Source: an uncultured Alphaproteobacteria bacterium
Lineage (GTDB): Bacteria > Electryoneota > RPQS01
Direction of reading: 5' to 3'
NCBI GenBank assembly: GCA_964370805.1
Contig: CAYJKM010000002.1
Span: 1,599-65,598, forward strand
Length of the DNA stretch: 64,000 nucleotides
Shown: piece after piece, positions 1 through 64,000 of the stretch
Numbering within the stretch: position 1 is the first letter of the stretch
Layout of the letters: every line of letters starts with the position of its first letter
Translations under genes and position numbers: made by a program
The notes under the pieces: model-generated
What the model saw: only the letters and a program-made list of their open reading frames with translations
Databases searched by the model: none
Told to the model about the DNA's origin: nothing

Positions 1-74
1 AAATTATTCACAAGACGACCTGCACATCCGAATTCGACTCAAAATGTCATATTAAGTTATTTTTTTACAATAGC

Positions 75-103
75 TTGCAAAAATCACTCAGTGCACTTAT
101 ATT
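75..103 (+). promoter_or_regulatory. Candidate sigma70-type promoter (TTGCAA-N17-TATATT) upstream of the first gene
   Basis: TTGCAA at 75-80 and TATATT at 98-103 with a 17-nt spacer, in an AT-rich leader about 155 nt upstream of the ATG at 258. By eye only. Confidence 0.3.
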
Positions 104-257
104 ACTTCACATTTCGTATGGCCCCCGGATTTCTCCGCCCTTGGTCATCGGGAATTTGCCCGTACCACCCACCTTTGCTCAACAGACCGTATTTCGGTCA
201 CGAGCGCTCAGGGTTACCGCACTGACAAACTCGCACTCCGTTTCTCATTGACTATCC

Positions 258-1025
258 ATGTGGGATTGGATCACGGCGTTGTATGAACTGCGATGCGAAG
301 GGAAACCGGCCGTGTTTGTCACGGTGTCCGGCGTTTCAGGCTCAACGCCTCGCGAGCCGGGCGCGAAGATGATCGTACTGCCGGACGGGACAATTCAGGG
401 GACGATTGGCGGCGGTCAGATTGAACAGCATGCGATTCGTGATGCGCTGGACTGCCTTGCCAAACTCGCGGGTGGATCATTCGAGTATCCGCTTACCGCC
501 ACGTCCGGTCAATGCTGCGGCGGGACCATGGAACTGTTGATGGAAGTTGTGAATGCGAATCCGCAGCTTTACATCTACGGAGCCGGACACGTGGGGCAGG
601 CGCTCTGCCGGGTGCTCGCCAATACGGTTTTTGTTGCGCACGTGATTGACCGGCGACCGGAGTGGATTGCTCACCCTGAAATGCCAACGCACGTAATCCG
701 GCATGAAAAGGCCTGGCAGGAGTTCAACGAATCGGCCGTCTGGGATCAGGAGCGGACCTACGTGGCGATCATGACTCCGGATCATGCCGAGGATTTTGAG
801 ATTGTGGCAGAGTTACTCAACCGGCCCTTGCGATATCTGGGCCTGATCGGGAGCCGTGCGAAGTGGACGCGGTTTCAGCGATCCCTGCTCGATCAAGGAT
901 TTCAACAGAGCCAACTTGATGTCGTCAAATGCCCGATCGGAGTGGGCGATACCGGGAAAGCGCCGGCTGAGATCGCCATCAGCATAGCGGCGGAATTGCT
1001 GCGAGACTACCATGCAAATCACTAA
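258..1025 (+). CDS. xdhC: XdhC/CoxI-family molybdoenzyme maturation (Moco insertion) protein
   Basis: 255 aa. The N-terminal XdhC_CoxI-like region (GKPAVFVTV...GGG...E) is followed by a Rossmann-like XdhC C-terminal region (YIYGAGHVGQAL...IGSRAK). It sits upstream of MocA and in the same cluster as a XDH-family molybdoenzyme. Confidence 0.75.
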   Translation: MWDWITALYELRCEGKPAVFVTVSGVSGSTPREPGAKMIVLPDGTIQGTIGGGQIEQHAIRDALDCLAKLAGGSFEYPLTATSGQCCGGTMELLMEVVNANPQLYIYGAGHVGQALCRVLANTVFVAHVIDRRPEWIAHPEMPTHVIRHEKAWQEFNESAVWDQERTYVAIMTPDHAEDFEIVAELLNRPLRYLGLIGSRAKWTRFQRSLLDQGFQQSQLDVVKCPIGVGDTGKAPAEIAISIAAELLRDYHANH

Positions 1026-1674
1026 CGTGCCGTTGATCCTGCCGGCAGCGGGAAAGTCAAGCCGTTTGGGAAGCCCCAAAGGACTTAAAGAGCTGTATGG
1101 GCAGAAGTGGTTCGAGATTCAGTGCACGGCATTCCAGCAGGCGGGTGGACAAGCAGTATTTCTCGTTTTGGGTTATCACCGCGATGCCTATCTCGACGCG
1201 CTCGGCGCAACAGCAGAGCGCTTACCCGTAACACTCTCGATCAAGGGCTGCCAAGTTACAGTCCTGCACAATCCGCAGCCGGAATTGGGGCCCTTCTCTT
1301 CTCTGCAAGCTGCCTGCAGATTGATTGTGAAACACGAAAGCTCCCCGGCCGCCTTCTATTTGCCAATTGACACTCCGGCGCCGTCCTCGGAGGTTTTTGA
1401 GATGCTGGTCAAGGCGCTTGAACCGGGTGTCCACGCCGTAGAGCCCCGCCTGGGCGGCGCAGGCGGACATCCGGTTCTGATCGATCGCAAGTTCATTCAG
1501 GATATTTTGACATTACAAGTCGATCACCCGCAGTCAAGGCTTGACCTTCTGATGCGTAACGCTCGTGCCAAGGGAGAAGTGGCTGCCGTCGCGGTGGACG
1601 ATGAACGCGTGATCATGAATTTGAATGATGCCGAGGCCTGGGAGCTGTATTCCAACGTGGTGATCAATCGATGA
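1012..1674 (+). CDS. mocA: Molybdenum cofactor cytidylyl/guanylyl-transferase (MobA/MocA family)
   Basis: 220 aa. The N-terminal nucleotidyltransferase motif LILPAAGKSSRLGSPKGL is typical of the MobA/MocA family. It overlaps the xdhC stop. Confidence 0.75.
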   Translation: MQITNVPLILPAAGKSSRLGSPKGLKELYGQKWFEIQCTAFQQAGGQAVFLVLGYHRDAYLDALGATAERLPVTLSIKGCQVTVLHNPQPELGPFSSLQAACRLIVKHESSPAAFYLPIDTPAPSSEVFEMLVKALEPGVHAVEPRLGGAGGHPVLIDRKFIQDILTLQVDHPQSRLDLLMRNARAKGEVAAVAVDDERVIMNLNDAEAWELYSNVVINR

Positions 1675-2867
1675 GTACACAGACGCTGTCTGCATCCGGC
1701 CGCACGGTCGCGTTGAGCCATGCCGTCCGACAGGCCAAGGACCTGTTCGAGGATCTCTCGTTCGGCTATGCATCGCAGTGGAAATCAAAGGACTCCGCGC
1801 GGCGCGTGATCGGTTACCTTCCCATGTATGTTCCACGCGAGGTGATGCATGCGCTGAACATGCTGCCGGTGGGGCTGTTCGGCGCCGGCGACCGCATTCC
1901 GGTGGTGCGCGGCGACGCGTATTTCCAGTCCTACATCTGTCATTTGCCCCGCACGGTGATCGAAATGGCCATGAGCCGGCGGCTGGACGTCATGGACGGC
2001 TTTCTGTTCCCGGCCATCTGCGATGTGATCCGGAATCTGTCGGGAATCTTTCAACTCACGTACAAGGATAAGCTGATTCGCTATCTGGATTTCCCGCAGA
2101 ATTTTGAGGCCATCGTGGGAGGTGCATTCTACGAGCGGGAGTTGCTGCAGTTATGCGATGACTTGGGCCGGTTGAACGGGCAGAACATCCGGACGTCGAC
2201 ACTCAATCAGGCGATCACGCTCTACAACGAGAATCGCCGGTTGGTGAACGAACTCAGCGACTTCCGCTCGGAATATCCTCACAAGCTGGGCGCGGTGGAG
2301 TTTTACCTGATCACGCGGGCGGGCTGTGTCATGACGGTGGAAGATCACAACGATTACATCGGCCGGGTGCTGGAGCTGGCCGATCGCGTCGAAGCGGAAG
2401 CGGAAGACAAGATCCGCGTGGTGATTTCGGGCGCGTTCTGCGAGCAGCCGCCGCTGGGGCTGATCAAGACCATCGAGAACGCAGGCTGCTACATTGTGGA
2501 CGATGACTTTCAACTCGGTCTCAAGTGGATCAAAGGAATGATTCCCGACCATACGGACGATCCGATCGGCGCCCTGGTGGAAGCGTATCTTACGCGGAGC
2601 ACGTTCTCTTCAGCCGTCTATGACGGCAATGATCCCAAGGGTCAACACCTGGAAGAGCAAGTCCGCGATCGCCGCGCCGACGGAGTGATCTTCTGCGCGC
2701 CGAGTTTTTGCGATCCGGCCCTGCTCGACCGGCCGATTCTGGAAAAGGCCATGGATCGCAGTCACATCCGGCACATCAGTTTTCAATATCACGAGAACCT
2801 GGGACAGTTCCATGTGGTCAAGGAACAGGCCGGAACGTTTGCCGACATGATCAAACTCTGGGATTGA
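1671..2867 (+). CDS. bcrC: Benzoyl-CoA reductase subunit C-like (2-hydroxyacyl-CoA dehydratase HgdB/BcrC/BadD family)
   Basis: 398 aa from the HGD-D family (IGYLPMYVPREVMHA...). ATGA overlap with mocA. It is followed by a second HGD-D protein and two BadF/BadG/BcrA/BcrD ATPases in the CBAD order. Confidence 0.7.
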   Translation: MSTQTLSASGRTVALSHAVRQAKDLFEDLSFGYASQWKSKDSARRVIGYLPMYVPREVMHALNMLPVGLFGAGDRIPVVRGDAYFQSYICHLPRTVIEMAMSRRLDVMDGFLFPAICDVIRNLSGIFQLTYKDKLIRYLDFPQNFEAIVGGAFYERELLQLCDDLGRLNGQNIRTSTLNQAITLYNENRRLVNELSDFRSEYPHKLGAVEFYLITRAGCVMTVEDHNDYIGRVLELADRVEAEAEDKIRVVISGAFCEQPPLGLIKTIENAGCYIVDDDFQLGLKWIKGMIPDHTDDPIGALVEAYLTRSTFSSAVYDGNDPKGQHLEEQVRDRRADGVIFCAPSFCDPALLDRPILEKAMDRSHIRHISFQYHENLGQFHVVKEQAGTFADMIKLWD

Positions 2868-2869
2868 CG

Positions 2870-4159
2870 ATGGGAGTTCAAAAAGAACTCAGTATGATCA
2901 AGCAGAAGCAGATGCTCGCTGATCATTTTATGGCCCTGTCACAGGTGCGCGAGACCGGCAAGAAGATTGTCTATACTTTCGTTCCCGGAAACCTGACCGA
3001 GCTGATTACCGCTTTCGACACGCTGCCGGTCTATCCGGAGATCAATTCGCTGCAATCGGGAATGCGCCAGCGGTCACGCGACTTTATTCGCGAAGCGGAA
3101 GACGTCGGTTATCCCGAGGACGTTTGCTCGTATGTCAAGTGCGACATCGGCATGATGCTGCAAGGGAACGTCGGGCCGACCGATCAGCTGCTGCCCTCAC
3201 CCGACTTGCTGCTGCTCAGCTACACGGGCTGCTTCGTGTTCATGAAATGGTTTGAGAATCTGCGGCATTTGTATCCGAAGGCGGAAATCGCCATGCTGCA
3301 CATCCCCTATCAGGCGAATGGCCGCGTGGAACCGTCGGCCGTGCAGTATGTAGTGGATCAGTTGAAGACGGAAGTTATCCCCAAGTTCGAAAAAGTGTGC
3401 GGCTACAAATTTGATGAGCACGTGCTGGCGCAGTGCATGTCGAACTCTGCGGCGGCGGAGGATCTCCTCATCAAGGTCTTCGAATCGGCCAAGCACAAGC
3501 CCTCGCCGATTGACGCTTATTTCGGCGGCGTGTATTACATCGGGCCAATCTTCACGTCGTTTCGCGGCTCGCAGGAATGCGTGGAGTATTACGAAGAACT
3601 TTGGAAGGAAGTGCAGGAGCGCATCGCAAAGAAGGAAGGACCGATCACGCCGGATGGAGTTATCCCCGAGGAGAAGTACCGGCTGGTCGTGGAAGGGCCG
3701 CCGAACTGGACCCATCTGCGGGAGTTCTGGAAATTATTCTATGACCATGGAGCTGTGTTCGTGGGATCCACATACACGCGGGTGGGCGGCGTTTATGATT
3801 ACGGCTTCCGGCATTCGCCGGATGATCCGCTCCGCAGCTTGGCGGAATACTGCATGGGCTGCTACACGAACCGCAACCTGCCGCAGCGAATCGACCTGAT
3901 CGAAAAATTCATTGACGACGGCGACGCCGATGGACTCGTGATCAACTCCATCAAGAGTTGCAATTCCTTTTCGGCCGGACAGTTGGCGATGATGAGGGAT
4001 ATCGAGCAGCGCCGTGGCATTCCGGTGGGGTTCATTGAGACCGACTTGGTCGATCCGCGCTACTATTCCACTTCCAATGTCAAGAACCGTCTCGATTCGT
4101 TCTTTCAGATGCTGGAACAGCGCAAGGAACTGACGAGGCCCAAGAGGGTGACGGCATGA
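2870..4159 (+). CDS. bcrB: Benzoyl-CoA reductase subunit B-like (HgdA/BcrB/BadE family)
   Basis: About 430 aa from the true ATG at 2870 (MGVQKELSMIKQKQMLADHFMAL...). The longer listed ORF starting at 2708 overlaps bcrC and is an artefact. This is the HGD-D family partner subunit. Confidence 0.7.
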   Translation: MGVQKELSMIKQKQMLADHFMALSQVRETGKKIVYTFVPGNLTELITAFDTLPVYPEINSLQSGMRQRSRDFIREAEDVGYPEDVCSYVKCDIGMMLQGNVGPTDQLLPSPDLLLLSYTGCFVFMKWFENLRHLYPKAEIAMLHIPYQANGRVEPSAVQYVVDQLKTEVIPKFEKVCGYKFDEHVLAQCMSNSAAAEDLLIKVFESAKHKPSPIDAYFGGVYYIGPIFTSFRGSQECVEYYEELWKEVQERIAKKEGPITPDGVIPEEKYRLVVEGPPNWTHLREFWKLFYDHGAVFVGSTYTRVGGVYDYGFRHSPDDPLRSLAEYCMGCYTNRNLPQRIDLIEKFIDDGDADGLVINSIKSCNSFSAGQLAMMRDIEQRRGIPVGFIETDLVDPRYYSTSNVKNRLDSFFQMLEQRKELTRPKRVTA

Positions 4160-5439
4160 GTGTTTACCTCGGGATAGACCTTGGATCAACGACGTCAAAG
4201 GCCATCATGATTGACGAGCGCGGCGTGATCATCGGCCGGGGCATCACGAATACCCGTTCAGACTACACCGTGGCCGCGGAAATTGCGCGCATGGATGCCG
4301 AATTCGACTCGCGCTTCTCGCTGCTGCGCACGCGCGTGGCAGACCGCAACGGACTTGCGGTCTGGCCGGAGGTCTTCACACTGCTGGAGAATCGGTTTCA
4401 CTACTTCCAATTCCTGAAGCGCTTCGAGAGTCTTTCCACCGCGATGCTGGCGCATGCCCGCGAGCGCGGGAAAACGAATGCGCACCTTGCCGCCAAACTG
4501 GGCGACGTCCTGCCGCAGGTGCACGAGACGGTGCAGGCCCGGTTCCTGCGCGGGGAAGTACGCAGTTCGTCCGAGTTCTTCCGGGACCTGTTCAGCAGCG
4601 CGTTCATGAAGACGATTGAGCACTATGATCGCAGCCTCTTCGATGAACTGGTCGCCGTGTATGACCGCTCCATCAACCCGGTGGAGAATCAGTTGGTCGC
4701 GTTCGATTTTGCGGACTTGCTGAGTCACGCTCTTGATCTGCTGCCGGACGACTGCGCGCCGGCTCGGCCGGTGATTGCTCAGTATCTGCCCGAGGTGGCG
4801 GCGCAAACATTCGAACCCGATGATTATATCGGCACCGGCTATGGGCGGCAGCTGCTGCCGTTCGAACAAAAACATATCAAGTCCGAAATCCTGTGTCACG
4901 CGCTCGGCGCCCATGCCTTCTTTCCGCAGACGCGCACCGTTCTTGATATCGGCGGGCAAGACACGAAAGCGATTCAGGTGGATGAACATGGGCTGGTGAC
5001 AAGCTTCCAGATGAATGACCGCTGCGCCGCAGGCTGCGGGCGGTACCTCGGCTACATTGCCGACGAAATGAGCATCAGCGTCAGTGAACTCGGTCCGCTG
5101 GCGATGGACGCCGATCATGAAACAAATATTTGCAGTACGTGTACCGTGTTTGCCGGAGCCGAACTGCGCGAACAACTCAATCTGGGCGAGCGCAAGGAGA
5201 ACGTGCTCGCGGGCTTGCACCTGGCCATTGTGCAGCGCGCGTATGCCTTACTGGCGAGGTCGGGCGGCGTCCACAATGAATTTACGTTTACCGGCGGCGT
5301 GGCGCGCAATCAGGCTGTGGTCAAGTATGTGAGCCAGATGGCCCGGCAGAACTACGGCGACGTGACGATCAACATCCATCCGGACTCCATTTTCATGGGC
5401 GCGCTCGGAGCGGCGATCTTCTGTTTGAGAAGGACGTAG
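4156..5439 (+). CDS. bcrA: Benzoyl-CoA reductase ATPase subunit A-like (BadF/BadG/BcrA/BcrD ATPase family)
   Basis: 427 aa. N-terminal GIDLGSTTSKAIMID is an ASKHA-fold phosphate-1 motif. A central CAAGCGRYLG motif is typical of the Fe-S bridging Cys of this ATPase family. ATGA overlap with bcrB. Confidence 0.75.
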   Translation: MSVYLGIDLGSTTSKAIMIDERGVIIGRGITNTRSDYTVAAEIARMDAEFDSRFSLLRTRVADRNGLAVWPEVFTLLENRFHYFQFLKRFESLSTAMLAHARERGKTNAHLAAKLGDVLPQVHETVQARFLRGEVRSSSEFFRDLFSSAFMKTIEHYDRSLFDELVAVYDRSINPVENQLVAFDFADLLSHALDLLPDDCAPARPVIAQYLPEVAAQTFEPDDYIGTGYGRQLLPFEQKHIKSEILCHALGAHAFFPQTRTVLDIGGQDTKAIQVDEHGLVTSFQMNDRCAAGCGRYLGYIADEMSISVSELGPLAMDADHETNICSTCTVFAGAELREQLNLGERKENVLAGLHLAIVQRAYALLARSGGVHNEFTFTGGVARNQAVVKYVSQMARQNYGDVTINIHPDSIFMGALGAAIFCLRRT

Positions 5440-5443
5440 GCAC

Positions 5444-6265
5444 ATGAACTACACGCTGGGCATCGACGTCGGGAGCAGTTTCATCAAGTTTGCGCTGGTT
5501 GAGTACAGCGAGAATCCGCTCGTCGTCGAGATTATCAACGAGAAGGTGCGCAAGCGCAATCCGACGCACGTCATCGAACGGGTGGCGGGGGAATTGCTGG
5601 AACGGCACGACCTGACCTTCGACAGCCTGGCGTACGTCGCGTCAACCGGTGAAGGGGAGCTGGTCCCGCGGAAGCGCGGGCACTTCTACAGCATGACGAC
5701 TCACGCCCGGGGAGCATGGCACTACCATCCGGGGATCCGTTCGGTCGTTGACCTCGGGGCGTTGTTCAGCAGAGTCATTTCGCTGGAAGAAGGAGCCCGG
5801 GTGCACAACTATATGATGACGGGACAGTGTGCGTCAGGCTCAGGCCAATTTCTGGAGAACATCTCGCGTTACCTTGGTCTGACGCTCGAAGAAATCGGCC
5901 CGCTGTCGCTCGAGTCCACGAATCCCGCGGCAACCAGCGGAATCTGCGCGGTGCTGGCCGAGACCGATGTGATTAACATGGTGTCACAGGGAATTCCCAC
6001 CCCGGATATCATCAAGGGGATTCATCTTTCGGTAGCGCGGCGGATTGTGCGGCTGATGAGAAAACTTAAGGTGCAGTCACCGGTCGCGCTGACCGGCGGC
6101 ATGGCGATGGACATCGGACTGGTGGCCGCGCTGCGGGAATTGGTGGAGGAATCCGACATGGACGTGGAGATCTTTGCGGCCACGAACTGCGCGGCGGCCG
6201 GAGCCGTCGGAGCAGCCATTTGGGGCGGATACCGGTACGCCAAGCTGCAGGAAATAACGGCATGA
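5444..6265 (+). CDS. bcrD: Benzoyl-CoA reductase ATPase subunit D-like (BadF/BadG/BcrA/BcrD ATPase family)
   Basis: 273 aa. N-terminal GIDVGSSFIKFALV, and the size matches the small ATPase subunit. Confidence 0.7.
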   Translation: MNYTLGIDVGSSFIKFALVEYSENPLVVEIINEKVRKRNPTHVIERVAGELLERHDLTFDSLAYVASTGEGELVPRKRGHFYSMTTHARGAWHYHPGIRSVVDLGALFSRVISLEEGARVHNYMMTGQCASGSGQFLENISRYLGLTLEEIGPLSLESTNPAATSGICAVLAETDVINMVSQGIPTPDIIKGIHLSVARRIVRLMRKLKVQSPVALTGGMAMDIGLVAALRELVEESDMDVEIFAATNCAAAGAVGAAIWGGYRYAKLQEITA

Positions 6266-7992
6266 CGGTGCAACTGATGCAAGCCGAGCTGCCGCTGCGT
6301 GCGTATGCGCCGAATCTGGCGCGGATGCTCACAGACAATACCCTGCGTTTTGCAGACCGGCCGGTGTACAAGGAAATGCGCAACGGGCATTATGCAGCGC
6401 TGACGTGGCTGCAGCTCCATGCGGACATCGGGTCGATTCAATCCGCCTTGGCAGAGCGGGGACTGCGGCGCGGAGATCGCGTCGCGATTGTCTCACGAAA
6501 TCGCCGGGAGATGCTGGAGTTGGAACTGGCGGTGATGTCGATGGGAGCAGTGGCGGTGCCGATTTTTCCTGCATATACTCCCGAGCAGACAGAGACGCTG
6601 GTGCAATTCTGCGAGCCGCGGTTTGTGGCCGTGGCGGAGCCGGTGCATTTCGATAAGATCGGAGCGCCGGAACGCTACGAGGGCGTGATCGCCTTTGAGC
6701 CCGTGAACAGCGGGAACGCCAGGAACGTCATTTCCTTTGAAGGCTTGCTGCATGCGGCAGCCTCTCAGGGCATCGTCGGCCATGACGTTTCGACCGACGC
6801 CGTGTGCCTGATGATGTACACGTCGGGGACGATGGGGAAACCGAAGTGCGTTCAGCTTACGCATCGCAATATTCTGTCGCAGCAGGCAGCCGGCAAAGAA
6901 CTGTGGCCGATTTCCGAGCAGGACCGGCTGCTCTCTTACTTGCCGTGGCACCACAGTTACGGCGGGATTTTCGAGAAGTACTCGGCGCTCGTCAACGGCG
7001 CCGTATTGCACCTTGAACATGGTTATGGCAAGAACATAGACACACTGCTCGAAAATTGGGGCAAGGTGCAGCCCACGGTCTTCTTCAGCGTGCCGATGAT
7101 TTATCAGGCGCTGGTGACTCGCGCCCGGCAGAATGCCGAAATTGAACGGCTTCTGTTTAGAGGTAATCTGCGGTTCGTGTTCACGGCGGCGGCGCCTCTG
7201 CCCAAGGCCCTTTCGGATGAATTCGAGAGCCGGGGGATTCATGTGTTGGAGGGTTGGGGACTGACAGAAACGTCGCCCTGCTGCACCGTAACCCGGCACG
7301 GCGCACCGCGACAGCCCGGCGTGGTCGGCAAGCCGATCCCCGGCGTGCAGGTCAAGCTGGAAGACGACGGAGAGATTCTGGTCAAAGGCCCGAATGTGAT
7401 GACCGGCTACTTCAAGAATCCGGAAGAGACCAGCAAGGTCTTCACGAAGGACGGCTGGTTCCGCACCGGTGACGTAGGTGAGATTAACGATCTGGGCTTG
7501 AAGCTGATTTCCCGAAAGGATCGCATTTTCAAGCTCAGTAATGCAGAGAAGGTCGTACCCTCGGAGATCGAAACGGTCATCACGCACGAATGCCCGTACC
7601 TGGCCTGGGCCTTTGTGACCGGCAGCGGCCGTGATCAGCCGGTGGCGCTTTTGTTTCCGAATCGAGCGATGTTCGCGCACATTCCGGAAGATGCGCGGCT
7701 GCCCAGCGGCTGCCAGTTCCCGCGCAATGTCACTCAACTTGCGGCGTGCTTGGACCGCTGTCTGTGTCAAGCCAACAGTCATCTCGACGCGGAGTTCTGC
7801 CGCGTGAACCGGGTGATGTTGATTGACCACGAGTTGACGATTGAAGCGGAGGAACTCACACCTTCCATGAAGCTGGCGCCTAATACGATCTACAGGGCAT
7901 TCAAAGCGAACATCGAACGGCTCTATGCCTTAGATCATGCGTCGGATGAGGTGTTTGCTGATCCTGTTTACATCATCAGATTGGACAAGTGA
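6262..7992 (+). CDS. AMP-dependent acyl-CoA synthetase/ligase (long-chain-acyl-CoA-synthetase-like AMP-binding motif)
   Basis: About 576 aa from the ATG at 6262 (ATGA overlap with bcrD). The AMP-binding signature MMYTSGTMGKPKCVQLTHRNIL and GWGLTET...GEI...G..V..GY are present. Substrate unknown. Confidence 0.75.
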   Translation: MTVQLMQAELPLRAYAPNLARMLTDNTLRFADRPVYKEMRNGHYAALTWLQLHADIGSIQSALAERGLRRGDRVAIVSRNRREMLELELAVMSMGAVAVPIFPAYTPEQTETLVQFCEPRFVAVAEPVHFDKIGAPERYEGVIAFEPVNSGNARNVISFEGLLHAAASQGIVGHDVSTDAVCLMMYTSGTMGKPKCVQLTHRNILSQQAAGKELWPISEQDRLLSYLPWHHSYGGIFEKYSALVNGAVLHLEHGYGKNIDTLLENWGKVQPTVFFSVPMIYQALVTRARQNAEIERLLFRGNLRFVFTAAAPLPKALSDEFESRGIHVLEGWGLTETSPCCTVTRHGAPRQPGVVGKPIPGVQVKLEDDGEILVKGPNVMTGYFKNPEETSKVFTKDGWFRTGDVGEINDLGLKLISRKDRIFKLSNAEKVVPSEIETVITHECPYLAWAFVTGSGRDQPVALLFPNRAMFAHIPEDARLPSGCQFPRNVTQLAACLDRCLCQANSHLDAEFCRVNRVMLIDHELTIEAEELTPSMKLAPNTIYRAFKANIERLYALDHASDEVFADPVYIIRLDK

Positions 7993-9191
7993 TGCCGCGC
8001 CTCCAGTGTCAGAACGAGATGAAGCCGGTGCTCGCGGCGTACTTCAAGAGCCTGAACTCCCCGCTGGCCTGGTGTACCAGTGCGGGACCGGCGGAAATTC
8101 TCAGGGCGCTGGGGTTTCAGGTTTACTTTCCGGAAAATCACGGGGCAATGCTGGGGGCTTCGCGGACGGCGCAGAAGTATATCCCACGCGCGAATACCGT
8201 GGGTTACTCGGGAGAAATCTGCTCCTATCTGACTTCCGATATCGGTGCCTGGCTGGCCCAGGAAACGCCGCTCGGCGATTACGGACTGAATGCGGTTCCC
8301 AAGCCTGACCTGATCGTATTCAACACCAATCAGTGCCGCGAAGTCGCGGAGTGGTTCAACTTCTACGGACGCGCGTACAACTGTCCTGTCGTCGGGATTT
8401 TCCCGCCGCGTCATCTGGAAGACGTTACGACGGCGGATCTGGACAACGTGGTCACCCAGTTTCGGCGGCTGATCGAGACGGGAGCAGCGATCATTGGCCG
8501 CCGGCTTGATCCCGCGCGGCTGCGCGAGACGGTAGACCTCAGCCGGGAGGGGACGCTGCTCTGGAAGCAGGCGCTCGCGACCGCACGCCATCACCCGGCG
8601 GTGCTGACGTTTTTCGACAGCACGATTCTGATGGCGCCGATTGTGATGCTGCGCGGAACGTCGGAATGTGTGAATTTCTATCAATCCGCGCTTACTGAAC
8701 TCCAACAGCTGGCGGCACGCGGAGCGGGGGCCGTTCCGCACGAAGTCATCCGATTGTATTGGGAAGGAATGCCCGTCTGGGGACGGCTGCGCGCCTTGTC
8801 AGAATTATTTGCGGCCAATGACGCGGCGATCGTCGCGTCAACATACTGCAACAGTTGGGTATTCGAGCAGCTCGATCCCGATCATCCGCTGGAATCACTG
8901 GCCCGCGCCTACACCGAGATCTTCATCAATCGCGGCGAGAACGCGAAGCTTGAGTATTTGAAGCGCATGCTTGTCGAGTACGACGCACAGGGAGTCATTT
9001 TCCACGACGCCAAGACCTGCTTCAATAACTCCAACAGCCGGTTCGGGCTTCCGTTTCGGCTGCAACAGGAGACGGGCATCAGCACGCTCACGATTGACGG
9101 GGATTTGAATGACTTGAGATTCTATGCGGACGGCAGAAACCAGACCAAGATCGAGACTTTTATCGCGCAACTCGCAGCGTTGGTATCCTAA
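7992..9191 (+). CDS. Lone HgdB-like (2-hydroxyacyl-CoA dehydratase family) protein; possible double-cubane-cluster-type protein
   Basis: About 399 aa with HGD-D family features and many conserved-looking Cys residues. There is no partner HgdA-like gene adjacent, but an activase-type ATPase lies 1 kb downstream. Confidence 0.55.
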   Translation: MPRLQCQNEMKPVLAAYFKSLNSPLAWCTSAGPAEILRALGFQVYFPENHGAMLGASRTAQKYIPRANTVGYSGEICSYLTSDIGAWLAQETPLGDYGLNAVPKPDLIVFNTNQCREVAEWFNFYGRAYNCPVVGIFPPRHLEDVTTADLDNVVTQFRRLIETGAAIIGRRLDPARLRETVDLSREGTLLWKQALATARHHPAVLTFFDSTILMAPIVMLRGTSECVNFYQSALTELQQLAARGAGAVPHEVIRLYWEGMPVWGRLRALSELFAANDAAIVASTYCNSWVFEQLDPDHPLESLARAYTEIFINRGENAKLEYLKRMLVEYDAQGVIFHDAKTCFNNSNSRFGLPFRLQQETGISTLTIDGDLNDLRFYADGRNQTKIETFIAQLAALVS

Positions 9192-9221
9192 TTCGAGGCA
9201 GGACAACAGGTCCGGAGGTGC

Positions 9222-10181
9222 ATGGTGGCATTCGCGAACAACAATAATGGATTGAGAGTCGGAGTGATCGGGTTGGGGCCGGTCGGGTGTATCCTGGCGG
9301 CGCACCTGATCGAGGGCGGAGCGCACGTGGCCGTCTGTGATATTCTCATCGACCGCGTCGACGCCATTCGCAAGAACGGCATCGATCTTACCTACACGTT
9401 TGAAAAGCACGTAGACGTCCGGGAAGCCTGCTACTCGCCGCAAGAGTTGGAGATGTACGACCTGGATCTCATCGTGATTGCCGTCAAGACTCCCAACCTT
9501 AGAAAAGTGATCGGCCAACTCGGTGAAATCGGGTGCGACAAGTTCTACGTCATGTGCGCGCAGAATGGGATTGATAATGAGCTGGAGGTCGCGCGGGCGT
9601 TCGGCGATGCCCGGACGATGCGCATGGTGATCAATTTCGCCGGGAACATGGTGAATCAGCATACCGTGCACGCCAGCTTCTTCAATCCGCCGAACTACGT
9701 TGCGCCGCTGCTTTTGGACGGCGGCGGAACCGTAGCAACGCAATTTGTGGAGACTCTGAACCGCTCCGGGCTGCTGATGGACATCCCTGAAGACATCCAG
9801 GACTATGTCTGGGAAAAGGCGATCTTGAATTCGGCGCTGAGCGCGCTGTGCGCCATTGCGCGACGCACGATGAAAGACGTCATGGATTTTCCGTCGACGT
9901 TTGACCTGGTGGAAGCACTCATCGACGAATCGGTGCGGGTGGCCGAGGCCGAGGGCATCAACCTGGGCAAGAAATTCAGACGGTTTTCGATTCGCTATCT
10001 GAAGAATGCCGGTCACCACCGTCCCTCCATGCTGGTGGACCTCGAACTCGGGCACCCGACGGAGATCGATTTTCTGAACGGCCGGATCATGGAATACGGA
10101 CGCAAACACTGCGTACCGACGCCGCTGAACCAATCCGTTGCCGCGTTAATCTCCTTGCTTCAGAACTCGCGGAATTCATGA
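9222..10181 (+). CDS. 2-dehydropantoate 2-reductase (ApbA/PanE) family NAD(P)H oxidoreductase
   Basis: 319 aa. N-terminal Rossmann motif VGVIGLGPVGCILAAHL, and ApbA_C-like C-terminal half. Confidence 0.6.
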   Translation: MVAFANNNNGLRVGVIGLGPVGCILAAHLIEGGAHVAVCDILIDRVDAIRKNGIDLTYTFEKHVDVREACYSPQELEMYDLDLIVIAVKTPNLRKVIGQLGEIGCDKFYVMCAQNGIDNELEVARAFGDARTMRMVINFAGNMVNQHTVHASFFNPPNYVAPLLLDGGGTVATQFVETLNRSGLLMDIPEDIQDYVWEKAILNSALSALCAIARRTMKDVMDFPSTFDLVEALIDESVRVAEAEGINLGKKFRRFSIRYLKNAGHHRPSMLVDLELGHPTEIDFLNGRIMEYGRKHCVPTPLNQSVAALISLLQNSRNS

Positions 10182-10984
10182 TCTCAAGCAGGGGAGCGAT
10201 GAGCGGAGGTTCAGATAATTCACCGGCCGGGACGCCGTACGCGCTGGGCGTAGATATTGGTTCGCACTTCACCAAGCTGGCCGTCTGCGACTCCGCGGGA
10301 AACTTGTGCCAGCACGCGGTGCTGCCGACGCGCAGCCGCCGCCGCGAAGGGCTGCAGGAAGCGCTGGCGGACATCACGGCACGCTTCCCCGTTCGTGCGA
10401 CGTGTGCCACCGGCTATGGACGCAACACGATCGAATGTGACCGTAGAAGCACGGAAATCGTCTGTGCGTCAGTCGGCGTATCAAAGGACTTTCCCCATCG
10501 CAAATCCATCGTTGACATCGGCGGCGAAGACATCAAGATCATCGAAAGCGGGCCGCACGGTGAAGTGGAACATTTCTATATGAACGACAAATGTTCCGCC
10601 GGGACAGGCGCCTTCATCACGGAAATTGCCGAGAAGGCGGAGATTGAACTGAGCGAAATGAGTGAGTTGGCGCAGCAGTCGACGTCTGACCGGATCATGA
10701 ACAGCTTCTGCACGGTGTTTGCCAAGACGGAAATCCTGGGCTGGAAATTCGACGGCGTGCCGATTGAGGACATGTCACGCGGCATCTACCTTTCGATTAT
10801 CGATCGGATCTGCAAGCTGCCGATCCGGCCCGCATTGCCGGTCTACCTCTGCGGCGGCGTGGCGGCTCATCATCCCTACGTGCGGCAATTACTGGCGGAG
10901 CGGCTGGAAAGCGACGTCGTGATCACGGCTGATCCGCAGTTCATGATTGCGTATGGCGCGGCCCGGCTCGCCGCCGGTATTTAG
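10178..10984 (+). CDS. CoA-substrate-specific enzyme activase (HgdC/BadF-type ATPase)
   Basis: 268 aa. LGVDIGSHFTKLAV plus DIGGEDIKII plus the cluster-helix motif DKCSAGTGAF, all typical of HgdC-like activators. Confidence 0.7.
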   Translation: MISSRGAMSGGSDNSPAGTPYALGVDIGSHFTKLAVCDSAGNLCQHAVLPTRSRRREGLQEALADITARFPVRATCATGYGRNTIECDRRSTEIVCASVGVSKDFPHRKSIVDIGGEDIKIIESGPHGEVEHFYMNDKCSAGTGAFITEIAEKAEIELSEMSELAQQSTSDRIMNSFCTVFAKTEILGWKFDGVPIEDMSRGIYLSIIDRICKLPIRPALPVYLCGGVAAHHPYVRQLLAERLESDVVITADPQFMIAYGAARLAAGI

Positions 10985-11077
10985 TTCGCAGTGCGCAGCG
11001 ATGCAGCGGCGAGGTCCGTTTCGTCAAGAGAAATTCTTCACAACTACATTAGCTTTTCGATTTTCGGAGCAAGCATC

Positions 11078-12136
11078 ATGACGATGATTCACGCTTACCA
11101 AATGACGGCCAAAGACCAGCCGTTTGAACGAGTCTCCTATCCGGCACCGGAGCTGCAGAACGGAGACGTGCTTGTTCAAATTGCCGGCTGCGGTGTGTGT
11201 CACACGGACCTCAGCTTCTGGCATCAAGGAGTTCCAACGCGGCAGGCGCCGCCCTTGACACTGGGACATGAGATCAGCGGGACGGTCGTTGCCGGCCCCG
11301 CCGATCTCGTTGGAAAAAAAGTGGTCATTCCGGCGGTTTTGCCCTGCGGGGAATGTGAACTTTGCCGCTCCGGCCGCAGCAACATCTGCCAGAAACAGAA
11401 GATGCCGGGCAACGACTTTCATGGCGGCTTTGCGAGCCACGTCGTCGTTCCGTCGCGCTATCTGGCGGAAGTGCCGCGCGAGGTGCTTAGCCAATACGAT
11501 CTCGCCGAACTTGCCGTGATTGCCGATGCCGTCGCCACTCCCTATCAAGTGCTCGAGAAGAGCGGCCTCAGAGCCGGAGATTTTGCGATTGTGATCGGCG
11601 TGGGCGGTGTGGGCCTGTATGCGGCGCAGCTGGCCAAGATTCGCGGGGCCAAGGTCATTGCACTTGACATCTCGCAGCAGCGGCTTGAAAGTCTCGCACA
11701 GGCGGGAATTACATCCGTTCTGAATACGAAGGGGATGAGCGTGAAGGAGATCAAGGATGCCGTGAAGGCAGCGGCAAAGTCTCAAGGCGCGTCTGCCTTC
11801 GGGTGGAGGATTTTTGAAATGTCCGGTACGGCCGCCGGGCAGGAATTGGGTTTCGCGCTGCTGGGTATTGCGGGCGTCCTGTCCATCGTCGGCTTCACAC
11901 TGGACAAACTTGAACTGCGGCTCAGCAACGTGATGGCCTTTGATGCCGAGGTGATCGGCACGTGGGGATGCAAACCGGAGCTGTACGCCGACGTGCTGAG
12001 ATTGGTGGGCAGCGGCCAACTCAAACTGAAGCCATTTACCGAGCTGCATCCACTCTCGAAGATCAACGATATTTTCCAACAGGCGCTTGCTCACAGTCTG
12101 CTGAAGCGCGCCGTCCTCGTCCCCGATCTAAATTAG
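11078..12136 (+). CDS. had: Zn-dependent alcohol dehydrogenase (MDR family), candidate 6-hydroxycyclohex-1-ene-1-carbonyl-CoA dehydrogenase (Had-like)
   Basis: About 352 aa from the ATG at 11078 (MTMIHAYQM...). Zn-ADH motifs GCGVCHTDL and GHEISGTVV are present, with a Rossmann motif VIGVGGVGLYAAQLA. The functional call rests on context next to Oah and Dch. Confidence 0.6.
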   Translation: MTMIHAYQMTAKDQPFERVSYPAPELQNGDVLVQIAGCGVCHTDLSFWHQGVPTRQAPPLTLGHEISGTVVAGPADLVGKKVVIPAVLPCGECELCRSGRSNICQKQKMPGNDFHGGFASHVVVPSRYLAEVPREVLSQYDLAELAVIADAVATPYQVLEKSGLRAGDFAIVIGVGGVGLYAAQLAKIRGAKVIALDISQQRLESLAQAGITSVLNTKGMSVKEIKDAVKAAAKSQGASAFGWRIFEMSGTAAGQELGFALLGIAGVLSIVGFTLDKLELRLSNVMAFDAEVIGTWGCKPELYADVLRLVGSGQLKLKPFTELHPLSKINDIFQQALAHSLLKRAVLVPDLN

Positions 12137-12144
12137 GTGATGAC

Positions 12145-13281
12145 ATGACACAACCAACGGCAGTGCTCTCCCAGCAACCCACGCACAACGGCGTCGGCCG
12201 GCAGGATTTGATCGATCACAATCTCGTTCCGACCAATTTCACCGAGATTCTCTACGAACGCCGCCCCTGCCTGGATAAGAACGGTGCACCGGTAGAGGGC
12301 CTTTACAATGCCTGGATCTTTCTGAATAATCCCAAGCAATTCAACTCCTATACGACCGCCGCGGTCAAGGAGGTGATCCTGGCAGTCCGCAAGGCCTCGA
12401 TGGACCGTGCCGTCGTCGCCATTGTATTTACGGCAGTCGGTGACAAGGCGTTCTGCACCGGCGGCAACACCAAAGAGTACGCGGAGTACTATGCCGGGCG
12501 CCCGCTTGAGTACAAGCAATACATGCGTCTCTTCAACGATATGATCACGGCCCTGCTGTACTGTGACAAGCCCGTCATCTGTCGCGTCAACGGCATGCGG
12601 GTTGCCGGCGGGCAGGAGATCGGAATGGCATGCGATTTTACGATCGCGAGTGACTTTGCCGTGTTTGGCCAGGCGGGACCCAAGCATGGCAGCGCTCCCG
12701 AAGGCGGCAGCACGGATTTCCTGCATCTCTTTGTTGGCATTGAGCGCGCGATGCAAAGTTGTACGCTGTGCGAAATGTGGACTGCGTATGAAGCGGTCCA
12801 TCTCGGGCTGATTTCGCAGGCTGTGCCGGTACTCAAAGTGGATGGCAAATTCGTTCGCAATCCGCTCGTTATCACCGACCGCTGGTTAGACGAGTCTGGA
12901 GAAGTTGTTTACGGACGCAAGAAGACCGGCGCAGATCTCGATGCCGGAAAGGCCCGGCTTGCCGCCGGGGCGGTGGACCTGACCCCGTTGGACAATGCGG
13001 TGAACGCGCTCGCGACGAAGTTAATGTACATGATGCCGGACTGTGTGAACAAGACCCTTAACAGCATGCGCAAGAAGAAGCTCGAACATTGGGACAAGAA
13101 CCAGCAGTCGAACCGCGATTGGCTGGGTCTCAATATGATGACCGAGGCCAAAGCCGGTTTCCGGGCTTTCAACGAAGGCCCGAAAGACAAGCGCGAAATA
13201 GATTTCATCAAACTGCGTCTGATGCTCGCCGAGGGGCATCCGTGGGACGACGAGCTGGTGGAAGCGATTCTCCCGAGGTAA
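12145..13281 (+). CDS. oah: Crotonase-family ring-opening hydrolase, candidate 6-oxocyclohex-1-ene-1-carbonyl-CoA hydrolase (Oah/BamA-like)
   Basis: About 378 aa from the ATG at 12145 (MTQPTAVLSQQ...). Unusually long for a crotonase, with the oxyanion region AFCTGGNTKEY...VNGMRVAGGQEIGMACDF. The size is typical of Oah/BamA. Confidence 0.6.
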   Translation: MTQPTAVLSQQPTHNGVGRQDLIDHNLVPTNFTEILYERRPCLDKNGAPVEGLYNAWIFLNNPKQFNSYTTAAVKEVILAVRKASMDRAVVAIVFTAVGDKAFCTGGNTKEYAEYYAGRPLEYKQYMRLFNDMITALLYCDKPVICRVNGMRVAGGQEIGMACDFTIASDFAVFGQAGPKHGSAPEGGSTDFLHLFVGIERAMQSCTLCEMWTAYEAVHLGLISQAVPVLKVDGKFVRNPLVITDRWLDESGEVVYGRKKTGADLDAGKARLAAGAVDLTPLDNAVNALATKLMYMMPDCVNKTLNSMRKKKLEHWDKNQQSNRDWLGLNMMTEAKAGFRAFNEGPKDKREIDFIKLRLMLAEGHPWDDELVEAILPR

Positions 13282-13288
13282 ACCCACT

Positions 13289-14065
13289 ATGCCGCAAAAG
13301 GTAGCCAGCGAGACACGGCATGACGGCCAGGTCGTCCGACTGATTCTCGACGCGCCGAAAGCAAATGTGCTGGACGCGGAGATGATGGCGCAATTGCAGT
13401 CCGAACTTGATCGTCTGCAAACTCAGGAGCACCTGAAATGCATCGAGTTTACGGGCCGTGGCGATCATTTCAGTTTCGGCGCCAGCGTGGCCGAACACAC
13501 AAAGGATAAAGCGGGAGCGATGCTCACGCAGTTCCACAAGCTGTTTTACACGTTGGCGGATCTGGCTATTCCGACGGCGGCACTGGTGTCCGGACAGTGC
13601 CTGGGTGGGGCGATGGAACTGGGATTGATGTGCAACTTCCTGTTCGCGGATCGCACCGCCAAGTTCGGACAACCGGAAATCGTGCTGGGCGTGTTTCCGC
13701 CGCCGGCATCCCTCCTGCTGCCCATGAAAATCGGTCAGTCACGTGCCGACGACGTCATCCTGACGGGCCGCAGTTTGTCCAGTGAAGAAGCAGGGAACTT
13801 CGGCCTGCTGACGTTCAGCTATGGCGACCGCAGCGCATTGGAAAGCGGAGTGGACCAGTGGGTGTCGCAGCACATCCTTCCAAAGAGTGCCGCCGCACTC
13901 CGCTTTGCCGTTCGTTCGGCGCGCTGGCAATTCAACCGAATTTTGAAGCAGCAGCTCGACAGCCTGCAGCAATTCTATGTGAACGATCTGATGGCCACAC
14001 ACGACGCCAACGAAGGGATACAGGCATTCCTGGAGAAGCGGCCTCCGGTCTGGACAAACCGATAG
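13289..14065 (+). CDS. dch: Enoyl-CoA hydratase, candidate cyclohexa-1,5-diene-1-carbonyl-CoA hydratase (Dch-like)
   Basis: 258 aa crotonase fold (HFSFGASVAEH...GQCLGGAMELGLMCNF...FGQPEIVLG). Size and position match Dch. Confidence 0.6.
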   Translation: MPQKVASETRHDGQVVRLILDAPKANVLDAEMMAQLQSELDRLQTQEHLKCIEFTGRGDHFSFGASVAEHTKDKAGAMLTQFHKLFYTLADLAIPTAALVSGQCLGGAMELGLMCNFLFADRTAKFGQPEIVLGVFPPPASLLLPMKIGQSRADDVILTGRSLSSEEAGNFGLLTFSYGDRSALESGVDQWVSQHILPKSAAALRFAVRSARWQFNRILKQQLDSLQQFYVNDLMATHDANEGIQAFLEKRPPVWTNR

Positions 14066-14066
14066 C

Positions 14067-14804
14067 ATGAGCGACTTTCAAGGGAAGACCGTCATCGTAA
14101 CCGGGGGTGCACGAGGCATCGGCTATGCCATTGCACGGCGCTTCGCTGACCGGAGCGCAACGGTCTTTGTGCTTGATCGAGACTTTCCGGGTTCGTTCGC
14201 GGAAGACAACCGTCAGTTGCACCTGCAGACGGGAGACCTGACTTCGCGGGATGACATTGAGCAATGCGTTTTGCACGTGCTGTCCCGGAGCGGTCAGATT
14301 GACGTCCTTGTGAATAACGCCGGCATCATTCGCGACAATGTGATCTGGCGGATGAGCGAGGAAGATTTTGACGCCGTCATCGGCGTGAACCTCAAGGGCG
14401 CGTGGCTGATGTGTAAGAGTGTTGTGCCGCATATGCGCGAGCGAAAAAGCGGACGAATCATTAACATCGCGTCGCGGGCCTGGCTGGGAAATGCCGGACA
14501 GACAAATTATTCCGCGTCCAAGGGCGGCCTGGTGAGCATGACGCGGGCGCTGGCGCTTGAACTGGCAGCGTCGCGGATCACGGTGAATGCCGTGGCGCCG
14601 GGGTTGATTGACACGCCCTTGACGCAGGCGCTGCCGCCGGATACCTATCAAATGCTGGTTAAGGCGCAGCCGGGCAAGCGCGCCGGGACGCCGGAGGATG
14701 TGGCGGCGGCCGTCTGCTTTCTCGCTTCCGACGAGGCGAGTTTCATTACGGGACAGACGCTCTACGTGGACGGCGGCAAGAGCATCGGAGCGGGAATCGC
14801 GTGA
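14067..14804 (+). CDS. Short-chain dehydrogenase/reductase (SDR, FabG-like)
   Basis: 245 aa. TGGARGIGYAIA glycine motif, NNAG, and a YSASK catalytic tetrad region. Confidence 0.8.
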   Translation: MSDFQGKTVIVTGGARGIGYAIARRFADRSATVFVLDRDFPGSFAEDNRQLHLQTGDLTSRDDIEQCVLHVLSRSGQIDVLVNNAGIIRDNVIWRMSEEDFDAVIGVNLKGAWLMCKSVVPHMRERKSGRIINIASRAWLGNAGQTNYSASKGGLVSMTRALALELAASRITVNAVAPGLIDTPLTQALPPDTYQMLVKAQPGKRAGTPEDVAAAVCFLASDEASFITGQTLYVDGGKSIGAGIA

Positions 14805-15283
14805 CCCCAAATGCACTCATCCAACTGACGCTTACGGTAAACGGCGTCGAGCGCACGTTGCTCGTTCATCCGCACGAAACGCTTTCGCATGTGCTCCGCG
14901 AACAACTGGGATTGACGGGGACTAAGGAAGGATGCAAGGAGGGAAGCTGCGGCGCGTGCACGGTTTTGCTCGGCGGACGACCTGTGCTGAGCTGCATCAC
15001 CCCCGCGCTCCGCTGCCGGCACAAGGAGGTTGTTACCATCGAGGGTGTCGCACGAAATGGCGAATTACATCCGGTGCAAGCGGCATTGGTGGCCAGCGGC
15101 GGCATTCAGTGCGGTTTCTGCACTCCGGGAATGGTGATGGCGATTATCGCTTTCCTGAACGAGAATCCGCAGCCGACTGACGAGCAAATCCGCACAGCAC
15201 TGTCCGGCAATCTCTGTCGCTGCACCGGCTACACGAAAATCATCGCGGCCGTCAAGGACGCTGCGGAGGTGATGAGCGCGTGA
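14801..15283 (+). CDS. hcrC: [2Fe-2S]-binding small subunit of XDH-family molybdoenzyme, candidate 4-hydroxybenzoyl-CoA reductase gamma subunit
   Basis: 160 aa, GTG start overlapping the SDR stop. Plant-type ferredoxin motif CKEGSCGACTV and a second cluster motif QCGFCTPG...CRCTGY. Confidence 0.75.
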   Translation: MTPNALIQLTLTVNGVERTLLVHPHETLSHVLREQLGLTGTKEGCKEGSCGACTVLLGGRPVLSCITPALRCRHKEVVTIEGVARNGELHPVQAALVASGGIQCGFCTPGMVMAIIAFLNENPQPTDEQIRTALSGNLCRCTGYTKIIAAVKDAAEVMSA

Positions 15284-17556
15284 GCGGCATCGTAGGTAAA
15301 CCTGTGCCGCTTGTGGATGCCCGTGACAAAGTCACAGGGACAGCCAAGTACACCGATGATTTTCGCTTTGCGAATGCCCTGCATGTAGCGTTTCTTCGCA
15401 GCCCGTACGCGCACGCGCGAATCAGGAAGATCGATACGGCGTTGGCGGAAGCCCATCCGGCAGTGGCGGCCGTCACCACCGGCATTGAGATCCCCACCGC
15501 CTTCGGAATTCTCCCGATCAGTGCGGACGAAACCGCCATGGCCGTAGACAAAGTTCGTTTCATCGGCGAGATTGTCGCGGCGGCGGCGGCTGAAAGCAAA
15601 GAGGATGCCGAAGCGGCGGTGAAACTCATTCAGGTGGATTATGAACTGCTGGAACCCGTGCTCGATCCGGAAGTCGCCGTTCAGGAATGCGGGCCGGAGC
15701 AACAGATTCACAGCCACTCGCGGCACTCGAATATTCACAAAGTCGCCGAGCTGAGCTTCAACGACCCGCAGGGTGGAATTGAAGCGGCGCCGCACCGGCG
15801 CTCGGCGGAATTCAAATTCGCCGGCGTGACTCACGCCTTCACAGAGCCCCACGCCACGTGGGCGGTCCCGGAATCGGACGGATCGCTGACAGTCATCAGC
15901 GCCACCCAAGTCCCTCACTATTTGCAGCGAACGCTCAGCAGCGTGCTGAAACTGCCGCTGCACAAGGTGCGGGTGATCAAACCCGCTCTGGGGGGCGGAT
16001 TCGGCGGCAAGAGCGATCCCTTTCCGCATGAACTGATCACGGCCCACCTCGCGTGGAAGTCTCAGCGGCTGGTGCGCTGCAGCTTCAGCCGCGAAGAAGT
16101 CTTCCTCAACAATCACGGCCGTCATCCCACACGGATGACGATGACGTTGGGTTGTGATCACGACGGCAAACTCTCCGGTCTGTGGGGAGACATTATTATT
16201 GACGGTGGAGCCTTCGCCAGCTTCGGCGTCGTCACTACCTATTATAACGGCGTTCTGCTTCAAGGGCCGTACCGGATAGATCGTTTCGGTTTTCGCACGC
16301 GGCGTGTCTATACGAACAAACCGCAGTGCGGTGCGATGCGCGGGCACGGTGCCGTCAACTCGCGGTTTGCCGTCGAAACGCTGATCGACATGCTGGCGCA
16401 TGATGCGGGGATCGATCCCTGTGACTTCCGCTTGCGGAATTTCCTCCCCGCCAACACACTCACGGTGGGACAGCTTCGAATCACCAGCAACGGCGTCAGA
16501 GAGTGTTTGGAGAGCGTTCGCCGGAAGTCGGCTTGGGATCAGCGCCACGGCAAACTGCCATACGGTCGCGGTCTTGGCGTAGCCTGCGGGATGTACATTT
16601 CGGGCAGTGCATTGCCGATCTTGTGGAACCGTCAGCCGCAAACGGTTGTGCATGCGAAGCTCGATTATGACGGAAGCGTCGTCATCTTCAGCGGCGCCGC
16701 TGACATCGGCCAGGGCAGCGATACGATGCTGGCGCAGATCGCGGCGGAAGTGCTCGGAATTTCTCTCGACCGCGTGCGCGTGGTCTCCGCGGATACAAAG
16801 CTCACGCCCGTCGATCTGGGAAGTTATTCCAGCCGTGTGACGTTTATGGTCGGCAACGCTGCCAAGCATGCGGCCGCTAAGCTTCGCGATGAGATGACGT
16901 CGGCCATCGGCCGGGAAAAAGGTGTCGCTCCCGAGTCCTTGCGGTTTGAAGATGAGCGCGTCGTATCCACCGACGGATCAGTAAACCTGAGTTGGGACGA
17001 AGCGGTCGAGATCGCCACCGCGTTTCGGGGTTCGTTTGTCGAGAGCGGCTGCTATATTTCTCCCCGGCTCGGGGGGAATTTCAAAGGTTCCGGAGCCGGT
17101 TTAAGCCCGTCTTACAGTTTCGGTGCGTTTGTCAGTGAGGTCGAGGTCAATCCGCACTCGGGACATGTGCGCGTGGTCAAGGTGTGGGGCGCGCATGATT
17201 GCGGGAAGGCGCTCAACCCACTTGCCGCCGAAGGCCAGATTGAAGGCAGCATTCACATGGGGCTGGGCCAGACACTCAGCGAGGAAATGCGCTATCAAGA
17301 GGGTCGTCTGATGAATGCGAACTTCACGGACTATCGCATTCCCACCGCCGTCGACACTCCCGCCATGGATGTCACGCTGGTCGAATCCGGGGATCCCGAG
17401 GGACCGTTTGGAGCGAAGGAAGTGGGCGAAGGTGCGATTCATCCGGTTCTGCCGGCGATCGGCAATGCTATCTATGACGCCATTGGCGTGCGCATGTACG
17501 AACTTCCCATCACACCGGATAGGGTATTGAAAGCACTGCGGGAGCAGAAATCGTGA
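15280..17556 (+). CDS. hcrA: Molybdopterin-binding large subunit of XDH-family enzyme, candidate 4-hydroxybenzoyl-CoA reductase alpha subunit
   Basis: 758 aa aldehyde-oxidase/xanthine-dehydrogenase a/b hammerhead plus MoCo-binding domains (VDARDKVTG.AKYTDD, GGGFGGK, HMGLGQ...E). GTGA overlap with hcrC. Confidence 0.8.
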   Translation: MSGIVGKPVPLVDARDKVTGTAKYTDDFRFANALHVAFLRSPYAHARIRKIDTALAEAHPAVAAVTTGIEIPTAFGILPISADETAMAVDKVRFIGEIVAAAAAESKEDAEAAVKLIQVDYELLEPVLDPEVAVQECGPEQQIHSHSRHSNIHKVAELSFNDPQGGIEAAPHRRSAEFKFAGVTHAFTEPHATWAVPESDGSLTVISATQVPHYLQRTLSSVLKLPLHKVRVIKPALGGGFGGKSDPFPHELITAHLAWKSQRLVRCSFSREEVFLNNHGRHPTRMTMTLGCDHDGKLSGLWGDIIIDGGAFASFGVVTTYYNGVLLQGPYRIDRFGFRTRRVYTNKPQCGAMRGHGAVNSRFAVETLIDMLAHDAGIDPCDFRLRNFLPANTLTVGQLRITSNGVRECLESVRRKSAWDQRHGKLPYGRGLGVACGMYISGSALPILWNRQPQTVVHAKLDYDGSVVIFSGAADIGQGSDTMLAQIAAEVLGISLDRVRVVSADTKLTPVDLGSYSSRVTFMVGNAAKHAAAKLRDEMTSAIGREKGVAPESLRFEDERVVSTDGSVNLSWDEAVEIATAFRGSFVESGCYISPRLGGNFKGSGAGLSPSYSFGAFVSEVEVNPHSGHVRVVKVWGAHDCGKALNPLAAEGQIEGSIHMGLGQTLSEEMRYQEGRLMNANFTDYRIPTAVDTPAMDVTLVESGDPEGPFGAKEVGEGAIHPVLPAIGNAIYDAIGVRMYELPITPDRVLKALREQKS

Positions 17557-18527
17557 AGGTTGGCATTGCACCTCGTGAGCCGTTGGTGTCGTACGCAATG
17601 CCTCCGACCGTGGAGGAAGCGCTGAGCCTCGCGCAGGAATACGCGGGAGCATGTGAGTTCATTGCCGGGGGAACGGATTCAGAAATCCGGCGACGACTCG
17701 GTCTGCGCCGCCAGCCGATGATCATTGACCTTTCGGGCATCCGCGAGTTGAGACGGCTGGATGGATCCGGAGGTGCATTGAATGTCGGGGCGCTGGTTAC
17801 TCTGCACGAGTTGACCGTTGCGCCGGAAGTCACCGGACTGTTTCCCATGATCGCCGCCGCGGCCGCATCCGTTGCTACGCCCGTCATACGAGAGACGGCA
17901 ACGATCGGCGGCAACCTACTGGTGAGCAATCGGTGCACGTTCTACAATCAGTCGCAATTCTGGCGGAATTCGATCGGTTCGTGCCTGCGCGACATCGGTG
18001 ATACTTGTCTGGTGACAGGGATTCGAAATGGCCAGTGCTTTTCGCGCAATGTATCCGACCTGGCAGCGGCGCTGATTGCGCACAATGCAGAAGTCGTGGT
18101 TCAAAATTCGCGCGGCCGGGAGCAAATTTCGCTGAGCAGTTTGTATGCGATGGACGGCCTTCGTCCTGTGTGCGGTCTTGATGAGCATGCTCTGCTCACC
18201 GGCATTCACATCGGTGAGCCTGCGAAGGCCTGGGGTTTTCGCAAGCTCCGCCTGCGCGAGAGCCTCGATTTCACTTCTCTAACGGCGGCGGCCACGTTGG
18301 ATCGAAACGGCAACTTCCGGATCTGTCTCAATGGAATTGCGATGGCGCCGATTCTGGTCCAGGGGAGCATGACTGAGTTATCGCTGGATGAAACCAAGCG
18401 CCAACTGCGGCTGAAAGCAAAGCCTGTAAACAACGACCTGCTTCCGCTCGACTACCGGAAGCGAATGATGGATACTTACGTGGAGGAATTGTGGAATGAA
18501 CTCACGTCACCGGAGCGACACCCATGA
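17553..18527 (+). CDS. hcrB: FAD-binding medium subunit, candidate 4-hydroxybenzoyl-CoA reductase beta subunit with an extra 4-Cys ([4Fe-4S]) insertion loop
   Basis: 324 aa CoxM/XdhB-like FAD_binding_5 fold. It contains an inserted loop C128-x15-C144-x7-C152-x9-C162 (nt about 17934-18038), not present in ordinary XDH/CODH medium subunits. Confidence 0.75.
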   Translation: MKVGIAPREPLVSYAMPPTVEEALSLAQEYAGACEFIAGGTDSEIRRRLGLRRQPMIIDLSGIRELRRLDGSGGALNVGALVTLHELTVAPEVTGLFPMIAAAAASVATPVIRETATIGGNLLVSNRCTFYNQSQFWRNSIGSCLRDIGDTCLVTGIRNGQCFSRNVSDLAAALIAHNAEVVVQNSRGREQISLSSLYAMDGLRPVCGLDEHALLTGIHIGEPAKAWGFRKLRLRESLDFTSLTAAATLDRNGNFRICLNGIAMAPILVQGSMTELSLDETKRQLRLKAKPVNNDLLPLDYRKRMMDTYVEELWNELTSPERHP

Positions 18528-19738
18528 GTGACACCGCGCGTCTGTTTCCCCGTGCCAGGATTCCCTACGGGACCTGGGGCAGCAGCTACTTTCCCGCCTG
18601 GCAGTCATCGCCCCTGGCTGAAGTCAACATCGGGCAGTTTGCCGGCGAAGCGATGAATCGGATTCTTGGCAAACGCAGAGTCCCGCAATCTGCGCTTGAT
18701 TACTTGATCATCGGCTCAACCATTCCCTGGCACTGGAAATTCTGGAACGCGCCGCTGGTAGCCACCTGTGTCGGGCATCGCGTTCCCGGTTATCATGTGG
18801 AGCAGGCTTGTGCCACGGGGCTGCAAGCCATCATGCTCTCAGCGGCGCAAGTCGAAACCGCAGCCAGTGACGTGGTCGGCGTCCTGACGTTTGATCGTAC
18901 CAGCGATTCGCCTGTCGGCGTCTTTCCGGAACGCCGTGCCTACCGCCGCACCGAAGTGCTGGCCGACGTGTGGGACAACTTTGGCTTCGACCCGTCAACC
19001 GGCAAAGCAATGATTGCGACTGCCGGCACGACCGCGCGCAAGTACAAGATTGATCGCCGCGAAGTGGACGAGCTGACCTGCCAACGCTATCAGCAGTACT
19101 TTGATGCGAAAGACTCCGGCTTCCTTGATCGTGTCTTAATGCCGTTCGACATCCTTGGAGTCCAAGGGAAGTCGCTGGGCGTGGTGGACGAAGATACCGG
19201 AGTTCGCAGGATCAGCATGGCAGCGCTGCGGGAGATGCGCGAACTGGACACGTGTGTCACGGCGGGCACGCAAACTCATGCCGCGGACGGAATGGCGGCC
19301 ATGCTGGTCACGAGCGAAGCGAAAGCGCGCGAACTCAGCACGCGACCCGAAATCAATATCGAGTTTGTCGGCAAGATGGAGATCCGAACCTCGCCCGGCA
19401 TGATGCCCGAAGCGCCCGGCCTGGCGGTCGGCAAACTGCTGGAGCGGACGGGATTGAACGTATCGGATATGGCGGTGATCAAGAATCACAATCCGTTCGC
19501 GGTCAACGACGCGATTTTCGCCAAACAATTCAACTACGACTGGCACAACATGAACAATTCGGGTTGTTCTCTGGTCTGGGGTCATCCCCAGGGCCCGACG
19601 TTGACGCGAATCGTCATTGAAGCACTGGAAGAAGCGGTGGATCTTGGCGGCGGATATGTGCTGGTGTTTGGCTGCGCCGCCGGCGACGTCGGCATTGCGG
19701 CCATGCTGAAAGTAACGGACAGGGGGACATCGAAATGA
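18524..19738 (+). CDS. Thiolase-family acyl-CoA acetyl/acyltransferase
   Basis: 404 aa. N-terminal active-site Cys region VEQACATGLQAI and C-terminal GHPQGPT...FGCAAGDVGIA thiolase signature. ATGA overlap. Confidence 0.7.
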   Translation: MSDTARLFPRARIPYGTWGSSYFPAWQSSPLAEVNIGQFAGEAMNRILGKRRVPQSALDYLIIGSTIPWHWKFWNAPLVATCVGHRVPGYHVEQACATGLQAIMLSAAQVETAASDVVGVLTFDRTSDSPVGVFPERRAYRRTEVLADVWDNFGFDPSTGKAMIATAGTTARKYKIDRREVDELTCQRYQQYFDAKDSGFLDRVLMPFDILGVQGKSLGVVDEDTGVRRISMAALREMRELDTCVTAGTQTHAADGMAAMLVTSEAKARELSTRPEINIEFVGKMEIRTSPGMMPEAPGLAVGKLLERTGLNVSDMAVIKNHNPFAVNDAIFAKQFNYDWHNMNNSGCSLVWGHPQGPTLTRIVIEALEEAVDLGGGYVLVFGCAAGDVGIAAMLKVTDRGTSK

Positions 19739-21813
19739 AATTCTTGAGACAGCCCACTCTGCAGACGCTCGGACTCGGCTCGGTCATTGAGATCTTTCAA
19801 CAAGGCCGCCTGCCGCAGGATGCGGCTCAGCTCGTGGATCAGGTCTTTGGCAACTCCGGCCAGCGCGGCGCGCTCGTCATTTCGGGCGTCAATGGCATTG
19901 TCGGCGCGGGGAAAGCCATGCAGCTCGGCACTCGCCTTGCCCCTTACGGCGTCCCGATGATCGGCCTTGACTTTCCCGGCGCGGCGGACGGTCTCAGCCG
20001 GCAATACGAAGGACTCCTGCGCGCCTTTGGAACGGAAGGCGCGGGACGCGTTATGTCGAATCTGATTCGACTGAGCTATGACGGCAAGCATCTGCCCGCG
20101 TCACTCAAGGACTTCCGTCCGCGTTTTCTGCTCGAAGCCATTCCGGAAATTCTCAGCATCAAGCGCTCGCACTACGAACTCTTCCGGCAGAGCTTTCCGG
20201 ATATTGAAATTCGCTCCGTTACTTCCGGATTTCCGAGTTCCGAATTAGGCGTCGCGGTTGCACATCCATCCTTCCCGCACGAAATCAACAAGGTCTGGGA
20301 AATCGTTGAATCGAGACCATCCAAGATCACGCAGTTGTATTGGGCGCTTGGCCTCATCCCGGTCCCCGTCTCGGACAACTGGTCCTTTGTTCTGGACGTG
20401 CTTTTCTGCGGCGTGACGCTGGCCGCGCTGCGTTACCGGCAGGCCACGAACATGCCGCATTGGAAAGTGGACAAAGTCGTGCGCCGCCTGCTCGGACCGA
20501 ACCCATTCCGTGCGCATGATGCGATTGGCGCGGCAGGAGCCAACTTCCTGACGTGGTCATGCCTGCACCATCTTGCTGAGCACTACGGAGACGTCTTCCG
20601 CCCCACGCCCGAACTGGTCGATCGAAAGACGACCGGCATGGATTGGTATCCGCTTAATCACTTCCGCCCTGTCGTGAACTGGAGCGTTGATAACGAAGAG
20701 GAATTTACAACCTGGATCTGCGGGCCGCTCTTCCAAATGACCAGCCTGATCCTGCATGAGCAGCGCGGTCATCTTGCGCACATCAATGCGATCGGCGAAC
20801 TTTGCGCGCAGTTCCGCCGCGGAATCGTGGCCGTGATTCGCAGCGTGGGTGTGGATGAAGCCGTGAAACGCGTGGAAGCCTATCACAAACTGGATGCGCA
20901 AACCGCCAAATCCTGCTGGTACCCTGATGCGCTCGCCGCCGTGGAAACCACCGCGGGACAGCAACTCTACGTCAACGCCGAACACGACGGAAACGTGGGC
21001 GTGATCACGCTCAGCCGTGAAAGCTACAACTGGGATGTGGACACGGAGCTGAACCGTGCTATCAACTGGTTGAACGCCGAAGGAATCAAGCGCGTCATTG
21101 TCACTGGCGACTTTCATCTTTCGACGCAGATGGTCGGCGCGGATACCAGCGATTTCTTTTCCTCACTGGGAAATGCCCGGCAGGGGCAGGCGATTTCCAG
21201 CGCGTGGTCGCGCACGGCGCGCCGGCTCAATGATGAGTTTGAAATCTCCGTCGGCTTCATTAATGGCAAGCGCTGTCTCGGCGGATTTCTGGAATTGCTC
21301 ATGCACTGCCACTTCCTCGTTTCACTGGAAGATGCGCAGGTCGGAATGCCGGAAGCAACGTTGCCGGTCGTGCCGGGGATGGAAGGGTGTCATTGGGCCT
21401 TTCGCAAGGCGAATTCTGCACATTGGCCGAACTTGATGCAGCTGCTGCTCGGCGGTGCGCCGGTCAAGGCCCGGGAGGCCGTCGGCTGGATGATCGATTA
21501 CTCCGGCTCACTCGAGGATTGTCTCCAGATGACCTGGAGGATCGCCGCCGGTCAGCAACACAACCTGCAGCGGCGAGCCGTGGCGACCGGAGCGTTATCC
21601 GGATTGCCGGCTGACTTCCGCCTTCCTGAATGGGAGAACGGTGCAGCCGAAGCGGCGCGCAAAGCAATTCTTGACACGATCCGCGACTCCTGCGGCGTGA
21701 CTATCAACGAGGCACTCGACGTACAGGCGAGACATTCCGCCGACTTTATGTCCTCCTCACTGTGCAAGGCAGGACGGATCGGTCAGGAATACTCCAAAGT
21801 GATGATCGTGTAG
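19735..21813 (+). CDS. Fused 3-hydroxyacyl-CoA dehydrogenase-like / enoyl-CoA hydratase (crotonase) protein
   Basis: 692 aa. The N-terminal Rossmann-like GVNGIVGAGKAMQ and 3HCDH-like middle region are weaker. The C-terminal third is clearly crotonase fold (VGVITLSRESYN...VTGDFHLSTQMVGADTSDFF...CLGGFLELLMHCHF...GMPEATLPV). Confidence 0.55.
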   Translation: MKFLRQPTLQTLGLGSVIEIFQQGRLPQDAAQLVDQVFGNSGQRGALVISGVNGIVGAGKAMQLGTRLAPYGVPMIGLDFPGAADGLSRQYEGLLRAFGTEGAGRVMSNLIRLSYDGKHLPASLKDFRPRFLLEAIPEILSIKRSHYELFRQSFPDIEIRSVTSGFPSSELGVAVAHPSFPHEINKVWEIVESRPSKITQLYWALGLIPVPVSDNWSFVLDVLFCGVTLAALRYRQATNMPHWKVDKVVRRLLGPNPFRAHDAIGAAGANFLTWSCLHHLAEHYGDVFRPTPELVDRKTTGMDWYPLNHFRPVVNWSVDNEEEFTTWICGPLFQMTSLILHEQRGHLAHINAIGELCAQFRRGIVAVIRSVGVDEAVKRVEAYHKLDAQTAKSCWYPDALAAVETTAGQQLYVNAEHDGNVGVITLSRESYNWDVDTELNRAINWLNAEGIKRVIVTGDFHLSTQMVGADTSDFFSSLGNARQGQAISSAWSRTARRLNDEFEISVGFINGKRCLGGFLELLMHCHFLVSLEDAQVGMPEATLPVVPGMEGCHWAFRKANSAHWPNLMQLLLGGAPVKAREAVGWMIDYSGSLEDCLQMTWRIAAGQQHNLQRRAVATGALSGLPADFRLPEWENGAAEAARKAILDTIRDSCGVTINEALDVQARHSADFMSSSLCKAGRIGQEYSKVMIV

Positions 21814-21919
21814 GTTCGGCACCGCAGCCACAACGTCATCCGCTCCCATTGCAAAAGGAGCCCGCAAGTTTGAACACGGACGGGCTCCTTATTGCTTCTA
21901 CTATCCGAGAGGAAAGAGC

Positions 21920-22909
21920 ATGCCACGCTGGGTGGACCACTACGGCCGCATTCACGATTACTTGCGAATCTCGCTGACGGATCGCTGCAATCTGAGTTGT
22001 TCATATTGCAAGCCGTTACAAAGACCGGAGCCGCAACCGGCCGGCCAGTTGCTTTCGGCCGATGAGATTGTTCGCCTTGTTGCCATCCTGGCTCGTCACG
22101 GCGTGCGCAAGCTGCGCTTCACCGGCGGCGAACCGACGCTTCGCCACGACCTGCCCGAATTGATCCGGCGCTGCACGCGCATTCAGGGAATCGAGACGAT
22201 TGGGCTGACCACAAACGGAGTCCGATATTCGGAACGTGCCATTGAATTGAAACAAGCCGGTTTGACAGGCGTCAACATCAGCCTTGACAGCCTGAGTCCC
22301 GCGACGTTTGCACAAATCGCCGGACGGAATGAGCTAAAGCATGTCCTCCGCTCGGTTGAAACGGCGATCGGTCTTGGTTACCGTCCGGTGAAAATCAATA
22401 CCGTGATCATGCGAGGGCTAAACGACCACGAAGTACTCGATTTCGTAGAATGGACGCGCGCTCTGCCGGTCAATGTACGTTTCATCGAGTATATGCCCTT
22501 TCGCGGCAACAAGTGGGATTCCGCAAACCTCGTAACATACGACGAGCTTCGCGAACGGATCGAGACTCGCTACGATTTGCATGCGCTTCCGGAAACGTAT
22601 ATCGCGAACCGCATGGCCGAAGACTTCGCGATTCCCGGACATCAGGGCTCAGTAAGCATCATTGCCTCCATGACTCGTTCCTTTTGCCGAAGCTGTTCGC
22701 GGCTGCGCCTGACGGCGGATGGGTCTTTGAAGGCCTGTCTGTTCTTCCCTGCGCAGATCAACCTGCGTGAAGCGCTGCGTGCGGGCAAGACGGACTACGA
22801 ACTTGCGGCCATGCTGCGTGCCGGAATCGCGGCGAAACCGGCCGGCCATCCTGATCCTGCCAGCCTCTCGCACACCAATGACTTGAGTATGATTGAAATC
22901 GGCGGATAA
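21920..22909 (+). CDS. moaA: GTP 3',8-cyclase (Moco biosynthesis protein A), radical SAM
   Basis: 329 aa. CNLSCSYC radical-SAM motif near the N-terminus, and C-terminal Cys residues for the second cluster (CRSCSRLRL). Confidence 0.85.
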   Translation: MPRWVDHYGRIHDYLRISLTDRCNLSCSYCKPLQRPEPQPAGQLLSADEIVRLVAILARHGVRKLRFTGGEPTLRHDLPELIRRCTRIQGIETIGLTTNGVRYSERAIELKQAGLTGVNISLDSLSPATFAQIAGRNELKHVLRSVETAIGLGYRPVKINTVIMRGLNDHEVLDFVEWTRALPVNVRFIEYMPFRGNKWDSANLVTYDELRERIETRYDLHALPETYIANRMAEDFAIPGHQGSVSIIASMTRSFCRSCSRLRLTADGSLKACLFFPAQINLREALRAGKTDYELAAMLRAGIAAKPAGHPDPASLSHTNDLSMIEIGG

Positions 22910-22911
22910 CC

Positions 22912-23856
22912 ATGCGCGACATCTCACACAAGACGAATACCCTGCGCACTGCCTTTGCCCAGGCCACCCTTGCCATGGCTCCCGAGACCGTGAAGCGAGC
23001 CGTCAGCGGTGACCTGCCCAAAGGATCACCGTTTGACGTCGCCAAAGTCGCAGCGATCATGGCCGCGAAAAACACCGGCGCCATCATTCCCTATTGTCAC
23101 CCGCTGCAAGTGGATTTCGTGGGAGTCAATTTCGAAACGGCCGTGGACTCGATTTCAGTAACGGTAGAAGTGAAAGCGGTCTATAAGACCGGTGTCGAAA
23201 TGGAGGCGCTTACGGCCGCCGCCGTCGCCGCGCTGACGTTGTACGACATGCTGAAATCGGTGGATGACTCGCTGGTCATCAAGGACGTACGGTTGCTGGC
23301 AAAAAGCGGCGGCAAATCCGATTACGAGGAAGAACAGCCCCTCGAACTTCGCGCCGCCGTACTGGTGTTGTCCGATTCAATCTCGGCCGGAAGGCAATCA
23401 GACCGGTCCGGGCAAGCGATCGCAGAGCGCTTGACGTTAGAGGGGATTCATGTCGCCGAGTCCCGCGTCATCCCTGATGATCGGAATGTCATTACATCGG
23501 TCGTCCGCGAGTGGTGCGACGTTCAACACTATGATCTCATTATTACCACCGGCGGCACCGGCTTCAGTCCGCGGGACAACACGCCGGAAGCGATGCAGGA
23601 TGTTTTCGAGCGGGAAATCCCCGGAATTCCCGAAGCCCTGCGCGCCTACGGCCAGAACCGCACTCCCTTCTCCATGCTTTCCCGTGGCACGGCGGGGATT
23701 CGTGGAAATTCGATCATCGTCAATCTTCCGGGTTCGACTCGCGGCGTGCAGGATTCGCTCGATGTACTTTTCCCGGCGTTAAAGCATGCTTTTCGCATGA
23801 TCCGCGCGCAGAGTCACGCGTCTCGCTTAGAAGGCCCGGCAGAGCAGCAATCATGA
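22912..23856 (+). CDS. moaC: Bifunctional MoaC (cPMP synthase) / MoaB-MogA-like protein
   Basis: 314 aa. The N-terminal half matches MoaC (AKVAAIMAAKNTGAIIPYCHPL...KTGVEMEALTAAAVAALTLYDM...KSGGKSDY). The C-terminal half is MogA/MoaB-fold (VLVLSDSISAG...IITTGGTGFSPRDNTPEA). Confidence 0.8.
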   Translation: MRDISHKTNTLRTAFAQATLAMAPETVKRAVSGDLPKGSPFDVAKVAAIMAAKNTGAIIPYCHPLQVDFVGVNFETAVDSISVTVEVKAVYKTGVEMEALTAAAVAALTLYDMLKSVDDSLVIKDVRLLAKSGGKSDYEEEQPLELRAAVLVLSDSISAGRQSDRSGQAIAERLTLEGIHVAESRVIPDDRNVITSVVREWCDVQHYDLIITTGGTGFSPRDNTPEAMQDVFEREIPGIPEALRAYGQNRTPFSMLSRGTAGIRGNSIIVNLPGSTRGVQDSLDVLFPALKHAFRMIRAQSHASRLEGPAEQQS

Positions 23857-25049
23857 TTCGTTTCGCCGAAGCTCAAGAGATCGTTGTCAGCCATTTACCC
23901 GCTCCGCGGTTTGAGTATGTCGGTTTGGAGCAGGCTTGCGGGTGCGTTCTTGCGGAAGATGTTCTGGCGCTGGCGGACTCGCCTCGTTTTGACTGCTCGT
24001 CCGTTGATGGCTTCGCAATCGCCGTAAATGGCGGACCTCCGGTACACGAATTCGTGCTCGGGGAAACGATTGCTGCAGGTGCCCCCTCGTCAACGCGTTT
24101 GCCGCTCGGCTGCGCTGCGCGCATTCTCACGGGGGCCGTTGTCCCGGAGGGCAGCAACGCCGTGGTTATGAACGAGGCATGTCGTGAGTGCAATGACCGG
24201 GTGTATATGGACACGGTTCCTTGCCCCGGCGACAATATTCGACGGCGTGGCGAAGAATATCAGCGCGGAGATCTGATCCTGCAATTCGGTGCCAAGCTTA
24301 ATCCCGCCGCCATCGGAACGCTTGCATTCAATGGGATAACGACCGCAAGGGTTTTCAGCCGACCGCGGGTGGTGTTGATCACAACAGGTAGCGAGATCGT
24401 CGAACCCGGTGCCACTCTCCGCGCCGGCCAGAACTACAATGCCAATCGATGGAGTCTGGTCGCGGCGCTGCGCTCGTTAGATGTTACTCCGGCGGCCATT
24501 CAGCATGTCCGGGATGACAAAGCCGAGGTCCTTGCCGTGCTGGAAGCGGCGTCAGCGTCAGCGGACATTATGATCACCACCGGCGGCGTATCCGTCGGCA
24601 TGACGGATTATCTTCGCCCGGTAATGCAGGAATTGGGTTGGAATATTCGTTTCGATCAGGTTGCCATCAAACCCGGTAAGCCGACATGTTTCGGTACGCG
24701 CGGCCAGCAGCTTTGGTTTGGTCTGCCCGGCAATCCGCTCGCCGCCCAGATTTCCTTTCAGCACTTTGTTCGCCCGACCATCCGCAAACTGACGAGACAG
24801 ACAGACGATTCGCTGAGACTTCAACCGGCTGCACTGACGCATCCACTGTCCAAACGACCGGGGCGCTTGGAGTTTGTACGGGGCATGGCGTGGGATGAAG
24901 GTGAAGTCCTGCTCGTCAAACCTCACAGTCACCGCGAATCGCACATGCTGAGCAGTTTGGTGACGTCCAACTGTCTGATTCACTTTCCGGAGGAAGCCGA
25001 ACATCTCCCGGCGGGGGAGTGCGTTGAAATCGAATTCCTGACATGGTGA
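23853..25049 (+). CDS. moeA: Molybdopterin molybdotransferase
   Basis: 398 aa MoeA fold (SPRFDCSSVDGFAI..., TTGGVSVGMTDY, GLPGNPLAA). Confidence 0.8.
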   Translation: MIRFAEAQEIVVSHLPAPRFEYVGLEQACGCVLAEDVLALADSPRFDCSSVDGFAIAVNGGPPVHEFVLGETIAAGAPSSTRLPLGCAARILTGAVVPEGSNAVVMNEACRECNDRVYMDTVPCPGDNIRRRGEEYQRGDLILQFGAKLNPAAIGTLAFNGITTARVFSRPRVVLITTGSEIVEPGATLRAGQNYNANRWSLVAALRSLDVTPAAIQHVRDDKAEVLAVLEAASASADIMITTGGVSVGMTDYLRPVMQELGWNIRFDQVAIKPGKPTCFGTRGQQLWFGLPGNPLAAQISFQHFVRPTIRKLTRQTDDSLRLQPAALTHPLSKRPGRLEFVRGMAWDEGEVLLVKPHSHRESHMLSSLVTSNCLIHFPEEAEHLPAGECVEIEFLTW

Positions 25050-25528
25050 AGACAGCTCAAGGCCGCGTGGTAGCCCTCTCGATCAGTGCGCGACGCGGTA
25101 TTCCCAAAGGCAATGTTTCCGTTGTTGAGCTCGTCGCAGATTGGGGAATTGAAGGTGACGCTCACGCGGGAAAATGGCATCGCCAAGTCAGCCTGCTCCC
25201 CATCGAGAGCATCGCGAAAATGCACCTGAAAGGAATTCATGTCCGCCCCGGAGGATTTGCGGAGAACATCACGACCGAATTCGTCGAATTGCCGCAGCTT
25301 CACATCGGCGACACTCTGAGGATTGGTGAGGCCGAGCTGGAGCTCACTCAAATCGGCAAAGAATGCCACAACAAGTGCGCTATCTATTTCCGTGCCGGCG
25401 ACTGCGTGATGCCGCGAGACGGTGTGTTTGCCATCGTGAAACGCGGGGGACGCGTGCAGATCGGAGATGGCATCATCGTGAAATCCCCGGAAAGAAGCGA
25501 GACGGCGTTGAGCGAGGTCAGCGGCTGA
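25043..25528 (+). CDS. MOSC-domain protein (YiiM/YcbX-like)
   Basis: 161 aa MOSC beta-barrel signature (GIEGDAHAG...RQVSLL...GENIT...L.IGD.L.IGEAELELT...C). Confidence 0.65.
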   Translation: MVKTAQGRVVALSISARRGIPKGNVSVVELVADWGIEGDAHAGKWHRQVSLLPIESIAKMHLKGIHVRPGGFAENITTEFVELPQLHIGDTLRIGEAELELTQIGKECHNKCAIYFRAGDCVMPRDGVFAIVKRGGRVQIGDGIIVKSPERSETALSEVSG

Positions 25529-26280
25529 TGCTCACGGGATCTGAAGGGCTGCTCGCTGCCGGGGTGTTCGTCATCGCCGCGCTCTATAGTTCCGTGGGAC
25601 ATGGCGGTGCATCCGGTTATCTGGCGCTGCTGGCGCTGCTCTCCTATGCTCCCGCCCAAATGGCCACAACGGCGCTCACGCTCAACATTCTGGTAGCATC
25701 GGTGGCCGCTTACAGCTATTGGCGTGGCGGACACTTCTCGTGGCGGCTGACCTGGCCGTTCCTCCTGACGTCCATGCCATTCGCTTTTTTGGGCGGCACG
25801 CTGCAAGTGTCACAGGGTGCGTACAGCTTGCTGCTGGCGTTCGCTCTTGCCGTGGCCGCACTGCGACTTGTGTTTGCCAAGCGGTTTGCCAACCACGAAT
25901 CGAGACCGGTGCGCATCTCCGTGGCGCCGGCAATCGCAGCGGGTTCCGGGATCGGGTTGATCTCCGGCATCGTGGGAGTCGGCGGCGGGATCTTTCTGAG
26001 TCCGCTGCTCATTCTGCTCGGGTGGGCTGCCGTCAAGCCGACCGCTGCGACGGCTGCGGTCTTTGTCGCCCTCAATTCTGCAGCCGCACTTGCAGCGCGA
26101 TCCATGTACGGCACGATTAACGTGGACGCTATCGGCTGGCTGCCGGTCGCGGCTTTCGCCGGGGCAATCGTCGGTTCACAGATCGCTGTCACTCGCTTCC
26201 GTCAGCCGGCGCTATTGCGCGCGCTTGCTGTCGTGTTGCTGATTGCGACAGCGAAGTTGGTCTTGATCGCTGTGCACTGA
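25528..26280 (+). CDS. TauE/SafE (DUF81) family permease
   Basis: About 250 aa from the ATG at 25528 (overlapping the MOSC stop). Multi-TM with duplicated GxGGG motifs (VGHGGASGY / VGVGGGIFLSPLL). Confidence 0.6.
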   Translation: MLTGSEGLLAAGVFVIAALYSSVGHGGASGYLALLALLSYAPAQMATTALTLNILVASVAAYSYWRGGHFSWRLTWPFLLTSMPFAFLGGTLQVSQGAYSLLLAFALAVAALRLVFAKRFANHESRPVRISVAPAIAAGSGIGLISGIVGVGGGIFLSPLLILLGWAAVKPTAATAAVFVALNSAAALAARSMYGTINVDAIGWLPVAAFAGAIVGSQIAVTRFRQPALLRALAVVLLIATAKLVLIAVH

Positions 26281-27150
26281 CCTTCTCAATTTAGTAGGTT
26301 TCGCGGCGCCGGAAGCGCGAAAGATTGTGGTTTGAGAGGTTGTTTCGCTCGCGCCGGTCTTCGATCTGCCCTCTGAGGAGTGCCACCGATTGTGACTGAG
26401 GTTGGGCTGCAAAGTCTCCGCCCGTTCAGTGAGTGCGCGACTCTCTGAAGCATAACGCTTCGCCAAATTAGAATCAGGGCCGCTCAGGGGCGGCTTTGAT
26501 CATACAGCCGGAGATCGGTGTATGCCGCAGCGAATCACTCATTCAACATCCGACGAGGCGTGCAGACCGACTTAGGCAAGATCGCGATCAAGCAACCCTT
26601 ACGAAGCAAGGTTTCTGCGCGGATCAGGACCAAGAAAGGCTGCTTGGCTAGAGGGAGTCTTTTCCCCTGTCCGAATACCGGGCTTATTACCGCCTGCGCT
26701 CGTCTTGGAGTCAACGGGTGAGGTGTGCCGGTACGTCTTGACGGAAGTTGATAGAGATTGGTTCTTGTTTCCATATGGCGGCCTTCTACATAGGAGGCTG
26801 TTTTTGTAAAGGTTAAGTCATTCTATCGGCTCGCGTCGACATTCTGGTATTTGGGGAAATGTTGTGTAATCAGATAGCTACGGTAGAGTTCACTTATTTT
26901 GCATCAAATCCTTGCAATCTTCCACGAAGCGTGTATATTCTGAAACAAGCGTGGAGACCATAGGTTTACGCTCAGATTTGCGATTATTTTAATCTCAGGG
27001 CTTGTCTTATTCGTCCGGGAATATGAAACTGCATCGCGACAGAAAACGAACTATATATGACAGCCTGCAAGTACGAGTAGTTGGTATCGTGCACGGCGCG
27101 GGCCAATCGTCCGCTCAGACCCATTCCCGCAGGTTTCCACATCAATAAAA

Positions 27151-27191
27151 GACCGCCGTCAAGCCTGCGTTGACGGCGGTTCCTATCTTTT
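27151..27191 (+). terminator. Rho-independent terminator-like hairpin (possibly bidirectional) in the leader of the island's first gene
   Basis: GACCGCCGTCAA - 7-nt loop - TTGACGGCGGT (11-12 bp GC-rich stem) followed by TCCTATCTTTT and preceded by AAAA. It lies 40 nt upstream of the ATG at 27234 and at the end of a roughly 950 bp ORF-free gap. Confidence 0.55.
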
Positions 27192-27233
27192 GAAGTCTCC
27201 GCGACGGCAGCATATTAGAAGCAGTGTCGCTAC

Positions 27234-28979
27234 ATGAACAGCGAGCTCAAGGCGTCAATGGCAAACGTCGACAACGCGGGTACGACCCGTCTGCAATTCC
27301 ATTATCGCGTTAAAGTCGGCGTGACCGGCCACCGAGTTTTGCCGCAGGATAGTGAATTAGCGGGACGGATTCAGGATGTCCTTACCGACATCGAGCAGAT
27401 TGTCGGACCATCGGGCGGGGTTGCCATCCAATGGGAAATTCTCAGTTCGCTGGCAGATGGTGCAGATCGTCTTGTGGCCCGTGAAGTGCTGAAGCGAGGC
27501 GATGCGCGGCTGCGGGCTGTTATTCCGATGATGATCGCGGAATACAAAACAACGTTTGGTCTGGACGCTCATGGTAGTCCCATGTCAGACCGCTCAATCG
27601 AAGTCTCGCATCGAGAGTTCGATGAGTTGATCGCGGACTCTCGCACTCGCCCGGTCTTTCTTCATGGGAAACCGATTGCCGAGGATGCGGCACCCGCTGA
27701 GGCAACTCAAAAGGCACGTCACGACGCTTACCGCGAAGCAGGAGAATACATCCTGCGCCACTGTGATTTCCTGATCGCATTGGTTGATCCCAATCGTCCG
27801 AAGCGACGGGGTGGGACACATGACATCCTGGGCGAAGCTCGCAAGCTCCGCGTGCCGACGTATGTGATTGATCTCCGGCAGGCTCCGTTCCCCGTGCGGC
27901 GCAAACGATTGGGGCACTTCGACCACTCCGGAATTCGCGCCATCAACGCCTTTGCTGCCCCGGCCGTTCGCAAGGCTGGGAGCGAAACGGAATTTGACGA
28001 GTGGTTGCGGCCGTTCCGGAAATCGACGAGCGCAGATCTGAATGCGGAGTTGCTTATACAAGTTGAGAAGCGCCTGATCCCCTACTACACCAAAGCGTCG
28101 CAGCTGGCAAAGACCAATCAACACGCTTACCGCACAACCGGGATTGCCATCTATCTCTTTGCGATCGTCGCCATACTGCTGGTGACGGTTGGGGCGATGG
28201 TGGAGAAATGGAGTCTGGGATTCTTCACCGCTGAAGCCATCGCTCTTGCCGGAATTATCCTGCTGATTGGAGTGGCGCGCAAGCAGGGATACCACCGTCA
28301 ATGGATCACGTTGCGGTTTCTGGCTGAGCGCTTGCGTGCAGCATCTTTTCTAACCGCGGTTGGTGTTCGCCCGTCGCAGTTGCGCCGCGGCCCTGCGCCC
28401 ACGGGGATTGTGGCGCAATGTGACTGGACGGCTCACGTCTTCAATCGCATCATCGCTCAGGTGGTGTTTCCTATTTCCGGCGACGCGGCCCCGCTGGAGG
28501 CAAAACGACGGTTTATCACGGAGCAATGGCTGCGGGACCAACAACGCTGGCACCTTCGGAGAGCCGTAGAGCATATCGTGCGAAATCGCTGGTTCGAGAC
28601 TCTGGGGAGTCTCTTATTCTATGCGACTCTGATCACGGCCTTCGTGCACGCCATTGCACATATGGAATCAAGATTCCTGCGCCAATTCGCGACCCTGGCC
28701 GCACTTGCATTCCCTGCGATCGGCGCGGCCTTCAGCTGGTTCCGCAGCCACCGCGAATACGAACGACTCGCAACGCGCAGCCGAGAAATGTCGGATCAGC
28801 TCTTGGAGCTGGCATTTGAAGCGGACACCGCTACGGAGCAGAAACATGAATCCGACCGCGAGTCACCTCCGATGACGCAATTTGAAAACATCGTTCGGCG
28901 AATCGACGACATCATGCTGACTGAATCGCAGGACTGGCGTGGACTGGTTCGGTTTCTCAACGTGACCAAACCGCATTAA
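27234..28979 (+). CDS. SLOG-like (DprA/LOG-superfamily Rossmann) domain fused to a two-TM (SLATT-like) membrane effector domain
   Basis: 581 aa. The N-terminal roughly 230 aa has SLOG-like motifs (VGVTGHR, SSLADGADRLVAREVL, RRGGTHDILGEARKLRVPTYVI). Two adjacent TM helices at about aa 300-350 (IAIYLFAIVAILLVTVGAMV / FFTAEAIALAGIILLIGVA) are followed by a cytoplasmic C-terminal domain. Confidence 0.5.
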   Translation: MNSELKASMANVDNAGTTRLQFHYRVKVGVTGHRVLPQDSELAGRIQDVLTDIEQIVGPSGGVAIQWEILSSLADGADRLVAREVLKRGDARLRAVIPMMIAEYKTTFGLDAHGSPMSDRSIEVSHREFDELIADSRTRPVFLHGKPIAEDAAPAEATQKARHDAYREAGEYILRHCDFLIALVDPNRPKRRGGTHDILGEARKLRVPTYVIDLRQAPFPVRRKRLGHFDHSGIRAINAFAAPAVRKAGSETEFDEWLRPFRKSTSADLNAELLIQVEKRLIPYYTKASQLAKTNQHAYRTTGIAIYLFAIVAILLVTVGAMVEKWSLGFFTAEAIALAGIILLIGVARKQGYHRQWITLRFLAERLRAASFLTAVGVRPSQLRRGPAPTGIVAQCDWTAHVFNRIIAQVVFPISGDAAPLEAKRRFITEQWLRDQQRWHLRRAVEHIVRNRWFETLGSLLFYATLITAFVHAIAHMESRFLRQFATLAALAFPAIGAAFSWFRSHREYERLATRSREMSDQLLELAFEADTATEQKHESDRESPPMTQFENIVRRIDDIMLTESQDWRGLVRFLNVTKPH

Positions 28980-29316
28980 AGCAACTTTGCATGTTATTCC
29001 GGCGGAAGCCGGGAGTGTTTGGTAGTGAATCGCAAGAGAAGGACATCCGGCCGGGGATTGTCAGCAGATCGAGTTTAGGGTCTGAGATTTGACCAGATCA
29101 ACCTCGCGTACAATTGATGACGATCGAGAGCTTGCAGTAGGTGTTGCAGCTGAAAGTGAAGCGAGTCACGCAGTGCAGGCAGACCCGATGGCGATGCCGG
29201 CCCGCAGAGAAGTTCTCCAACAGAAAGCAAACGGCGGCAAGCAGGAGACCGTGCGATAGCCTCGGCGCCCATCATGATCATTTCAATGAACCGGCAGCGA
29301 GTTAAATTTCGAGGCC

Positions 29317-31728
29317 ATGAACAGCGAACAGCATAAACAATTTCTAACCAAGTACGCGCTTGAAAGAGGCGCGTATGCAGAGTTCGCGGCACAATTAGAG
29401 ACCATATTGGGCCGAGCAGCAAGCCTTTATGCTCCTCTGGCTGTCATTCAGACCCGTGCCAAGAGTCTCTCGAGCTTTTCTGAGAAGGCGGTGCGAAAAG
29501 GAGACAAGTATCGAGACCCGCTGCGCCAGATGACGGATCTGTGCGGGGCACGTGTGATCGTACATACGCTTGAGGAAGTGGATCGAATCTGTGAATTTAT
29601 CAAGGCGAATTTCGAGATCGACGAAACGAACAGCCTGGACCTGCGCACGCGACTGTCCGCAAGTGAATTCGGCTATCTCTCTGTGCACTACGTTGTTTCC
29701 CCGAAACGGGCGGAAATCCTGGGAGTGCCGATTCCGCCGGGGATCCGTGATCGAAAAGCGGAGATCCAGGTGCGAACCATTCTGCAGCATGCCTGGGCCG
29801 ATATCAGTCACGACCGGATCTACAAGAGCACGTTCAAAATCCCGGAGCGTTGGATCCGGGAATCCGCTCGCCTGGCTGCCGTCCTGGAAAATGCGGACGC
29901 CGCCTTTGCGCGGCTGACAAGCGTGATGGACGATCTTGCAGCCCATTACGGTGCTCTGCTGACGCAAGATGAGTTCGAGCAGGAGACAGACATTCTGAAA
30001 ACCGTGCTGGCAAATGAGCCGGATCCTGAGAACAGACCACGGATTGCTCTGCGTCTGGCACGGCTCTTTGCGGCCAGTGAACAGTGGTCGCGGGCAATCA
30101 CAGTTCTCGAGGAATATGTTGACAACCAGGCTTCAGTGTTGCCCCAGATGCAAAGCGAATTAGGCCGAGCTTACTGTGAGGCTCATCGGGGCCTACCCGA
30201 CCACGAACTGTTTCGCCGGGGAACATTGTTGCTGCGGGCGGCCGCGGAAAGACAGGCCGATCCGCTGCGTCCGTCAGGTGAAGATGCGAACAGTCTGCGG
30301 GCAGCATCCTTATCTTATCTTGCCAAGTCGTACCGGTACGCAGACAACCCGGCGACCGACATACGTGACGTGCTGCTCGAAGCTCACCGGCTGCACCCCG
30401 CTAATCCGTATTACTTTGCGGCGTTTATCGAGTCGGATATCATTGCCCGAGGCGACACCGCTTCACTGCCCTTGCTGGGAAATGCTATTGGCGCCGCAAT
30501 TCGTACGTGCCAGGAACACATCGAATTCGGATTAGAACTGCCCGAGGCGTTTTTCACGATTGGAAAACTTCGGATTCTCCTGCATCAGCCGTACCAGGCG
30601 CTAAGTGCCTATGCAAAGGCTGTGGATGTGAGCCGATCGGGCAAGAACCGTGTCTCAAGGGCCAAACTTCAGGATGAAATCGAACGTCTTCAGAGTCTTC
30701 AAACTTATCTGCCGCGTTCCGAAGCGTTAGAGTGGGCTTTGCGGTTCTTGCACGTTGCAGTGAAGGCGTTTTGTGATGCGCCGCAAAATGAAGGCACAAG
30801 CACAGCGACATCCTTGCCTGTCGTTTACCTTGCCGGGAGTCTTCAGCCGCCAGCGGGATATTCCGACAACTTCTACCGCGAGATGCTGGCGGCAGTATTT
30901 CACAAGTATGATGGGTTGCTGATTACGCCAGTGGCCATCCCGCCGGAGCATCTCGGTAAGCACCCGGTGCGCAAATGCGATGGAACGGTGCCCGAGATAC
31001 TGAGCATTCTGGCTGAGTTGGTTGACAGCGGCAACGCGGTGGCTAAAGTCCCAGTAATCTGTATCGGCGGCGACGCCAATGCGGCCGCGGCGTGTCACGT
31101 TGCCCTTGCACTGGGGGCAACGGTCGGCGCTGTCGCATCCAGCGGCGGAGCCGCTTCTAACTTGATGCACGACGACGACTGGCATGATCATGACCGGCTC
31201 CTGGCGCTTCCGCACGATCGCATGACGCTCTGGGCCTTTATTAATGCAAGCGGCAAGTCTCCCTGGACGGCGGCTCAACTTGAAGCTGCGGCGCGGAGCG
31301 TGCATGAGCACTATTTGCAAATGAGAACTGAGGGGCAGCCAGAGCTTTCGCTGGTCCCCTGGTCATTCTTGGACGAGTCCCTCAAGGAATCGAATCGGCA
31401 ACAAGTGCTGAACATGAGTCAAGCACTCGCATACGCGGGAGTCATTACTGATTTCGGCCGGCCATCAACATCTGTCCCGGAACTTACACCAGCGCAAGTG
31501 GAATTAGTTGCGGAACTGGAACATGGCCGCTGGAATGTGGAACGATTGAAGGATGGGTGGAGGCCTGGACCAAAGAAGGACATTGCCGGGAAAATCAGTC
31601 CTTACCTGGTGGGTTGGAAAGATCTCCCTGAACAGATCAAAGATTATGATCGAAATGCGGCCAGGCAGTTTCCGGCAATCGTCTCAGCGTCAGGCTTGGA
31701 AATCACGTACCCGGTTCCCCACACTTGA
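29317..31728 (+). CDS. RelA/SpoT-like nucleotide pyrophosphokinase (alarmone-synthetase fold) fused to TPR-like helical region, SLOG-like domain and C-terminal RyR domain
   Basis: 803 aa. The synthetase motifs RAKSLSSFSEKAVRK, DLCGARVIV and EIQVRTILQHAWADISHDRIYK lie at aa about 40-170. A helical TPR-like middle follows. A Rossmann-like VVYLAGS...VICIGGDANAAAACHVALALGATVGAVASSGGAASNL segment (SLOG/LOG-like) follows that. The C-terminal LAELEHGRWNVERLKDGW.PGPKKD..GKISPYLVGWKDLPEQIKDYDR matches the RyR domain consensus. Confidence 0.65.
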   Translation: MNSEQHKQFLTKYALERGAYAEFAAQLETILGRAASLYAPLAVIQTRAKSLSSFSEKAVRKGDKYRDPLRQMTDLCGARVIVHTLEEVDRICEFIKANFEIDETNSLDLRTRLSASEFGYLSVHYVVSPKRAEILGVPIPPGIRDRKAEIQVRTILQHAWADISHDRIYKSTFKIPERWIRESARLAAVLENADAAFARLTSVMDDLAAHYGALLTQDEFEQETDILKTVLANEPDPENRPRIALRLARLFAASEQWSRAITVLEEYVDNQASVLPQMQSELGRAYCEAHRGLPDHELFRRGTLLLRAAAERQADPLRPSGEDANSLRAASLSYLAKSYRYADNPATDIRDVLLEAHRLHPANPYYFAAFIESDIIARGDTASLPLLGNAIGAAIRTCQEHIEFGLELPEAFFTIGKLRILLHQPYQALSAYAKAVDVSRSGKNRVSRAKLQDEIERLQSLQTYLPRSEALEWALRFLHVAVKAFCDAPQNEGTSTATSLPVVYLAGSLQPPAGYSDNFYREMLAAVFHKYDGLLITPVAIPPEHLGKHPVRKCDGTVPEILSILAELVDSGNAVAKVPVICIGGDANAAAACHVALALGATVGAVASSGGAASNLMHDDDWHDHDRLLALPHDRMTLWAFINASGKSPWTAAQLEAAARSVHEHYLQMRTEGQPELSLVPWSFLDESLKESNRQQVLNMSQALAYAGVITDFGRPSTSVPELTPAQVELVAELEHGRWNVERLKDGWRPGPKKDIAGKISPYLVGWKDLPEQIKDYDRNAARQFPAIVSASGLEITYPVPHT

Positions 31729-31859
31729 CACGAGTTTCCCGATCTTGTCCGGGACTACAGAGTGGTTGCGCGGGCTGGCCTGAATGATCCGATTCTCAGC
31801 CACTGAAGAGTGGTTATCCCAAACAGCGTATTTCATCTCAACCGAATGATGCAGCGAAT

Positions 31860-32408
31860 ATGAAACCTCCGAAGACGGAAGGTTTATTCGACTATCCATT
31901 GCCGATCCCGCGTCACACGCTCTACGAAGAGCTGGGCCTGGGCCCCGAGGCGACGCCGGAAGAGATCCGGGAGGCCAAGGCTGAAGCCGTGCGGAAACTT
32001 CGTGCGCGCCGTGCAGCCATTCAGACGAGGATGGCGAGCCTGACCGCCGGTTCGCACCCCTCGCGAACGCAGCACGCAGAGCAAGAACAGCATGAGCGTG
32101 AGCTTCGACAGCTCCGCGCGGAGCACAAGAAGCTCGAGGAGCGGGAAGTGCAGATCAATACCATTGGCTTGGAATCCACTGAAAAGCGACGCCAGTACGA
32201 TGCGGAACATCCACCGCTCGCTCTGTTGAAACTCGCGCCGCCGGCGGGGGATGTGTTCAAAGATAATCGCCTCGTAATCGTTCTTCTGCGCCGGGAATTG
32301 TCAGCGTTTCTCCAGCAGCGCGGCATGGATGTGTTTCATCCCTCGGATCTGACACGCATCGATTTCACGTCTGACTTCACTTATTTTGAAATTCTGGACG
32401 GAGAATAG
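31860..32408 (+). CDS. Divergent J-domain-like protein (HPS instead of HPD), otherwise hypothetical
   Basis: 182 aa. N-terminal LYEELGLGPEATPEEIREAKAEAVRKL...SHPS resembles J-domain helices II and III but is non-canonical, with no Zn-finger or C-terminal domain. First gene of a tightly packed operon. Confidence 0.35.
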   Translation: MKPPKTEGLFDYPLPIPRHTLYEELGLGPEATPEEIREAKAEAVRKLRARRAAIQTRMASLTAGSHPSRTQHAEQEQHERELRQLRAEHKKLEEREVQINTIGLESTEKRRQYDAEHPPLALLKLAPPAGDVFKDNRLVIVLLRRELSAFLQQRGMDVFHPSDLTRIDFTSDFTYFEILDGE

Positions 32409-32411
32409 ATC

Positions 32412-33203
32412 ATGACGTCTCGAACGCCCAAAGCCGGTCGCAAGCGACCTTCTGCGGCCGGGAAGAAAGCCGGGCGCCTTGCCGGGGACAGACCGGATTC
32501 GCAAAACACGGCGACGAGTCTGCCTCTTGGCGGCGACTCAATCCCGTTGCCATCGGAACCTGAGATTTACCGGGTGGATGCGGCGGTGGTGGCTGAAAAG
32601 TATGCACACCGGCCACCGCGCGGTGATCACGGCTCAACCCGCTTCCCGTGGCGCGAGCACGTGCACCGGCTGGAAGCCGGCATCGAAGAAATGAACGATG
32701 ACATGCTTGTGCAGTTGAAGCAGCTGCAGGGACTTCAGTCACAGCTGTCAGAACTGTCGGAATTGGTGCATGCTCTGCGCGTGACGCATTTGAGCGAGTT
32801 GCGCAGCATGGCGATCTCGCTGGACAATCTCCGCCGCGATCTGATTTCCGAACGCCAGGCATTCTCGGCACGGAGCACGTTTAACGCCGTCCTGCCGTGC
32901 CTCGACTCGCTGATGCGGATGCAAAGTGCCGCCAACCGGAATTCGCAGTCCGAATTTGAAGCACAACTTGCCGCCACAGTAGACACACTGAGGCGAGCGT
33001 TAAGTGGGTTGGGATTTACAGAATTTACCTGCTCACCTGGAGAGCGATACGACCCCGTACTGATGGAATGCCTGGGTGAGGCGGACGGTGAGAACGGTGT
33101 TGTGCTTGCGATTGTCCGGCCCGGATACCGGGTCGGTACAATCATCGCTCGGCCCTGCGGAGTCTTGATCTCATGCTCATCAAACGAAACTGAAATCCAA
33201 TAG
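32412..33203 (+). CDS. GrpE-like nucleotide-exchange-factor homolog
   Basis: 263 aa. A basic disordered N-terminus, a coiled-coil middle, and a C-terminal beta-domain GENGVVLAIVRPGYRVGTIIARPCGVLIS resembling the GrpE C-terminal signature. Confidence 0.5.
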   Translation: MTSRTPKAGRKRPSAAGKKAGRLAGDRPDSQNTATSLPLGGDSIPLPSEPEIYRVDAAVVAEKYAHRPPRGDHGSTRFPWREHVHRLEAGIEEMNDDMLVQLKQLQGLQSQLSELSELVHALRVTHLSELRSMAISLDNLRRDLISERQAFSARSTFNAVLPCLDSLMRMQSAANRNSQSEFEAQLAATVDTLRRALSGLGFTEFTCSPGERYDPVLMECLGEADGENGVVLAIVRPGYRVGTIIARPCGVLISCSSNETEIQ

Positions 33204-33214
33204 AGGAATGGACG

Positions 33215-35215
33215 ATGTGGCACACAGTCATTGGAATTGATTTGGGAACTACGTACAGTGCGGTGGCCTCCTATCATGCTGGTCAGGAACAGGCGATGTT
33301 GATTGAAGACCATAATGAAGGGAACGCACTGACCACCCCTTCCGTAGTGGGATGGGATTCCGGCGCCGGCAGAGTCATTGTGGGGCGAACCGCCCGACGA
33401 ACCGTTCGTGCATTGCAGAAGCCGATCATCGAAATCAAGCGTGAAATGGGAGAAGTATTCGATGAGAAGTTGCTCGACCGCTTTAATGCCCGCGGGGTGT
33501 ACAATGTCGGCGACCCGGTCCGCGTCTTCTTTGCCGGCGAATGGCTGCTGCCGCAGGAGATTAGTGCGTTCACGCTGACCCGAATGCGGCAGATTGCTGA
33601 ACAGGAACTCCGTACGGAGATCCGGGACGCGGTGGTCACGGTTCCGGCCTATTTTACCGACAAACAAAAGAGTGCGACATATGAAGCGGCGCTGCTGGCA
33701 GGACTGTACCCGCGGCAGTTAATCGCAGAGCCGACGGCGGCGGCAATCTGTTACGGCGTGGACACGTGGAACCCTGACCGTCGAGTCTACCTGGTCTACG
33801 ATCTGGGCGGAGGCACATTTGATGTTTCGATTATCGAGGTGGAGGGCGAGCGGATTGATGTTATTGCCACGTCGGGGGACCGCCGCCTGGGCGGCAGCGA
33901 TTTCGATAACGCCATTACCGAATGGGCCATGAACGAGCTGAAGCGGGATGGATTGGACGTGCTGCAGGTTCCCGCAGGCAGGGAACTGCTCAAGCAGGCC
34001 GCGGAAGAGGCCAAGATCCTTCTCAGCTCGTATCAAGAGACGAAGCTGAATCTGGCAGAAGTCTATCCCAATCGGCCGCCGCAACTCATTTTGACCCGCG
34101 AGAAATTCCTGGAGCTGATTAATGCGGACCTGCGAAAGTCCCTGAGCTTTGTCGATGACGCGTTGGAGCGTGCGCAACATAATCGCAATATTGCCCGCGA
34201 GGACGTCTCGGCAGTACTTCTGGTGGGTGGATCAACACGGATTCCTAAAGTCCGCGAGATGCTCGCCGAACATTTTCTCAAAGATGCATCATTTGTGCGA
34301 GCCGATGCGGATCCTGACGCCGTGGTGGCGCGTGGCGCGGCTGTCGTAGCCCACCGGTTTGAGCCCACGCCGCCACCCTTCGACATTACCCGGCCAACGG
34401 ACGACGCGTCGAATATTCGACTGGCGGATGACGGCTTGGTGATCGGGCTAATTACGGAGCATTCGCTCGGCGTCGGGACTGCTAACCACGATCTCGTGGA
34501 CAAGATCGTCACTCAGGGCACCAGTATTCCGGTCACGGTGACCAAGAGCGGCTACACCAATTCGGGCCAGGGAAGCTATACCATGGTTCCCGTTTGTCAA
34601 GGCGAAGGCGATTACCTGCCGCAGAACACCAAAATCGGTGAATTAAAAATTGGGCCTCACGCCGCGTCTCCACCGGGAACGCATCAGTTTGAAGTAACCT
34701 TTGCGTTGGACGTGAATGGACTTTTGACGGTGAGCGTTCGTCACATCAATGAGAACAAGACGTACACAGATCAATACGTTCGCAAGACCAGCGTCGGCGG
34801 CCTGGCCGCGCTGGTTCCGCTTTACAACCGCATCCTTCGTTATTATTTTGGAGCCGGAGGCGCCACTGATTTGAACCTTCCGCCGCCACAGCTTGATGAT
34901 CACCGAGCCCCAACCGATGACTCCACCACGCCGCGGGAAACTCCGCCCTATCCGGGCACGGAGGGCAAGAGTCTTCCACGTCCCGGGGCAGCAGCTTCAC
35001 CCACGCTTGTTGAGGTTTCCGGAAATGTCCCGGAAGCTTTCAAGAGCCTTGTGCGGCGATCCCAGAAACTTCTGCTGTCCAAACTGGATGTTCAACTCGC
35101 GGAGCGCTTTAATCGGTTTGTCAGTGCGCTGAATGCGAGTGCATCCAACGAGAAGCTGGAGGAACTGGCTGACGAACTTGAGGATGCCTATCACGATGCC
35201 CGCACGCAGTCCTGA
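33215..35215 (+). CDS. Hsp70 (DnaK-like) paralog, non-housekeeping
   Basis: 666 aa. NBD motifs IGIDLGTTYSAVA, DLGGGTFDVSI and LLVGGSTRIPKV are present. The SBD-beta is recognisable (CQGEGDYLPQNTKIGELKIG...EVTFALDVNGLLTVS). The canonical lid is replaced by a Pro-rich divergent C-terminus. Confidence 0.8.
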   Translation: MWHTVIGIDLGTTYSAVASYHAGQEQAMLIEDHNEGNALTTPSVVGWDSGAGRVIVGRTARRTVRALQKPIIEIKREMGEVFDEKLLDRFNARGVYNVGDPVRVFFAGEWLLPQEISAFTLTRMRQIAEQELRTEIRDAVVTVPAYFTDKQKSATYEAALLAGLYPRQLIAEPTAAAICYGVDTWNPDRRVYLVYDLGGGTFDVSIIEVEGERIDVIATSGDRRLGGSDFDNAITEWAMNELKRDGLDVLQVPAGRELLKQAAEEAKILLSSYQETKLNLAEVYPNRPPQLILTREKFLELINADLRKSLSFVDDALERAQHNRNIAREDVSAVLLVGGSTRIPKVREMLAEHFLKDASFVRADADPDAVVARGAAVVAHRFEPTPPPFDITRPTDDASNIRLADDGLVIGLITEHSLGVGTANHDLVDKIVTQGTSIPVTVTKSGYTNSGQGSYTMVPVCQGEGDYLPQNTKIGELKIGPHAASPPGTHQFEVTFALDVNGLLTVSVRHINENKTYTDQYVRKTSVGGLAALVPLYNRILRYYFGAGGATDLNLPPPQLDDHRAPTDDSTTPRETPPYPGTEGKSLPRPGAAASPTLVEVSGNVPEAFKSLVRRSQKLLLSKLDVQLAERFNRFVSALNASASNEKLEELADELEDAYHDARTQS

Positions 35216-36704
35216 TCTTCCTCGCGAGTTGGACATTGACTTTATGGGTGACGGGCGCAAACGCGTGGTTCGTGTCGGTTCGGCCATGTGGGGTCACGTG
35301 TTCGCGGCAGAGCCAGAGCGCACGTTCTACCGGATTATTCCGTTGGCATACCTGCCAACTTGGGAGATGCGGCAAAAGGCTGTGGCTCTTGTCGGTCGCG
35401 ATCCGTTGCCGGGATTGCCGCGCTACCTGCGGGCGGAGCAAGTTACCATCGCGGACGATGACGGGTATTTTGTGATCGAGTATCAGGTGGTGTCCGCAAG
35501 CGCGCCAGCTTTCGACTTAGAGACGGCTGACCCGCTTCGCAGGCTGGAACGGGTGTGTGCAGTGATGAATGAGCTTGGGGCCTGGCGCCAGCGGTTGGAT
35601 CAGGCGCTCTTTCTCATGCCGTCGGATATTGTCTTCGTAGACAACATTCCCATCCTGCTGTTTACGCCGGATTGGGGGCTGCCGCCCCTTGACGCGATCT
35701 TTCAAGAGCCGATCCGATCCCGCTATCTGCCGCCGGAGGCCATCACGGGCAAGGATTCAATTCTCTGGCGTGGCAATAGCGACGTCTTTTCGCTGGGGAT
35801 GATCGCGCTGCAGTGTTTTTACACCCTTCCTCTTGCCGACGATTCTGAAACGGCGTTGATGCTTGCAGCAGCGGGTTCAGTCCCCGAACTGTCCAGTCAG
35901 CCGGGCACATTGCCTTACTGGATGTACAAGGCTCCGGGCTTGCAGGAGGCGCTGAAACTATTGTCCCGGACCGTTTCCTCTGCTCGCGTGCGCAGCGCCG
36001 TCGAACCCTTTTCGCTGGCCCGGTCGCTGAATCAATGCCGTACCCGCATGCTGCCGGAGCGCGCCGCCGAAGAACTGCGCCAGATGGGACAGTCGCGCGA
36101 GGCCTTCAACCTGCTTCATGATGCGATGCTGGTCCAAACCACGCATGAGCTTGCGTTACTGGCGGGCGAGATCGCGCTGCACGATCTGAATGATCCGCTG
36201 GAAGCCATTGACATTCTCGAAAAAGCCATCGAGCGGGATCACCATCGCGTCGCCGCTTACGTGCACCAGTTTGAGGCGATCAGCAAGCTGACTCGATTAC
36301 TCAATGAATTTCGGCTGCTTGAACAGGCTCCGTCCGCGCGAGAACGCATGGACGACCTGATCTGGCGCGACTTCAACCGGATGGACGCGGATCAGCAGCG
36401 GGATAATGAGGTCGCGATGAGTCGGTATTTTCTCTTTCGCCGTCAGTATGAGGCAGCGGCTCATTTTATCTTCCCGCGGTTGCGCATGGGCGCGACACAC
36501 ATGTGGTGGAAGTTTGACTTGAATCTCAATTACGTACGCGCATTGGCCGGGCAGCAGCGAATCGCCGAGGCGTCAGCGTTGCTGCGGTACGTTGCCGGCA
36601 AACTGGACTTTGCCCGCCAGGGCAAGACCCTGGCTCATCATGAAATCACGCGTTTAGATGCCGACGTGCGCGAACTGGCCGACCAACTGAGTGTCGAATT
36701 GTGA
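35184..36704 (+). CDS. Protein-kinase-like (probable pseudokinase) domain fused to helical/TPR-like C-terminal region
   Basis: About 507 aa. Kinase-like subdomains are degenerate: SDIVFVDN in place of HRD..N, DWG in place of DFG, YLPPEAITGK for the APE region, and DVFSLGMIALQCF for subdomain IX. Catalytic His/Arg/Lys are missing. It overlaps the Hsp70 stop. Confidence 0.45.
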   Translation: MPITMPARSPDLPRELDIDFMGDGRKRVVRVGSAMWGHVFAAEPERTFYRIIPLAYLPTWEMRQKAVALVGRDPLPGLPRYLRAEQVTIADDDGYFVIEYQVVSASAPAFDLETADPLRRLERVCAVMNELGAWRQRLDQALFLMPSDIVFVDNIPILLFTPDWGLPPLDAIFQEPIRSRYLPPEAITGKDSILWRGNSDVFSLGMIALQCFYTLPLADDSETALMLAAAGSVPELSSQPGTLPYWMYKAPGLQEALKLLSRTVSSARVRSAVEPFSLARSLNQCRTRMLPERAAEELRQMGQSREAFNLLHDAMLVQTTHELALLAGEIALHDLNDPLEAIDILEKAIERDHHRVAAYVHQFEAISKLTRLLNEFRLLEQAPSARERMDDLIWRDFNRMDADQQRDNEVAMSRYFLFRRQYEAAAHFIFPRLRMGATHMWWKFDLNLNYVRALAGQQRIAEASALLRYVAGKLDFARQGKTLAHHEITRLDADVRELADQLSVEL

Positions 36705-38545
36705 AGCACTTATGTTCTCGCATGTTTTCCTTCCGGCGGCTTGCAGCGTCTGCATTAATACTGTTGTGCCTGTTTTCATTGTCGCGCATCCGGGCTGCGG
36801 ATTCAACCCTCGGAATTCATTCCACGACACAGTCCGCGGACTCAATATGTGGATGCTGCGGCCGATCGCTCAAGACTGCCGCGCGGCTTTCCGATACCAC
36901 CCTTACCCCATTGCTGGAGCAGAGAGCCCGGCAGGTTGCAAGCCGGGAGCGATGGACAACCATACTGGCCGGGGCTGGACTGCTGGCCCTGGTCGTGTTC
37001 TATTTTGCAGTGCTGGTCCCACACCGTCGCCGCCGGCCTCTGACAGAGGCCCTGCGGCGGCTAACGGCTGCTTCACTCTCGGAAGCAGAACTTCAGGCCA
37101 TTGAATCGCTGTTGGATCGGGCTCTGACGGCCGGGTTGCGCCGAACCGATATCGCGGAGGTGCGCTTTCATCTGGCGTTTGTCCGAACACAACTCGGGCG
37201 GTACAAAGAAGCCTTGGGGGTGCTGAGTGACTTGAAGGGCGAGCCCAAACGGCGCAAGGAGATTGTCTATCTCGAACTGTATCTGCACTCCCGTCTGGAA
37301 GAGTATGTCGAGATGGAGCAGATTTTCGAGCAGCGCGGTAGTGTCCTCGATGGTTATCTAGACACCGCGCTGATGATGGGGATCGCGCTGCTGCATCTCG
37401 GGCGGCAAAACTGGAAACGGAGGGATATCGAGCAAGCCGTGCGCTATTTCGAGCGCGTCCGATCTCTGGGCGTATTGCTGGATGAAGTCCCTGCTAACGT
37501 CGGTGATCACCAGATTCTCCTCGGAGTGCTGGTCTTATTTGACAAGGATGTTGTCGGTGCACGAGCGCACTTCGACGGCGCGAAAACGTCGGCGGAAGCG
37601 AACACTGTCACGTCGTTGCAGGCCGAATTAGGGCTGCTGCTCTGCGATTGGATTTCCGAGGAGATGCCGGACATTGACGGCGGGCTGCTCCAAGCCGTAG
37701 GGATGATGGAGCAGCAATTCGGCTTCCCGCGCGATTCGCAACATGAAGGCGAAGCCGCTGACACCGCAGAGCATCTGGCCGGCGAGAATTTGGAGCGGCT
37801 TTATGTAGCGCTGCTGCTTTGGCATGCCGTCTCTTTGATTTACACGTGGTTCCGGCTTCCCGCGAAGACCCGACTGCCCGAGACAGAACTGAGACAACTG
37901 GATGAGCGCGTGGAAAAAGTAAAGCAGGCCGACCCAGAGCTCGGAGATCCATACCTAATCCAAGGATTAATCCGCTACTACTTTGCCACGGACAATGATT
38001 CCAAGTGGCGTGCGGTGGAGTGCTTGGACACGGCTGTTCAGAAAGGGGCCCAAGTCCCGGAGGTCATAAGTTTGGTCGCCAGCGAAAAGCGGCTGGATGA
38101 ACTGGAGCGCGACCGGCTCGGGCGATTCTTGGCGCTGGTAAAGTCATGGTTGTCCAATCGTACGGTGCCGGATTCGATTCGCCGCCATCTGCAGGAAGAG
38201 CTGGCGAGATTCGACCGCTTCCATGTGCTTCAAGATGTCGAAATAGCCGGGGCGGATGAAGATATCGAGCCGTCGGTAAAGGATATCCGGAATCGCAGCG
38301 AGATTGTTCGGAAGCGAGTGCAGACCATCATCGGACAACTCCTCAAAACCGCGGAAACGACAGAGGCCACGGCCATCAACGAGCATCTCACACAGATATC
38401 CTCCGAAACAACAAAGATTGAAGAAGCAGTGAAGCAACTCGACAATCTGGAAGGGGAACTCATGCTGCAGGCCGGGCAATTCCTTTTGAAAGAAGAAGAT
38501 GAGCTGCCGCCAATCCTGCCGCAAGCGGGGGAGTCCGAGCCATGA
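36701..38545 (+). CDS. Membrane-anchored TPR/helical-repeat protein, hypothetical
   Basis: 614 aa. N-terminal hydrophobic signal-like segment plus a TM helix (ILAGAGLLALVVFYFAVLV), then long alpha-helical repeats. ATGA overlap upstream. Confidence 0.45.
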   Translation: MKHLCSRMFSFRRLAASALILLCLFSLSRIRAADSTLGIHSTTQSADSICGCCGRSLKTAARLSDTTLTPLLEQRARQVASRERWTTILAGAGLLALVVFYFAVLVPHRRRRPLTEALRRLTAASLSEAELQAIESLLDRALTAGLRRTDIAEVRFHLAFVRTQLGRYKEALGVLSDLKGEPKRRKEIVYLELYLHSRLEEYVEMEQIFEQRGSVLDGYLDTALMMGIALLHLGRQNWKRRDIEQAVRYFERVRSLGVLLDEVPANVGDHQILLGVLVLFDKDVVGARAHFDGAKTSAEANTVTSLQAELGLLLCDWISEEMPDIDGGLLQAVGMMEQQFGFPRDSQHEGEAADTAEHLAGENLERLYVALLLWHAVSLIYTWFRLPAKTRLPETELRQLDERVEKVKQADPELGDPYLIQGLIRYYFATDNDSKWRAVECLDTAVQKGAQVPEVISLVASEKRLDELERDRLGRFLALVKSWLSNRTVPDSIRRHLQEELARFDRFHVLQDVEIAGADEDIEPSVKDIRNRSEIVRKRVQTIIGQLLKTAETTEATAINEHLTQISSETTKIEEAVKQLDNLEGELMLQAGQFLLKEEDELPPILPQAGESEP

Positions 38546-38790
38546 AGCTGATGCGCAAGCAGACTGTTCCTGCGAAGACGTGGTTGCTCGAGCAGCTTGA
38601 ACGCATCGAGTATCAGCGCAAGGACAGCCACGAAGAGATCCAGGCTGAGCAGATGAATCTCGCGGGTTCGTTGTTGCTCCTGACGGGTATCAACCATGAG
38701 CACGAATATGAGGTTTGCACTCAGCTCGCGTCCCATCTTCTCGAAAAGCTCCCGACTCCCAGGCTGAGCGATGAATTCGACGAAGAATAA
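38542..38790 (+). CDS. Small hypothetical protein (82 aa)
   Basis: ATGA overlap with the upstream gene. Acidic C-terminus and no recognisable motif. Confidence 0.35.
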   Translation: MKLMRKQTVPAKTWLLEQLERIEYQRKDSHEEIQAEQMNLAGSLLLLTGINHEHEYEVCTQLASHLLEKLPTPRLSDEFDEE

Positions 38791-38813
38791 GTGATTGGAC
38801 AAGTAAGCAGATC

Positions 38814-40601
38814 ATGGCGAAGTTCAGCAAAAAGATGCCCGATCTTCTCGCCTCTGTGCCGGAATCGGTGCTAACCCCGGAGGCGCTGCCGGGCGCGCCG
38901 TCTTTCGAGGCGGAGCTGGATAAGCCCGCCGTCGATTTTCGGGCGGCCGTCGAGGCAATCTTTGAAGCGGCCCGCGCCGCACGCGACCCCGAGCAAGACA
39001 ACCGGCCGGTGCCGGCACCGGGTGCGGACGGCGGCATCGTCGTCGAAGCGGGGCCCGCCGGGGCAAAACCGGCCGCAGAGCAGGTGTTGGAAGAAGCCAA
39101 GCAACACATGGTCCGAAGCGAGTGGATGGAGGCGCTTGCTCTGCTGGCAAAGCTTCTGGCGACGGATCCACGGCACGGGGAAGCTCGCTATTTGCGAGCG
39201 TACTGTCAAGCCGCGTTGAACGAACCGAAGGAGGCGCTGCGCGAACTTGCATGGCTTGATGTGACGGCGGCAAGCAAAGCGCTTGCGGAACAGGCGATGG
39301 CTCTACGCGTGCACGTCCGCACGATCCTGCTGCTCGGCGCACTATACGAGTTGGTGATGTCCACTGATGCAGCCACCTCGAAGGGAATTCGCGAGTTAAA
39401 GCAACTTATCGAACTCGATCCGGAATGCGGACAATTCCACTTTTTGTTGTGCGCGCTTTATGTCAAAGAGAAGCGATTCAAGGAGGCATTGCGTGCGCTG
39501 GACGCTGCCGAGCAATTTGCCGATGCCGCCGCACACGAGGCCCTGGGACAAGCACGGCGCCAGATCCTCAGGCAGCACCTTGTCGAATTGTTGCAGCCGG
39601 CCGTGGAACAGTTCAAGCGGGAACGCTTTGCTGCCGCCCGGAAGGCTCTCGCGGCGGTGCCGGAATCGTATCGATCGCTTCCGCTGTTCGCTCGCTTTGA
39701 CCGCCACATCGCCACCTTCGAGCGTGGTCTGCTGGGCATCTTTCACCGCAAAGTCAGCAACTGGCGCCAGTCGGTGCCGGACTCCGGCCAGCGCGAGGAG
39801 TTGTATCAGCTCTTGGTCGGCACGGAGCTCGACCAAGCCAAGCAAGCCATTGCAGAGAAAAAATTCCCTGAGGCGGTCCAGAGCATGCGCAGTGCTCTGA
39901 CGTATGCGCCGGATTTCCCGCAGGCGCATTTTCTCTTAGCACTCGCGCTGCATAACGATTTGGGTCAACAGATTGGTACGCGTCGGCCGCCGCCGCCGAT
40001 TGAAACCGCGATTGCCGGTTTCGAGGAGGCTCTGCAGCATGCCCGACAAAGCACGACCGATGACCAAATCACGCTGGCGCGGCCGCTGGTTGATGCTATC
40101 GAAGACATTCTGGCCAAGCTTGGCGAGCAAAAGCTTGTCAACGATCTCCTGGCTTCCTTTCGCGAATTGGCGGAACGTCTTAAGCCCGGAATTCGGTCGG
40201 TGGAGGATCACCAATGGGCTTGCCGCAAGGTGAAAGAGCTGCGCGAGCGAATTCAGCGGGAATCGCCGCAGGTCCGGTCTGCCGATGCGGTGAAGAGCTT
40301 GAAGGAATTGGAAAAGGCCTGCGCGCACAGCGCATCGCAGCTTGAATCCATGAAGGGAGCCATCCGCGAAGCGGAGACGGTCAAAGCTCGCTATGAGGAG
40401 TTCAAGCAATGCATGGAAATCCTTAAAGCATTTCACGGACAATTGCCGCCCCAGGTTTTTTATCAGACCCGGCAGGATCTGCAGAACCTGCTCGAGAAAG
40501 TGAACAAAGATATCGCCCGCGCGGCGACGTCCGAAGCGCGGCGTGCTCTGCAGGAACTTCAGGCCGCGATCGCAACGACATTGTCTCATTTCGTCGGCTG
40601 A
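38814..40601 (+). CDS. TPR-like all-helical hypothetical protein
   Basis: 595 aa, Ala/Leu/Glu/Arg-rich helical repeats. It sits in the same operon between the membrane TPR protein and the TIR protein. Confidence 0.45.
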   Translation: MAKFSKKMPDLLASVPESVLTPEALPGAPSFEAELDKPAVDFRAAVEAIFEAARAARDPEQDNRPVPAPGADGGIVVEAGPAGAKPAAEQVLEEAKQHMVRSEWMEALALLAKLLATDPRHGEARYLRAYCQAALNEPKEALRELAWLDVTAASKALAEQAMALRVHVRTILLLGALYELVMSTDAATSKGIRELKQLIELDPECGQFHFLLCALYVKEKRFKEALRALDAAEQFADAAAHEALGQARRQILRQHLVELLQPAVEQFKRERFAAARKALAAVPESYRSLPLFARFDRHIATFERGLLGIFHRKVSNWRQSVPDSGQREELYQLLVGTELDQAKQAIAEKKFPEAVQSMRSALTYAPDFPQAHFLLALALHNDLGQQIGTRRPPPPIETAIAGFEEALQHARQSTTDDQITLARPLVDAIEDILAKLGEQKLVNDLLASFRELAERLKPGIRSVEDHQWACRKVKELRERIQRESPQVRSADAVKSLKELEKACAHSASQLESMKGAIREAETVKARYEEFKQCMEILKAFHGQLPPQVFYQTRQDLQNLLEKVNKDIARAATSEARRALQELQAAIATTLSHFVG

Positions 40602-40630
40602 GTCAGGAAACGCGTGGAGTAGATTGCCGG

Positions 40631-42364
40631 ATGGATCAGCAACCCGCCGCTTACGACATTTTTATCAGCTACGCTCACGAAGACGCAGATTGGGTGAAGT
40701 CAAATCTCTACGAGCCGCTGCTCCGCTGCCGCACGGCCGAGAACCGGCGGCCCCGGGTATTTTTTGATGAAGACGGCGTCCTGCACGGCCATAGTTTCGT
40801 GGACGTACTGGCAAGCGCAATTCAGCACAGCTGCAGAGTGGTGCCCGTCTACTCCAAAGCCTATTTTCAGAGCGCCATGACAGAGTGGGAGTTGAAGAAG
40901 TTCTTTCAACGCGCGCCAACGAACGCGGACGGCGTCATCTGTCCGCTGCTGATCGAAGAAGATGCCGAACGGCAGATCTGGTTCTTCATTGATCACATTC
41001 AATACCGCCGCGTGATGCTCCATCCGGACTGGTTTCAGAATCTTGCCGCCACACTCGATTTGAGAATTGATGACGCCGCGCGGACATCGCTGCGTTTTAT
41101 CGAGGAGCCCTCGCCCGCGACCGTCAACCTCACGATGCCGCCCGTAAAAGTGGCCGTGACCGGCGATGGCCAGACCATGGACTATAACGACGAGATCTGC
41201 CTGGTCTCGGAAAAGGGGACGCTCCAGGGGACGACGGCCCAGCGCGCGCAAAACGGTCATGCTACCTTTAGAGATTTGTCCTTTCGCGAACCGCTGCAGG
41301 CGACGCGATTGATTGCTTTCTCCAGCGGTCACGAGGCGGCAATGAGTCAACCGTTTGACGTGATCACACCGCAGGAAATCGCGAGCAATGCGCAGCCGGG
41401 AGTCCCGATTGCGGCTCACGGCCAAGCTTTCTTCTTCGAAAACGGCCAGGCGCTGGCGGTGTTGGAGCAGAGTCACATCTCGATCTGGGACATCGCGGGC
41501 AATCGGCTGGGCCGGAAGGAAATTCAGGGCCATCCGCGTTTCATTCGATTTTCCGAAAGCCTTGCTGCAGTCGCGACGTGGGAAGGACAGGTTTACGTGC
41601 TCAATGCCGATGGCAGATGCTCTGATTATGGCCCGGCAGGTAACCACGTGAGTTCGTCACTGCGCGTGCCGGGGAGCATGATCATCCGGAACGAAGCCGC
41701 ATTCGTCGGCTACTGGAACGGTGAGATCATTCGGTTTGAGTTGGAAGGTAAGCAAGAGAAGTGTTTCGCGCATGACGCGGGCGTACAAGCGATGGCCATG
41801 GACGGAGATGCTGTCTACGTGGCGGGCTTGGATGCTCAGCTCAGTGTCTATCGGGGTGCCATGCAAGTGTTCAGTGCCCCGCTGGACCCCGTACTCCTTT
41901 TCATCAAAGTCTGGGAAGCGTGCGTGCTCATTGTAGGGCGTGAAAGGGTTTTCCGCTATGCACCGTTCGGCGGGCAAATTCACACAGTGACGGCGCCTGT
42001 ATCTCCCATTACTCAGGTTATCGAGGATGGCGAGTTTCTGATGCTCATGAACCGCGAGGGCACGGGCGTACGTTACGACTCTCAATTGGCCGTACGCGGC
42101 CGCTTCGCGACGACTCCCGGGGCAAAGCCGGTTGCTGTTTCCCGCCGCCACGGTACCAATTGCGCAGTGTTCACCTATCCGGATGGAACGAATGCTCTGC
42201 TCATCGGGCGACGCATCGTCTATTGTCAGGCCGGCGGCACCCTTGCACTGGCTCCGGAGGCTCGATTGATTGCCGTCGGCGGTCAACACGGCATCCGCAT
42301 ACTTGATGGAAGTCACCTGGATGAGCTGATTCAGGGAGGAGTACGTGAGGCTGCCGCCGACTAA
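40631..42364 (+). CDS. TIR-domain protein fused to beta-rich (propeller-like) C-terminal region
   Basis: 577 aa. N-terminal YDIFISYAHEDADWV...VPVYSKAYFQSAMTEWELKKFF is a clear TIR signature including a conserved Glu. The remaining roughly 420 aa shows repeated beta-strand blade-like segments (ISIWDIAGNRL, VYVLNADGR, IIRFELEG, IRILDGS). Confidence 0.7.
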   Translation: MDQQPAAYDIFISYAHEDADWVKSNLYEPLLRCRTAENRRPRVFFDEDGVLHGHSFVDVLASAIQHSCRVVPVYSKAYFQSAMTEWELKKFFQRAPTNADGVICPLLIEEDAERQIWFFIDHIQYRRVMLHPDWFQNLAATLDLRIDDAARTSLRFIEEPSPATVNLTMPPVKVAVTGDGQTMDYNDEICLVSEKGTLQGTTAQRAQNGHATFRDLSFREPLQATRLIAFSSGHEAAMSQPFDVITPQEIASNAQPGVPIAAHGQAFFFENGQALAVLEQSHISIWDIAGNRLGRKEIQGHPRFIRFSESLAAVATWEGQVYVLNADGRCSDYGPAGNHVSSSLRVPGSMIIRNEAAFVGYWNGEIIRFELEGKQEKCFAHDAGVQAMAMDGDAVYVAGLDAQLSVYRGAMQVFSAPLDPVLLFIKVWEACVLIVGRERVFRYAPFGGQIHTVTAPVSPITQVIEDGEFLMLMNREGTGVRYDSQLAVRGRFATTPGAKPVAVSRRHGTNCAVFTYPDGTNALLIGRRIVYCQAGGTLALAPEARLIAVGGQHGIRILDGSHLDELIQGGVREAAAD

Positions 42365-45300
42365 GGACTCGACGCGACTATCCGAGCGAATCAAATGGCT
42401 GGACGCACGGTGTCGTACGGAAGACAAGACCGCAACCGATATCGAGGCGCTGGCCGAAGCGCATTTCCGTTTTGCGCTTTGTCCGGACACCACGCCGGCG
42501 GAAACCGTTCGTCGTCTTCGCCGCGCTATCCGGCTCGATTCGACCAATCCCAAATTCCCTTACCATCTCGCGCGTGTGTTGTTGAGTCACGGCAAGCTCA
42601 GCGTGGCCTCCAAATGGATCAGGCGTGCCGCAGACCTCTGTCCGACCAGCCATCGCATTTGGACGCACGTGTGTCTCTTACAGCTTGAGCTCAATTTCCA
42701 ATACTACGGAGATCGAAAGTACGAACCCGATGACCTCCGCCGACGGGCATCACGGATTTTTGAGGCCGTGCGAAACGGGGAGGACGCAATTGACCGCGAG
42801 CTTCTGACGTTTAAGCCCCCGGAGAGTCGGGCATATCGCGAAGAGCGTATGCACCGGACAGACCATCACGCTCCCGAGGAAAGCCGGGCAGCGGTCAGCG
42901 CGGAGACAGTCGCAGAGGTGCCGAACGATGCTGGACTGAAGGATAGCGCGAAGTTGCTTCGCACAACGGTCAACAGAATGCTTGATCCGAGGCGTTGTCG
43001 CTGGAGTGGTCTGTATGAACTTGAGATCGAGTCACATCTTGAAGCGGAGGCAAACCAGGCCTCCGCTCATAAGATGCTGCCCCTGCTGCAACAAGTGGCG
43101 GCACTGGCGACCGCCTCACCGCGCCGCGCTGCATCCTTTGCAATTCTTGCCGTACAGTGGCTCGTCTGTGGATATCCGGTGCGAACCATCCGGGAGCTTT
43201 GCCCGCCTGATCCCGACGGGGCATCCAATCCTGCCGCGGAGCTTCTTGATCTTGTCTGTCGAATTCGCGAAGCAAAGGACTCCGACGTCCTCGCGATGCT
43301 GGCTCAGGCCGCGCGGACCGAAATGTTGCCGCCATATCTGATTGCTGCCCTGCACCGGCGATACGTGCTGGGTAGGAGCCTCGAGTTCAAGCTCTATTCG
43401 AGTTATCGCCGCATGCAGCGACAACTCAGGGCCCTGTCTCAGATTCCAGCCGGTACCGCCATGCCGGATGCATTGAAGCGGGAGGCCGGTGCCAGTGTGA
43501 AACGCGTGGAGCATGCCATCGAGTCGCTGAATGTCTCATCCTTCAAGACACTGGACAGCGACGACATATTCGCCGTGACGGAAGCTCTTTCGCCGGAGGA
43601 AGCATGCCGTCAACTAAAACGCCTAACCGATACTGCGGAACGCCTGAAAACACAATCCGACCGGCTGTTTGAATCTGCAAAAGCAGACAGCTCGTGGACC
43701 GGGGCGCAACTCCGCACAGCTCATGATATCATCCCTTTGCTCACGCGGAAGGCAGGGGAGGGACTGAGCGAACTTGACAAGATACAGGAGGGTTTGCGGG
43801 CCCTCGAACTATTGGAATGCCGTGCGGAGATCAGCACGCAGATTCAGCAATGTCAAAGAGTCTTCAGAGAAGTCGCAATGACCGGAAGGCTGAGCAAGGC
43901 ACTGCGGCGAATTGAGAAAGATCTAAATCTTACGCCTCCACTCGGCGAAGGCGACGACGAGCTGGAACGGCTGGAGTCTCGGGCCCGGGACATAACTCAG
44001 CGAATCCACGGGCGTCTTGCGGCGGCGCAAGAAGCCTTGACCATCTACCCACAAGACGTGCAGGTTGCGCCCCCCATAAGAAGACTTCGCGCGCTGATTG
44101 AGCAACAAGCTGCGGAAGCCCAGTATCGTCTTGGGCATCTCGATGTCGCTCGGCGGCTATGGTTGGAGATTCTCCGAACCGATGCCACGCATGTGTCTAT
44201 ACTGCGGAATCTCGCCGTAAGTGACTCCTGCAGCATGGATACCGGGCGGAGTTCCGCGTCCTGGTCACGTTACGCGGAAGCGCTGTATTACCTCGACGTC
44301 GTGGCCGGCGATCCCGTGTTGCATGCTAAGGAACGCGTCGACCTTCACCGGCAGATTGCCCGCGCGTACGGATCAACCTTCCTCAACAGCAAGCGCGACC
44401 CACGTTGGATCGACAGCATCGATGAGCGGGATGTGATTGCCGGCTTCACAAACGTCGCGCGCATCCGAGCCTATGCCAATCACCGGCTGCTCGAAGCGTT
44501 CAATGCCAAGCTGCTTTTCCGTAGCCCGGTGCTCTCCCTGGGTGTGGGAAGGACCGAATCGGCAGATCAGTTCGATGCGGCAAACCAACAGCTCCACGCA
44601 TTCGCCGAAGCCTGCCGATCCATGTTTCCGCCCCGGACGCGTGATTCGTTCGTCAAGCTGTGCCAAGACCATTTCGACCGAGCGCGTGACTCATGTCGAA
44701 AGGTCGACAGTCTGACGCTCCAGGCCGACCCCGGTTATGACGGAGAAAAAGATCGGCAGAAGGAATGGCTCGGAGACGTGCTCGACTTACGATACCGGTT
44801 GAGCGTTATCGGATCGGTCTGCAAAACGCTGGTCGGAAGCAGTGCACTAATCGGGTTGATTGAATTGGCTTTCCGGCTGGAAGAGATTCCGCTGGGTCTC
44901 AGTCGAACGCTTCTTGACGAGGTGGCACGGACGTTCGCTCCGCAAAACCCAGATCAATTTGTCGCCAACCTGAACCGGACGAGAGAATCATTGGTTGTTA
45001 ATCTGGCCGCGTACCTGTTCCGCGAGGATCATGATGCCGCCGACAGGAAGCAGCGAGATGTCCAATATCTTCGCCTGATCAACCGCTGGATCCGCAATCC
45101 CGCTCTGGAGAAGTATCTGCCTTTCCTCGATGATCCGGTGCAATTCTACTCTGAAGATATATCTTTCTGCGTTCAGAACGGGGCACGGTTTGCTTCCATG
45201 TCGGATACGGAGCGAAAAAAGTTCGAGCATGGAATGTCGGAACTACAACGGTGGTGCGACCACTGGCCGCATATCACGGGCCCGGCCCGGCGGCTTGGTC

Positions 45301-45422
45301 CTCTGCTGGCGATGGCAAAGAAACCGACGGCAGCCGTCGCGGTGTTAAAGAACGCCGAACAAAACGGTTTCTATTCTGAGGGAGTGGCGGAGTGCCGGTC
45401 ATTCCGAAAGCGCATTCAGTGA
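42345..45422 (+). CDS. Large (1025 aa) all-helical hypothetical protein with N-terminal TPR/Sel1-like repeats
   Basis: The start overlaps the TIR gene by 20 nt. No catalytic motif recognised. Last gene of the first island operon. Confidence 0.45.
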   Translation: MRLPPTKDSTRLSERIKWLDARCRTEDKTATDIEALAEAHFRFALCPDTTPAETVRRLRRAIRLDSTNPKFPYHLARVLLSHGKLSVASKWIRRAADLCPTSHRIWTHVCLLQLELNFQYYGDRKYEPDDLRRRASRIFEAVRNGEDAIDRELLTFKPPESRAYREERMHRTDHHAPEESRAAVSAETVAEVPNDAGLKDSAKLLRTTVNRMLDPRRCRWSGLYELEIESHLEAEANQASAHKMLPLLQQVAALATASPRRAASFAILAVQWLVCGYPVRTIRELCPPDPDGASNPAAELLDLVCRIREAKDSDVLAMLAQAARTEMLPPYLIAALHRRYVLGRSLEFKLYSSYRRMQRQLRALSQIPAGTAMPDALKREAGASVKRVEHAIESLNVSSFKTLDSDDIFAVTEALSPEEACRQLKRLTDTAERLKTQSDRLFESAKADSSWTGAQLRTAHDIIPLLTRKAGEGLSELDKIQEGLRALELLECRAEISTQIQQCQRVFREVAMTGRLSKALRRIEKDLNLTPPLGEGDDELERLESRARDITQRIHGRLAAAQEALTIYPQDVQVAPPIRRLRALIEQQAAEAQYRLGHLDVARRLWLEILRTDATHVSILRNLAVSDSCSMDTGRSSASWSRYAEALYYLDVVAGDPVLHAKERVDLHRQIARAYGSTFLNSKRDPRWIDSIDERDVIAGFTNVARIRAYANHRLLEAFNAKLLFRSPVLSLGVGRTESADQFDAANQQLHAFAEACRSMFPPRTRDSFVKLCQDHFDRARDSCRKVDSLTLQADPGYDGEKDRQKEWLGDVLDLRYRLSVIGSVCKTLVGSSALIGLIELAFRLEEIPLGLSRTLLDEVARTFAPQNPDQFVANLNRTRESLVVNLAAYLFREDHDAADRKQRDVQYLRLINRWIRNPALEKYLPFLDDPVQFYSEDISFCVQNGARFASMSDTERKKFEHGMSELQRWCDHWPHITGPARRLGPLLAMAKKPTAAVAVLKNAEQNGFYSEGVAECRSFRKRIQ

Positions 45423-45637
45423 CCTTGATGAAGATCACACAGTCGATTGTTTGTGCGCTTTGCAGCGCTCGTGAAAGATGGGCAGGACATGAGATTTTCG
45501 ATCATGCCTTGCCATCCAGAAAGGCGTGATCAAAAGTGTGATGCGATCGTAGCAGCCCTGGAGCGATTCTCTCACACAGGCAAAATAACCGGTGTGTTCT
45601 GCAAGGCAGCTTCATCAGCTGCCCTATTCATTTACTG

Positions 45638-45901
45638 ATGTCCAGCCGGTGGGATCTTGGCGGAATCATGCTGAATCCAATGCCGCACGAGGTCCGCGAG
45701 GACGACCAGCTTGTTGACCTGACGTTGATGGAGTTTCGGATCCTGATGGCACTCGTCTTGCGACCGGGTCGGGTCTTCTCCCGCGAACAGACTCAGTTAG
45801 CTGAATCGAGGTCCTCACACCGACTCGCAGAAAAAGCCGATCCGCTGTCCAACGATAACATCCATATTTACAACATTTTTCGTATAATTCTTCGTGACTG
45901 A
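45638..45901 (+). pseudogene. Remnant of an OmpR/PhoB-type response-regulator DNA-binding (winged-helix) domain
   Basis: The 87-aa ORF contains LTLMEFRILMALVLRPGRVFSREQ, matching the trans_reg_C recognition helix region. There is no receiver domain. It sits in an AT-richer ORF-poor seam (45423-46533). Confidence 0.35.
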
Positions 45902-46533
45902 CTGCCCCGAGTGCCCCGAGTCGATTCTCGGCGGCTGACGGCAACCTTTGTTCAAATGCGTAGCGATGAGTAGCAGCCAATGAATTGTGGCCAGCCAATT
46001 AATCCGCGGCACGATAACTCTGACAAAATCCGTCATATTGTACTCGTTTGCGATCCTTCATTGACTTTCCTTTTCAAGTTGGTTAACTTCTAAGGAATGC
46101 TGTAATTCTCGAATTCTCCGTTCTGCAGATACTCTTTGACTTACGAAGTCTTTTCTCCGTGAAACACTACCAAAGAGCAGAACACGCCGCTGCAGCATCC
46201 ATATATTCTTGATTACATTGAAGTTATCAGTAGTTAGTCTGCTCTGAACGTCGCCGTTCGTTCCTTCACTGTCCGCAGAACCTGTCTTCCCTCCATGCAC
46301 TCCGACCCCCTGCCATCTCATTCGTCCGTAGATCTTATCACCCGTCTGCTGATCCGTTGGGTGCGATCTTATCAAGTTCTGCGCGCACCCTTTGGTCCGA
46401 GCAAGTGCAAGTTCCACCCGACGTGTTCCGAGTATATGCGCTTGTCCTTACTGCGTTATGGCTGGTGGAGAGGAACATGGAGGGGCTTGTGCCGCATCGC
46501 GCGTTGCCGGCCGGGGACGGTCAAAGGTGAGGA

Positions 46534-47034
46534 TTGGCCATGAGTTTCTGGCGAGAAACCGAGTTTGTCGGGCGCGTCGTTTCGGTGCCTGAGGTCTACG
46601 AGTTTCAGTCGCGCCCGCAGAGCGGACAAACCGGCAGCGTACGCCGCTTAATGTTTCGTCTGGAAGAACCTTCCGGCCGAGTTTGGGCCGTGCGTTACGA
46701 AGGACCCATTGAGGGCAGCCTGCAGCTTGGTGACTTGATCGCTGTGTTTGGTTACACCCGCGCCCACGGTACGATTCGCGCCACGCGAATCTTTCATGAC
46801 GGCGGCGCTCGACCCGTCCGTATCACCGGCATGAGCCGGATGTGCCTTTTGGCGCTGGTTTGCACGCGCTGCCCGGGACTATTGCTGCCGTTCTACGCAG
46901 TGCGAGATTCACTGCTCTCCCGTAGTCACGTCGGACGATACGTCATCTCCCGCTACTATCAAATCAGTCAAACCCTCTGCCTGCTCTGGTTGGATCTTGC
47001 TATAGACCCGCACACAGATGGCACGCGAGCCTGA
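46534..47034 (+). CDS. Hypothetical protein (166 aa)
   Basis: First ORF after the AT-rich seam and overlaps the next gene's start. Hydrophobic C-terminal segment. No motif recognised. Confidence 0.3.
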   Translation: MAMSFWRETEFVGRVVSVPEVYEFQSRPQSGQTGSVRRLMFRLEEPSGRVWAVRYEGPIEGSLQLGDLIAVFGYTRAHGTIRATRIFHDGGARPVRITGMSRMCLLALVCTRCPGLLLPFYAVRDSLLSRSHVGRYVISRYYQISQTLCLLWLDLAIDPHTDGTRA

Positions 47035-49927
47035 GCGCATTCACAAGCGGTTTGCGGATTTGAAGCCGACTCAGGAGCCTGAGCCGGATTTTGTCGCGGC
47101 GCGTCGCATACTGCTGAGGGGCGATTCACCATCGCCGCCCGATGCCGCATTCCCCGTGCAGCACGACGAAAGAGGATGGTGGCGCATCCGCGAATGTGCG
47201 GTCGCCATGGATCCGGCTAATCCCGAAACGGAAGCCCTTGCGGGGTCGTGGTTGCCGGTGTTGGCGCAACGCGAGCGGCCGGTGACGTTGGCTCTGAGCC
47301 GCCTGTCGTCAGAATACGTACTTGCGGTAAGTGAATCACCGCACGGTGAAGCAACGCGTCTGGCTTTGGAAAGCGCGTATCCCGGCATCGTGCTCGCGCC
47401 GTGGTCACCGCCACGCTTGAGCGGCGGCGCGTGGGGGCGGATAACCGGAATTCCGGCCGCCGATCACAAACCCGCTCAACTGCCGCTCAACCGAATCCTT
47501 GACAGCTCATTATCCGTTGATTTTGTGCTGTGGGTGCAGCTCGTGCCGCTGTCGTCAGGCGAGATGGTGTCGCTGGTCGAGCAGCTTAAGCGCGCGGAAG
47601 CGCTGGCCCGCCGTTACGCGTCCGGAACGCTAACGATCTCGCAGCAACAAGCGAGTCTGCGGAGTGTGAGCGAGCAGCGCGATCAGGCGAACGCCGAAGC
47701 GGCGCTGTTTCTTGATCAGGTCACGCGTGCCTTGAAACGCATGCAAAATGGACTGGCAACGGGTTTGTGGCGTTGGAGCGGAGTGCTCTGGGCGCCGACC
47801 CGTTCACTTTGTGATCAACTGGGTGGTTTATGCCGCGGACTCTGGGGAAGCACAACGTCGGAAGGCGAAACCGTGGAATACGCTCCCATACGGCTTGCAT
47901 CTTCCACCGTGAGCACCGGCAGTATCGTGCAGATCCCTGCAAGCCAATCCGTCGGCGATACCCCGTCCATTCAGTCCATTGTCACGTCGGACGAATTGCG
48001 AAGCGTGAGCCACCTGCCCACTCGCGACGCCCCCGGTTACACAACATATCCGCTGGTACGCTTTGCTACGGCTGTGATGAGTGTACCCGCCGGAGCGGCA
48101 GCTGTAAACGTGGGAACGGTGCTGGACATCTCGCGGGAGACCGGACTCTCCTGGTCACTGACGTTAAGCGCCCTGACGCACCATTGTTTTGTCACCGGCA
48201 CCACCGGCTCGGGCAAAAGCAATACCTGCCGTTATCTACTCGAGCAGCTGCATGCTCATGGCATTCCGTTTTGGGTACTGGAGCCGGCCAAACGCGAGTA
48301 TCGCAGCCTGCTCAAGCACCGCGCACTGCGCGACCGCGTGCGAGTCTACACGCCGGGCAACGAGCGGGTTGCCCCGTTGCGCTTGAATCTGTTTCAGCCT
48401 CCGGCCGGCACGCTGCTGTCTGAGTGGATTGGCGGCTTGAAAACAGTCATTTCGAGCAGTTTTGCTTTGTATGGATCTATGCCGCAATTGCTCGAACGGT
48501 CGCTGTACCAAGCCTATGAGGAGCAGGGGTGGAATACGGCGCGCGACGTGGTCTCGGCGAAAGAGTCGCGTGCGTTTCCGACATTGACGTCCTTCGTTGC
48601 CACTCTGACGACGGTCATAGATGAAGCCGGGTATGGCCGCGAACTTTCGGCCGACTTTCACGGCGCGCTTACCACGCGCATCCGAAGCTTGACATTAGGC
48701 AGTACCGGGGCGATGCTTAACTCAACGGTTCGCTGTGACGTGCGCGAGCTGCTGTGCTATCCCACGATCTTTGAATTCGCATCGGTCACGAACGATCAGG
48801 AGCTGTCGCTGCTGATGGGGGTGTTGCTGTTAAATCTCGCCGCCGTGCGACGCAGCGACGGGTCAAGCGCAAACCTGAAGCACCTGCTCGTATTGGAGGA
48901 AGCGCATCGCCTGTTGCCGGCATTGGGGCCGCTTGCCGAGACCAGCGAAGTGGCGCAAACGCGAAGCCAGGCCGTCAACCTGTTCGTGAATATGCTTGCC
49001 GAGCTGCGTGCATCAGGGCAGGGCTTTGTTCTGGCCGATCAATCGCCGGAGAAAATCGTCAGCGACGCTTTGAAGAACACTGGCACCAAGATCGTCCATC
49101 GTTTGCCGGATCTTCCTGACCGGAACGCAGTCGGCAATACCATGGCGCTTACGGCTATCCAGAAAACCGCGCTGGCGCGACTGAACAAAGGGGCGGCGGT
49201 TGTTTATACGGAAGGCCCCACTCCGGCCGCGCTGGTGCATGTACCGCTGATGCTAACGCTGCCGCCTGTGACGGATGAAGAGATCCGCAAGAGCATGGCT
49301 CCGCATCTGCTCGTGGAGCAGACCGCTTCTGCCGGCCCGGCCTTGTCAGCGAAGATCACAACGCCCGAACGACCGGAACAAAGCGAGACGGGATTGTTTC
49401 GCGGCGTGGAGTTGCTGCGCTGCTTGCTTTCCGGCAAGACCCCTGATGACCTGCAGCCGGATCAAGTCCGTCAGTACGTCGCCGACCGCGCTGCATTTTT
49501 GCGGATCGAAACGGGGGAAGCTGATCGGCTTCAACATCTGCTCTTGGATGCCGCTGATCGAACATTGACAAATGACCAGAACAGGCGGGCCTGGGAGCAG
49601 TTTGCGGCCGACATGTCCCGGCTGATGCTGGCGAAGCGCCACGAGCAAACCCGCTGCGCGGATTGCCCGTCGCATGTTTGCTATGGCGCAGAGACGGAAG
49701 GCATGATGGCTTCCGTAGCCTGGTGGCAAGCCCTGCGTCAATCGCTGGAGAGCGGCGATGCCGCCGCTCTGCGCGAATTCTCGACGGCAGTTGCGCATCA
49801 TCCGGACATGACCATGGATTCATCGACGGAACCTGTGCGCAGCGCACTCGTGCGGTGTCTGGGCATCCGCGTGCTCGCGGAGTTTGACTTTGCCGAACCA
49901 TGGGCCACATTCAACCGGTTAGGATAG
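47018..49927 (+). CDS. HerA/FtsK-superfamily P-loop ATPase (DUF87-like) with long N- and C-terminal extensions
   Basis: 969 aa. Walker A in the HerA-typical context HHCFVTGTTGSGKSNTC, then WVLEPAKREYRSL (HerA DPHGEY-like). Walker B HLLVLEEAHRLLP, and IVHRLPD (Arg-finger-like). Confidence 0.65.
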   Translation: MAREPERIHKRFADLKPTQEPEPDFVAARRILLRGDSPSPPDAAFPVQHDERGWWRIRECAVAMDPANPETEALAGSWLPVLAQRERPVTLALSRLSSEYVLAVSESPHGEATRLALESAYPGIVLAPWSPPRLSGGAWGRITGIPAADHKPAQLPLNRILDSSLSVDFVLWVQLVPLSSGEMVSLVEQLKRAEALARRYASGTLTISQQQASLRSVSEQRDQANAEAALFLDQVTRALKRMQNGLATGLWRWSGVLWAPTRSLCDQLGGLCRGLWGSTTSEGETVEYAPIRLASSTVSTGSIVQIPASQSVGDTPSIQSIVTSDELRSVSHLPTRDAPGYTTYPLVRFATAVMSVPAGAAAVNVGTVLDISRETGLSWSLTLSALTHHCFVTGTTGSGKSNTCRYLLEQLHAHGIPFWVLEPAKREYRSLLKHRALRDRVRVYTPGNERVAPLRLNLFQPPAGTLLSEWIGGLKTVISSSFALYGSMPQLLERSLYQAYEEQGWNTARDVVSAKESRAFPTLTSFVATLTTVIDEAGYGRELSADFHGALTTRIRSLTLGSTGAMLNSTVRCDVRELLCYPTIFEFASVTNDQELSLLMGVLLLNLAAVRRSDGSSANLKHLLVLEEAHRLLPALGPLAETSEVAQTRSQAVNLFVNMLAELRASGQGFVLADQSPEKIVSDALKNTGTKIVHRLPDLPDRNAVGNTMALTAIQKTALARLNKGAAVVYTEGPTPAALVHVPLMLTLPPVTDEEIRKSMAPHLLVEQTASAGPALSAKITTPERPEQSETGLFRGVELLRCLLSGKTPDDLQPDQVRQYVADRAAFLRIETGEADRLQHLLLDAADRTLTNDQNRRAWEQFAADMSRLMLAKRHEQTRCADCPSHVCYGAETEGMMASVAWWQALRQSLESGDAAALREFSTAVAHHPDMTMDSSTEPVRSALVRCLGIRVLAEFDFAEPWATFNRLG

Positions 49928-49931
49928 TGAT

Positions 49932-50774
49932 ATGATTCGAAAAGATCTGCCGGAGTCTCGCGTTGAGCGAGAAGGGCAAGCCGTTGAACGCCGGGAGACC
50001 GAACGACCGGAACACTCGCTGCAAACGGAAAAACGTCATGTGGAGCAGCGCCTGCGCCTCTCTATGGCGGACGCCGTCGCGGATCGCCGCGGCCTTTCCC
50101 CGGCGGAGCGCGGAATGCTGCGCTCCGATGCCCTGCGTACCCGGAACCGTCCGCGCGAAGGAGCCTGGCAGCCGGATCAGCAGAAAGTGGATTGGCATGA
50201 CTTCCGCGATGAAGAACGGGCGATGGGCGAGGTAACCGATTTCCTGCATCAGGAAGATGCTTTTAAGCGGGAGAATTGGGTCAAAGCGTCTCCGCTCGAA
50301 CGCGAACTGGCATTGAACCGCTTGAACCAGACCTGCGAGCGCGCGCACCGCGTGGCAGGGCCGATTGACGTGCGCGGAAAAGATCTTGCTGAAGGCGGTG
50401 GTTTGATCGAGCGCGGCAACTTCGACCCGGAAGAATGGGGGACTGAGGTAAACCGCAAATTGCTCAGGGAAGATGATCCGCGCGCCGCGATTGAAGTCAC
50501 GCTGCACGAGTTTCGCCATTCGATGCACGAAACGGCGTATCAGCGCGGGCTTCGCCCGCCCTACAGCGACGGCACGGACGTGCTTCCGAACTCGGCCAAA
50601 TCGGAAGCCGTGCGCCGTAATCTGGAGACGGGCTATGTGGATCCGGTGCGGGCGGATGCGGATCCCACCGGTCAATCGTGGCAGCATTATGAGGGACAAC
50701 CTTCCGAACAGGACGCCCGCGCTTACGCTCGCCGCGTCATGCAGGAATGGCAATCGCGAGGTTTTGAAGCGTGA
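49932..50774 (+). CDS. HExxH-motif (zincin-like?) hypothetical protein, Arg/Glu-rich
   Basis: 280 aa with LHEFRHSMHE. Starts 5 nt after the HerA-like stop. The antisense 340-aa ORF over the same region is Arg-rich low complexity and was rejected. Confidence 0.4.
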   Translation: MIRKDLPESRVEREGQAVERRETERPEHSLQTEKRHVEQRLRLSMADAVADRRGLSPAERGMLRSDALRTRNRPREGAWQPDQQKVDWHDFRDEERAMGEVTDFLHQEDAFKRENWVKASPLERELALNRLNQTCERAHRVAGPIDVRGKDLAEGGGLIERGNFDPEEWGTEVNRKLLREDDPRAAIEVTLHEFRHSMHETAYQRGLRPPYSDGTDVLPNSAKSEAVRRNLETGYVDPVRADADPTGQSWQHYEGQPSEQDARAYARRVMQEWQSRGFEA

Positions 50775-51121
50775 GCGGCCTTGTGCGCGGTCCCTCGAAT
50801 TGCTTGGGCGCATTCTTCTTCGCGTTCGTGTGGCAAGTGGTCGCCGCCGTGTTTCACGGCTTGACTCGCGCCTATGTGATGGTACTGGAGTTGGCAACGG
50901 GGGTAGTGAACTGGCCGGCTTACGCAACATCATGGCTTAAGGTGCTGGGAGTCATGACCGGGATGGTTGCCTTTCTCGGCATGATTGCGCTCTGTTTGCA
51001 GCTCCTGGCGGCGGGAGTCAGTACACGCATCGAAGTACCGCTGGCGGCGTTCGGTTTGCAATTGGGAATGATTATCGTGCTCTTATTCGTGACGCGATTC
51101 TGCTTTCGGCGAATGATATGA
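50771..51121 (+). CDS. Small integral membrane protein (116 aa)
   Basis: Three predicted TM helices and a GTGA overlap upstream. Confidence 0.4.
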   Translation: MSGLVRGPSNCLGAFFFAFVWQVVAAVFHGLTRAYVMVLELATGVVNWPAYATSWLKVLGVMTGMVAFLGMIALCLQLLAAGVSTRIEVPLAAFGLQLGMIIVLLFVTRFCFRRMI

Positions 51122-51143
51122 AACTATTGTTGAAGGGTCTGGC

Positions 51144-52535
51144 ATGAGTTCAGAAGTCTCATTTGAGGTAGCCGTGCCGGCGGTTGTGGTCGCCGGAGTT
51201 GTTGTCGGCGGGACCTATGCCGCAATTGCGCTCGGCAGCGCCGTCAAGGAGGGATTGGATTGGATTTCTGACGGCATTGCCGACGAAATCAACAAGCAGC
51301 GCGAAGCCGAGTTAGCGCGACGGCGCGAGTTCGAACAGCACCGCGCAGCCTTGGGAGCGGCCGCGACGACCCACCAACAGGAACTCCGCGCGGCAGCCGG
51401 CACTCTTGCCGACGCGCAGAGTCCGGAACAGTCGGAAGCCGAAGCTCAGGCGGCGCGCGCCGAGTTGCAGCTGCTGCTTGTGGCGAACACTCATGACCGC
51501 TCGCGGCTCCAAACCGAATTGCAGGAGATCTTGGCGGCCATGCGCGGCGCAGCGACACTCGATAGTACCCTGCGGCCCCGGCTGCAACGGCTGCGCGACC
51601 AAATTGAGCAGGCCGTTGCCTCCCCGCGCTCCGGCGCCGCTGGATCGTCATCCCCGGACCTTCGGCTCTTTGCGGCGAGACTGAGGGAATTGCTCGAAAC
51701 TAGTCCGCTGGCCAAACTTGCGGAGATTCACGTCGCTTGTACGAGCGCTCTGGCCGCTGTCAAGAGCCTGGAAGAACTGGCGGCCAAGGAACCGCAGCTG
51801 GCTCACCAGCAATTGATTGCTCTGGAACACCGCGTGTCTGATCTGTTCAAGCAGGCCCACAAGCGCGAACGGGAACGCGCGGCAACGCGCGCGCGGAATC
51901 ATGAGGAAGCATTGGTTATCCGGGCGGTGGCATTGGCCGTGCTTCGGATGAGCCCGGTGGAATCGTTGCGGACAGAAGCGCGCACGCTGCTTGAGCAGCT
52001 TGAGGATGACCTGCGACGCGGCGCCGCGAGTCTTGCCCACCGGAGCAAACAAGCCGCGGAACTCGAGCTCCGGCTGCGAAAAGCCATCCGCGAGCGCGAC
52101 GTCATTGCCGCGTTGCTGGAGTCAGCACGAGAGCTGGGATACGAAGCCACGGAGCTTCCGGCGGCCGAAGCTGTTCCCGCCTTTCTGGTACGGCTCAGTC
52201 AGGAAATCGGTGTGCACTACGCAGCAACCAAGGATGGTAAATTCACTGCGGAACTCGTGCACACGGTCAGCGCCGGTGCGAGCTCACACCCCGGGGAATT
52301 ATCGCCGGCGGCGGTGGAACAGCACGAACAGAAAGCTTGCGGTTTCGCCGATCTCGTCATCGCGAAGGCAAGACGCAGCGGTTACCAGATCAAGTCGCAA
52401 ACCCGGCGCAAGGCCAGATCCGGAAAGTTCCAGACGTTCGTCATGCCCGCGAGCGCACGCTTCCCGCATCGCGACGACGAAGAAGACAGCGGCCGGGAAC
52501 AACACGTGATGCGTAATCCGGGAGATGAATCATGA
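51144..52535 (+). CDS. N-terminally membrane-anchored coiled-coil protein, hypothetical
   Basis: 463 aa. N-terminal TM (VAVPAVVVAGVVVGGTYAAIALG), then Ala/Arg/Glu/Leu-rich heptad-like sequence. Confidence 0.4.
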   Translation: MSSEVSFEVAVPAVVVAGVVVGGTYAAIALGSAVKEGLDWISDGIADEINKQREAELARRREFEQHRAALGAAATTHQQELRAAAGTLADAQSPEQSEAEAQAARAELQLLLVANTHDRSRLQTELQEILAAMRGAATLDSTLRPRLQRLRDQIEQAVASPRSGAAGSSSPDLRLFAARLRELLETSPLAKLAEIHVACTSALAAVKSLEELAAKEPQLAHQQLIALEHRVSDLFKQAHKRERERAATRARNHEEALVIRAVALAVLRMSPVESLRTEARTLLEQLEDDLRRGAASLAHRSKQAAELELRLRKAIRERDVIAALLESARELGYEATELPAAEAVPAFLVRLSQEIGVHYAATKDGKFTAELVHTVSAGASSHPGELSPAAVEQHEQKACGFADLVIAKARRSGYQIKSQTRRKARSGKFQTFVMPASARFPHRDDEEDSGREQHVMRNPGDES

Positions 52536-54568
52536 GCACGACAGCGGAATACCGGGAGCCTTTCTGGGTGCGCGACATCATCCGGTCGTCTCCTTACACG
52601 AGCCAATATTACTTGTACGGCAACGTGCATGACCTGCAGCTGCTGCGTACGGAGCAGGACGGCGAAGCCCGCTGGCATGTCGGTTCGCTCGTGGACACGC
52701 TGATAAAAATCTGGAGTCATTGTCTTCCCGGCTACGGTCTGTTGGGAACCTATGATATTGTTGATGGCCTGCAATTCGAGGCGCAGGATCCACAGGACGG
52801 AAGCGGGAGCGGCAGCGCGAAGCCCAAGGACGCAGCAAATGCTTCATCCCAGTTGACGACGGGCCAATCGCTCTATGAACAGCTACTCAAAGGAACGTCC
52901 GGACGGGCCGAGAAGTTGGCCGCTGTGCCGCAGAACGCCGATGAAGTGGACCGAACCCTGATCCAGAGACTGGATGAATTTCGCCGCGTGTTTCGTAATC
53001 AAAGCGTTCCCTGCGCATTCTTCGTGCAGCATGCGTCGCAATGGACGTCGAACCCCAACGGCCCGCGCCCGGTGGAACGGCAGCATTTCGTACGCTTGCT
53101 GAAGATGTCGCGGGAAGCGCAGCAGGTGCGGATCAAAGTCGGCGAGCAGCATGTCACCCGCTACAATACGCTGGCGCTGGTCTGTGAGAAGATCACGGAT
53201 ATCCCGGCCTGGCTCTATCTGGGCAACCCCTATGTCCGCTGCATTGAAGTGGGATTGCCCACGCCGGATGACCGGCGGCAGTTCTTCCGCTTGCATAGCG
53301 CCGGCTGCCATTGGTTGCCCGAAGAGAGCGGGATCCGGTCGTATGCGCTCGAATTGGCGCTGGAAAAAGAACCGTCGTCTCCAGCCGTCGACAAGTACTC
53401 GAACATTCAAGAACGGTTTGTGGATCTGACGGATGGAATGCGACTGAAGGACCTGTTATCTCTGATCTATGTGTCGCGAAGCGATCAGATTCCGATCAGC
53501 AGCGCGGCGACGCTGATCGACCGATTCAAATACGGCGTGCGGCTCAGTCCGTGGGACAGTTTGAGTCCGGAGCGCGTGACGGAAATCGAAGCCAAGCTGC
53601 GCACCCGCGTGAAGGGCCAGGACGCGGCCATTGCGAGCGTGATGGATATTATTGTGCGCGCCAAGGTGGGACTTTCCGGAGCGCAGCACTCGTCAGCCGC
53701 AAAACCGCGCGGCGTACTGTTCTTCGCCGGACCGACCGGCACGGGCAAAACCGAGATGGCCAAAGCCTTGGCGGAAGGTCTATTTGGGACGGAAGATGCC
53801 TGCATTCGCTTTGATATGAGCGAGTATTCCCAAAGTCACAGCGATCAGCGGCTCCTAGGCGCGCCGCCCGGGTACGTCGGCTACGAAGAAGGCGGCCAAT
53901 TGACCAATAAGGTCAAGCAGCACCCGTTTTGCGTGCTCCTGTTCGATGAAATCGAGAAGGCGCATCGTAACATCATGGACAAGTTTCTGCAGATTCTCGA
54001 AGATGGCCGGATGACCGATGGGAAAGGGGAGACGGTCTATTTTTCGGAGGCTGTGATCATCTTTACCTCCAACCGTGGTGCAGCCAACGTGGACCCGCGG
54101 CAGGAGAAAGATCCTTTGGCCGTGCGCTATAAGATCATGCAAGCTTTACGTTCGTACTTCAATGAAGAGCTGGGCCGGCCGGAGTTGCTGAATCGTTTTG
54201 GCAATAACTTTGTGATTTTCGACTTTGTACGGGCCCCGGTGATGGGATTGATTATTGACAAAGTGCTGCACAACATTACCACTCGAGTCCGTGAGAAACA
54301 CCATATCCTGCTGAGCTTCTCGGCTGAGGTCCGGCAATGGATGCTTGATCAGTGCGGCGAGAATGTCGAACAAGGCGGGCGCGGCGTGACGAATTTCGTC
54401 GAAACGGTATTGCTGAACCCGCTGGGCGAGTATCTGTTTCATCATCCGGTTCATGAAGGCTCTCATCTAATAGTCAATGATGTTACCATGGTCCAGCATG
54501 AGAACATGACCCGGTATCAGCTTGACATCTCGCCGGCGCCCGTGGATAATCAGGCCGTGTCCGCATGA
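52532..54568 (+). CDS. Clp/Hsp100 D2-type AAA+ ATPase with novel roughly 330-aa N-terminal domain
   Basis: 678 aa. The C-terminal half matches ClpA/B D2: GVLFFAGPTGTGKTEMAKALAEGLFG, IRFDMSEY, LLGAPPGYVGYEEGGQLT, VLLFDEIEKAH, FLQILEDGRMTDGKG.TV.F...VIIFTSN. There is no D1 or M-domain. Confidence 0.7.
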   Translation: MSTTAEYREPFWVRDIIRSSPYTSQYYLYGNVHDLQLLRTEQDGEARWHVGSLVDTLIKIWSHCLPGYGLLGTYDIVDGLQFEAQDPQDGSGSGSAKPKDAANASSQLTTGQSLYEQLLKGTSGRAEKLAAVPQNADEVDRTLIQRLDEFRRVFRNQSVPCAFFVQHASQWTSNPNGPRPVERQHFVRLLKMSREAQQVRIKVGEQHVTRYNTLALVCEKITDIPAWLYLGNPYVRCIEVGLPTPDDRRQFFRLHSAGCHWLPEESGIRSYALELALEKEPSSPAVDKYSNIQERFVDLTDGMRLKDLLSLIYVSRSDQIPISSAATLIDRFKYGVRLSPWDSLSPERVTEIEAKLRTRVKGQDAAIASVMDIIVRAKVGLSGAQHSSAAKPRGVLFFAGPTGTGKTEMAKALAEGLFGTEDACIRFDMSEYSQSHSDQRLLGAPPGYVGYEEGGQLTNKVKQHPFCVLLFDEIEKAHRNIMDKFLQILEDGRMTDGKGETVYFSEAVIIFTSNRGAANVDPRQEKDPLAVRYKIMQALRSYFNEELGRPELLNRFGNNFVIFDFVRAPVMGLIIDKVLHNITTRVREKHHILLSFSAEVRQWMLDQCGENVEQGGRGVTNFVETVLLNPLGEYLFHHPVHEGSHLIVNDVTMVQHENMTRYQLDISPAPVDNQAVSA

Positions 54569-55230
54569 AGTCGGCACGAATCGCGTGGGGCGGACTGGCG
54601 CGAAACGTCAAAGGGCTGGGCCCCGGCGAACGCACCGTTGTCTGGGTCGCCGGCTGCCGTCGGCGTTGTCCGCACTGCATGACGCCTGAACTCCTGCGTT
54701 TTCAGGAACCGAACATTGATGTGGCTGCAGTTGTCAAGTTGATCAGCGCGTCACCGGATTGGAACGGGCTGTTGAGCATATCCGGAGGCGAGCCCTTTGA
54801 GCAAGCGGCCTCACTGTACGAATTGCTCGCGGGCTTGCAGCACGTCGGACTGTCGGAAACGCTGATCTATAGCGGGTACACGCTTGAGCAATTGCAGCGG
54901 CTGGGTGGAGCACGCACCCGGCTGCTGGAGTTGACTGATATTCTGATTGACGGAGTGTACCGGCACGATCTGCCGCAAACCCTCCCTTGGCGGGGATCGG
55001 ACAATCAGCGCGTGCATCTGTTGTCGCCGCGCGTGCAAGGCTATCGCGCCTTCGCCGATACGCCCAGCGATGCCACGGTTCCGCTCGGCATTCAACCCAT
55101 CCCCGATGTAGGGTTCCGCTTGATCGGTATCCCGCGCCGCGACTTCTTCAAGCGTTGGCGCGATACGCTTACCGCCAACCAACTGACAACCGCAAATCAT
55201 GACAACAAGACATCCATTCATCCGCACTGA
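54565..55230 (+). CDS. NrdG/glycyl-radical-enzyme-activase-like small radical-SAM 4Fe-4S protein (orphan)
   Basis: 221 aa. GLGPGERTVVWVAGCRRRCPHCMTPE (the CxxxCxxC context typical of NrdG/PflA-type activases) plus ISGGEPF. ATGA overlap with the AAA+ gene. No glycyl-radical enzyme is nearby. Confidence 0.55.
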   Translation: MKSARIAWGGLARNVKGLGPGERTVVWVAGCRRRCPHCMTPELLRFQEPNIDVAAVVKLISASPDWNGLLSISGGEPFEQAASLYELLAGLQHVGLSETLIYSGYTLEQLQRLGGARTRLLELTDILIDGVYRHDLPQTLPWRGSDNQRVHLLSPRVQGYRAFADTPSDATVPLGIQPIPDVGFRLIGIPRRDFFKRWRDTLTANQLTTANHDNKTSIHPH

Positions 55231-55248
55231 GCGCGCGAGGCTCCATCA

Positions 55249-55752
55249 ATGACGGTACGCCTCGCCAAGAAATGCCCGCAATGCGATCAGGAAAACGTGG
55301 TCGACGCCAAAATCTGTTTTAAGTGTGCGGCGCCGCTCCACGGAGTGCGGGCTGTTGCGATTTCAGACGAGCCGCCCGTCTCAGCCAATACGCTGGCTGC
55401 GGCAGAACCGACTCCAGTCGTTGGAGTGACCCGCGTCGTGCAGAGCGACGATGGGTTCCTCGAGTCTTTTTCCGATCCAACCCTGCGTTTCCGGGTTTGG
55501 CACGGAGCGGTGGTCGGACGCGAACCCGCCGACGTGAATCTGACGAAAGCCCGGAATTCGGATACCATTTCACGGCGGCATGCCCGTTTTCTGCGGCGCG
55601 GCCCCGACTGGTTTATCTGTAATGAGCCGCACATCACCAATTTTACCGAGGTGAACGGCGAACGTGTTGAGGAAGCTGACGAACGTGGTTTGCAGGATGG
55701 AGACGAAGTCTCGCTGGGATTGTCGCGGTTTGTTTTTCGCGCAGGAGCTTAA
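55249..55752 (+). CDS. Zn-ribbon + FHA-domain protein
   Basis: 167 aa. CPQC...CFKC zinc ribbon, then an FHA signature (VVGREPADVNL...ISRRHARF...WFICNE.HITNFTEVNGERV). Confidence 0.7.
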   Translation: MTVRLAKKCPQCDQENVVDAKICFKCAAPLHGVRAVAISDEPPVSANTLAAAEPTPVVGVTRVVQSDDGFLESFSDPTLRFRVWHGAVVGREPADVNLTKARNSDTISRRHARFLRRGPDWFICNEPHITNFTEVNGERVEEADERGLQDGDEVSLGLSRFVFRAGA

Positions 55753-55754
55753 GC

Positions 55755-56615
55755 GTGGGCATGCACATTCTCGCCGCGGCGCAAAGCAATTCCGGCAAGG
55801 TACGTGACCGGAACGAGGATTGTTTTCTTCTGGGTCGGTACGTGGAGCGAGCCGCCGCGATGAGCTTTGGCTTGTCCACGCAGGGCGACGTCTTTCAACG
55901 CTACGGCTTCATCGCCGCGGTCGCCGATGGCGTCGGCGGAGAACAAGGCGGGGCCGAAGCCAGCCGCATCGCGCTGGATACGCTGAGTAGTCTCTATTAC
56001 AGCGAAACCCGCGACCAAGTGACGGAAGAGGAAAGCGCGTCACTGCTGGAGCGGCTGCTTGCGCAAACGCAGGATTTATTGGTCAAAACACTGGCACGCG
56101 ACAACAAACTTGAGCGCGCGGCTACAACCATTGCCGGGATTGCGATGCTGCCCTGCGGAGCATGCGTCGTTTATCATGCCGGAGACACACGCGTACTGCG
56201 ATTGGCGGCCGGTTTTATGGATGCGTTGACGAGAGACCACTCGGTGGCCGCAGCCGTGATTGAGAGCGGCCAACTGACGGAAGAGCAGGCGCTGGGACGC
56301 CCGGACGCCCGGCATCTGACGAGCGCGATGGGTTCCGGCGGACACTTTAACCCGGAGATTAATGCCCGCTCCCGCTTTGTGCCGGGGGACCGACTGCTGC
56401 TCTGCACGGATGGCATCTACACGTATTCCGGACCGTTGTCCAAAGAGACGCTGAAAGGCATCCTGCAGCGGCCGGTTTCGCCAACGGAAGTGGTTGCAGA
56501 GTTGATCGCGGCTGCGCATGACGTCAGCCGGGATAATTTGACGGCACTGGTGATTGATTTTGCCGAGAGTGAACGCGGCAACGCGTTACTCGTCAAGGGC
56601 ACCATAACTAAGTGA
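55755..56615 (+). CDS. PP2C-family Ser/Thr phosphatase
   Basis: 286 aa. GKVRDRNED, FIAAVADGVGGEQGG, and LLLCTDGI motifs. Confidence 0.75.
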   Translation: MGMHILAAAQSNSGKVRDRNEDCFLLGRYVERAAAMSFGLSTQGDVFQRYGFIAAVADGVGGEQGGAEASRIALDTLSSLYYSETRDQVTEEESASLLERLLAQTQDLLVKTLARDNKLERAATTIAGIAMLPCGACVVYHAGDTRVLRLAAGFMDALTRDHSVAAAVIESGQLTEEQALGRPDARHLTSAMGSGGHFNPEINARSRFVPGDRLLLCTDGIYTYSGPLSKETLKGILQRPVSPTEVVAELIAAAHDVSRDNLTALVIDFAESERGNALLVKGTITK

Positions 56616-56631
56616 ACGGGAAGGAGAACCC

Positions 56632-59118
56632 ATGGCCGATGCCAGACCCGGTTCCGGCGATGACAAGACCCGGCAAGTAACAGGGACATCTGCAGACGAA
56701 AGGCGGATGACGATCGATGCCGCTCGTCACACTCGCGAGGTCGGTGGCGGCCGCGCCGGTGCGCTCACAGTTCAGGTTGCCGGGTCCGGCGCTGCCCGGC
56801 GCGGCAAGTTGCTGGAGTACCGCAGCGGCGATGTCATTGACGGCAAGTATAAAATCTGGGAGACCGTGCGGTTTCACGATGCCGTCCATGCCGGGATTTA
56901 TTTCTGCACCGTTCAAGCGGGTGAGCTTGCAGGGCGGCGCGTCGTCTTGAAAGTGCATGGCCGCGACCGCGCTCCCGATCCGCAGCTGCTCGAGCGCGTG
57001 CAACGGCTCGCCGTGGACGACATCGTGCGAGTTTACGATGCCTTCGAATTGGAAGGCAACGTCGCGGAATTGATTGAGTATTGCGAAGGTGGGCCGGTGT
57101 CTCATTATGCGGCTGATTCGCCGCAGGTGCGCGGCCTGTCTGGCGATTTGCCCTGTGAGCCGCTGACGGAGGGACGAATCATCGAGGAAATCGTGCCGGA
57201 AGTCAACAATGCATTGGGGCTGCTGCACGAAGCCGGAATCGTTCATCGCGACATCAAACCGGATAACATTTTCTTTCGGCGTTTCGAGACCGTGAATGGG
57301 CGGCGCCGGGGCCGTGACGTCGTGATCGGCGATTTTGACATTTCCTACGCGCTCGGTGAAGACACAACGTCGCGCATCACGAGTTTAGGCGCCTTCACCG
57401 ACAAGTACTTGCCGCCCGAAAGTTTCATCCACTACTTCACTCCGGACGGAAAATCCGCGGGCTGGCGCGTGAGTCGCGAAATGGACTACTATGCGCTCGG
57501 AATCACCATTCTGGAACTGCTGGGCATCCCGATTTTTCGCGGCATGGATTACAATTCCATCGCAAAGTTCTACACCAGTGAACGACTGACGATTCCCCAA
57601 CAGTTTTCGCAGCGCTTGCGCGTGTTGCTGCAGGCCCTGTTGCTGCGCGATTATCGGCGGCGCTGGACCGCCAAACAAGTGGCACTGTGGGCGCGCGGAG
57701 AACTTAACGAAGCTCCGGCCGAGACCTGGGTGCCGATGGAGCAGGGACTCAAGCCGCGCCGGTATCAGGGCCGTGATTGCAGAACGTTTGCCGACATGGC
57801 GGCGGTGATGGACACGAATCCCGATGCGGCCATCAAAGACTTGATGGAGCAGGCGTGGGTCGAGGGTTGGGTCGCAGATGTGGACATGGATCGCGCGGCA
57901 CAGATCCGTGACGCTAAAGAGCGCTTTCGACATCAGCCGCCCTTGGTGCTGCTGGCCACGCGCTTGATTCTGGATCCGTTGACGCCCTTGGCGCTCACCG
58001 GCGGAAAGTCGGTTTCGTCGCCACCGGAGTTCTCGGCATTCGCGGGAGAAGGCCGCTGGTCCGGTACTCCCTGGCAGGCCGCCTTTGAAGCCTTTGAAAG
58101 CGGACGTCTGGAAGTCTGGCTGGAGTACAGTGCGAATGGTTCGCCGGAATTGGCACGACGCATCCGCGAACTGCGCAAGCAGTCGCGCGACCACCATCAC
58201 CTGCTTGAAGAAGCGCTGTACATTTGTTATCCACATCGGCCATACTTCTTCCAACCCGGCCGTCCGGCGGAGACCCCGGAACAATTAGCCGAACTGATCT
58301 TGGGCTCGGAGTCCGATTGGTCACGGTCCGGCAACGACCTGCCCGCGTGCTATCAGGAAGGACTGAAGCAAGTCAAAGAGGGTCGGCCGCTGGGCTGGTT
58401 GCGCGTGAACTATCATCATCTGCACGAGCAATACGCGCAGTTACTCAGCGCTTCCGAGGATGAGATCCTGCTGCTCGAATCGTTTCTCCGTCAATGCAAG
58501 CCGGACTTGCCGCTGCTCGACATTACGTTGACTCTACCAACTGCCGTATCCGGCGAGTGGTCCGTCGCTCATGGCCGCGAAGATGAGCAGCTCATTGCGT
58601 GCCGCACCTCGGGACGCGGCGTTCCGGCGGTTTCGCTGACTCTGGAGCATCCGGACACCGTGTTGCTTGCGGAAACGGTTTCGATTCGGGAACGGCAAGC
58701 GCAGATCCGGCTGCGCGTTAACGCCCGGCACAACGACGTGAAAGCAAACTACACGGCTCGTAATCAGCTTCACTTTGCGTCTGTCAATTGCCGCATTGAC
58801 GGACAGGCTGCGCCGTTCGCGCTTCCGCTGCGTTATCGTGTCACCTACCCATTTTTGAAGTCTCTGGCTGTGCTGGTGACGTGGGCCGCCGGCGGTGCGG
58901 CGGCGCTGGGATTGCTGCGGCTGATGATCACCGGCATTTCCGGACCCGGTTGGCTGTTTGAAGACAAGTCGCGTCTGCTCGATATCGATAAACTGTACGA
59001 CACGATCTACGGCGAAGCCTTCGTCGGAGTGCAGATTGAGTACTTCTTCTACCTGATTCTGCTCACGGCCATGGTGTATATGTTCATTCGAGTTCGGCGG
59101 CGACTGGTCAAGACATAG
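56632..59118 (+). CDS. Hanks-type Ser/Thr protein kinase with large C-terminal region and two C-terminal TM helices
   Basis: 828 aa. VVLKV (VAIK-like), HRDIKPDNIFF catalytic loop, IGDFDISYAL (a DFD variant), and APE-like region. The C-terminus has hydrophobic helices (AVLVTWAAGGAAALGLL / YFFYLILLTAMVYMFI). Confidence 0.7.
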   Translation: MADARPGSGDDKTRQVTGTSADERRMTIDAARHTREVGGGRAGALTVQVAGSGAARRGKLLEYRSGDVIDGKYKIWETVRFHDAVHAGIYFCTVQAGELAGRRVVLKVHGRDRAPDPQLLERVQRLAVDDIVRVYDAFELEGNVAELIEYCEGGPVSHYAADSPQVRGLSGDLPCEPLTEGRIIEEIVPEVNNALGLLHEAGIVHRDIKPDNIFFRRFETVNGRRRGRDVVIGDFDISYALGEDTTSRITSLGAFTDKYLPPESFIHYFTPDGKSAGWRVSREMDYYALGITILELLGIPIFRGMDYNSIAKFYTSERLTIPQQFSQRLRVLLQALLLRDYRRRWTAKQVALWARGELNEAPAETWVPMEQGLKPRRYQGRDCRTFADMAAVMDTNPDAAIKDLMEQAWVEGWVADVDMDRAAQIRDAKERFRHQPPLVLLATRLILDPLTPLALTGGKSVSSPPEFSAFAGEGRWSGTPWQAAFEAFESGRLEVWLEYSANGSPELARRIRELRKQSRDHHHLLEEALYICYPHRPYFFQPGRPAETPEQLAELILGSESDWSRSGNDLPACYQEGLKQVKEGRPLGWLRVNYHHLHEQYAQLLSASEDEILLLESFLRQCKPDLPLLDITLTLPTAVSGEWSVAHGREDEQLIACRTSGRGVPAVSLTLEHPDTVLLAETVSIRERQAQIRLRVNARHNDVKANYTARNQLHFASVNCRIDGQAAPFALPLRYRVTYPFLKSLAVLVTWAAGGAAALGLLRLMITGISGPGWLFEDKSRLLDIDKLYDTIYGEAFVGVQIEYFFYLILLTAMVYMFIRVRRRLVKT

Positions 59119-59126
59119 CCCTGCCG

Positions 59127-60026
59127 ATGCAGCCCTGGTTCTGGTTAGAATGTTATGTGCAAGGGTTTCGCCTGGCGCTGCGGACGCCGACCTTTCCGCT
59201 GATTGCTGTGATCTCCGTCGTTACGGGCAAGTACGGCGAGGAGCGAATTCTGGGGGCGCTGGCGCAACAACAACTGTCCTTTGCCGGGATGAGCTGGGTG
59301 GAGATTGTGCGCTGGATCCAGCACCCGCCGCCGGCCGTCGTCGCGCAGCTGGCGCCGCTGCTCGTTCTGGGGCTGGGTTTGATGCTCGTGGCCGGCGGGA
59401 ATAATCTGGGTCTCATGGGAATCATCCGCGATTATCTGGTACGGCGGGTGTATCGTTTGCGCGACGTGGCAAGCTGGGCCGTGCGAGTGCTCGTGCCGGT
59501 GTTGCTTTACCGCGTGTGGCTCGCAGTGTTTCTGACGGTCGCCGCCCTGCTTTGCTTGGCGCTGTTTGCGGGTGTCTATTTCGCCAGCGGTCGCCATGCA
59601 TGGACGGTTTGGCTGGCCGCCACCCTCCCCGCTGCGGCGGTTTTGGTTGCTTATCGTATCTACGTTTCCATGGGATCAAAAGCGGTGATCGTCCTCGGCA
59701 TCCATCGGCCGCAAATGCTGCTCCGAATTTGCTCGCGGCTGACATCCGCCTATCCTGCGCAAGTCATTCCCTTCTACGCAAGTATGTGGCTGCTGTTTGC
59801 AATCGTGGCCGCGGCCGGATACGTGTCCGTGCGCTATTGGCATCTTCCGCTCTGGGTGATCTGGTCGGTCGTGATCACCGCGGGAGCGCTTGGCACTGCT
59901 GCGCTGAAATCGGCCGGTCTGCTTTTCTTCATGAAGTTGTGCGAGGATTCCCCCCATCTCGTCGCGGACGTGCCGCCGGCATCGGCTCGTCCGGCGTCCG
60001 CATCTCCACTCGACCCGGTCTCCTGA
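59127..60026 (+). CDS. Polytopic membrane protein, hypothetical
   Basis: 299 aa with 6 or more predicted TM helices. No motif recognised. Confidence 0.4.
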   Translation: MQPWFWLECYVQGFRLALRTPTFPLIAVISVVTGKYGEERILGALAQQQLSFAGMSWVEIVRWIQHPPPAVVAQLAPLLVLGLGLMLVAGGNNLGLMGIIRDYLVRRVYRLRDVASWAVRVLVPVLLYRVWLAVFLTVAALLCLALFAGVYFASGRHAWTVWLAATLPAAAVLVAYRIYVSMGSKAVIVLGIHRPQMLLRICSRLTSAYPAQVIPFYASMWLLFAIVAAAGYVSVRYWHLPLWVIWSVVITAGALGTAALKSAGLLFFMKLCEDSPHLVADVPPASARPASASPLDPVS

Positions 60027-60049
60027 CCGCTGTTATCAGCAGGTGAATT

Positions 60050-61930
60050 ATGGAAGATTGTCTCGGCTCGGGATTTGGCGTAGTGATTGTCATTGGCTTA
60101 GTCATTGCCGCAATCTACTGGGCGGTTAAGCTGCTGCTCATGTTGCTGGCCGGCATCTGGGCGGTCATCATTGCCATTTCGGTTAACTTGGTGTCGGGTG
60201 TAGACTGGGTGCTGTGTCTCGCCAGCGGCATGCATCCGGCTGTCGCCTGGGCACTTGTTGGCGCTGCTGTCGCTCTGATCTGGGGTATTCGCGAGGCCTT
60301 TCGCATCTATCATTTCAAGCAATGGCTGCCGGTGCTTGCGTTCGTACCGCTGGTCGTTGTCGTTCTGGTTCGCTTCGCCGTCGGCGTGACGGTGCCGGCT
60401 GATCGCGCGGGCGTGCTGCTCGAAAAGGGTGAGTACGAACAGCTGATCGCGCAATTCGGTTCGGACTCAAGCGCGGCCCGATCCGTTCGCACGGCGCGAG
60501 ACACGCTGGCCGCGCGCCTGTTCGCCGCCGGAGAATATCAGAAAATTGTCGAAGCGTGGGCAGGCACCAGTGTGGCTCCGGCGGCACGAGACTGTGTCGC
60601 GACGCGGCTGCTGCGTGCGGGAAACCTGACGGAAGCGGCGGCCAAGTTTGCCGACACTCCGTCCGGGGCCACGGCCAGAAACCGGATCGCGGATGATCAT
60701 CTCAAGCGCGGCAACGTTGACCTGGTCCTGCGCGAGTATATGCAAACCCCTGCCGGCGCCAAGGCCGTACAGAGTGTTCGGCGTTTGTTTCGACCCGGCA
60801 GCGTATGGGAAGGCCGCATCGCTTACGATCCTCAGTTCAAGCGGCCCGGAGAGCAGTTACATATCAAGATCACCTCGGCTAAGGGACTCAGTTTTACTGG
60901 GGTGAGTTCTTACGGCAATAGCGGCAATTACACGTGCAGCGTAAACTTCAGCGGCAGTTTCAAAGACAGCAACCACTTCATTTTTGTCAATAACCAGCGC
61001 GTAACGGGCAACTGCATGATTCCTTGCACATACGATGGATCGGCCTTGGCGTCTTCCCTTAACGGCCGATGGAGCTGTCCGTCGTTTTCAGGTACGTTCG
61101 AACTGATGCTGCGCAAAGGACAAAAAGCCGAAGCTGAGGGAGCCCTGATATCCTCGGACTCGACGGTCTCAGGCCAGCAGGCAAGCGTGTTGGACAGCGC
61201 CGCGACCGGGGAGCAGGAAAGTGGTGCAACTCAGGAAGCCGCGGCGGGCAACAACGTATTGGTGCTTGGCGGCAGCGGATCTTATGTCTCCATCCCACAC
61301 ATCTCTCCCTACGATTTGCGTTCGTCCATGACGATTGAGGCTTGGGTGTACCTGAAGAGTTATGGGGACTGGCGAGGAGTGGTCACAAAAGGCACGCAAT
61401 GGGGTGTGTATTCGATGCGGCTGGCAAAACACCGCATCAACTTCTATCTTAATGACGGTCGGTCTGATCGCTGTTCCGCCTCGTCAAATCGCGAGATTCC
61501 TCTCAAGCAGTGGCACCATTGGGCGGTGACATACGATCAAGGAGCTATGAAGGTTTACGTAGACGGGGAATTGGACGGCAGTGTCACCTGCACAAAACCA
61601 ATCCACAATAACAGCGAAGCGCTGATCCTGGGAGCAGACTTGCCCGAAGGCGACGAGTATCTGCACGGCGAAATTGACGACGTTTGCTTGTGGTCCGTCG
61701 TTCGCTCGGCAGAGGAAATCAAGCAGGACATGACCGGGATGCCGACGGGATCGAACAAGAATGTGGTAGGATTATGGCGCTTCGACGATGACACCGACTC
61801 AGGGGTGGCCGTAGATGGCTCGCGCTTCAAAAATATTGGCAGGGGGCATCGGGCTCAGATCACAGCCCCGCAAGCGACTCGACCGGTCAATCTCCGCGCT
61901 GCCAATCCAATTACATCCCCGACCAAATAG
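60050..61930 (+). CDS. Membrane protein with helical (TPR-like) region and C-terminal LamG-like (concanavalin-A-like lectin) jellyroll domain
   Basis: 626 aa. Three to four N-terminal TM helices. The C-terminal segment SMTIEAWVYLKS...WHHWAVTYDQGAMKVYVDGELDGS...GEIDDVCLWS matches the Laminin_G_3 pattern. Confidence 0.55.
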   Translation: MEDCLGSGFGVVIVIGLVIAAIYWAVKLLLMLLAGIWAVIIAISVNLVSGVDWVLCLASGMHPAVAWALVGAAVALIWGIREAFRIYHFKQWLPVLAFVPLVVVVLVRFAVGVTVPADRAGVLLEKGEYEQLIAQFGSDSSAARSVRTARDTLAARLFAAGEYQKIVEAWAGTSVAPAARDCVATRLLRAGNLTEAAAKFADTPSGATARNRIADDHLKRGNVDLVLREYMQTPAGAKAVQSVRRLFRPGSVWEGRIAYDPQFKRPGEQLHIKITSAKGLSFTGVSSYGNSGNYTCSVNFSGSFKDSNHFIFVNNQRVTGNCMIPCTYDGSALASSLNGRWSCPSFSGTFELMLRKGQKAEAEGALISSDSTVSGQQASVLDSAATGEQESGATQEAAAGNNVLVLGGSGSYVSIPHISPYDLRSSMTIEAWVYLKSYGDWRGVVTKGTQWGVYSMRLAKHRINFYLNDGRSDRCSASSNREIPLKQWHHWAVTYDQGAMKVYVDGELDGSVTCTKPIHNNSEALILGADLPEGDEYLHGEIDDVCLWSVVRSAEEIKQDMTGMPTGSNKNVVGLWRFDDDTDSGVAVDGSRFKNIGRGHRAQITAPQATRPVNLRAANPITSPTK

Positions 61931-62015
61931 ACGTGACAAAAGGTCATAGACGATTGTCCACAACCACATTTGGCGTCGTTGGCCATGAAGCATTGATGAT
62001 GAGATTTTGGCGTAA

Positions 62016-62045
62016 GTGCAGTCGGAAGGTCCGGCTGCACTTTTT
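62016..62045 (+). terminator. Rho-independent terminator after the LamG-domain gene
   Basis: GTGCAGTCGGA-AGG-TCCGGCTGCAC (11-bp stem including one G-U pair, 3-nt loop) followed by TTTTT at 62041-62045. Confidence 0.6.
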
Positions 62046-62140
62046 GTGCACGTGCCGGCAGAGACACGATTGCTTTCAAAACCGGCTGGCTACGTATGTC
62101 AAGCTTGTTCGAAGGCACGATTGAACTCAAGTTCACGCCG

Positions 62141-64000
62141 ATGAAGCGCACCAACCGGCATTGGAAGTGTATCGCCGGTTCGCTCCTGATGCTGGCCATT
62201 CTTGCTCTGACCGGATGCATGTCGGCTCCCGAACCGTACCTGTTGGAAAGAACGACGTCCGGCGGCGGGGATAACGATGTCACCTCATCAGCTTCATGCT
62301 TCGACCCGTCGCGTTCGGGTTGGGACTGGATGCTGCATTCTGTGAGTGTTCCACCGCGCGCCGCAAAGGGTTGGGTCAGCCATGTCCTCGTGATTGACTC
62401 TTCCGGCGGTCTGTTCCACCAGTTGAACTTTGACGCCGCGCTGGGTTGGGCAAGCGGCCAGGACGTCACCGGCGATGATCTTCCTGATATCCTTGTGGCG
62501 TCGCACACGGACAGCGTTTGCGGCATTTCCGCCTTTCGCTGGCCGGATCTTGAATTCGTCGGCCGCATCGAGATTAATTCGAGTCAATTCCCGCCCGCCC
62601 CCGGCAGGAAATGGGATGCGCAGCTTGCTCTGCTCGGACGAGTGCCAAGTATTTCAGACGACAGCGACTTGCTCCTGTCGGTCAAGTCAGGCTCGGGTTT
62701 AACGCCGCGAGGCCTGATGCGGGCGAATGTCATCAGTGGAGAAATCTGTTGGTACCAAGAGACGGCGGTCTATGTGGAGTCTTCTGTCATTGTCCCGGTC
62801 TCTGCCGATTCAACTTCGCTGCTGATTGTGGGAAATTATGCTCCCACCAACGGGGCTGTCTGCGGACAACTCAACGATGCTACCGCTTATCTGCGGGCCA
62901 TGTCATGGGATGGCGCCGAACGGTGGCTCTGGTCGAGGGCAGAGGCGTTCGCAGGCTACCAATTCGTGGAGTGTCGTTCCCCGGAACCGTCTTTTCGAGG
63001 AGCGCCGTTCATCCAAGTCCTGTCCTCCACGAATCACATCGCGGGCGCAACGCAGCTAATGACCGTAGCCGCCGCGACCGGAACCGTAATCTCGCAGACC
63101 GACCTGGCGCAGCCTGTTACTGACAATCGCATCTTTCCGTGGCTTTCCCGTGACCATAACGCAAACACGTGCGTGTTCCTCATCAAGGATTCGACCGTGG
63201 CCTTCGCAAATGCGCAATCACGCACTACGGCCACGGCCCTGAGAGCAAATCGAATCCTCTCGACCGATGATTTGAATCAGGATGGCAGCAGCGAACTGGT
63301 CGTCGCGAACGATGAGTCTGTTTCCATCCTTGACCATGAGTTGCGCGTGCTGGCAGTGCTTCCCGAAAGTCTGAAGGGAAACCATCTGCTGCTGCAAAGG
63401 CGCTCCCGAGAGTGGGGCTTGCTTTGGAGCATCGACCGTTCAGCCTTACATCGCTACCGGATGCTGGCGAACCCGGCTTATCCGAATTGGCGTGTGCGGC
63501 GCGCGCTCACAATCATGATCGCAGGGGTGCTCGTCGTGGCGGGCCTGCTGGCGGCCTGGCGTGGAATCCTGTGGATCGTCGCGCTGCGCCGAGCGGAGCA
63601 GCGCGCGAAAAAGGAGCTGACGCAAATCAAAGCCATTGAGTCGGTCGTGCGGGACATCGGCCACAACATGAAGAACACGCTCGCTCGCGCGCGAAATCTG
63701 GTCTGGAACATGCGTGCCGAAGTTGGCCAATCCGCGGCTGTGTTGTCCCCGCAGGTGGAAGCCTATTTTAACGATCTTGATCTGTACAACGAAGCGCTGG
63801 CCGATGCCGCCTTGCGGATCGAGAAATACGCCGGGCTGACTCCCCTGACTCGACAAGCGACCCGCATCGGGCCGCTCATCAACGAGGTGGTAACGACACG
63901 CTCAGTGCCGCCCAATATTACGGTTGTCTGCAACATCGATGACAACCTGCCGGCGATTATGGTGGACAGAAAACAATTTCGCTGGGTGATGCACAATTTG
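62141..64000 (+). CDS. Sensor histidine kinase, lipoprotein-anchored periplasmic domain with FG-GAP/VCBS-like repeats (5' partial: runs off window end)
   Basis: Hand translation of frame 2 from the ATG at 62141 is open to position 64000. It is absent from the ORF track because it has no stop in the window. Lipobox LALTGC. Periplasmic DxNxDG-type repeats (DLNQDGSSELVV, TGDDLPDILV). TM helix ALTIMIAGVLVVAGLLAAW. HisKA-like DIGHNMKNTLA and the start of an N-box (QFRWVMHNL). Confidence 0.55.
   Translation, partial: MKRTNRHWKCIAGSLLMLAILALTGCMSAPEPYLLERTTSGGGDNDVTSSASCFDPSRSGWDWMLHSVSVPPRAAKGWVSHVLVIDSSGGLFHQLNFDAALGWASGQDVTGDDLPDILVASHTDSVCGISAFRWPDLEFVGRIEINSSQFPPAPGRKWDAQLALLGRVPSISDDSDLLLSVKSGSGLTPRGLMRANVISGEICWYQETAVYVESSVIVPVSADSTSLLIVGNYAPTNGAVCGQLNDATAYLRAMSWDGAERWLWSRAEAFAGYQFVECRSPEPSFRGAPFIQVLSSTNHIAGATQLMTVAAATGTVISQTDLAQPVTDNRIFPWLSRDHNANTCVFLIKDSTVAFANAQSRTTATALRANRILSTDDLNQDGSSELVVANDESVSILDHELRVLAVLPESLKGNHLLLQRRSREWGLLWSIDRSALHRYRMLANPAYPNWRVRRALTIMIAGVLVVAGLLAAWRGILWIVALRRAEQRAKKELTQIKAIESVVRDIGHNMKNTLARARNLVWNMRAEVGQSAAVLSPQVEAYFNDLDLYNEALADAALRIEKYAGLTPLTRQATRIGPLINEVVTTRSVPPNITVVCNIDDNLPAIMVDRKQFRWVMHNL

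Follow-up and report, generated by a model that had tools for sequence, protein, structure and literature searches.

A 35 kb gene run in an uncultured bacterium consists of three separately inherited cassettes with a possible role in biological conflict

Introduction

In Escherichia coli, sensing of a phage coat protein by bNACHT25 depends on DnaJ, a chaperone of the host (PMC12169576), and chaperone-gated conflict systems, some of them with HSP70 and GrpE, were predicted by Kaur et al. 2020 (PMC7159879). What DnaK paralogues do in bacteria is acknowledged to be an open question (PMC13580251). Here, a locus encoding such a paralogue was compared with related loci. The window, i.e. the whole stretch of DNA that was analysed, comprises 64,000 nucleotides. 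In the initial annotation, a 35 kb part of it (the island) had been read as one multi-component conflict system built from two tightly coupled operons. The comparison showed that the 35 kb stretch is made up of three separately inherited gene cassettes, designated modules A, B and C (Table 1), and not of one giant system.

The three cassettes are apparently previously undescribed. No description of the architectures of modules B and C was found in the literature searched, and the absence of any named defence system, as annotated, was borne out by PADLOC and NCBIfam, which gave single-domain matches only. PADLOC matches on the island were restricted to the domain level (PDC-S33, PDC-S66, HerA, mad6/mad8, PDC-M37B, PDC-M21C and PD-T4-6), and all NCBIfam matches lay far under the cut-offs, the SLATT domain model excepted.

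Results

Gene run, borders and composition

According to the ORF count, the annotated unbroken run of close-packed + strand genes is present between 27234 and 61930 and comprises 24 genes instead of 25. Its single-strandedness is not a trait of the island, because all large ORFs over positions 1-62000 lie on the + strand and co-orientation is therefore uninformative. Genes inside 31860-45422 and 46295-61930 are separated by tiny gaps or overlap by 4-20 nt. The first of the two annotated operons stands, whereas the second begins with a YidD-like gene at 46295 and not at 46534; a 1.1 kb gap holding a regulator-gene fragment and a hairpin lies between the two. The clean terminator annotated at 62016-62045 is present at the end of module C, with a fold energy of -21 to -23 kcal/mol and a z of -3.7, and was not picked up by a consensus scan.

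The GC content of the island (0.54-0.62) is the same as that of its flanks, and the upstream gap, which had been called AT-rich, is AT-richer, but only mildly (0.542). No tRNA and no Rfam match were found in the island and no direct repeats flanking it. With no integrase either, it is not a classical mobile element, as annotated, and together with the lack of a compositional anomaly this gives no sign of recent acquisition here. Hardly any metabolic functions are encoded and the domains are typical of prokaryotic conflict systems, in agreement with the initial annotation, most of whose domain calls (RelA/SpoT, RyR, TIR, HerA, Clp-like, radical-SAM, FHA/PP2C/STPK and Hsp70/GrpE) were recovered as Pfam matches.

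Table 1 Modules, genes and terminator of the island (window positions)
Feature	Position	Strand	Description	Evidence
Module A	27234-31728	+	RelA/SpoT-RyR protein and SLATT membrane protein
g01	27234..28979	+	581-aa membrane protein	N-terminal conserved domain, four hydrophobic segments, C-terminal SLATT 2TM effector domain
g02	29317..31728	+	803 aa	RelA/SpoT-type nucleotide pyrophosphokinase, helical/TPR-like middle, alpha/beta region, C-terminal RyR
Module B	31860-45422	+	Nine genes, strictly colinear cassette
g03	31860..32408	+	182-aa J-like co-chaperone	Profile match to J domains
g04	32412..33203	+	GrpE-like nucleotide exchange factor, long basic N-terminal extension	Pfam GrpE 1.2e-10
g05	33215..35215	+	Hsp70 paralogue	Pfam HSP70 3.5e-106, profile positions 1-491 of 599
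g06	35196..36704	+	Kinase-fold pseudoenzyme, then helical-repeat region	Profile vs B-Raf
g07	36701..38545	+	Membrane-anchored helical-repeat (TPR-like) protein	Hydrophobic segments 9-27, 88-106
g08	38542..38790	+	82 aa	Conserved core INHExEY, acidic C-terminal tail PEPDDxDxxE
g09	38814..40601	+	595-aa TPR protein	Pfam TPR_19 9.6e-11, TPR_16 6.4e-9
g10	40631..42364	+	TIR, beta-rich middle domain, PQQ/'Cake'-type beta-propeller	Pfam TIR_2 8.1e-14
g11	42345..45422	+	Giant helical-repeat protein, last module B gene	Position conserved; TPR matches weak
Module C	46295-61930	+	Shuffling neighbourhood around Hsp100/ClpB-like unfoldase and NrdG-like radical-SAM enzyme
YidD-like gene	46295..46543	+	Membrane-protein insertion efficiency factor, 82 aa, first module C gene	Pfam YidD 3.4e-19
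g12	46534..47034	+	166-aa beta-rich (OB-like?) protein	Weak DUF5666 match 0.0017
g13	47018..49927	+	969-aa HerA/FtsK-superfamily ATPase	Pfam DUF87/HerA 2.4e-10
g14	49932..50774	+	280-aa charged protein	HExxH motif (HEFRH)
g15	50771..51121	+	116 aa	Three hydrophobic segments
g16	51144..52535	+	Membrane anchor, long coiled coil, small conserved C-terminal domain (…LGYEV…)	TM segment 5-23
g17	52532..54568	+	Two-tier Hsp100/ClpB-type AAA+ unfoldase	Pfam AAA_2 1e-49 and ClpB_D2-small
g18	54565..55230	+	NrdG-like radical-SAM enzyme	Pfam Fer4_12 6.7e-26
g19	55249..55752	+	Zinc-ribbon and FHA phosphothreonine reader	Pfam FHA 1.2e-9, DZR 1.5e-4
g20	55755..56615	+	PP2C phosphatase	Pfam PP2C_2 2.7e-11; PADLOC PDC-M21C 2e-9
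g21	56632..59118	+	828-aa Ser/Thr kinase	Pfam Pkinase 7.2e-23
g22	59127..60026	+	299-aa polytopic membrane protein	Five hydrophobic segments
g23	60050..61930	+	Three N-terminal TM segments, helical region, Laminin_G_3 (concanavalin-like)	Pfam Laminin_G_3 7.4e-33
Intrinsic terminator	62014-62048 (approx.)	+	End of module C	13-bp stem, then UUUUU

Independent recurrence of the modules

Module B is encoded in the order J-like, GrpE, Hsp70, pseudokinase-TPR, membrane TPR, 82-aa acidic-tail protein, TPR, TIR-beta-propeller and giant TPR. The nine genes (INDEPENDENCE) are conserved in identical order in the loci L001, L004, L012, L019, L024, L025, L110 and L111, and in L002, L013, L015, L017, L018 and L020 the colinearity extends as far as the contigs reach. 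The 14 other loci with module B represent at least four phyla (MAG labels Deltaproteobacteria, Planctomycetaceae, KSB1 and Thermoanaerobaculia), with identities of 25-56%, and module C is absent from all of them. Conversely, module C occurs without module B in 11 other loci, and the two stand together in the window alone and in none of the other loci examined. This contradicts the annotated single system and indicates that the cassettes are independent and merely clustered, in the manner of a defence island. Module A lies beside module B in three loci (the window, L001 and L025) of the nine, window counted, that have an upstream flank of at least about 5 kb; from these three loci and a putative sensor domain, a link between A and B may be proposed.

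The contexts of the g17 unfoldase were compared in 12 loci including the window. A radical-SAM gene was adjacent to the g17 family gene or located within 10 kb in 11 of them, followed in frequency by a kinase (10/12), FHA (9/12), PP2C (7/12), HerA/FtsK (4/12) and a DUF4011 helicase (2/12). The usual partners are FHA, PP2C and Ser/Thr kinase, to which YidD, HerA and LamG membrane proteins are added in the window. Gene order varies between loci, e.g. L029 and L030, and such shuffling is a signature of functional linkage more than of mere inheritance. Plasmids, conjugative ones among them, carry relatives of module C, in one case beside a kinase-helicase-nuclease fusion. One 2086-aa protein combining Pkinase, DUF4011, SF1 helicase and REase_MTES_1575 comes after the AAA-radical-SAM pair in Rhizobium. 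In L026, just a kinase fusion lies alongside the pair. DUF5685 proteins with Cys-rich tails accompany module C in L010 and L030.

Conflict-type genes lie near several of these loci: NACHT and WD40 (L024) and GHKL ATPases (L004) near module B, and TPR-CHAT (L010), TIR-nSTAND1 (L112) and HigB (L027) near module C, where IS21 (L022) and, in L030, a Macro domain and an FtsK-type ATPase were also found. Anecdotally, these neighbours point to a conflict role.

Module B

The annotated J-like call for g03, the first gene of module B in every locus, is matched by a profile of six orthologues, which hit DNAJA1 J domains at E 0.002-0.007 (Pfam DnaJ 0.025); the protein is without a canonical HPD, while R..YD is conserved in it and an (F/Y)HP(S/T)D motif lies at its C-terminus. 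NCBIfam GrpE matches of g04 are all far under the cut-offs. In g05, the ATPase domain and the beta substrate-binding domain (SBD) are intact, the lid has given way to a linker rich in Pro and a C-terminal helix specific to the family (…DELEDAYHDAR), and the score against the DnaK equivalog is 345 bits vs a cut-off of 648 (NCBIfam). Judged by its sequence, g05 keeps the ATPase and beta-SBD motifs yet differs from housekeeping DnaK. It has at least 120 full-length relatives (43-56% identity), those listed all coming from metagenomes or MAGs, and GrpE-like and J-like partners are always encoded next to the cassette Hsp70.

The ORF of g06 is open from 35133, with the gene call at 35196. Its orthologue profile matches the B-Raf kinase C-lobe (E 2e-4), in line with the annotated pseudokinase, and its invariant columns include a G-loop-like G49/G54/V56 and Arg67 at the position of the catalytic Lys; MP[SA]D takes the place of HRD, and DFG is absent. 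No Pfam or NCBIfam match was obtained, and a word-index search returned g06 alone. Of the multiple giant TPR proteins that had been annotated, g09 has clear TPR matches, while those of the others, g07 included, are weak. The C-terminus of g07 is acidic (GEFLLxEEE). As a marker of module B, the g07 family was searched exhaustively among 1.84 billion (1.84e9) cluster representatives, of which 214 matched at E<=1e-3 and 119 at <=1e-30; no relatives were found in the plasmids or viral contigs searched. This count gives no sign of a known developmental or housekeeping locus, an outcome that would have spoken against the initial annotation. The position of g08 is the same in all loci extending that far, g09 evolves fastest in the module (25-32% identity), and g11 varies from 1025 aa in the window to about 1586 aa elsewhere, with an identity of up to 50-55% over its N-terminal 140 aa.

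A profile of 11 g10 orthologues matches TIR structures including the NAD+ hydrolase AbTIR (1e-9 to 1e-7) and, over residues 320-450, designed and PQQ beta-propellers (1e-11 to 1e-5). All 11 sequences share the catalytic Glu (E87) of the W/Y-E-L motif, and g10 is the predicted effector of the module. TIR domains sometimes serve merely as interaction modules.

Module C

The YidD-like gene overlaps g12 by 10 nt. Positional analogues of g12 precede HerA in L010 (217 aa) and L112 (165 aa), and a common pattern GDxI…GT(L/I)…R.F can be recognised by eye. The ATPase g13 has the Walker A sequence GTTGSGKS and matches PADLOC HerA models and mad8 (1e-15 to 1e-8) and, in NCBIfam, CedD (1e-15) and antiphage HerA (30.6 bits vs a cut-off of 800). 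Its orthologues are found in L010 (34%) and L112 (29%), an FtsK_SpoIIIE protein taking the same place in L030. Neither g14 nor g22 has a family match in Pfam, PADLOC or NCBIfam; analogues in L010 are a 287-aa protein with HEKLH for g14 and a small TM protein of 88 aa for g15. The core of the module comprises g16 to g21. Weak homologues of g16 lie directly 5' of the AAA gene in L010, L011, L021 and L022.

In g17, Walker A of the first tier is lost, whereas nothing is lacking in the second tier, which has Walker A/B, the GYVGY pore loop and the arginines of sensor and finger; the ClpP-docking IGF loop is missing. NCBIfam ClpB, ClpA and ClpV match at 4e-78 to 2.5e-67, all far under the cut-offs. 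The AF2 model (pLDDT 88.9) aligned in Foldseek over 550-730 columns to ClpC, ClpB and ClpA protomers (E 1e-32 to 1e-26). Motifs and model together characterise g17 as a probable complete threading motor in the second ring only. D78-G79 in the dead first ring is invariant and lies between the modelled strands E70-75 and E79-82. The search, whose 8000 candidates included generic Clp/AAA proteins, gave at least 120 full-length relatives among the matches listed (37-49% identity).

CxxxCxxC, GGEP and WRGSDNQ are invariant in g18, which is extended at its C-terminus by about 70 aa specific to the family and scores 80 bits against NCBIfam NrdG (1.7e-22; cut-off 126); its RVQGY motif is not conserved. 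Metal-binding motifs can be read in g20. The kinase g21 keeps HRD, has DFD in place of DFG, ends in a long region followed by two hydrophobic segments and matches mad6 (3e-24), MkoA (1.5e-21) and PD-T4-6 in PADLOC. A candidate ligand sensor is g23, in whose position SH3, Gly-zipper or small TM proteins are found in other loci.

Module A

The SLATT-like effector that had been annotated in g01 was recovered above the NCBIfam cut-off (SLATT_1, 43.8 bits vs 41), though slightly below that of Pfam (1.8e-5, 25.2 bits vs 26.3). Conserved N-terminal motifs are GVTGHR, LAxGADRLxA and GGT, and in L001 and L025 full-length orthologues adjoin an RyR protein as well as the Hsp70 cassette. Two SLOG-like sensors that had been proposed were not recovered: the best Pfam match was Nuc_deoxyrib_tr at E 0.17, a PDB profile search was empty, the two regions have no detectable relation to each other, and a single-sequence AF2 model of the claimed region reached a pLDDT of 36. 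For g02, Pfam gave RelA_SpoT (6.7e-18) and RyR (2.4e-13) and PADLOC gave PDC-S33 (5.4e-16); the synthetase motifs were located by direct reading. The best PDB match of the RyR domain was the ryanodine-receptor-1 chimera 6uhi (2.8e-19), matches to RyR1-3 RyR repeats being 6e-11 or weaker. In the equivalent RyR protein of L001, an AAA domain is found instead.

Discussion

The domain identities, the intact or lost catalytic motifs and the conservation and independence of the cassettes were observed directly; from these we infer protein contacts, a trigger, an order of events and a defence role, the last of them from domains, patchy distribution and neighbours. That the three independently inherited cassettes are of conflict type (anti-phage, anti-plasmid or abortive-infection) and work as proposed below is given about an even chance. 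The conflict flavour derives from the invariant TIR catalytic Glu, the match to NADase TIRs, the SLATT effector, the rare and patchy distribution and the plasmid relatives of module C. The absence of B from the plasmids and viral contigs searched counts against it, as do the facts that neither B nor C was found in phage records and that models of known defence systems match in single domains only.

Module B would be a private Hsp70 machine wired to a TIR immune-type enzyme. The membrane-anchored helical-repeat protein g07, together with g09, g11, the pseudoenzyme g06 and the acidic-tail protein g08, may form scaffold and sensor for g10, and the g03/g04/g05 Hsp70 cycle would spend ATP to control the assembly state of the g10 complex. 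At rest, Hsp70 would hold the TIR protein dispersed or unassembled; an invader protein on the variable TPR/propeller surfaces, or clients titrating the chaperone, could act as the trigger, whereupon TIR domains would associate, NAD+ would be cleaved or an NAD-derived signal made, and growth arrest would follow. Module A, in which the RelA/SpoT-RyR nucleotide pyrophosphokinase is presumably paired with the SLATT membrane effector, may, if present, serve as membrane and alarmone effector, either downstream or in parallel. In module C, the membrane Ser/Thr kinase with membrane partners such as the LamG protein might phosphorylate a target, the FHA protein read and PP2C erase the mark, and this phospho-switch gate the dead-first-ring Hsp100-type unfoldase partnered with the NrdG-like radical-SAM enzyme. 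Its output would differ by genome, being here the HerA-type pump and the HExxH protein and elsewhere the DUF4011 helicase-nuclease.

A structural or developmental assembly could just as well make use of helical repeats and a dedicated Hsp70. Cell-biological machinery, in which B would assemble a membrane-associated TPR/beta-propeller complex with the help of dedicated chaperones and C would serve in export or envelope signalling, is an unlikely reading, although the strongest of the rivals. B consists mostly of scaffold proteins and one membrane anchor and resembles in this reading the Myxococcus GrpS-SglK Hsp70 pair, which is needed for exopolysaccharide and social motility. C encodes YidD and at least five membrane proteins together with a HerA/FtsK-type pump and a LamG domain of extracytoplasmic type, and would be a phospho-regulated trans-envelope apparatus, like PpkA/PppA/Fha1/ClpV control of type VI secretion (T6SS) or type VII secretion with its FtsK-type EssC with FHA domains. 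g17 scores on ClpV (2.5e-67) about equally to ClpB, and the kinase/PP2C/FHA/Clp-type ATPase quartet is the exact regulatory set of T6SS, a role reportedly described by Mougous and coworkers in 2007. However, the island proteins gave no Pfam match to genes for secretion structures (TssB/C, Hcp, VgrG, WXG100), the very sparse, cross-phylum distribution is unlike lineage-specific cell biology, the TIR catalytic Glu is retained, relatives of C are found on plasmids, with helicase-nuclease effectors fused to them or next to them, and conflict genes are often among the neighbours.

A stress-response role for the module C core, as a regulated unit of protein repair or modification, is improbable. In such a unit, the unfoldase would pass a specific protein on to the radical-SAM enzyme to be modified by radical chemistry, e.g. 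by cross-linking, epimerisation or glycyl-radical installation, with kinase, FHA and PP2C setting the timing. The AAA-radical-SAM pair as the most constant feature, kept even beside the kinase fusion alone, the closeness of g18 to glycyl-radical activases, the invariant D78-G79 and the Cys-rich-tailed DUF5685 proteins would fit such a unit. A glycyl-radical partner is not evident, however, the single RVxG[FWY] match not being conserved, nor is a candidate small substrate gene conserved across loci; hosts of the pair include the aerobes Rhizobium and Caballeronia, which argues against an oxygen-labile glycyl radical, and nuclease, helicase, TIR-STAND and CHAT neighbours suit conflict better than repair.

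Very improbable is one integrated system over the whole 35 kb, possibly an Hsp70-Hsp100 bi-chaperone immune machine. In its favour are the shared orientation and contiguity of all genes and the joint presence of an Hsp70 system and a ClpB-type unfoldase, partners in canonical disaggregation. In addition, three tandem Hsp70 paralogues precede a ClpB-D2-like AAA in L003 (Terracidiphilus), an AAA_2 protein is encoded upstream of B in L111, and A travels with B in three loci. Against it, B and C recur apart, the 1.1 kb gap parts the operons, co-orientation is window-wide, and the AAA proteins of L003 (aligning to the D2 part only) and L111 (no match) fall outside the g17 family.

For the preferred reading of independent conflict cassettes, bNACHT25 with its host DnaJ and the systems of Kaur et al. 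provide the precedent for the chaperone logic of module B.

Organization of the gene run and its flanks

An unbroken series of 24 ORFs was found on the plus strand, a count that takes in two genes for proteins of 82 aa, one of them YidD-like. The spacing of the genes divides the series into three transcription-unit-like blocks, which are here called modules A, B and C. The continuous plus-strand run and the clean terminator behind it had been read from the sequence in the initial annotation and were both recovered. Most of its domain calls were likewise confirmed by Pfam and NCBIfam, namely RelA_SpoT and RyR, SLATT, GrpE, Hsp70, TIR, HerA/DUF87, ClpB-type AAA_2, NrdG-like Fer4_12 radical-SAM, Zn-ribbon-FHA, PP2C, Ser/Thr kinase, Laminin_G_3 and TPR proteins. 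Catalytic motifs are intact in the Hsp70 (phosphate loops), the RelA/SpoT synthetase, HerA and the second AAA ring (both Walker motifs), the radical-SAM protein g18 (CxxxCxxC/GGEP), the PP2C (metal ligands) and the kinase g21 (HRD).

Positions of the features in the window
Feature	Position	Strand	Description
Upstream region	1-26280	+	HGD-D-type dehydratase or reductase component, AMP-ligase, enoyl-CoA hydratases, three-part molybdenum hydroxylase, MoaA, MoaC, MoeA, MOSC, TauE
Hairpin ahead of the SLATT gene	27151-27195	+	strong 12-bp hairpin, z -4.7, short spacer, then U-run
Gene run	27234-61930	+	24 genes
Block 1 (module A)	27234-31728	+	two genes, loosely spaced
Block 2 (module B)	31860-45422	+	tight; gaps of 3-29 nt or overlaps of 4-20 nt
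Gene for 82-aa acidic-tail protein	38542-38790	+	in module B
ORF in the inter-operon gap	45638-45901	+	87 aa; Trans_reg_C 6.8e-5, first 29 positions of the OmpR/PhoB-type domain only
Block 3 (module C)	46295-61930	+	tight; 0.9 kb gap before it
YidD-like gene	46295-46543	+	82 aa; Pfam YidD 3.4e-19
ORF on the opposite strand	61855-62568	-	237 aa; overlaps the end of g23 and the terminator; no family match
Terminator of block 3	~62014-62048	+	clean hairpin and U5, z -3.7

The upstream region is a catabolic cluster for acyl-CoA or aromatic compounds, of anaerobic type, which includes genes for the molybdenum cofactor. The hairpin behind it ends about 40 nt ahead of the start codon of the SLATT gene and could be either the terminator of the upstream transcript or a leader or attenuator of module A. 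Between blocks 2 and 3 just a fragment of an OmpR-type DNA-binding domain and a weak hairpin are present, and the 87-aa ORF that carries the fragment looks like the remnant of a response-regulator gene. The minus-strand ORF probably does not represent a gene.

The designation of the run as an island is limited by the fact that the entire window is coded on the plus strand, that the GC content of the run equals that of its flanks, and that no tRNA, Rfam RNA, integrase-like match or flanking repeat was found; tRNA, Rfam, repeat and Pfam searches agreed with the earlier statement that no tRNA, integrase or direct repeats flank the region. Contigs of several ENA metagenome assemblies are identical to the window, and the closest relatives in the genome collection share an identity of 48-53% only. 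One further contig (L005, ENA ERZ13693047) is otherwise identical and carries nine substitutions within 80 bp of the membrane TPR gene g07 (window 37054-37132), two of which make stop codons. Due to the contig coverage of about 6.8x these differences are likely assembly noise but could also reflect an allele that is truly disrupted.

Conservation of module B as a cassette of nine genes

Scans of genome and metagenome collections, together with contigs encoding Hsp70 relatives, yielded 14 independent loci sharing exactly the gene order of module B: J-like protein, GrpE, Hsp70, pseudokinase-repeat protein, membrane TPR protein, 82-aa protein, TPR protein, TIR-propeller protein and giant TPR protein. 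The cassette is complete in eight of them (L001, L004, L012, L019, L024, L025, L110 and L111), and the remaining six end at contig ends. Identity to the window ranges from 25-32% for the TPR protein g09, the fastest-diverging repeat scaffold of the module, up to 47-56% for the Hsp70. The named sources are MAGs of Deltaproteobacteria, Planctomycetaceae, KSB1 and Thermoanaerobaculia, and the cassette is conserved over at least four phyla. The marker protein g07 has just 214 relatives among 1.84 billion cluster representatives, none of which was located on a plasmid or viral contig. Because the module is rare and patchy in its distribution, it is probably a horizontally moving unit and not a conserved housekeeping cluster, the explanation against which the initial annotation had asked its reading to be weighed. 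Apart from the presence or absence of module A, the only variations seen in the loci examined were an M48 peptidase inserted ahead of the TIR gene in L111 and an additional truncated Hsp70 upstream in L002 and L025.

The first three genes encode an Hsp70 and its presumed partners. The orthologue profile of g03 matches J domains of DNAJA1 at E 0.002-0.007, with the match confined to the helix I-II part (E 0.002-0.025 including Pfam); HPD is missing between helices II and III, and a conserved HP(S/T)D is found near the C-terminus instead. For g04, the Pfam GrpE score of 41.8 bits exceeds the cut-off of 25.8, and the NCBIfam GrpE equivalogs all remain far below their cut-offs. The Hsp70 g05 reaches 345.6 and 344.1 bits with the best DnaK models (cut-offs 648 and 822) and leaves the lid (positions 492-599 of the Pfam profile) unmatched. 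Among its 120 best Hsp70 relatives, none is from a named isolate or called SglK, the Hsp70 of the Myxococcus GrpS-SglK locus.

The orthologue profile of g06 matches the C-lobe of B-Raf (2e-4). The protein has Arg in place of the catalytic Lys, MPxD in place of HRD and no DFG, and is therefore a pseudokinase. A word-index homologue search with g06 returned only the protein itself, and its family was recovered by tblastn within the fetched loci. The C-terminal half of g10 is a beta-propeller, with profile matches to designed and PQQ propellers that reach 1e-11. In its TIR domain, E87 is invariant in 11 orthologues within a W/Y-E-L context, and the profile matches the AbTIR NAD+ hydrolase at 2.5e-8. 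Judged from these sequence features, g10 is likely the NAD+-using component of module B. No Walker A or P-loop motif was found in g03-g11.

Besides the loci of module B, a Terracidiphilus MAG (L003) encodes three tandem Hsp70 paralogues followed by an 847-aa ClpB-D2-like AAA protein at 2124-11415. This is a different Hsp70-centred cluster, in which Hsp70 and Hsp100 paralogues are paired.

Module A is read as an accessory of module B

The SLATT protein g01 scores 43.8 bits with NCBIfam NF033634 (above the cut-off of 41) and 25.2 bits with Pfam (just below the cut-off of 26.3). An RyR-domain protein with a g01-type SLATT protein before or after it adjoins module B in the window, L001 and L025, corresponding to three of the nine loci whose upstream flank was long enough. 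Different enzymatic heads are found on the RyR protein, RelA/SpoT in the window and an AAA domain in L001. We read module A as an optional accessory of module B.

Neither Pfam nor PADLOC revealed a SMODS or CD-NTase partner for the SLATT protein. The two SLOG-like sensors that had been proposed for the N-terminus of g01 and for an alpha/beta region of the RelA/SpoT-RyR protein g02 received no support from Pfam at E<=5 in either region, from a PDB profile search based on three orthologues, from hhalign of the two regions against each other, or from single-sequence AF2 (pLDDT 36).

Module C is built around an unfoldase and a radical-SAM protein

The AF2 model of the AAA protein g17 (pLDDT 88.9) superposes on both tiers of ClpC, ClpB and ClpA with E down to 7e-32. 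Foldseek aligns 550-730 columns to these proteins, and the D2 motor is complete, with invariant motifs. The first tier (residues 1-340) is without Walker A, and no IGF-type ClpP loop is visible. Assignment of g17 as an equivalog of ClpB, ClpV or ClpA was rejected, with 263.7 bits vs 1232, 227.9 vs 885 and 228.3 vs 993, respectively, and no active D1. At least 120 full-length relatives were listed at 37-49% identity, and partner genes were counted in 12 contexts.

Genes accompanying the g17-type AAA gene in 12 contexts, window included
Partner	Contexts
NrdG-like radical-SAM gene, adjacent or nearby	11/12
Ser/Thr kinase	10/12
FHA	9/12
PP2C	7/12
HerA/FtsK ATPase	4/12
DUF4011 SF1 helicase	2/12

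Gene order is variable, with an Aristaeella plasmid (L029) and a viral-collection contig (L030) differing in this respect. An anchored coiled-coil protein like g16 is encoded directly 5′ of the AAA gene in the window, L010, L011, L021 and L022. The window carries an extended type of module C, as do L010 and L112, in which genes for a small beta-rich protein, HerA, an HExxH protein and a small TM protein precede the core; beyond these two loci it has an extra YidD, a polytopic membrane protein and a TM-LamG protein. In L112 a full vWA-PP2C-kinase triad adjoins the core. On the Rhizobium leguminosarum conjugative plasmid pRLgr12_2 (L026), the AAA-radical-SAM pair is directly followed by a 2086-aa fusion protein (11476-17736) made up of a protein kinase, DUF4011, an SF1 helicase (AAA_11/AAA_12) and an REase_MTES_1575 nuclease.

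In g18, C31, C35, C38 and GGEP are invariant in six orthologues. The protein scores 80 bits vs 126 for NrdG and 42 vs 232 for PflA, and no NrdD- or PFL-type glycyl-radical partner was found within the window. The glycyl-radical idea is weakened because some hosts are aerobic. A candidate glycyl-radical site in g18 itself (RVQGY, the sole match to the regular expression RVxG[FWY]) was rejected as unconserved.

No relatives of the N-terminal half of g17 were found in phage records. A viral scan with the radical-SAM profile gave mostly partial matches (residues ~19-150), which are taken to be ordinary phage NrdG-type activases, and the g17 family occurred in one contig only, namely L030, which is classed as viral by its collection.

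Several related loci carry further genes. L030 (IMG/VR UViG_3300029489_000263) encodes FtsK_SpoIIIE, DUF5685, radical-SAM, kinase, FHA, g17-type AAA, Sel1-repeat and Macro-domain proteins at 3336-20233. DUF5685 proteins recur in extended module C (L010 6919-8067, with a Cys-rich tail CRGCCGRGC…, and L030 7348-8190), and none was detectable in the window. Plasmid pGM01 of Geminocystis sp. NIES-3708 (L027, 1-10974) harbours one co-oriented array with g18-type radical-SAM and g17-type AAA genes, the former annotated in the record as '4Fe-4S single cluster domain', two DO-GTPase genes, several unknowns and a HigB toxin pair. Adjacency in this array is all that connects the AAA-radical-SAM pair with the DO-GTPase systems (Kaur et al. 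2020).

The modules represent separate units

Modules B and C occur together in none of the 25 other loci, so the reading of the whole run as a single multi-component system is unsupported; in this point the initial annotation was wrong. Independent systems are known to accumulate side by side in defence islands, and by analogy the arrangement in the window may be of this kind. In its observations of the plus-strand gene run and most domains the annotation was largely right, and its interpretation as an undescribed conflict-type locus is plausible and unproven.

We put the chance that modules B and C are conflict systems at all at about even. Their main rival interpretation is a dedicated cell-envelope or assembly machinery. 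The neighbours of related loci are often conflict-type or mobile genes; these observations are anecdotal and comprise NACHT with WD40, GHKL ATPases, TPR-CHAT, TIR-nSTAND1, HigB, IS21 and Macro. If modules B and C prove to be cell-biological machines, they would still be new.

Proposed mechanisms and implications

Module B provides all parts of a private Hsp70 cycle, together with a membrane anchor, a number of repeat scaffolds, a dead kinase and a TIR domain with an invariant catalytic Glu. As a conflict system it would most likely work as follows. A trigger would be bound by the repeat proteins, the propeller and the pseudokinase, while the Hsp70 cycle would keep the TIR protein unassembled and thereby set a threshold. 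On release, the TIR domains would associate, and NAD+ would be consumed or a signal made; where present, module A would add a membrane pore and an alarmone-type enzyme. This chaperone logic fits two precedents, the systems of Kaur et al. (PMC7159879) and the pairing of bNACHT25 with DnaJ (PMC12169576).

For module C, the membrane kinase is envisaged to write phosphothreonine, the FHA protein to read it and the PP2C to erase it. The phospho-mark would recruit or license the single-motor unfoldase and its radical-SAM partner, with pumps or nucleases as outputs.

A more far-reaching joint reading, which we regard as improbable, sees module B as a guarded-chaperone sensor with module A as its cascade and module C as a radical-SAM defence system. 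The dedicated Hsp70 cycle would then itself be the detector, constituting a new class of immune sensor. Invader proteins would engage or titrate the private Hsp70/J-like pair and so free the TIR-beta-propeller protein, the NAD-derived product of which would open the SLATT pore and activate the RelA/SpoT-RyR protein of module A in a three-tier cascade. The radical-SAM enzyme of module C, fed by the Hsp100-type unfoldase under Ser/Thr phospho-control, would chemically modify a protein target, and module C would be the first such radical-SAM defence system. To our knowledge, viperin-like enzymes are the only radical-SAM enzymes tied to defence so far.

The role of bacterial DnaK paralogues is an open question according to a 2026 review (PMC13580251). 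In module B, a DnaK paralogue with its own GrpE- and J-like partners is locked in a nine-gene operon with a pseudokinase and a TIR protein predicted to be catalytically intact, which makes the hypothesis testable that an Hsp70 cycle can gate an immune-type NADase. If true, this would be a bacterial counterpart of the way in which TIR/NLR receptors of plants and animals depend on chaperones for their maturation and control, and would extend the recent finding of host DnaJ in phage sensing. The pair of Hsp100-like unfoldase and NrdG-like radical-SAM protein is widespread, plasmids included, and its regular coupling to FHA, PP2C, kinase and HerA or helicase-nuclease outputs defines a family. Members of this family could be cloned from cultured hosts, among them Rhizobium, Aristaeella and Dethiobacter.

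Comparison with known systems

The initial annotation had recognized no named defence system in the run. In agreement with this, the system models of PADLOC and NCBIfam match single domains only, and full-text literature searches returned no description of the architecture of module B or C. Membership in DO-GTPase/GAP1 systems, Thoeris, HerA pairs, MADS, TerY-P, type VI secretion (T6SS) and the housekeeping DnaK system fails because at least one defining feature is missing in each case. Both conserved cassettes would seem to be novel forms in a class already known, that of the chaperone- or NTPase-gated conflict systems.

Such systems were predicted by Kaur, Burroughs, Iyer and Aravind (eLife 2020, PMC7159879). 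Their GAP1-N2 DO-GTPase systems include HSP70 and GrpE with DnaJ- or TPR-fused partners, inactive kinase domains are common among the conflict systems described, and TIR is among the effectors (PMC7159879). Module B resembles the GAP1-N2 systems in its dedicated HSP70, GrpE and J/TPR-type partner within a multi-gene operon, in the combination of constant regulatory parts with variable repeat proteins, and in membrane association; by analogy, it may share the concept of an ATP-driven threshold on effector deployment. However, it is without a GTPase, FNIII or tubulin component, and PMC7159879 does not report its gene order, which is fixed over nine genes and comprises a pseudokinase, three helical-repeat proteins, the 82-aa acidic-tail protein and the TIR-beta-propeller protein. 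No Pfam match to DO-GTPase was obtained in the window, nor any to GAP1 in g03-g11, while the same Pfam models do detect the DO-GTPases of L027. Assignment as a DO-GTPase/GAP1-N2 system was rejected, as the constant DO-GTPase and GAP1 core is absent although HSP70 and GrpE with DnaJ/TPR partners are present.

The protein bNACHT25 relies on host DnaJ to sense the coat protein of a phage (Conte et al., PLoS Biol 2025, PMC12169576). It has in common with the proposed role of module B the use of Hsp70-system chaperones in invader sensing and a guard-type indirect detection. In contrast, bNACHT25 consists of one STAND protein and makes use of the housekeeping DnaJ, whereas Hsp70, GrpE-like and J-like proteins are all encoded within module B, which has no STAND NTPase. 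A housekeeping DnaK-DnaJ-GrpE system was ruled out since the Hsp70 scores below the DnaK equivalogs and a J partner with HPD is lacking, although GrpE is present.

With Thoeris (ThsB TIR and ThsA SIR2/Macro-SLOG effector), module B shares a TIR protein with intact catalytic Glu, and in three loci the SLATT protein of module A may be a separate effector whose N-terminal domain resembles a nucleotide sensor. The Pfam TIR match of g10 (8.1e-14) is accompanied by a marginal PADLOC ThsB match (E 0.0045) and by 18 bits vs 220 for NCBIfam ThcB4. Unlike in Thoeris, the TIR domain is fused to a beta-propeller and lies inside a chaperone/TPR operon. No protein of the run matched SIR2, Macro or ThsA, and Thoeris membership was rejected for want of ThsA.

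Module A, with its SLATT 2TM domain and a RelA/SpoT synthetase with intact motifs, resembles toxSAS/CapRel-type enzymes and the SLATT/SLOG nucleotide-signalling effectors reportedly described by Burroughs and coworkers in 2015. It differs from the latter in having no SMODS/CD-NTase partner. In contrast to toxSAS/CapRel, its synthetase, which is matched by the PADLOC candidate PDC-S33, is fused to RyR, a domain that can also be joined to another partner (AAA-RyR in L001), and neither an antitoxin-like sensor nor the C-terminal sensor of CapRel was detected in it.

HerA-based pairs (SIR2-HerA, DUF4297-HerA) were rejected for module C, with 30.6 bits vs 800 for NF042943 and no SIR2 or DUF4297 match. 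Ser/Thr kinase and PP2C signalling in a candidate defence cassette is shared with PD-T4-6/Stk2-type kinases, MADS and TerY-P (vWA, PP2C and STPK), the last reportedly from the work of Gao and coworkers in 2020. PADLOC matched the kinase and HerA at the domain level (mad6 3e-24, PD-T4-6 1e-17, mad8 2e-15), and NCBIfam MAD6 reached 52 bits vs 460. The window contains no vWA and the gene run no methyltransferase or BREX-like genes; therefore, module C is neither TerY-P nor MADS. The pair of Hsp100-like unfoldase and radical-SAM protein is absent from all three.

In type VI secretion, a kinase, a PP2C, an FHA reader and a ClpB-family AAA+ protein control the recruitment of ClpV. This threonine-phosphorylation pathway (PpkA kinase, PppA PP2C, Fha1 and ClpV) was reportedly described by Mougous and coworkers in 2007. 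T6SS membership was rejected, as the structural genes are missing: TssB/C, Hcp, VgrG and baseplate had no Pfam match among the proteins of the run or its flanks. Moreover, the first ring of g17 is dead and an N-domain of the ClpV type is lacking, and module C differs by its radical-SAM partner and by HerA/FtsK pumps or helicase-nucleases as outputs. At the domain level the core of module C has all four protein types, its Ser/Thr kinase being a membrane protein, and g17 matches the ClpV model at 2.5e-67. A shared logic in which a phospho-FHA interaction recruits the unfoldase is plausible, and by this analogy the control of ClpV in type VI secretion would be the closest mechanistic counterpart of module C.

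Follow-up and report, generated by a model that had tools for sequence, protein, structure and literature searches.

The stretch of DNA analyzed herein (64,000 nucleotides, referred to below as the window) carries, side by side and on the same strand, a gene predicted to encode a nucleotide sensor fused to a membrane effector and a gene for a Rel-type nucleotide synthetase. This arrangement raises the question of which enzyme makes the signal that would activate the effector. A sequence-only reading of the locus had regarded the two genes as a producer and sensor pair, in which the product of the synthetase binds the SLOG domain of its neighbor and triggers membrane damage. The observation on the effector gene was partly confirmed by our analysis, and its interpretation was partly supported. 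Both domain families concerned, SLOG and SLATT, were reportedly defined by Burroughs et al. in 2015.

The ORF at 27234..28979 (+ strand), which encodes 581 aa, is real and has conserved homologues; a public gene call places the start at the in-frame ATG at 27258, giving a protein of 573 aa. The searches returned 40 full-length homologues, at least 482 relatives in species-representative genomes, and 4,985 matching representative clusters, i.e., about 5,000 (E ≤ 1e-30), so the ORF is not a chance one. The family is patchily spread over Acidobacteriota, Chloroflexota, Actinomycetes, Desulfobacterota-type lineages, and methanogens. One of its longer members (700–800 aa) has an extra SLOG-like (YAcAr) region; an N-terminal TIR fusion was considered for these longer proteins and rejected, as no TIR was found in them. 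PADLOC is without any model for the SLOG–SLATT protein. Approximately 50 nt upstream of the start codon there is a 12-bp G+C-rich hairpin with flanking runs of A and T (27151..27181), which is similar to a bidirectional terminator and marks the upstream edge of the gene array described below. No Rfam family was matched in the 950-nt upstream gap, the hairpin included, and the search for signs of a mobile element found no tRNA and no flanking direct repeats.

The N-terminal part of the protein (27291..27968, + strand; aa ~20–245) had been described as a cytoplasmic Rossmann SLOG-like domain, and this description holds, since the Rossmann-like alpha/beta fold common to LOG, DprA, and YpsA is present. 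Three motifs are invariant in the homologues, GxTGHR (G29-x-T-G-H-R34), GADR (G76-A-D78-R79), and GGT (G-G-T195), and in the alignments of 20–37 homologues this applies to each of G29, T31, G32, H33, and R34, as well as to G76, A77, D78, and R79. Both the Gly-rich loop after strand 1 and the GxD signature are found, the latter in agreement with the GxD/E that characterizes the YpsA clade (PMC6459960). It was not possible to match any curated SLOG model of Pfam or NCBIfam to the window protein at E ≤ 1, and the cpYpsA model was matched by only one of 37 homologues (0.0015); the assignment to SLOG is therefore based on the fold and the motifs. A sequence-profile search of the domain against the PDB likewise gave nothing significant (YpsA, E 1.1), so a fold search was needed, in which YpsA of B. 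subtilis (PDB 2nx2) was the best structural match. The top match of the profile search, GAPDH (0.004), was set aside as a generic Rossmann similarity. The conserved His33, Arg34, and Asp78 could have a role in catalysis and not serve for binding alone.

The membrane part departs from what was first proposed, namely exactly two closely spaced TM helices forming a single 2TM SLATT module. By hydropathy and in the full-length AF2 model (pLDDT 86) there are four TM helices, arranged as two hairpins, so both the count and the single-module picture were wrong. The SLATT-like unit 1 (28044..28358, + strand; aa 271–375), delimited by hydropathy, AF2 helices, and DUF4231/SLATT_3, is predicted to consist of a long pre-TM helix, TM1 (aa 302–322, nt 28137–28199), TM2 (aa 328–348, nt 28215–28277), and a cytoplasmic helix. 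Its DUF4231/SLATT_3 matches in the window protein are weak and sub-threshold; among the homologues, DUF4231 was found in 25 of 37 and SLATT_3 in 18 of 37. The SLATT_1 unit 2 (28494..28952, + strand; aa 421–573) begins with a pre-TM helix, continues with TM3 (aa 455–475, nt 28596–28658) and TM4 (aa 484–503, nt 28683–28742), and ends in two C-terminal cytoplasmic helices. The NCBIfam SLATT_1 model scores 43.8 bits on aa 431–569, above its cut-off of 41, while the Pfam SLATT_1 model scores 25.2 bits, just below its cut-off of 26.3, and is matched in 30 of the 37 homologues. Compared with each other by hhalign, the two units gave a weak alignment that is in register (P 46%). With SLATT_1 above the NCBIfam cut-off, and with a predicted two-TM hairpin and its flanking cytoplasmic helices occurring twice in fusion to SLOG, the SLATT-type architecture is retained, and with it the predicted assignment of the protein as a SLATT membrane effector to which a SLOG sensor is fused. 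Foldseek gave no match for the full-length model in the PDB at E ≤ 0.001; the search thus yielded no solved structure resembling SLATT.

As had been noticed, a nucleotide synthetase is close by: the Rel-type gene (29317..31728, + strand) follows directly on the same strand, after a gap of 338 nt. Its product of 803 aa combines a RelA/SpoT synthetase domain (aa 37–185, nt 29425–29871; Pfam RelA_SpoT, 6.7e-18), a TPR region, a putative LSDAT-type SLOG region (aa ~495–700, nt 30799–31416) deduced from homologues, and a RyR domain (aa 721–797, nt 31477–31707; Pfam RyR, 2.4e-13). PF18171 (LSDAT_prok) occurs in 48 of 120 homologues among the matches listed, the match in the homologue of locus L026 being weak and below the Pfam cut-off; an hhalign comparison of a YpsA-like SLOG profile with the Rel–RyR profile gave no signal, so the LSDAT assignment rests on the Pfam matches in homologues. 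The catalytic motifs of the Rel domain are intact, without variation in 32 sequences, and PADLOC reported for the Rel domain only a weak, candidate match, PDC-S33. NUDIX or HD hydrolases are the usual flanking genes of the Rel–RyR family; beside the window copy, neither was found. Because the protein has a SLOG region of its own, it looks more like a second ligand-gated effector than a source of signal, and, judging from its domain composition, Rel–TPR–LSDAT(SLOG)–RyR most likely acts in parallel, as another SLOG-gated effector.

Across genomes, the usual partner of the SLOG–SLATT family is a TIR enzyme, not a Rel-type synthetase. Of the 85 unique SLOG–SLATT loci, 63 have a TIR gene at a distance of 10 kb or less (median gap, 174 bp), and in 34 this distance is no more than 300 bp; when adjacent genes were checked with Pfam, nine of 10 were TIR_2. 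The homologues are thus not overwhelmingly devoid of a nucleotide-generating neighbor, and the predicted nucleotide-signaling, conflict-type setting of the family is upheld. In the locus of the closest homologue of the window protein (49% identity), a TIR gene is 269 nt upstream; TIR-TPR, NACHT, and AAA-RyR genes are also present there. In compact loci such as L053, L060, and L072, no more than about 10 nt separate the TIR gene from the effector gene. Apparent overlaps of TIR with SLOG–SLATT (‘distance 0’ loci) were examined as possible fusions, and this was rejected, the overlaps being due to over-extended ORF starts in high-GC genomes. Many of the neighboring TIRs are fused to STAND, TPR, or WD40 modules, and in such fusions the TIR can be an NAD-depleting effector, not a signal maker. 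RyR-domain proteins are recurrent partners of both the SLOG–SLATT and the Rel families, being found in 31 of the 85 SLOG–SLATT loci; a literature search on RyR with TIR or toxSAS returned nothing relevant.

In the window, the SLOG–SLATT and Rel genes head an array of 10 co-directional genes (27234–45422, + strand). They are followed by a chaperone part (31860..35215) encoding a J-domain-like protein (182 aa, in which the HPD motif was not seen), a GrpE-like protein (263 aa), and Hsp70 (666 aa), and then by three large TPR-containing proteins (523, 614, and 595 aa; 35133..40601), which are conserved with the TIR gene. The latter (40631..42364; 577 aa; Pfam TIR_2, 8e-14) is the sole TIR in the window according to a local TIR HMM. 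Its TIR domain spans aa ~5–135 (nt 40643–41035), and its E87 corresponds to the Glu at the catalytic position, invariant in all 89 aligned TIR domains (89/89); PADLOC returned a weak, candidate match to PDC-S66. A giant TPR protein (42345..45422; 1025 aa) is the last gene of the conserved TIR block. The Hsp70–TPR–TIR block recurs beside RyR proteins, namely Rel–RyR with NUDIX (L170) and AAA-RyR (L171); the chaperone block is also found in L171, and in L168 and L169, Hsp70 fragments are seen where the contigs are cut off. Hsp70, GrpE-like, J-like, and TPR proteins were found in none of the 87 SLOG–SLATT loci searched (0/87), so the block is not a general partner of the family.

Taken together, we regard the SLOG–2xSLATT protein, with a probability of roughly 0.6, as the ligand-gated membrane effector in a Thoeris-like conflict system based on TIR. 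Its ligand would be a small nucleotide, most likely an ADP-ribose-derived product of a TIR NADase, for which the cytoplasmic YpsA-like SLOG domain would serve as the receptor. Binding of the ligand would rearrange or oligomerize the two SLATT hairpins, and the inner membrane would be breached or depolarized, so that growth stops (abortive infection). The likely source of this signal in the window would be the TIR protein at the far end of the same array. The Rel–RyR protein, as a toxSAS-type pyrophosphokinase, might deplete ATP or block tRNA. Both the defense role and the identity of the signal-producing gene are what we infer from the locus. Against the TIR model, the gene that adjoins SLOG–SLATT in the window is the Rel-type one, and 11.6 kb, with seven genes, separate SLOG–SLATT from the nearest TIR gene.

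The position of the Rel gene is what suggests the two-gene alternative, in which a (p)ppNpp-type nucleotide from the synthetase binds SLOG and opens SLATT. The common strand, the gap of 338 nt, and the intact, invariant catalytic motifs are all consistent with it, and Rel–RyR genes are also found beside SLOG–SLATT in L021, L026, and L112, with SLATT-only or SLOG-only relatives after Rel–RyR in L124, L151, and L147. Counting the window, the adjacency occurs in at least 4–7 loci, and some direct coupling is therefore possible. Nevertheless, a Rel-type synthetase is present in only three of 88 SLOG–SLATT loci, compared with the 63 of 85 that have a TIR gene, and the 80 loci of the Rel–RyR family include one full SLOG–SLATT gene and three partial relatives, while TIR is found in 32; of these four Rel-side loci, three also have a TIR gene, as does L026. 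Furthermore, a SLOG region within the Rel protein itself, together with the usual NUDIX or HD partners, is the architecture of a regulated effector, and we know of no SLOG domain that binds alarmones. The Rel-to-SLOG pairing is not a rule of the family; Rel–RyR is probably not the producer of the ligand of the SLATT protein, and the two-gene pair as a whole appears unlikely. Even less probable is a cascade, in which the TIR product would bind the LSDAT region of Rel–RyR, and Rel would then make a second nucleotide that serves as the ligand of the SLATT protein. This would agree with the presence of two SLOG clades in the locus (LSDAT-type and YpsA-type) and with the co-occurrence of TIR, Rel–RyR, and SLOG–SLATT, which are together in the window and directly contiguous in L026, and the NUDIX or HD partners of Rel–RyR elsewhere could set a threshold by degrading the messenger. 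However, most SLOG–SLATT genes adjoin a TIR gene without a Rel gene, so the family needs no Rel step; moreover, the window copy has no NUDIX or HD gene at its side, and such a cascade is without precedent.

The least probable of the alternatives is a role outside immunity, either as a housekeeping nucleotide-regulated membrane protein (a channel or a regulator of cell division or the envelope) or through a SLOG domain acting as a LOG-like N-glycosidase. The closest structure, YpsA, is that of a cell-division regulator (PMC6459960). In our own reading, the GGT(A/H)(E/D) motif resembles the PGGxGTxEE motif of LOG, which would fit the second version; in addition, the ‘SLOG and 4TM’ operons that were tested gave no defense, and neither a TIR nor a RyR gene is present within the available flanks of 11 of the 85 loci. 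A housekeeping function is, however, difficult to reconcile with the patchy spread over phyla and with neighborhoods rich in TIR, STAND, patatin, and caspase genes, and SLATT domains are, to our knowledge, known only from conflict systems. The TIR-gated effector remains our preferred reading. It may tentatively be extended to the whole array, as a previously undescribed 10-gene conflict system in which the chaperones and TPR proteins would control the TIR, and the TIR product would fire two SLOG-gated effectors from the head of the array, the YpsA-SLOG–2xSLATT membrane breaker and the LSDAT-SLOG-gated Rel pyrophosphokinase with its RyR domain. In a sub-version of the same tentative proposal, the Rel product would in turn signal to the SLATT protein as a second messenger. 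RyR proteins, whether fused to Rel, TrkA_N, or AAA, would recur as a third component of TIR systems of this kind.

With about 5,000 representative clusters, SLOG–SLATT fusions rank with the most common nucleotide-gated effectors predicted for environmental bacteria, and the neighborhood statistics make the TIR product a candidate ligand for the abundant, predicted ‘SLOG and 4TM’ class. The window shows that such an effector can be embedded in a far larger Hsp70–TPR–TIR array, and the neighboring gene belongs to a large family of Rel enzymes that carry a SLOG sensor and a RyR domain. This embedding, the SLOG- and RyR-bearing Rel enzymes, and the recurrent RyR partners could extend the known Thoeris repertoire, as they suggest chaperone-controlled TIR signaling and ligand-gated alarmone-type toxins.

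Several known systems share parts of this organization. YpsA (PDB 2nx2) has the GxD signature of its clade in common with the SLOG domain of the window protein; unlike the latter, it is a stand-alone, soluble inhibitor of cell division without a membrane module. TRPM2 and the LSDAT SLOG channels have a transmembrane domain and an oligomeric architecture unrelated to those of the window protein, and are eukaryotic channels, not suicide effectors. In the SLATT (2TM/4TM) effectors of CBASS, the SLATT hairpin is the killing module and a nucleotide second messenger the trigger; their signal comes from a CD-NTase/SMODS enzyme, whereas none was seen among the Pfam-annotated neighbors of the SLOG–SLATT loci. 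The toxSAS enzymes (FaRel, FaRel2, CapRel), described as toxic effectors (PMC7229694, PMC11782079), resemble Rel–RyR in their Rel-type synthetase domain and intact catalytic motifs, and their hydrolase antitoxins have a parallel in the small hydrolase (NUDIX or HD) adjacent to the wider Rel–RyR family. Unlike them, the window Rel protein has 803 aa, with TPR, LSDAT SLOG, and RyR regions, and no adjacent hydrolase.

The closest known systems include type I Thoeris, whose effector ThsA (SIR2–SLOG) binds TIR-made 3'cADPR through its SLOG domain (bioRxiv 10.64898/2025.12.03.692087). By annotation, the window protein is also similar to the ‘SLOG and 4TM’ effector, with SLOG and four TM helices in a domain order that is not stated; the same 2025 preprint (bioRxiv 10.64898/2025.12.03.692087) includes this effector among the putative ones of Thoeris, as yet unvalidated. 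Its gene adjoins a TIR gene, and it is predicted to be activated by the TIR signal, unlike the window copy, which is without an adjacent TIR and lies beside a Rel–RyR gene and an Hsp70 block. Two such TIR operons, from Streptomyces sp. GKU 895 and Ca. Nitrospira nitrosa COMA1, with the effectors given as IMG genes 2862473379 and 2691454910, gave no phage defense in E. coli (bioRxiv 10.64898/2025.12.03.692087, Table S2), and BLAST of their partner TIRs against those of the SLOG–SLATT loci gave weak matches only. Finally, the SLATT effector ThsH of type VII Thoeris responds to cADPR (bioRxiv 10.64898/2025.12.03.692087). ThsH is annotated as SLATT only, with ligand pockets predicted between SLATT protomers, unlike the window protein, with its separate N-terminal YpsA-like SLOG domain and two SLATT units per chain. 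As in the SLOG–SLATT family, however, a SLATT membrane effector is partnered with a TIR signal generator, and for both ThsH and the window protein oligomerization into a membrane-breaching assembly is predicted.

The open reading frame at 27234–28979 (+ strand) encodes a protein of 581 aa, or of 573 aa if translation begins at the in-frame ATG at 27258, as in public gene calls. The number of its homologues rules out a chance ORF. A word-indexed search yielded 40 that are full-length (510–640 aa, 24–49% identity), and at least 482 relatives turned up when one genome per species was scanned; these are distributed among Acidobacteriota, Chloroflexota/Dehalococcoidia, Actinomycetes, Desulfobacterota-type lineages, Nitrospirales and methanogenic archaea. 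When 1.84 billion cluster representatives were searched with the family profile, 4,985 proteins matched at E ≤ 1e-30, nearly all of them 510–600 aa long and aligned end to end. Some longer members (P0194, P0201, P0211, P0219, P0226 and P0326; 690–805 aa) carry an additional N-terminal stretch of ~190–300 aa that is not TIR, and the profile aligns to proteins of this type in two or three stretches. One long member matches YAcAr (cpYpsA-related SLOG), and these long members may contain tandem SLOG domains.

No Pfam or NCBIfam model matched residues 1–270, and a PDB sequence-profile search with the N-terminal domain returned nothing significant, with YpsA at E 1.1. The domain belongs to the SLOG superfamily, the YpsA clade being the nearest. 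The sequence-only reading had described a SLOG-like Rossmann domain with DprA/LOG-type motifs, and it was correct, because the columns invariant among the homologues comprise G29-x-T31-G32-H33-R34 past strand 1, G76-A77-D78-R79 and a G-G-T195 loop, and G76-x-D78 is the counterpart of the GxD/E signature, the predicted substrate-binding motif of the YpsA clade (PMC6459960). The count of exactly two TM helices in the same reading did not hold: Kyte-Doolittle hydropathy (302–322, 328–348, 455–475 and 484–503) and the full-length model (pLDDT 86) gave four, as two hairpins. In the model the same arrangement occurs twice: a long cytoplasmic helix leads to two TM helices, joined as a hairpin by a very short loop on the outer side, and further cytoplasmic helices come after them. 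Unit 2 matched SLATT_1 with 43.8 bits in NCBIfam (cut-off 41) and 25.2 bits in Pfam (cut-off 26.3), and unit 1 gave only sub-threshold matches to DUF4231 and SLATT_3. Across 37 family members these models matched 30 (SLATT_1), 25 (DUF4231) and 18 (SLATT_3), and the two units of the window protein aligned weakly in register (hhalign P 46%). From the repeated hairpins and the SLATT matches, the protein is therefore a SLOG domain joined to two tandem SLATT modules. Its cytoplasmic parts include the SLOG domain, the linker between the units and the C-terminal helices. A structure search with the full-length model found no solved structure like the whole protein.

The neighbours of the gene were evaluated in 87 other loci, extending up to 10 kb on either side, in which ORFs were called and 85 unique loci were counted. 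Local HMMs for the TIR domain and the RyR region were both iterated to convergence, the former seeded with nine Pfam-verified neighbours and the TIR protein of the window (577 aa, 40631–42364). A TIR-domain ORF was present within 10 kb in 63 of the 85 loci and within 300 bp in 34; the nearest TIR lay at a median distance of 174 bp and was on the same strand in 40. In the locus of the closest homologue of the window protein (49% identity), a TIR gene lies 269 nt upstream, and DUF4062-NACHT-TPR, AAA-RyR and TIR-TPR genes follow. Several TIR partners are fusion proteins with a CD225 (interferon-induced transmembrane protein-like) or DUF4384 domain (L057 2706–3824, L070 8546–9751, L077 8718–9962). 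RyR-domain proteins were found within 10 kb in 31/85 loci and within 500 bp in 21/85, and both partners occurred together in 20. Neither was detected in 11, one of which has a DUF4062-STAND-TPR protein, and others zinc-ribbon, patatin or unrelated genes. The RyR proteins form three classes: an unknown N-terminus followed by an AAA/MoxR-like ATPase and one or two RyR domains (18 ORFs), TrkA_N with RyR (11 ORFs), and RelA_SpoT, TPR, LSDAT-type SLOG and RyR (3 ORFs, in the window, L021 and L026). A locus can hold several RyR proteins (for example, L005 11757–14441 and L062 11756–13840). Beside SLOG-2xSLATT, the bacterial RyR domain is a candidate adaptor or ligand binder.

In the window, the third class is represented by the adjoining Rel-RyR gene (29317–31728, + strand), whose 803-aa product contains RelA_SpoT (E 7e-18), TPRs and a C-terminal RyR domain (E 2e-13). 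The family is large (405 matches at E ≤ 1e-5), and the synthetase motifs RxKxxxSxxxK, DxxGxR, GYxSxH and EIQxRT are invariant in 32/32 aligned members. LSDAT_prok (Pfam, "SLOG in TRPM, prokaryote") was also found in 48 of the 120 matches listed, and the L026 homologue scored 23.6 bits (cut-off 25.4). The window copy had no LSDAT_prok match at E ≤ 1, and we therefore infer its putative SLOG region by homology. Among 80 metagenomic Rel-RyR loci (L088–L167), TIR occurred in 32, and the commonest immediate neighbour was a NUDIX hydrolase of ~140 aa (about 24 loci); also common next to Rel-RyR were an HD/HD_4 protein, in 7 loci, and additional RyR proteins of the TrkA_N-RyR or AAA-RyR type. Neither a NUDIX nor an HD/HD_4 hydrolase lies beside the window copy. 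Because the Rel domain sits behind its own SLOG sensor and the family pairs with small nucleotide hydrolases, Rel-RyR looks like a regulated, ligand-gated toxic effector of the toxSAS kind, and does not look like an upstream signal source for another protein. Enzymes of the toxSAS kind synthesize (pp)pApp or pyrophosphorylate tRNA (PMC7229694, PMC11782079, PMC11559606).

The genes from 27234 to 45422 all run on the + strand and either overlap or lie close together; their order is SLOG-2xSLATT, Rel-RyR, a J-domain-like protein without the HPD motif, a GrpE-like protein, Hsp70, proteins of 523, 614 and 595 aa, TIR (577 aa) and a TPR protein (1025 aa). The TIR is the only one detected in the window by the local HMM, and its E87 is the Glu invariant across 89/89 aligned TIR domains. 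Searching through homologues of this TIR, we found that the last eight genes (31860–45422) recur together in at least four contigs besides the window (L168–L171), the block comprising J-like without HPD, GrpE-like, Hsp70, three proteins of 520–710 aa, TIR and a giant TPR protein. The series is complete in L171 (700–15875), which also has an AAA-RyR gene; L170 holds its TIR end alongside RelA_SpoT-RyR and NUDIX genes; and L168 and L169 are cut inside the Hsp70 gene. RyR-domain proteins thus flank the block in L170 and L171. Owing to this co-occurrence, the block is a recurrent unit travelling with RyR-domain proteins, joined in the window to the SLOG-SLATT gene; its Hsp70, GrpE-like, J-like and TPR genes were found in none of the 87 other SLOG-2xSLATT loci.

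Just downstream of the array, a HerA/FtsK-like ATPase (969 aa, 47018–49927; Pfam DUF87, PADLOC mad8 and HerA matches) suggests a defence island. Upstream are ordinary molybdenum-cofactor biosynthesis genes (21920–25528; MoaA-, MoaC/MogA- and MoeA-like ORFs, by sequence) and then a TauE/SafE exporter (25363–26280, Pfam), so the island is inserted among housekeeping genes. The 950-nt gap before the SLOG-2xSLATT gene (26281–27233) is non-coding and AT-richer, with a promoter-like site (26912–26939). Only ~50 nt ahead of the start codon lies a strong 12-bp G+C hairpin (27151–27181) with runs of A and T on its flanks. As no Rfam family matched the gap, the hairpin could serve as a leader element or terminate a transcript missing from the annotation.

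We consider it probable (roughly 60%) that the protein is a membrane effector gated by a TIR signal, with Rel-LSDAT-RyR acting in parallel. Infection would switch on the TIR enzyme, here perhaps via the Hsp70/TPR machinery; TIR would convert NAD+ into an ADPR-derived signal; and its binding to the YpsA-like SLOG domain would cause the two SLATT hairpins to rearrange or oligomerise, damaging the membrane. What the analysis itself shows is the fold, the motifs, the topology, the size of the family and the neighbourhood counts; this ligand, pore and phenotype we infer from precedents: 3'cADPR produced by a TIR is bound by the SLOG of ThsA, in type VII Thoeris the SLATT effector, ThsH, responds to cADPR, and one operon can hold two effectors answering one TIR signal (bioRxiv 10.64898/2025.12.03.692087). 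The sequence-only reading had instead made the Rel-type synthetase the signal producer, its product binding the SLOG of the SLATT protein. Adjacency of the two was seen again in a handful of loci, but Rel-RyR has its own SLOG, and a full-length SLOG-2xSLATT gene adjoined it in only 1 of the 80 loci (L112), which makes this model unlikely here. Partial SLOG-SLATT relatives adjoined Rel-RyR in three more. Directly downstream of Rel-RyR lie 2xSLATT-only proteins without SLOG (364–371 aa; L124 5934–7028, L151 10969–12084) and a SLOG-only ORF (191 aa; L147 12453–13028), so modules of the window protein also exist separately there. A cascade from TIR through Rel to the SLATT protein is slightly less probable still, and a non-immune or enzymatic role of the SLOG-2xSLATT protein is the least probable reading.

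The literature search found no description of the Hsp70-TPR-TIR block, and PADLOC has no model for it except a candidate-system match on the TIR. Three things appear to be undescribed so far: the Hsp70-TPR-TIR array as a setting for two different putative SLOG-gated effectors, the family of Rel-LSDAT-RyR proteins, and the recurrent RyR partners. The class containing SLOG-SLATT fusions was reportedly defined by Burroughs et al. in 2015. Among putative Thoeris effectors, a preprint of December 2025 includes "SLOG and 4TM", and two such operons tried in E. coli gave no defence (Table S2, bioRxiv 10.64898/2025.12.03.692087). The partner TIR sequences of those operons matched TIRs of the loci analysed here only weakly, so the two groups are at most putative homologues. 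By annotation, "SLOG and 4TM" and the SLOG-2xSLATT family agree in domain content (SLOG and four TM helices) and in having a TIR partner, and the window protein is a member of a so far only predicted kind of effector.

Follow-up and report, generated by a model that had tools for sequence, protein, structure and literature searches.

A divergent Hsp70, a GrpE homologue and a J-like protein head a conserved nine-gene cassette that encodes a TIR protein

Is a chaperone triad that lies directly upstream of a TIR gene simply the housekeeping DnaK set of its host, or does it serve the genes that follow it? This question is raised by three genes near the middle of a 64-kb window (the whole stretch of DNA that was analysed, 64,000 nucleotides). 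The initial annotation proposed that an Hsp70, a GrpE-like protein and a J-like protein form a private triad heading an effector operon. The three co-directional open reading frames were recovered with exactly the ends that it had named (Table 1). Their order, given as Hsp70, GrpE and J, had to be corrected: the J-like gene comes first, the GrpE gene second and the Hsp70 gene third.

Table 1. Genes of the cassette and the adjoining upstream pair (positions in the window).
Gene	Position	Strand	Product
1	31860..32408	+	J-like protein, 182 aa, J-derived adaptor
2	32412..33203	+	GrpE-type nucleotide exchange factor, 263 aa
3	33215..35215	+	divergent Hsp70, 666 aa
4	35133..36704	+	pseudokinase-TPR protein
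5	36701..38545	+	membrane-anchored TPR/coiled-coil protein, 614 aa
6	38542..38790	+	small acidic-tailed protein, 82 aa (~75 aa in relatives)
7	38814..40601	+	TPR protein, 595 aa
8	40631..42364	+	TIR, Ig-like middle and beta-rich propeller-like C-terminal domain, 577 aa
9	42345..45422	+	giant helical protein, 1025 aa (1100-1500 aa in relatives)
upstream of cassette	27234..31728	+	SLATT 2TM and RelA/SpoT-TPR-RyR, possible accessory pair

The triad is tightly packed, as had been claimed, with measured spacers of 3 nt (J-like/GrpE) and 11 nt (GrpE/Hsp70) in place of the 4-12 nt first given. It runs without a break into the genes for a pseudokinase, TPR proteins, the TIR protein and the 1025-aa protein, past a conserved 82-aa gene that had been overlooked. 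The downstream junctions are 4-nt overlaps, gaps of 23-29 nt or overlaps of 20-83 nt, and every junction in the cassette is an overlap or a gap of at most 29 nt. The called start of the pseudokinase gene overlaps the Hsp70 stop (from the family alignment, an ATG at 35184 is likely its true start), and overlap of these two genes recurs in relatives; translational coupling of the pseudokinase to the Hsp70 is proposed. No Walker A motif was found when the cassette proteins were scanned, and the Hsp70 is the sole NTPase of the cassette.

The Hsp70 matches the Pfam HSP70 profile over positions 1-491 of 599 (E=3.5e-106). Its domain order is a nucleotide-binding domain (NBD), an altered linker ('ITEH'), a beta substrate-binding domain (SBD-beta), a short helix, a disordered Pro-rich linker and a three-helix bundle. 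The intact ATPase core described initially was upheld: all 26 family members compared share D8, K70, E171, D194, T199 and D201 (DnaK numbering), and the AF2 model (pLDDT 87) is of high confidence across the NBD and SBD-beta. Against the NCBIfam DnaK models the protein reaches 345 bits, where the cut-offs are 648 and 822, and it also falls far under the HscA cut-off. In a phylogeny the family forms its own clade apart from DnaK, HscA and HscC, to whose E. coli members it is 35, 34 and 30% identical (DnaK and HscA share 46%). In a PDB search, yeast Ssb1, human Hsc70 and E. coli DnaK were equally distant (~240 bits each).

In the main clade, R167 is replaced by Q in 24 of the 26 members, N170 by P or A, and the D393-L397 stretch of the DnaK linker by 'ITEH'; both the interdomain linker and the J-docking surface are altered. 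The C-terminus had been read as Pro-rich and without the canonical lid. The divergence and the Pro-rich stretch were borne out, and the lid is largely missing, but the reading was incomplete because disordered residues 549-592 are followed by a conserved, confidently modelled three-helix bundle (607-665).

The 263-aa protein can be aligned with E. coli GrpE over the full length and matches Pfam GrpE over positions 11-164 of 165 (E=1.2e-10). It scores 33 bits where the NCBIfam GrpE equivalog cut-offs are 164-266. Its basic, low-complexity N-terminal extension, which the initial annotation had noted, is not conserved across the family. The GrpE gene adjoins the Hsp70 gene wherever the J-like protein is long and the contig reaches that position, and its product is predicted to be an exchange factor dedicated to the cassette Hsp70.

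The likeness of the 182-aa protein to J proteins is weak and partial. Its Pfam DnaJ match covers only residues 21-39 (E=0.025), and the best PDB matches of its family profile are J domains (E=0.003), covering helices I-II. These helices and a helix IV 'KRxxYD' motif are kept, along with the conserved motifs 'HPPLALLKL' and 'FHPSDLTRxDF'; an AF2 model (pLDDT 79) places helices at 21-25, 33-64, 72-101 and 107-116. A long insert forms a hairpin between helices II and III. By Pfam and family alignment the protein lacks the HPD, G/F region, zinc finger and C-terminal domains, the last two as first reported. The 'HPS' that had been taken for a variant HPD was rejected as such because its position, at the tip of the hairpin, is not conserved: relatives carry DP, NP or AP there, and short family members lack the entire hairpin. 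The family comprises 101 clusters among 5.8 billion proteins, all annotated 'hypothetical'.

Related loci were gathered through two anchors, the Hsp70 gene or the J-like gene. The order of the first eight genes, J-like through TIR, is identical in all 14 independent related loci that are long enough (15 with the window), in different phyla, and the giant gene follows the TIR gene in 8/8 that extend that far, as it does in the window. In its physical arrangement the triad is dedicated to its downstream genes. The hosts include Deltaproteobacteria, Planctomycetes (Planctomycetaceae, Pirellulales), KSB1 and Acidobacteria (Thermoanaerobaculia), across which the cassette is rare and patchy at ~50% identity. 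Variants carry an M48 peptidase insertion or a duplicated TIR, or lack GrpE or Hsp70. One locus, L015, combines the J-like gene with a TIR-TPR gene and a fragment-like homologue of the giant and has no Hsp70; another (L010) has an additional Hsp70 without a peptide-binding domain. Searches found no copy on phages, plasmids or viral contigs. It is proposed that the cassette is a conserved nine-gene system inherited as a unit.

These data bear directly on the opening question. A somewhat diverged housekeeping DnaK-DnaJ-GrpE set that happens to lie beside unrelated genes would be consistent with the three roles that appear to be represented, with the intact ATPase residues and with the absence of a second dnaK from the window. 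Yet the Hsp70 and GrpE scores lie far under the equivalog cut-offs, identity to DnaK is below that of HscA, the lid is largely missing and the J-like protein lacks the hallmarks of DnaJ. Furthermore, the downstream genes are the same in every related locus long enough, and the J-like family numbers about 100 clusters where dnaK is near-universal. This explanation is highly improbable and is already contradicted by present evidence. The initial annotation was therefore sound in describing a triad within an operon, non-housekeeping by scores and clade and dedicated by synteny; its gene order, gene list, 'HPS' and lidless C-terminus needed correction.

The downstream proteins are candidate partners of the Hsp70. 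The label 'pseudokinase' was confirmed, in that the protein is kinase-like without catalytic residues: Arg (R67) replaces the beta3 Lys, and the HRD Asp and DFG are not conserved in family alignments. Its profile matches IRAK4 (5e-4), B-Raf (5e-3), A-Raf, PknE and Greatwall across both lobes, with TPR at 290-360; Pfam Pkinase matches 7 of 83 family members, and the family has 164 representatives. The 614-aa protein has hydrophobic segments at 14-32 and 85-103 (hydrophobicity scan), a presumably cytoplasmic large helical domain and a weak Pfam TPR match; all loci keep it, at 30-39% identity, and a PDB search gave no informative match. The 82-aa protein, found in all full loci, ends in an acidic tail (consensus 'PEPEDIDxE-COOH'). 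The 595-aa protein, conserved in position, matches TPR_19 (9.6e-11) and TPR_16 (6.4e-9). The giant has N-terminal TPRs (weak in Pfam, the only PDB profile matches), and neither Pfam nor PDB profile searches recognised a domain in the rest. The TIR protein matches Pfam TIR_2 (8.1e-14), PADLOC PDC-S66 (1.7e-9) and, weakly, ThsB and the Thoeris type III protein ThcB4. It aligns with the TLR2 TIR (E=3.5e-5; 'SEWCKYEL' to 'SAMTEWEL'), and 8 of 9 orthologues keep its putative catalytic Glu, E87. Such a Glu is necessary and not sufficient for TIR NADase activity; the scaffold TIR of TLR2 shares the motif.

The surroundings of the cassette are often defence-type genes. In the window these are a SLATT 2TM protein (27234-28979) and a RelA/SpoT-TPR-RyR protein (29317-31728), identified by Pfam SLATT_1, RelA_SpoT and RyR and by PADLOC PDC-S33 (5.4e-16). 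SLATT and/or RyR genes also lie upstream in L001, L010, L019, L020 and L029, and the pair is a possible accessory that recurs without being obligatory. Other neighbours are a NACHT STAND protein with WD40 (L009), HATPase_c_3 (L016) and Gp49/HTH (L015). In PADLOC the triad had no match, other proteins gave only candidate-level (PDC) or weak matches, and no cassette component matched a validated defence family.

On balance, the triad is somewhat favoured to be the ATP-driven control module of a nine-gene system, gating a TIR effector complex, and the role of the cassette is probably phage defence. Synteny, operon structure, the separate Hsp70 clade, the lone NTPase, the TIR Glu, the neighbourhood, the patchy distribution and precedents for chaperones in phage sensing all argue for it, and the initial suggestion that the Hsp70 may hold or release the TIR effector, or set a threshold for its activation, is a reasonable reading of the synteny. 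In the scheme that we infer, in which immune role, client identity, direction of control and trigger are all proposed, the TPR and pseudokinase proteins would scaffold a membrane-associated complex where the TIR enzyme is held inactive. The Hsp70, as the only NTPase, would cycle on one or more partners and so determine at what threshold assembly or release occurs. Phage proteins that compete for or disturb the chaperone, as the likeliest trigger, would shift this equilibrium, and the TIR domain would then consume NAD+ or make a signal, leading to abortive infection. Against this reading stand the locus without one and the GrpE-less Hsp70 subfamily, which retains R167; the latter weakens the argument that HPD was lost on one side and R167 on the other.

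The lack of a validated defence family and of copies on mobile elements counts against a defence role and favours a non-immune machine, in which a membrane-associated scaffold of TPR and pseudokinase proteins would be matured or remodelled by the specialised Hsp70, the TIR would be a protein-protein adaptor in place of an enzyme and the output would be regulatory (e.g., envelope, development or stress signalling). The hosts, bacteria of complex lifestyle, fit this alternative: uncharacterised expansions of Hsp70 paralogues are reported from such bacteria (Myxococcus, Anaeromyxobacter), where Hsp70 paralogues, pseudokinases and TPR proteins have roles in housekeeping signalling as well (PMC13580251). 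So do the ordinary metabolism genes of the window's upstream flank and the scaffold-type TLR TIRs as best TIR alignment. It is nevertheless rather unlikely, given a distribution that is patchy, not lineage-wide, recurrent neighbours such as SLATT, RelA/SpoT, NACHT and HATPase_c_3, variation typical of conflict systems and the conserved Glu. Could the killer instead lie outside the cassette? In a Thoeris-like logic the TIR would make a nucleotide signal that activates the SLATT pore, possibly joined by the RelA/SpoT-RyR protein, and the Hsp70 module would control the sensor only. The adjacent SLATT and RyR genes, the ThsB and ThcB4 matches and the SLATT N-terminus, which by eye resembles a Rossmann-type nucleotide-binding domain, point that way. 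However, most cassette loci lack these neighbours, they differ in order and orientation between loci (in L010 the SLATT gene lies on the opposite strand), no SLOG or other sensor domain was confirmed in the SLATT protein (top Pfam match Nuc_deoxyrib_tr, E=0.14) and PADLOC found no ThsA homologue, leaving this possibility distinctly doubtful.

A full-text literature search found no description of this cassette. The closest theme is the computationally predicted GAP1-N2 GTPase-centric conflict systems with Hsp70, GrpE and DnaJ (Kaur, Burroughs, Iyer & Aravind, eLife 2020; PMC7159879). These likewise place a dedicated Hsp70, a GrpE of its own and a J-domain or TPR partner in a multi-gene, membrane-proximal setting, have SLATT effectors nearby and, as in L010, contain at some loci a further Hsp70 that lacks a peptide-binding domain. 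In contrast, the cassette has no GTPase (no P-loop), GAP1, FNIII or tubulin component, its J-like protein is free-standing and HPD-less, its effector is a TIR, and the pseudokinase, small protein and giant are specific to it; GAP1-N2 hosts are mainly Actinobacteria and Firmicutes. HscA/HscB and HscC/DjlB/DjlC are likewise diverged Hsp70 paralogues with few clients and an adjoining J-type partner, and, like the cassette Hsp70, they have shortened lids and a sporadic distribution that suggests horizontal transfer (Mayer 2021, PMC8215388). The cassette Hsp70 differs in its separate clade and in its genomic partners, which are TIR, TPR and pseudokinase proteins in place of Fe-S assembly genes and membrane J proteins. 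Its J-like partner lacks HPD, and R167 and N170, both kept by HscA and HscC, are missing from the main clade. HscA and HscC are regarded as independent of an exchange factor (PMC8215388), whereas the cassette keeps a dedicated GrpE.

Phage sensing by chaperones has been described for the SecB-like chaperone of TAC systems (10.1101/2024.02.24.581848) and for DnaJ with bNACHT25 (PMC12169576). In TAC, a phage protein competes with the system's own chaperone-binding element and the effector is triggered (10.1101/2024.02.24.581848). The likeness lies solely in the logic of pairing a toxic effector with a private chaperone: TAC has three genes against nine, a toxin-antitoxin effector against a TIR and ATP-independent SecB against an ATP-driven Hsp70 with exchange factor, an unrelated family, and its components share no homology with those of the cassette. 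The cassette also resembles TIR-based bacterial defence (Thoeris ThsB; the two-gene BcTir/Tpr system, 10.1101/2023.05.26.542521) in pairing a Glu-conserving TIR protein with TPR proteins and in its weak matches to ThsB, ThcB4 and PDC-S66. It differs in having no ThsA-type effector, a TIR fused to Ig-like and propeller-like domains, and a nine-gene operon that includes a chaperone module.

Chaperone control of immune receptors and kinases is familiar from eukaryotes. There, ATP-dependent chaperones and TPR co-chaperones hold TIR/NLR-type or kinase-fold proteins poised, as HSP90-SGT1-RAR1 does with plant NLRs and Hsp70/Hsp90-Cdc37 with kinases. The parallel is an analogy without orthology, and the cassette chaperone is private to one operon and not a general hub. 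To conclude, the nine-gene cassette appears to be an immune-type system under chaperone control, one so far undescribed.

The chaperone triad that heads the nine-gene operon at 31860-45422 (the cassette) comprises three co-directional ORFs at 31860-35215, with spacers of 3 and 11 nt, as tightly packed as the initial annotation had described. The genes downstream of the triad share its orientation and either overlap or are separated by short gaps. The earlier gene list was correct in showing an operon that continues unbroken and had omitted the gene for the 82-aa protein. A Walker A motif is absent from all nine cassette proteins, and the Hsp70 is therefore the only NTPase of the cassette. A scan for promoters and terminators gave counts at chance level. 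The sequence evidence supports the proposal of a private chaperone module that is dedicated to this operon and distinct from the housekeeping set, and the triad is inherited together with the six other genes.

Features of the chaperone cassette and of the surrounding island, in order along the window
Feature	Coordinates	Strand	Remarks
SLATT 2TM protein and RelA/SpoT-TPR-RyR protein	27234-31728	+	PADLOC candidate PDC-S33, E=5.4e-16
J-like protein, 182 aa	31860-32408	+	J-domain similarity, helices I-II
GrpE, 263 aa	32412-33203	+	Pfam GrpE
Hsp70, 666 aa	33215-35215	+	Pfam HSP70 (PF00012)
Pseudokinase-like TPR protein	35133-36704	+	True start probably 35184, suggested by alignment
Membrane TPR protein	36701-38545	+	Two hydrophobic segments, TPR/coiled-coil
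Small protein, 82 aa	38542-38790	+	Conserved, between membrane TPR gene and next TPR gene
TPR protein	38814-40601	+	
TIR protein	40631-42364	+	Pfam TIR_2 8.1e-14
Giant, 1025 aa	42345-45422	+	TPR similarity only
HerA/FtsK-like ATPase, 969 aa	46534-49927	+	DUF87, Walker A 'GTTGSGKS'; overlapping 166-aa ORF before it
463-aa protein, ClpB-like AAA+ protein, radical-SAM-like protein	51144-55230	+	AAA+ protein: AAA_2 + ClpB_D2-small
PP2C phosphatase, then 828-aa Ser/Thr protein kinase	55755-59118	+	Far end of island

The Hsp70 is a member of the Hsp70 superfamily, with an actin-like NBD that carries the catalytic residues and an SBD-beta. Its match to the Pfam HSP70 profile is strong (E=3.5e-106, profile positions 1-491 of 599). 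The ATPase core is intact, as noted initially: all six catalytic residues (D8, K70, E171, D194, T199 and D201 in DnaK numbering) are invariant across the family (n=26). The Hsp70 stays below the NCBIfam DnaK equivalogs, with 345.6 and 344.1 bits where 648 and 822.55 are required, and below the HscA model, with 302.8 where 708.55 is required. It shares 35, 34 and 30% identity with E. coli DnaK, HscA and HscC, respectively, compared with 46% between DnaK and HscA (493 columns). A neighbour-joining tree was built from these NBD and SBD-beta columns for 26 family members and E. coli DnaK, HscA and HscC. All 26 family members form one clade, and the three E. coli proteins, together with extra paralogues from the related loci L002, L003 and L010, form a separate branch. 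The phylogenetic comparison called for in the initial annotation therefore places the Hsp70 in a clade of its own, outside canonical DnaK. Among solved structures in the PDB, yeast Ssb1, human Hsc70 and E. coli DnaK are equidistant from it at about 240 bits, and all of these matches stop near residue 516. The possibility that the triad is simply a housekeeping dnaK operon is contradicted by the NCBIfam scores, phylogeny, domain content and synteny. No clustering with HscA or HscC was seen, and isc and Djl genes are absent from the neighbourhood.

The AlphaFold model of the Hsp70 (pLDDT 87) is confident for both the NBD and the SBD-beta. Past the SBD-beta it predicts a short helix (530-545), a disordered Pro-rich stretch (549-592) and a confident three-helix bundle (607-665), so that the long substrate-closing lid helix is missing and a tethered helical domain is left. 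A complete alpha-helical lid (SBD-alpha helices A-E) was not found, the Pfam match stopping at position 491 of 599. The bundle is conserved family-wide ('VPEQFKSIVRR..KQL...AFNAF..ALN.G....L.DLGDELEDAYHDAR'). The earlier description of a Pro-rich C-terminus in place of the lid holds for the loss of the lid helix and for the Pro-rich linker; it had overlooked the conserved bundle at the end. Substrate-arch residues of the Hsp70 have also changed (M404 to Q and A429 to N).

The J-like protein had zero matches at normal thresholds in Pfam, NCBIfam and PADLOC. Its family numbers 101 clusters in 5.8 billion proteins, every one annotated as 'hypothetical'. The similarity to Pfam DnaJ (E=0.025, residues 21-39) lies short of the Pfam threshold for a J domain. 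When a profile of eight orthologues was compared with the PDB, the top matches were J domains (DNAJA1, E=0.003; dnj-12; DnaJ2), restricted to helices I-II. The AlphaFold model (pLDDT 79) is all helical, with helices at 21-25, 33-64, 72-101 and 107-116 that follow the order of a J domain and a II/III hairpin that is greatly extended. By Pfam and by the model, this 182-aa protein has no G/F region, zinc finger or C-terminal substrate-binding domains, and the absence of the latter two had been recognized initially. The reading of 'HPS' (65-67) as a replacement for HPD did not hold. The motif forms the hairpin tip, topologically the HPD place. Relatives carry DP, NP or AP at the same site, the whole hairpin is missing from family members of 137-150 aa, and the profile alignment sets the canonical HPD position against 'RAR'. 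'HPS' was rejected as an HPD variant since it is unconserved and lies inside a variable insert. Conservation is found elsewhere in the J-like family, where Y22, P29, R110, D114, P118-P119, R144, P161-S162-D163 and R166 are invariant or nearly so and make up the motifs 'R..YD..HPPLALLKL' and 'FHPSDLTR.DF'. The 'PPLALLKL' element resembles a Leu-rich Hsp70-binding peptide. We conclude that the J-like protein is a J-domain remnant, predicted to be unable to use the classical HPD mechanism. It more likely serves as an adaptor, or may even be a resident client.

The HPD of a J domain is contacted by R167, N170 and the linker of DnaK in the DnaK-DnaJ complex. In the main clade of the family, R167 is replaced by Q (24 of 26 members), N170 by P or A, and D481 by N, and the linker reads 'ITEH' where DnaK has the D393-L397 stretch. 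R167 and N170 are retained in HscA and HscC. In the GrpE-less subfamily, R167 is retained in L014 and L038 and is Q in L032. The idea that the losses of HPD and of R167 co-evolved was considered; it fits the main clade and fails in the GrpE-less subfamily. Because that subfamily keeps R167, the change is a clade trait rather than a rule.

The GrpE protein scores above the Pfam cut-off (E=1.2e-10, 41.8 bits against 25.8, profile 11-164 of 165), a match over nearly the whole GrpE domain with its long helix, four-helix bundle and beta domain. It can be aligned to E. coli GrpE end to end, with the motifs LRR, LPxxDSL, FDP and GY in common. The housekeeping GrpE equivalogs of NCBIfam were not reached (33 bits against cut-offs of 164-266). 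The basic N-terminus reported earlier corresponds to the first 90 residues, which vary between relatives.

Hsp70 homologues with 43-58% identity are common in metagenomes. Related loci were anchored in two independent ways, by the Hsp70 and by the J-like gene, and were then compared by tblastn with the window proteins. The order J-like-GrpE-Hsp70-pseudokinase-membrane TPR-small-TPR-TIR was found in all 14 related loci that are long enough (L001, L004, L005, L007, L008, L009, L010, L016, L019, L021, L022, L027, L028 and L037), which makes 15 with the window. The giant lies 3' of the TIR gene in the window and in 8/8 related loci extending that far, and shorter contigs agree with the order over their length. 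Named hosts are a Deltaproteobacteria MAG, Planctomycetaceae, candidate division KSB1, Thermoanaerobaculia and Pirellulales. The cassette family is rare and patchily distributed, and searches of plasmids, phages and viral contigs for it were empty. Two short ENA metagenome contigs, P0162 and P0222 (3.5 and 2.8 kb), encode a J-like protein with 98% identity and a pseudokinase fragment with 100% identity; sampling at another site has evidently caught the source organism or one closely related to it. A close relative is absent from the 185,579 species genomes scanned.

Several variants of the cassette were observed. In L007 (17993-18859) and L008 (18039-18908), a gene for an M48 (HtpX/Ste24-type) metallopeptidase separates the TPR gene from the TIR gene, a hint that some versions of the cassette may be under proteolytic control. 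L016 has a duplicated TIR. A short form (L014, L032, L034 and L038) has no GrpE, a J-like protein of 120-145 aa and an Hsp70 of ~546 aa without the C-terminal extension, the Hsp70 length being scorable in L014 and L038 only. The long J-like hairpin, GrpE and the C-terminal linker and bundle of the Hsp70 co-occur without exception in scorable loci. This pattern suggests that the hairpin, GrpE and the bundle may interact physically. Another arrangement is found in L015 (10001-13520), where the J-like gene is accompanied by a 70-aa gene, a fragment-like 473-aa protein similar to giant residues 554-734 and a 439-aa TIR-TPR protein, without an Hsp70. Since the J-like gene is kept there, the J-like protein may also bind the giant or TIR side. 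An M48 peptidase is encoded nearby on the opposite strand of L015. Additional Hsp70 paralogues stand beside the cassette in two loci. L010 (4779-8566) has a 525-aa paralogue, followed by a 737-aa protein; the similarity of this paralogue to the window Hsp70 is confined to the NBD, and a peptide-binding domain may be lacking. L002 (7025-8839, reverse strand) has a 604-aa paralogue on the opposite strand to the cassette.

The product of the gene following the triad is assigned, with moderate confidence, as a pseudokinase-TPR protein. Support for a kinase-like fold is weak: a profile of 83 sequences of its family matched IRAK4 (5e-4) and B-Raf (5e-3), along with A-Raf, PknE and Greatwall over the two lobes. 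The same profile matched TPR proteins at positions 290-360. Pfam Pkinase is matched by 7/83 family members. R67, P163, P201-E202 (the APE motif) and R287 are near-invariant, and the Arg of subdomain XI is conserved. The features of an active kinase are lacking: the beta3 Lys is an Arg (R67), and the Asp residues of HRD and DFG are unconserved in the family. In a word-indexed database, the sole match of the profile was a fragment of the window's own protein; an exhaustive search recovered the family, with 164 representatives in 1.84 billion proteins. The profiles of the membrane TPR protein and of the giant gave TPR matches or noise only against the PDB. Orthologues of the small protein are about 75 aa long and end in an acidic tail with the consensus 'PEPEDIDxE-COOH'. 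By analogy, this tail recalls the EEVD tails bound by TPR clamp domains and may be taken as a lead.

The TIR domain resembles that of TLR2 (E=3.5e-5), with 'SAMTEWEL' set against 'SEWCKYEL' of TLR2. The putative catalytic Glu is E87 in 'TEWEL', which is aligned to TLR2 'CKYEL' and lies in a 'WxxxE'-type motif. It is kept in 8 of 9 TIR orthologues, and the ninth has a second TIR domain. A conserved Glu alone is insufficient to establish TIR NADase activity. After the TIR domain, alignment by inspection indicates an Ig-like segment and then a beta-rich, propeller-like region, for which a weak Pfam SGL match (E=0.024) is the only hint.

Upstream of 26.3 kb, the window carries genes of ordinary metabolism (for molybdenum cofactor, thiolase and enoyl-CoA hydratase), and the gene content is defence-like from 27.2 kb onward. 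A 12-bp GC-rich hairpin at 27151-27181, with T-runs on both strands, lies where the metabolic genes give way to the island; it resembles a bidirectional terminator, in an overall scan at chance. The SLATT and RelA/SpoT-TPR-RyR genes directly precede the cassette, and SLATT and/or RyR genes are also found upstream of it in L001, L010, L019, L020 and L029, in varying order and orientation. The SLATT and RelA/SpoT-RyR pair may be a linked signal-and-pore module that is not obligatory. A SLOG or other sensor domain was looked for in the SLATT protein and was unconfirmed. The HerA/FtsK-like ATPase and the ORF before it are unconserved in other cassette loci and thus probably represent a separate defence-type gene. 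The ClpB-like AAA+ operon lies seven kb downstream of the cassette. In a Terracidiphilus MAG (L003, 2133-11352), a homologue of its AAA+ protein (37% identity) has three divergent Hsp70 paralogues, arranged in tandem, as neighbours, and the operon may be another Hsp70-linked system. Neighbours in other loci include a NACHT STAND protein with WD40 (L009), HATPase_c_3 (L016) and Gp49/HTH (L015).

The closest description of such a chaperone set is computational, namely the Hsp70, GrpE and DnaJ/TPR theme of GAP1-N2 GTPase-centric conflict systems, which are defined by one or two DO-type GTPases, a GAP1 protein and an FNIII-repeat protein (PMC7159879). Like these systems, the cassette has a linked Hsp70 and GrpE with a J-domain or TPR partner; their Hsp70 without a peptide-binding domain (PMC7159879) is similar to the extra paralogue of L010. 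Unlike them, the cassette has no GTPase, GAP1 or FNIII (no GTPase or FN3 in Pfam, and no Walker A). CoCoNuT restriction systems contain Hsp70-like domains, but without GrpE or J partners (PMC10542128). The cassette TIR is weakly similar to ThsB of Thoeris (E=0.0045, PADLOC), whereas no match to ThsA (SIR2 or TM with SLOG or Macro sensor) was found among the neighbours scanned. The involvement of chaperones in phage sensing has functional precedents in SecB-type TAC systems (10.1101/2024.02.24.581848) and in DnaJ with bNACHT25 (PMC12169576). Prokaryotic Hsp70s were divided into three types in a review of 2021 (PMC8215388), and DnaK derivatives beyond those three were described as unexplored 'dark matter' in one of 2026 (PMC13580251). 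No description of the cassette was found in the full-text literature searched, an absence there that is not proof of its being unpublished. We rate the cassette as falling among chaperone-associated, TIR-containing conflict-type systems.

The initial annotation thus described a real feature and was largely accurate, apart from the HPS/HPD detail. How might the triad act on its operon? In the simplest mechanism proposed, the private GrpE would reset the Hsp70 cycle, and the J-derived adaptor would target it. The cycle would control how far a TPR/pseudokinase scaffold, anchored in the membrane and carrying the TIR enzyme, is assembled, and disturbed chaperone occupancy would release TIR activity. 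A putative immune role of the cassette is favoured by the patchy distribution, variable composition and defence-type neighbours; its main rival is a non-immune signalling machine. A more far-reaching reading, which we regard as tentative and rather unlikely, is that the Hsp70 represents a fourth functional class in bacteria beside DnaK, HscA and HscC. It would work with a GrpE of its own and a J-derived adaptor that lacks HPD, as both the ATP-driven sensor and the switch for a TIR immune complex anchored in the membrane. The lidless Hsp70 would be titrated off a resident client by phage or misfolded proteins. Candidates for this client are the pseudokinase-TPR protein and, within the J-derived adaptor, the 'HPPLALLKL' element. 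The TPR scaffold would then release or assemble the putative TIR NADase. If true, this fourth class would be a prokaryotic counterpart of the chaperone-guarded immune receptors of plants and animals.

For bacterial immunity, an immune cassette would mean that a TIR system can have an ATP-dependent chaperone at its regulatory core. This idea has so far been a prediction for a different, GTPase-centred system (PMC7159879) and has also rested on analogy with SecB-type TAC and DnaJ-dependent bNACHT25. If the cassette turns out to have no immune role, it nevertheless represents a nine-gene machine that is conserved and lacks annotation. Its hosts belong to environmental phyla with few genetic tools. 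The cassette constitutes a natural experiment in how an Hsp70 cycle may run without the HPD contact, without a closing lid and, in the main clade, without R167. To conclude, one 'dark matter' DnaK derivative gains a defined, conserved set of partners, consisting of its own exchange factor, an HPD-less J-domain remnant and six candidate clients or co-factors. With such partners at hand, the biology of this Hsp70 derivative becomes directly testable.
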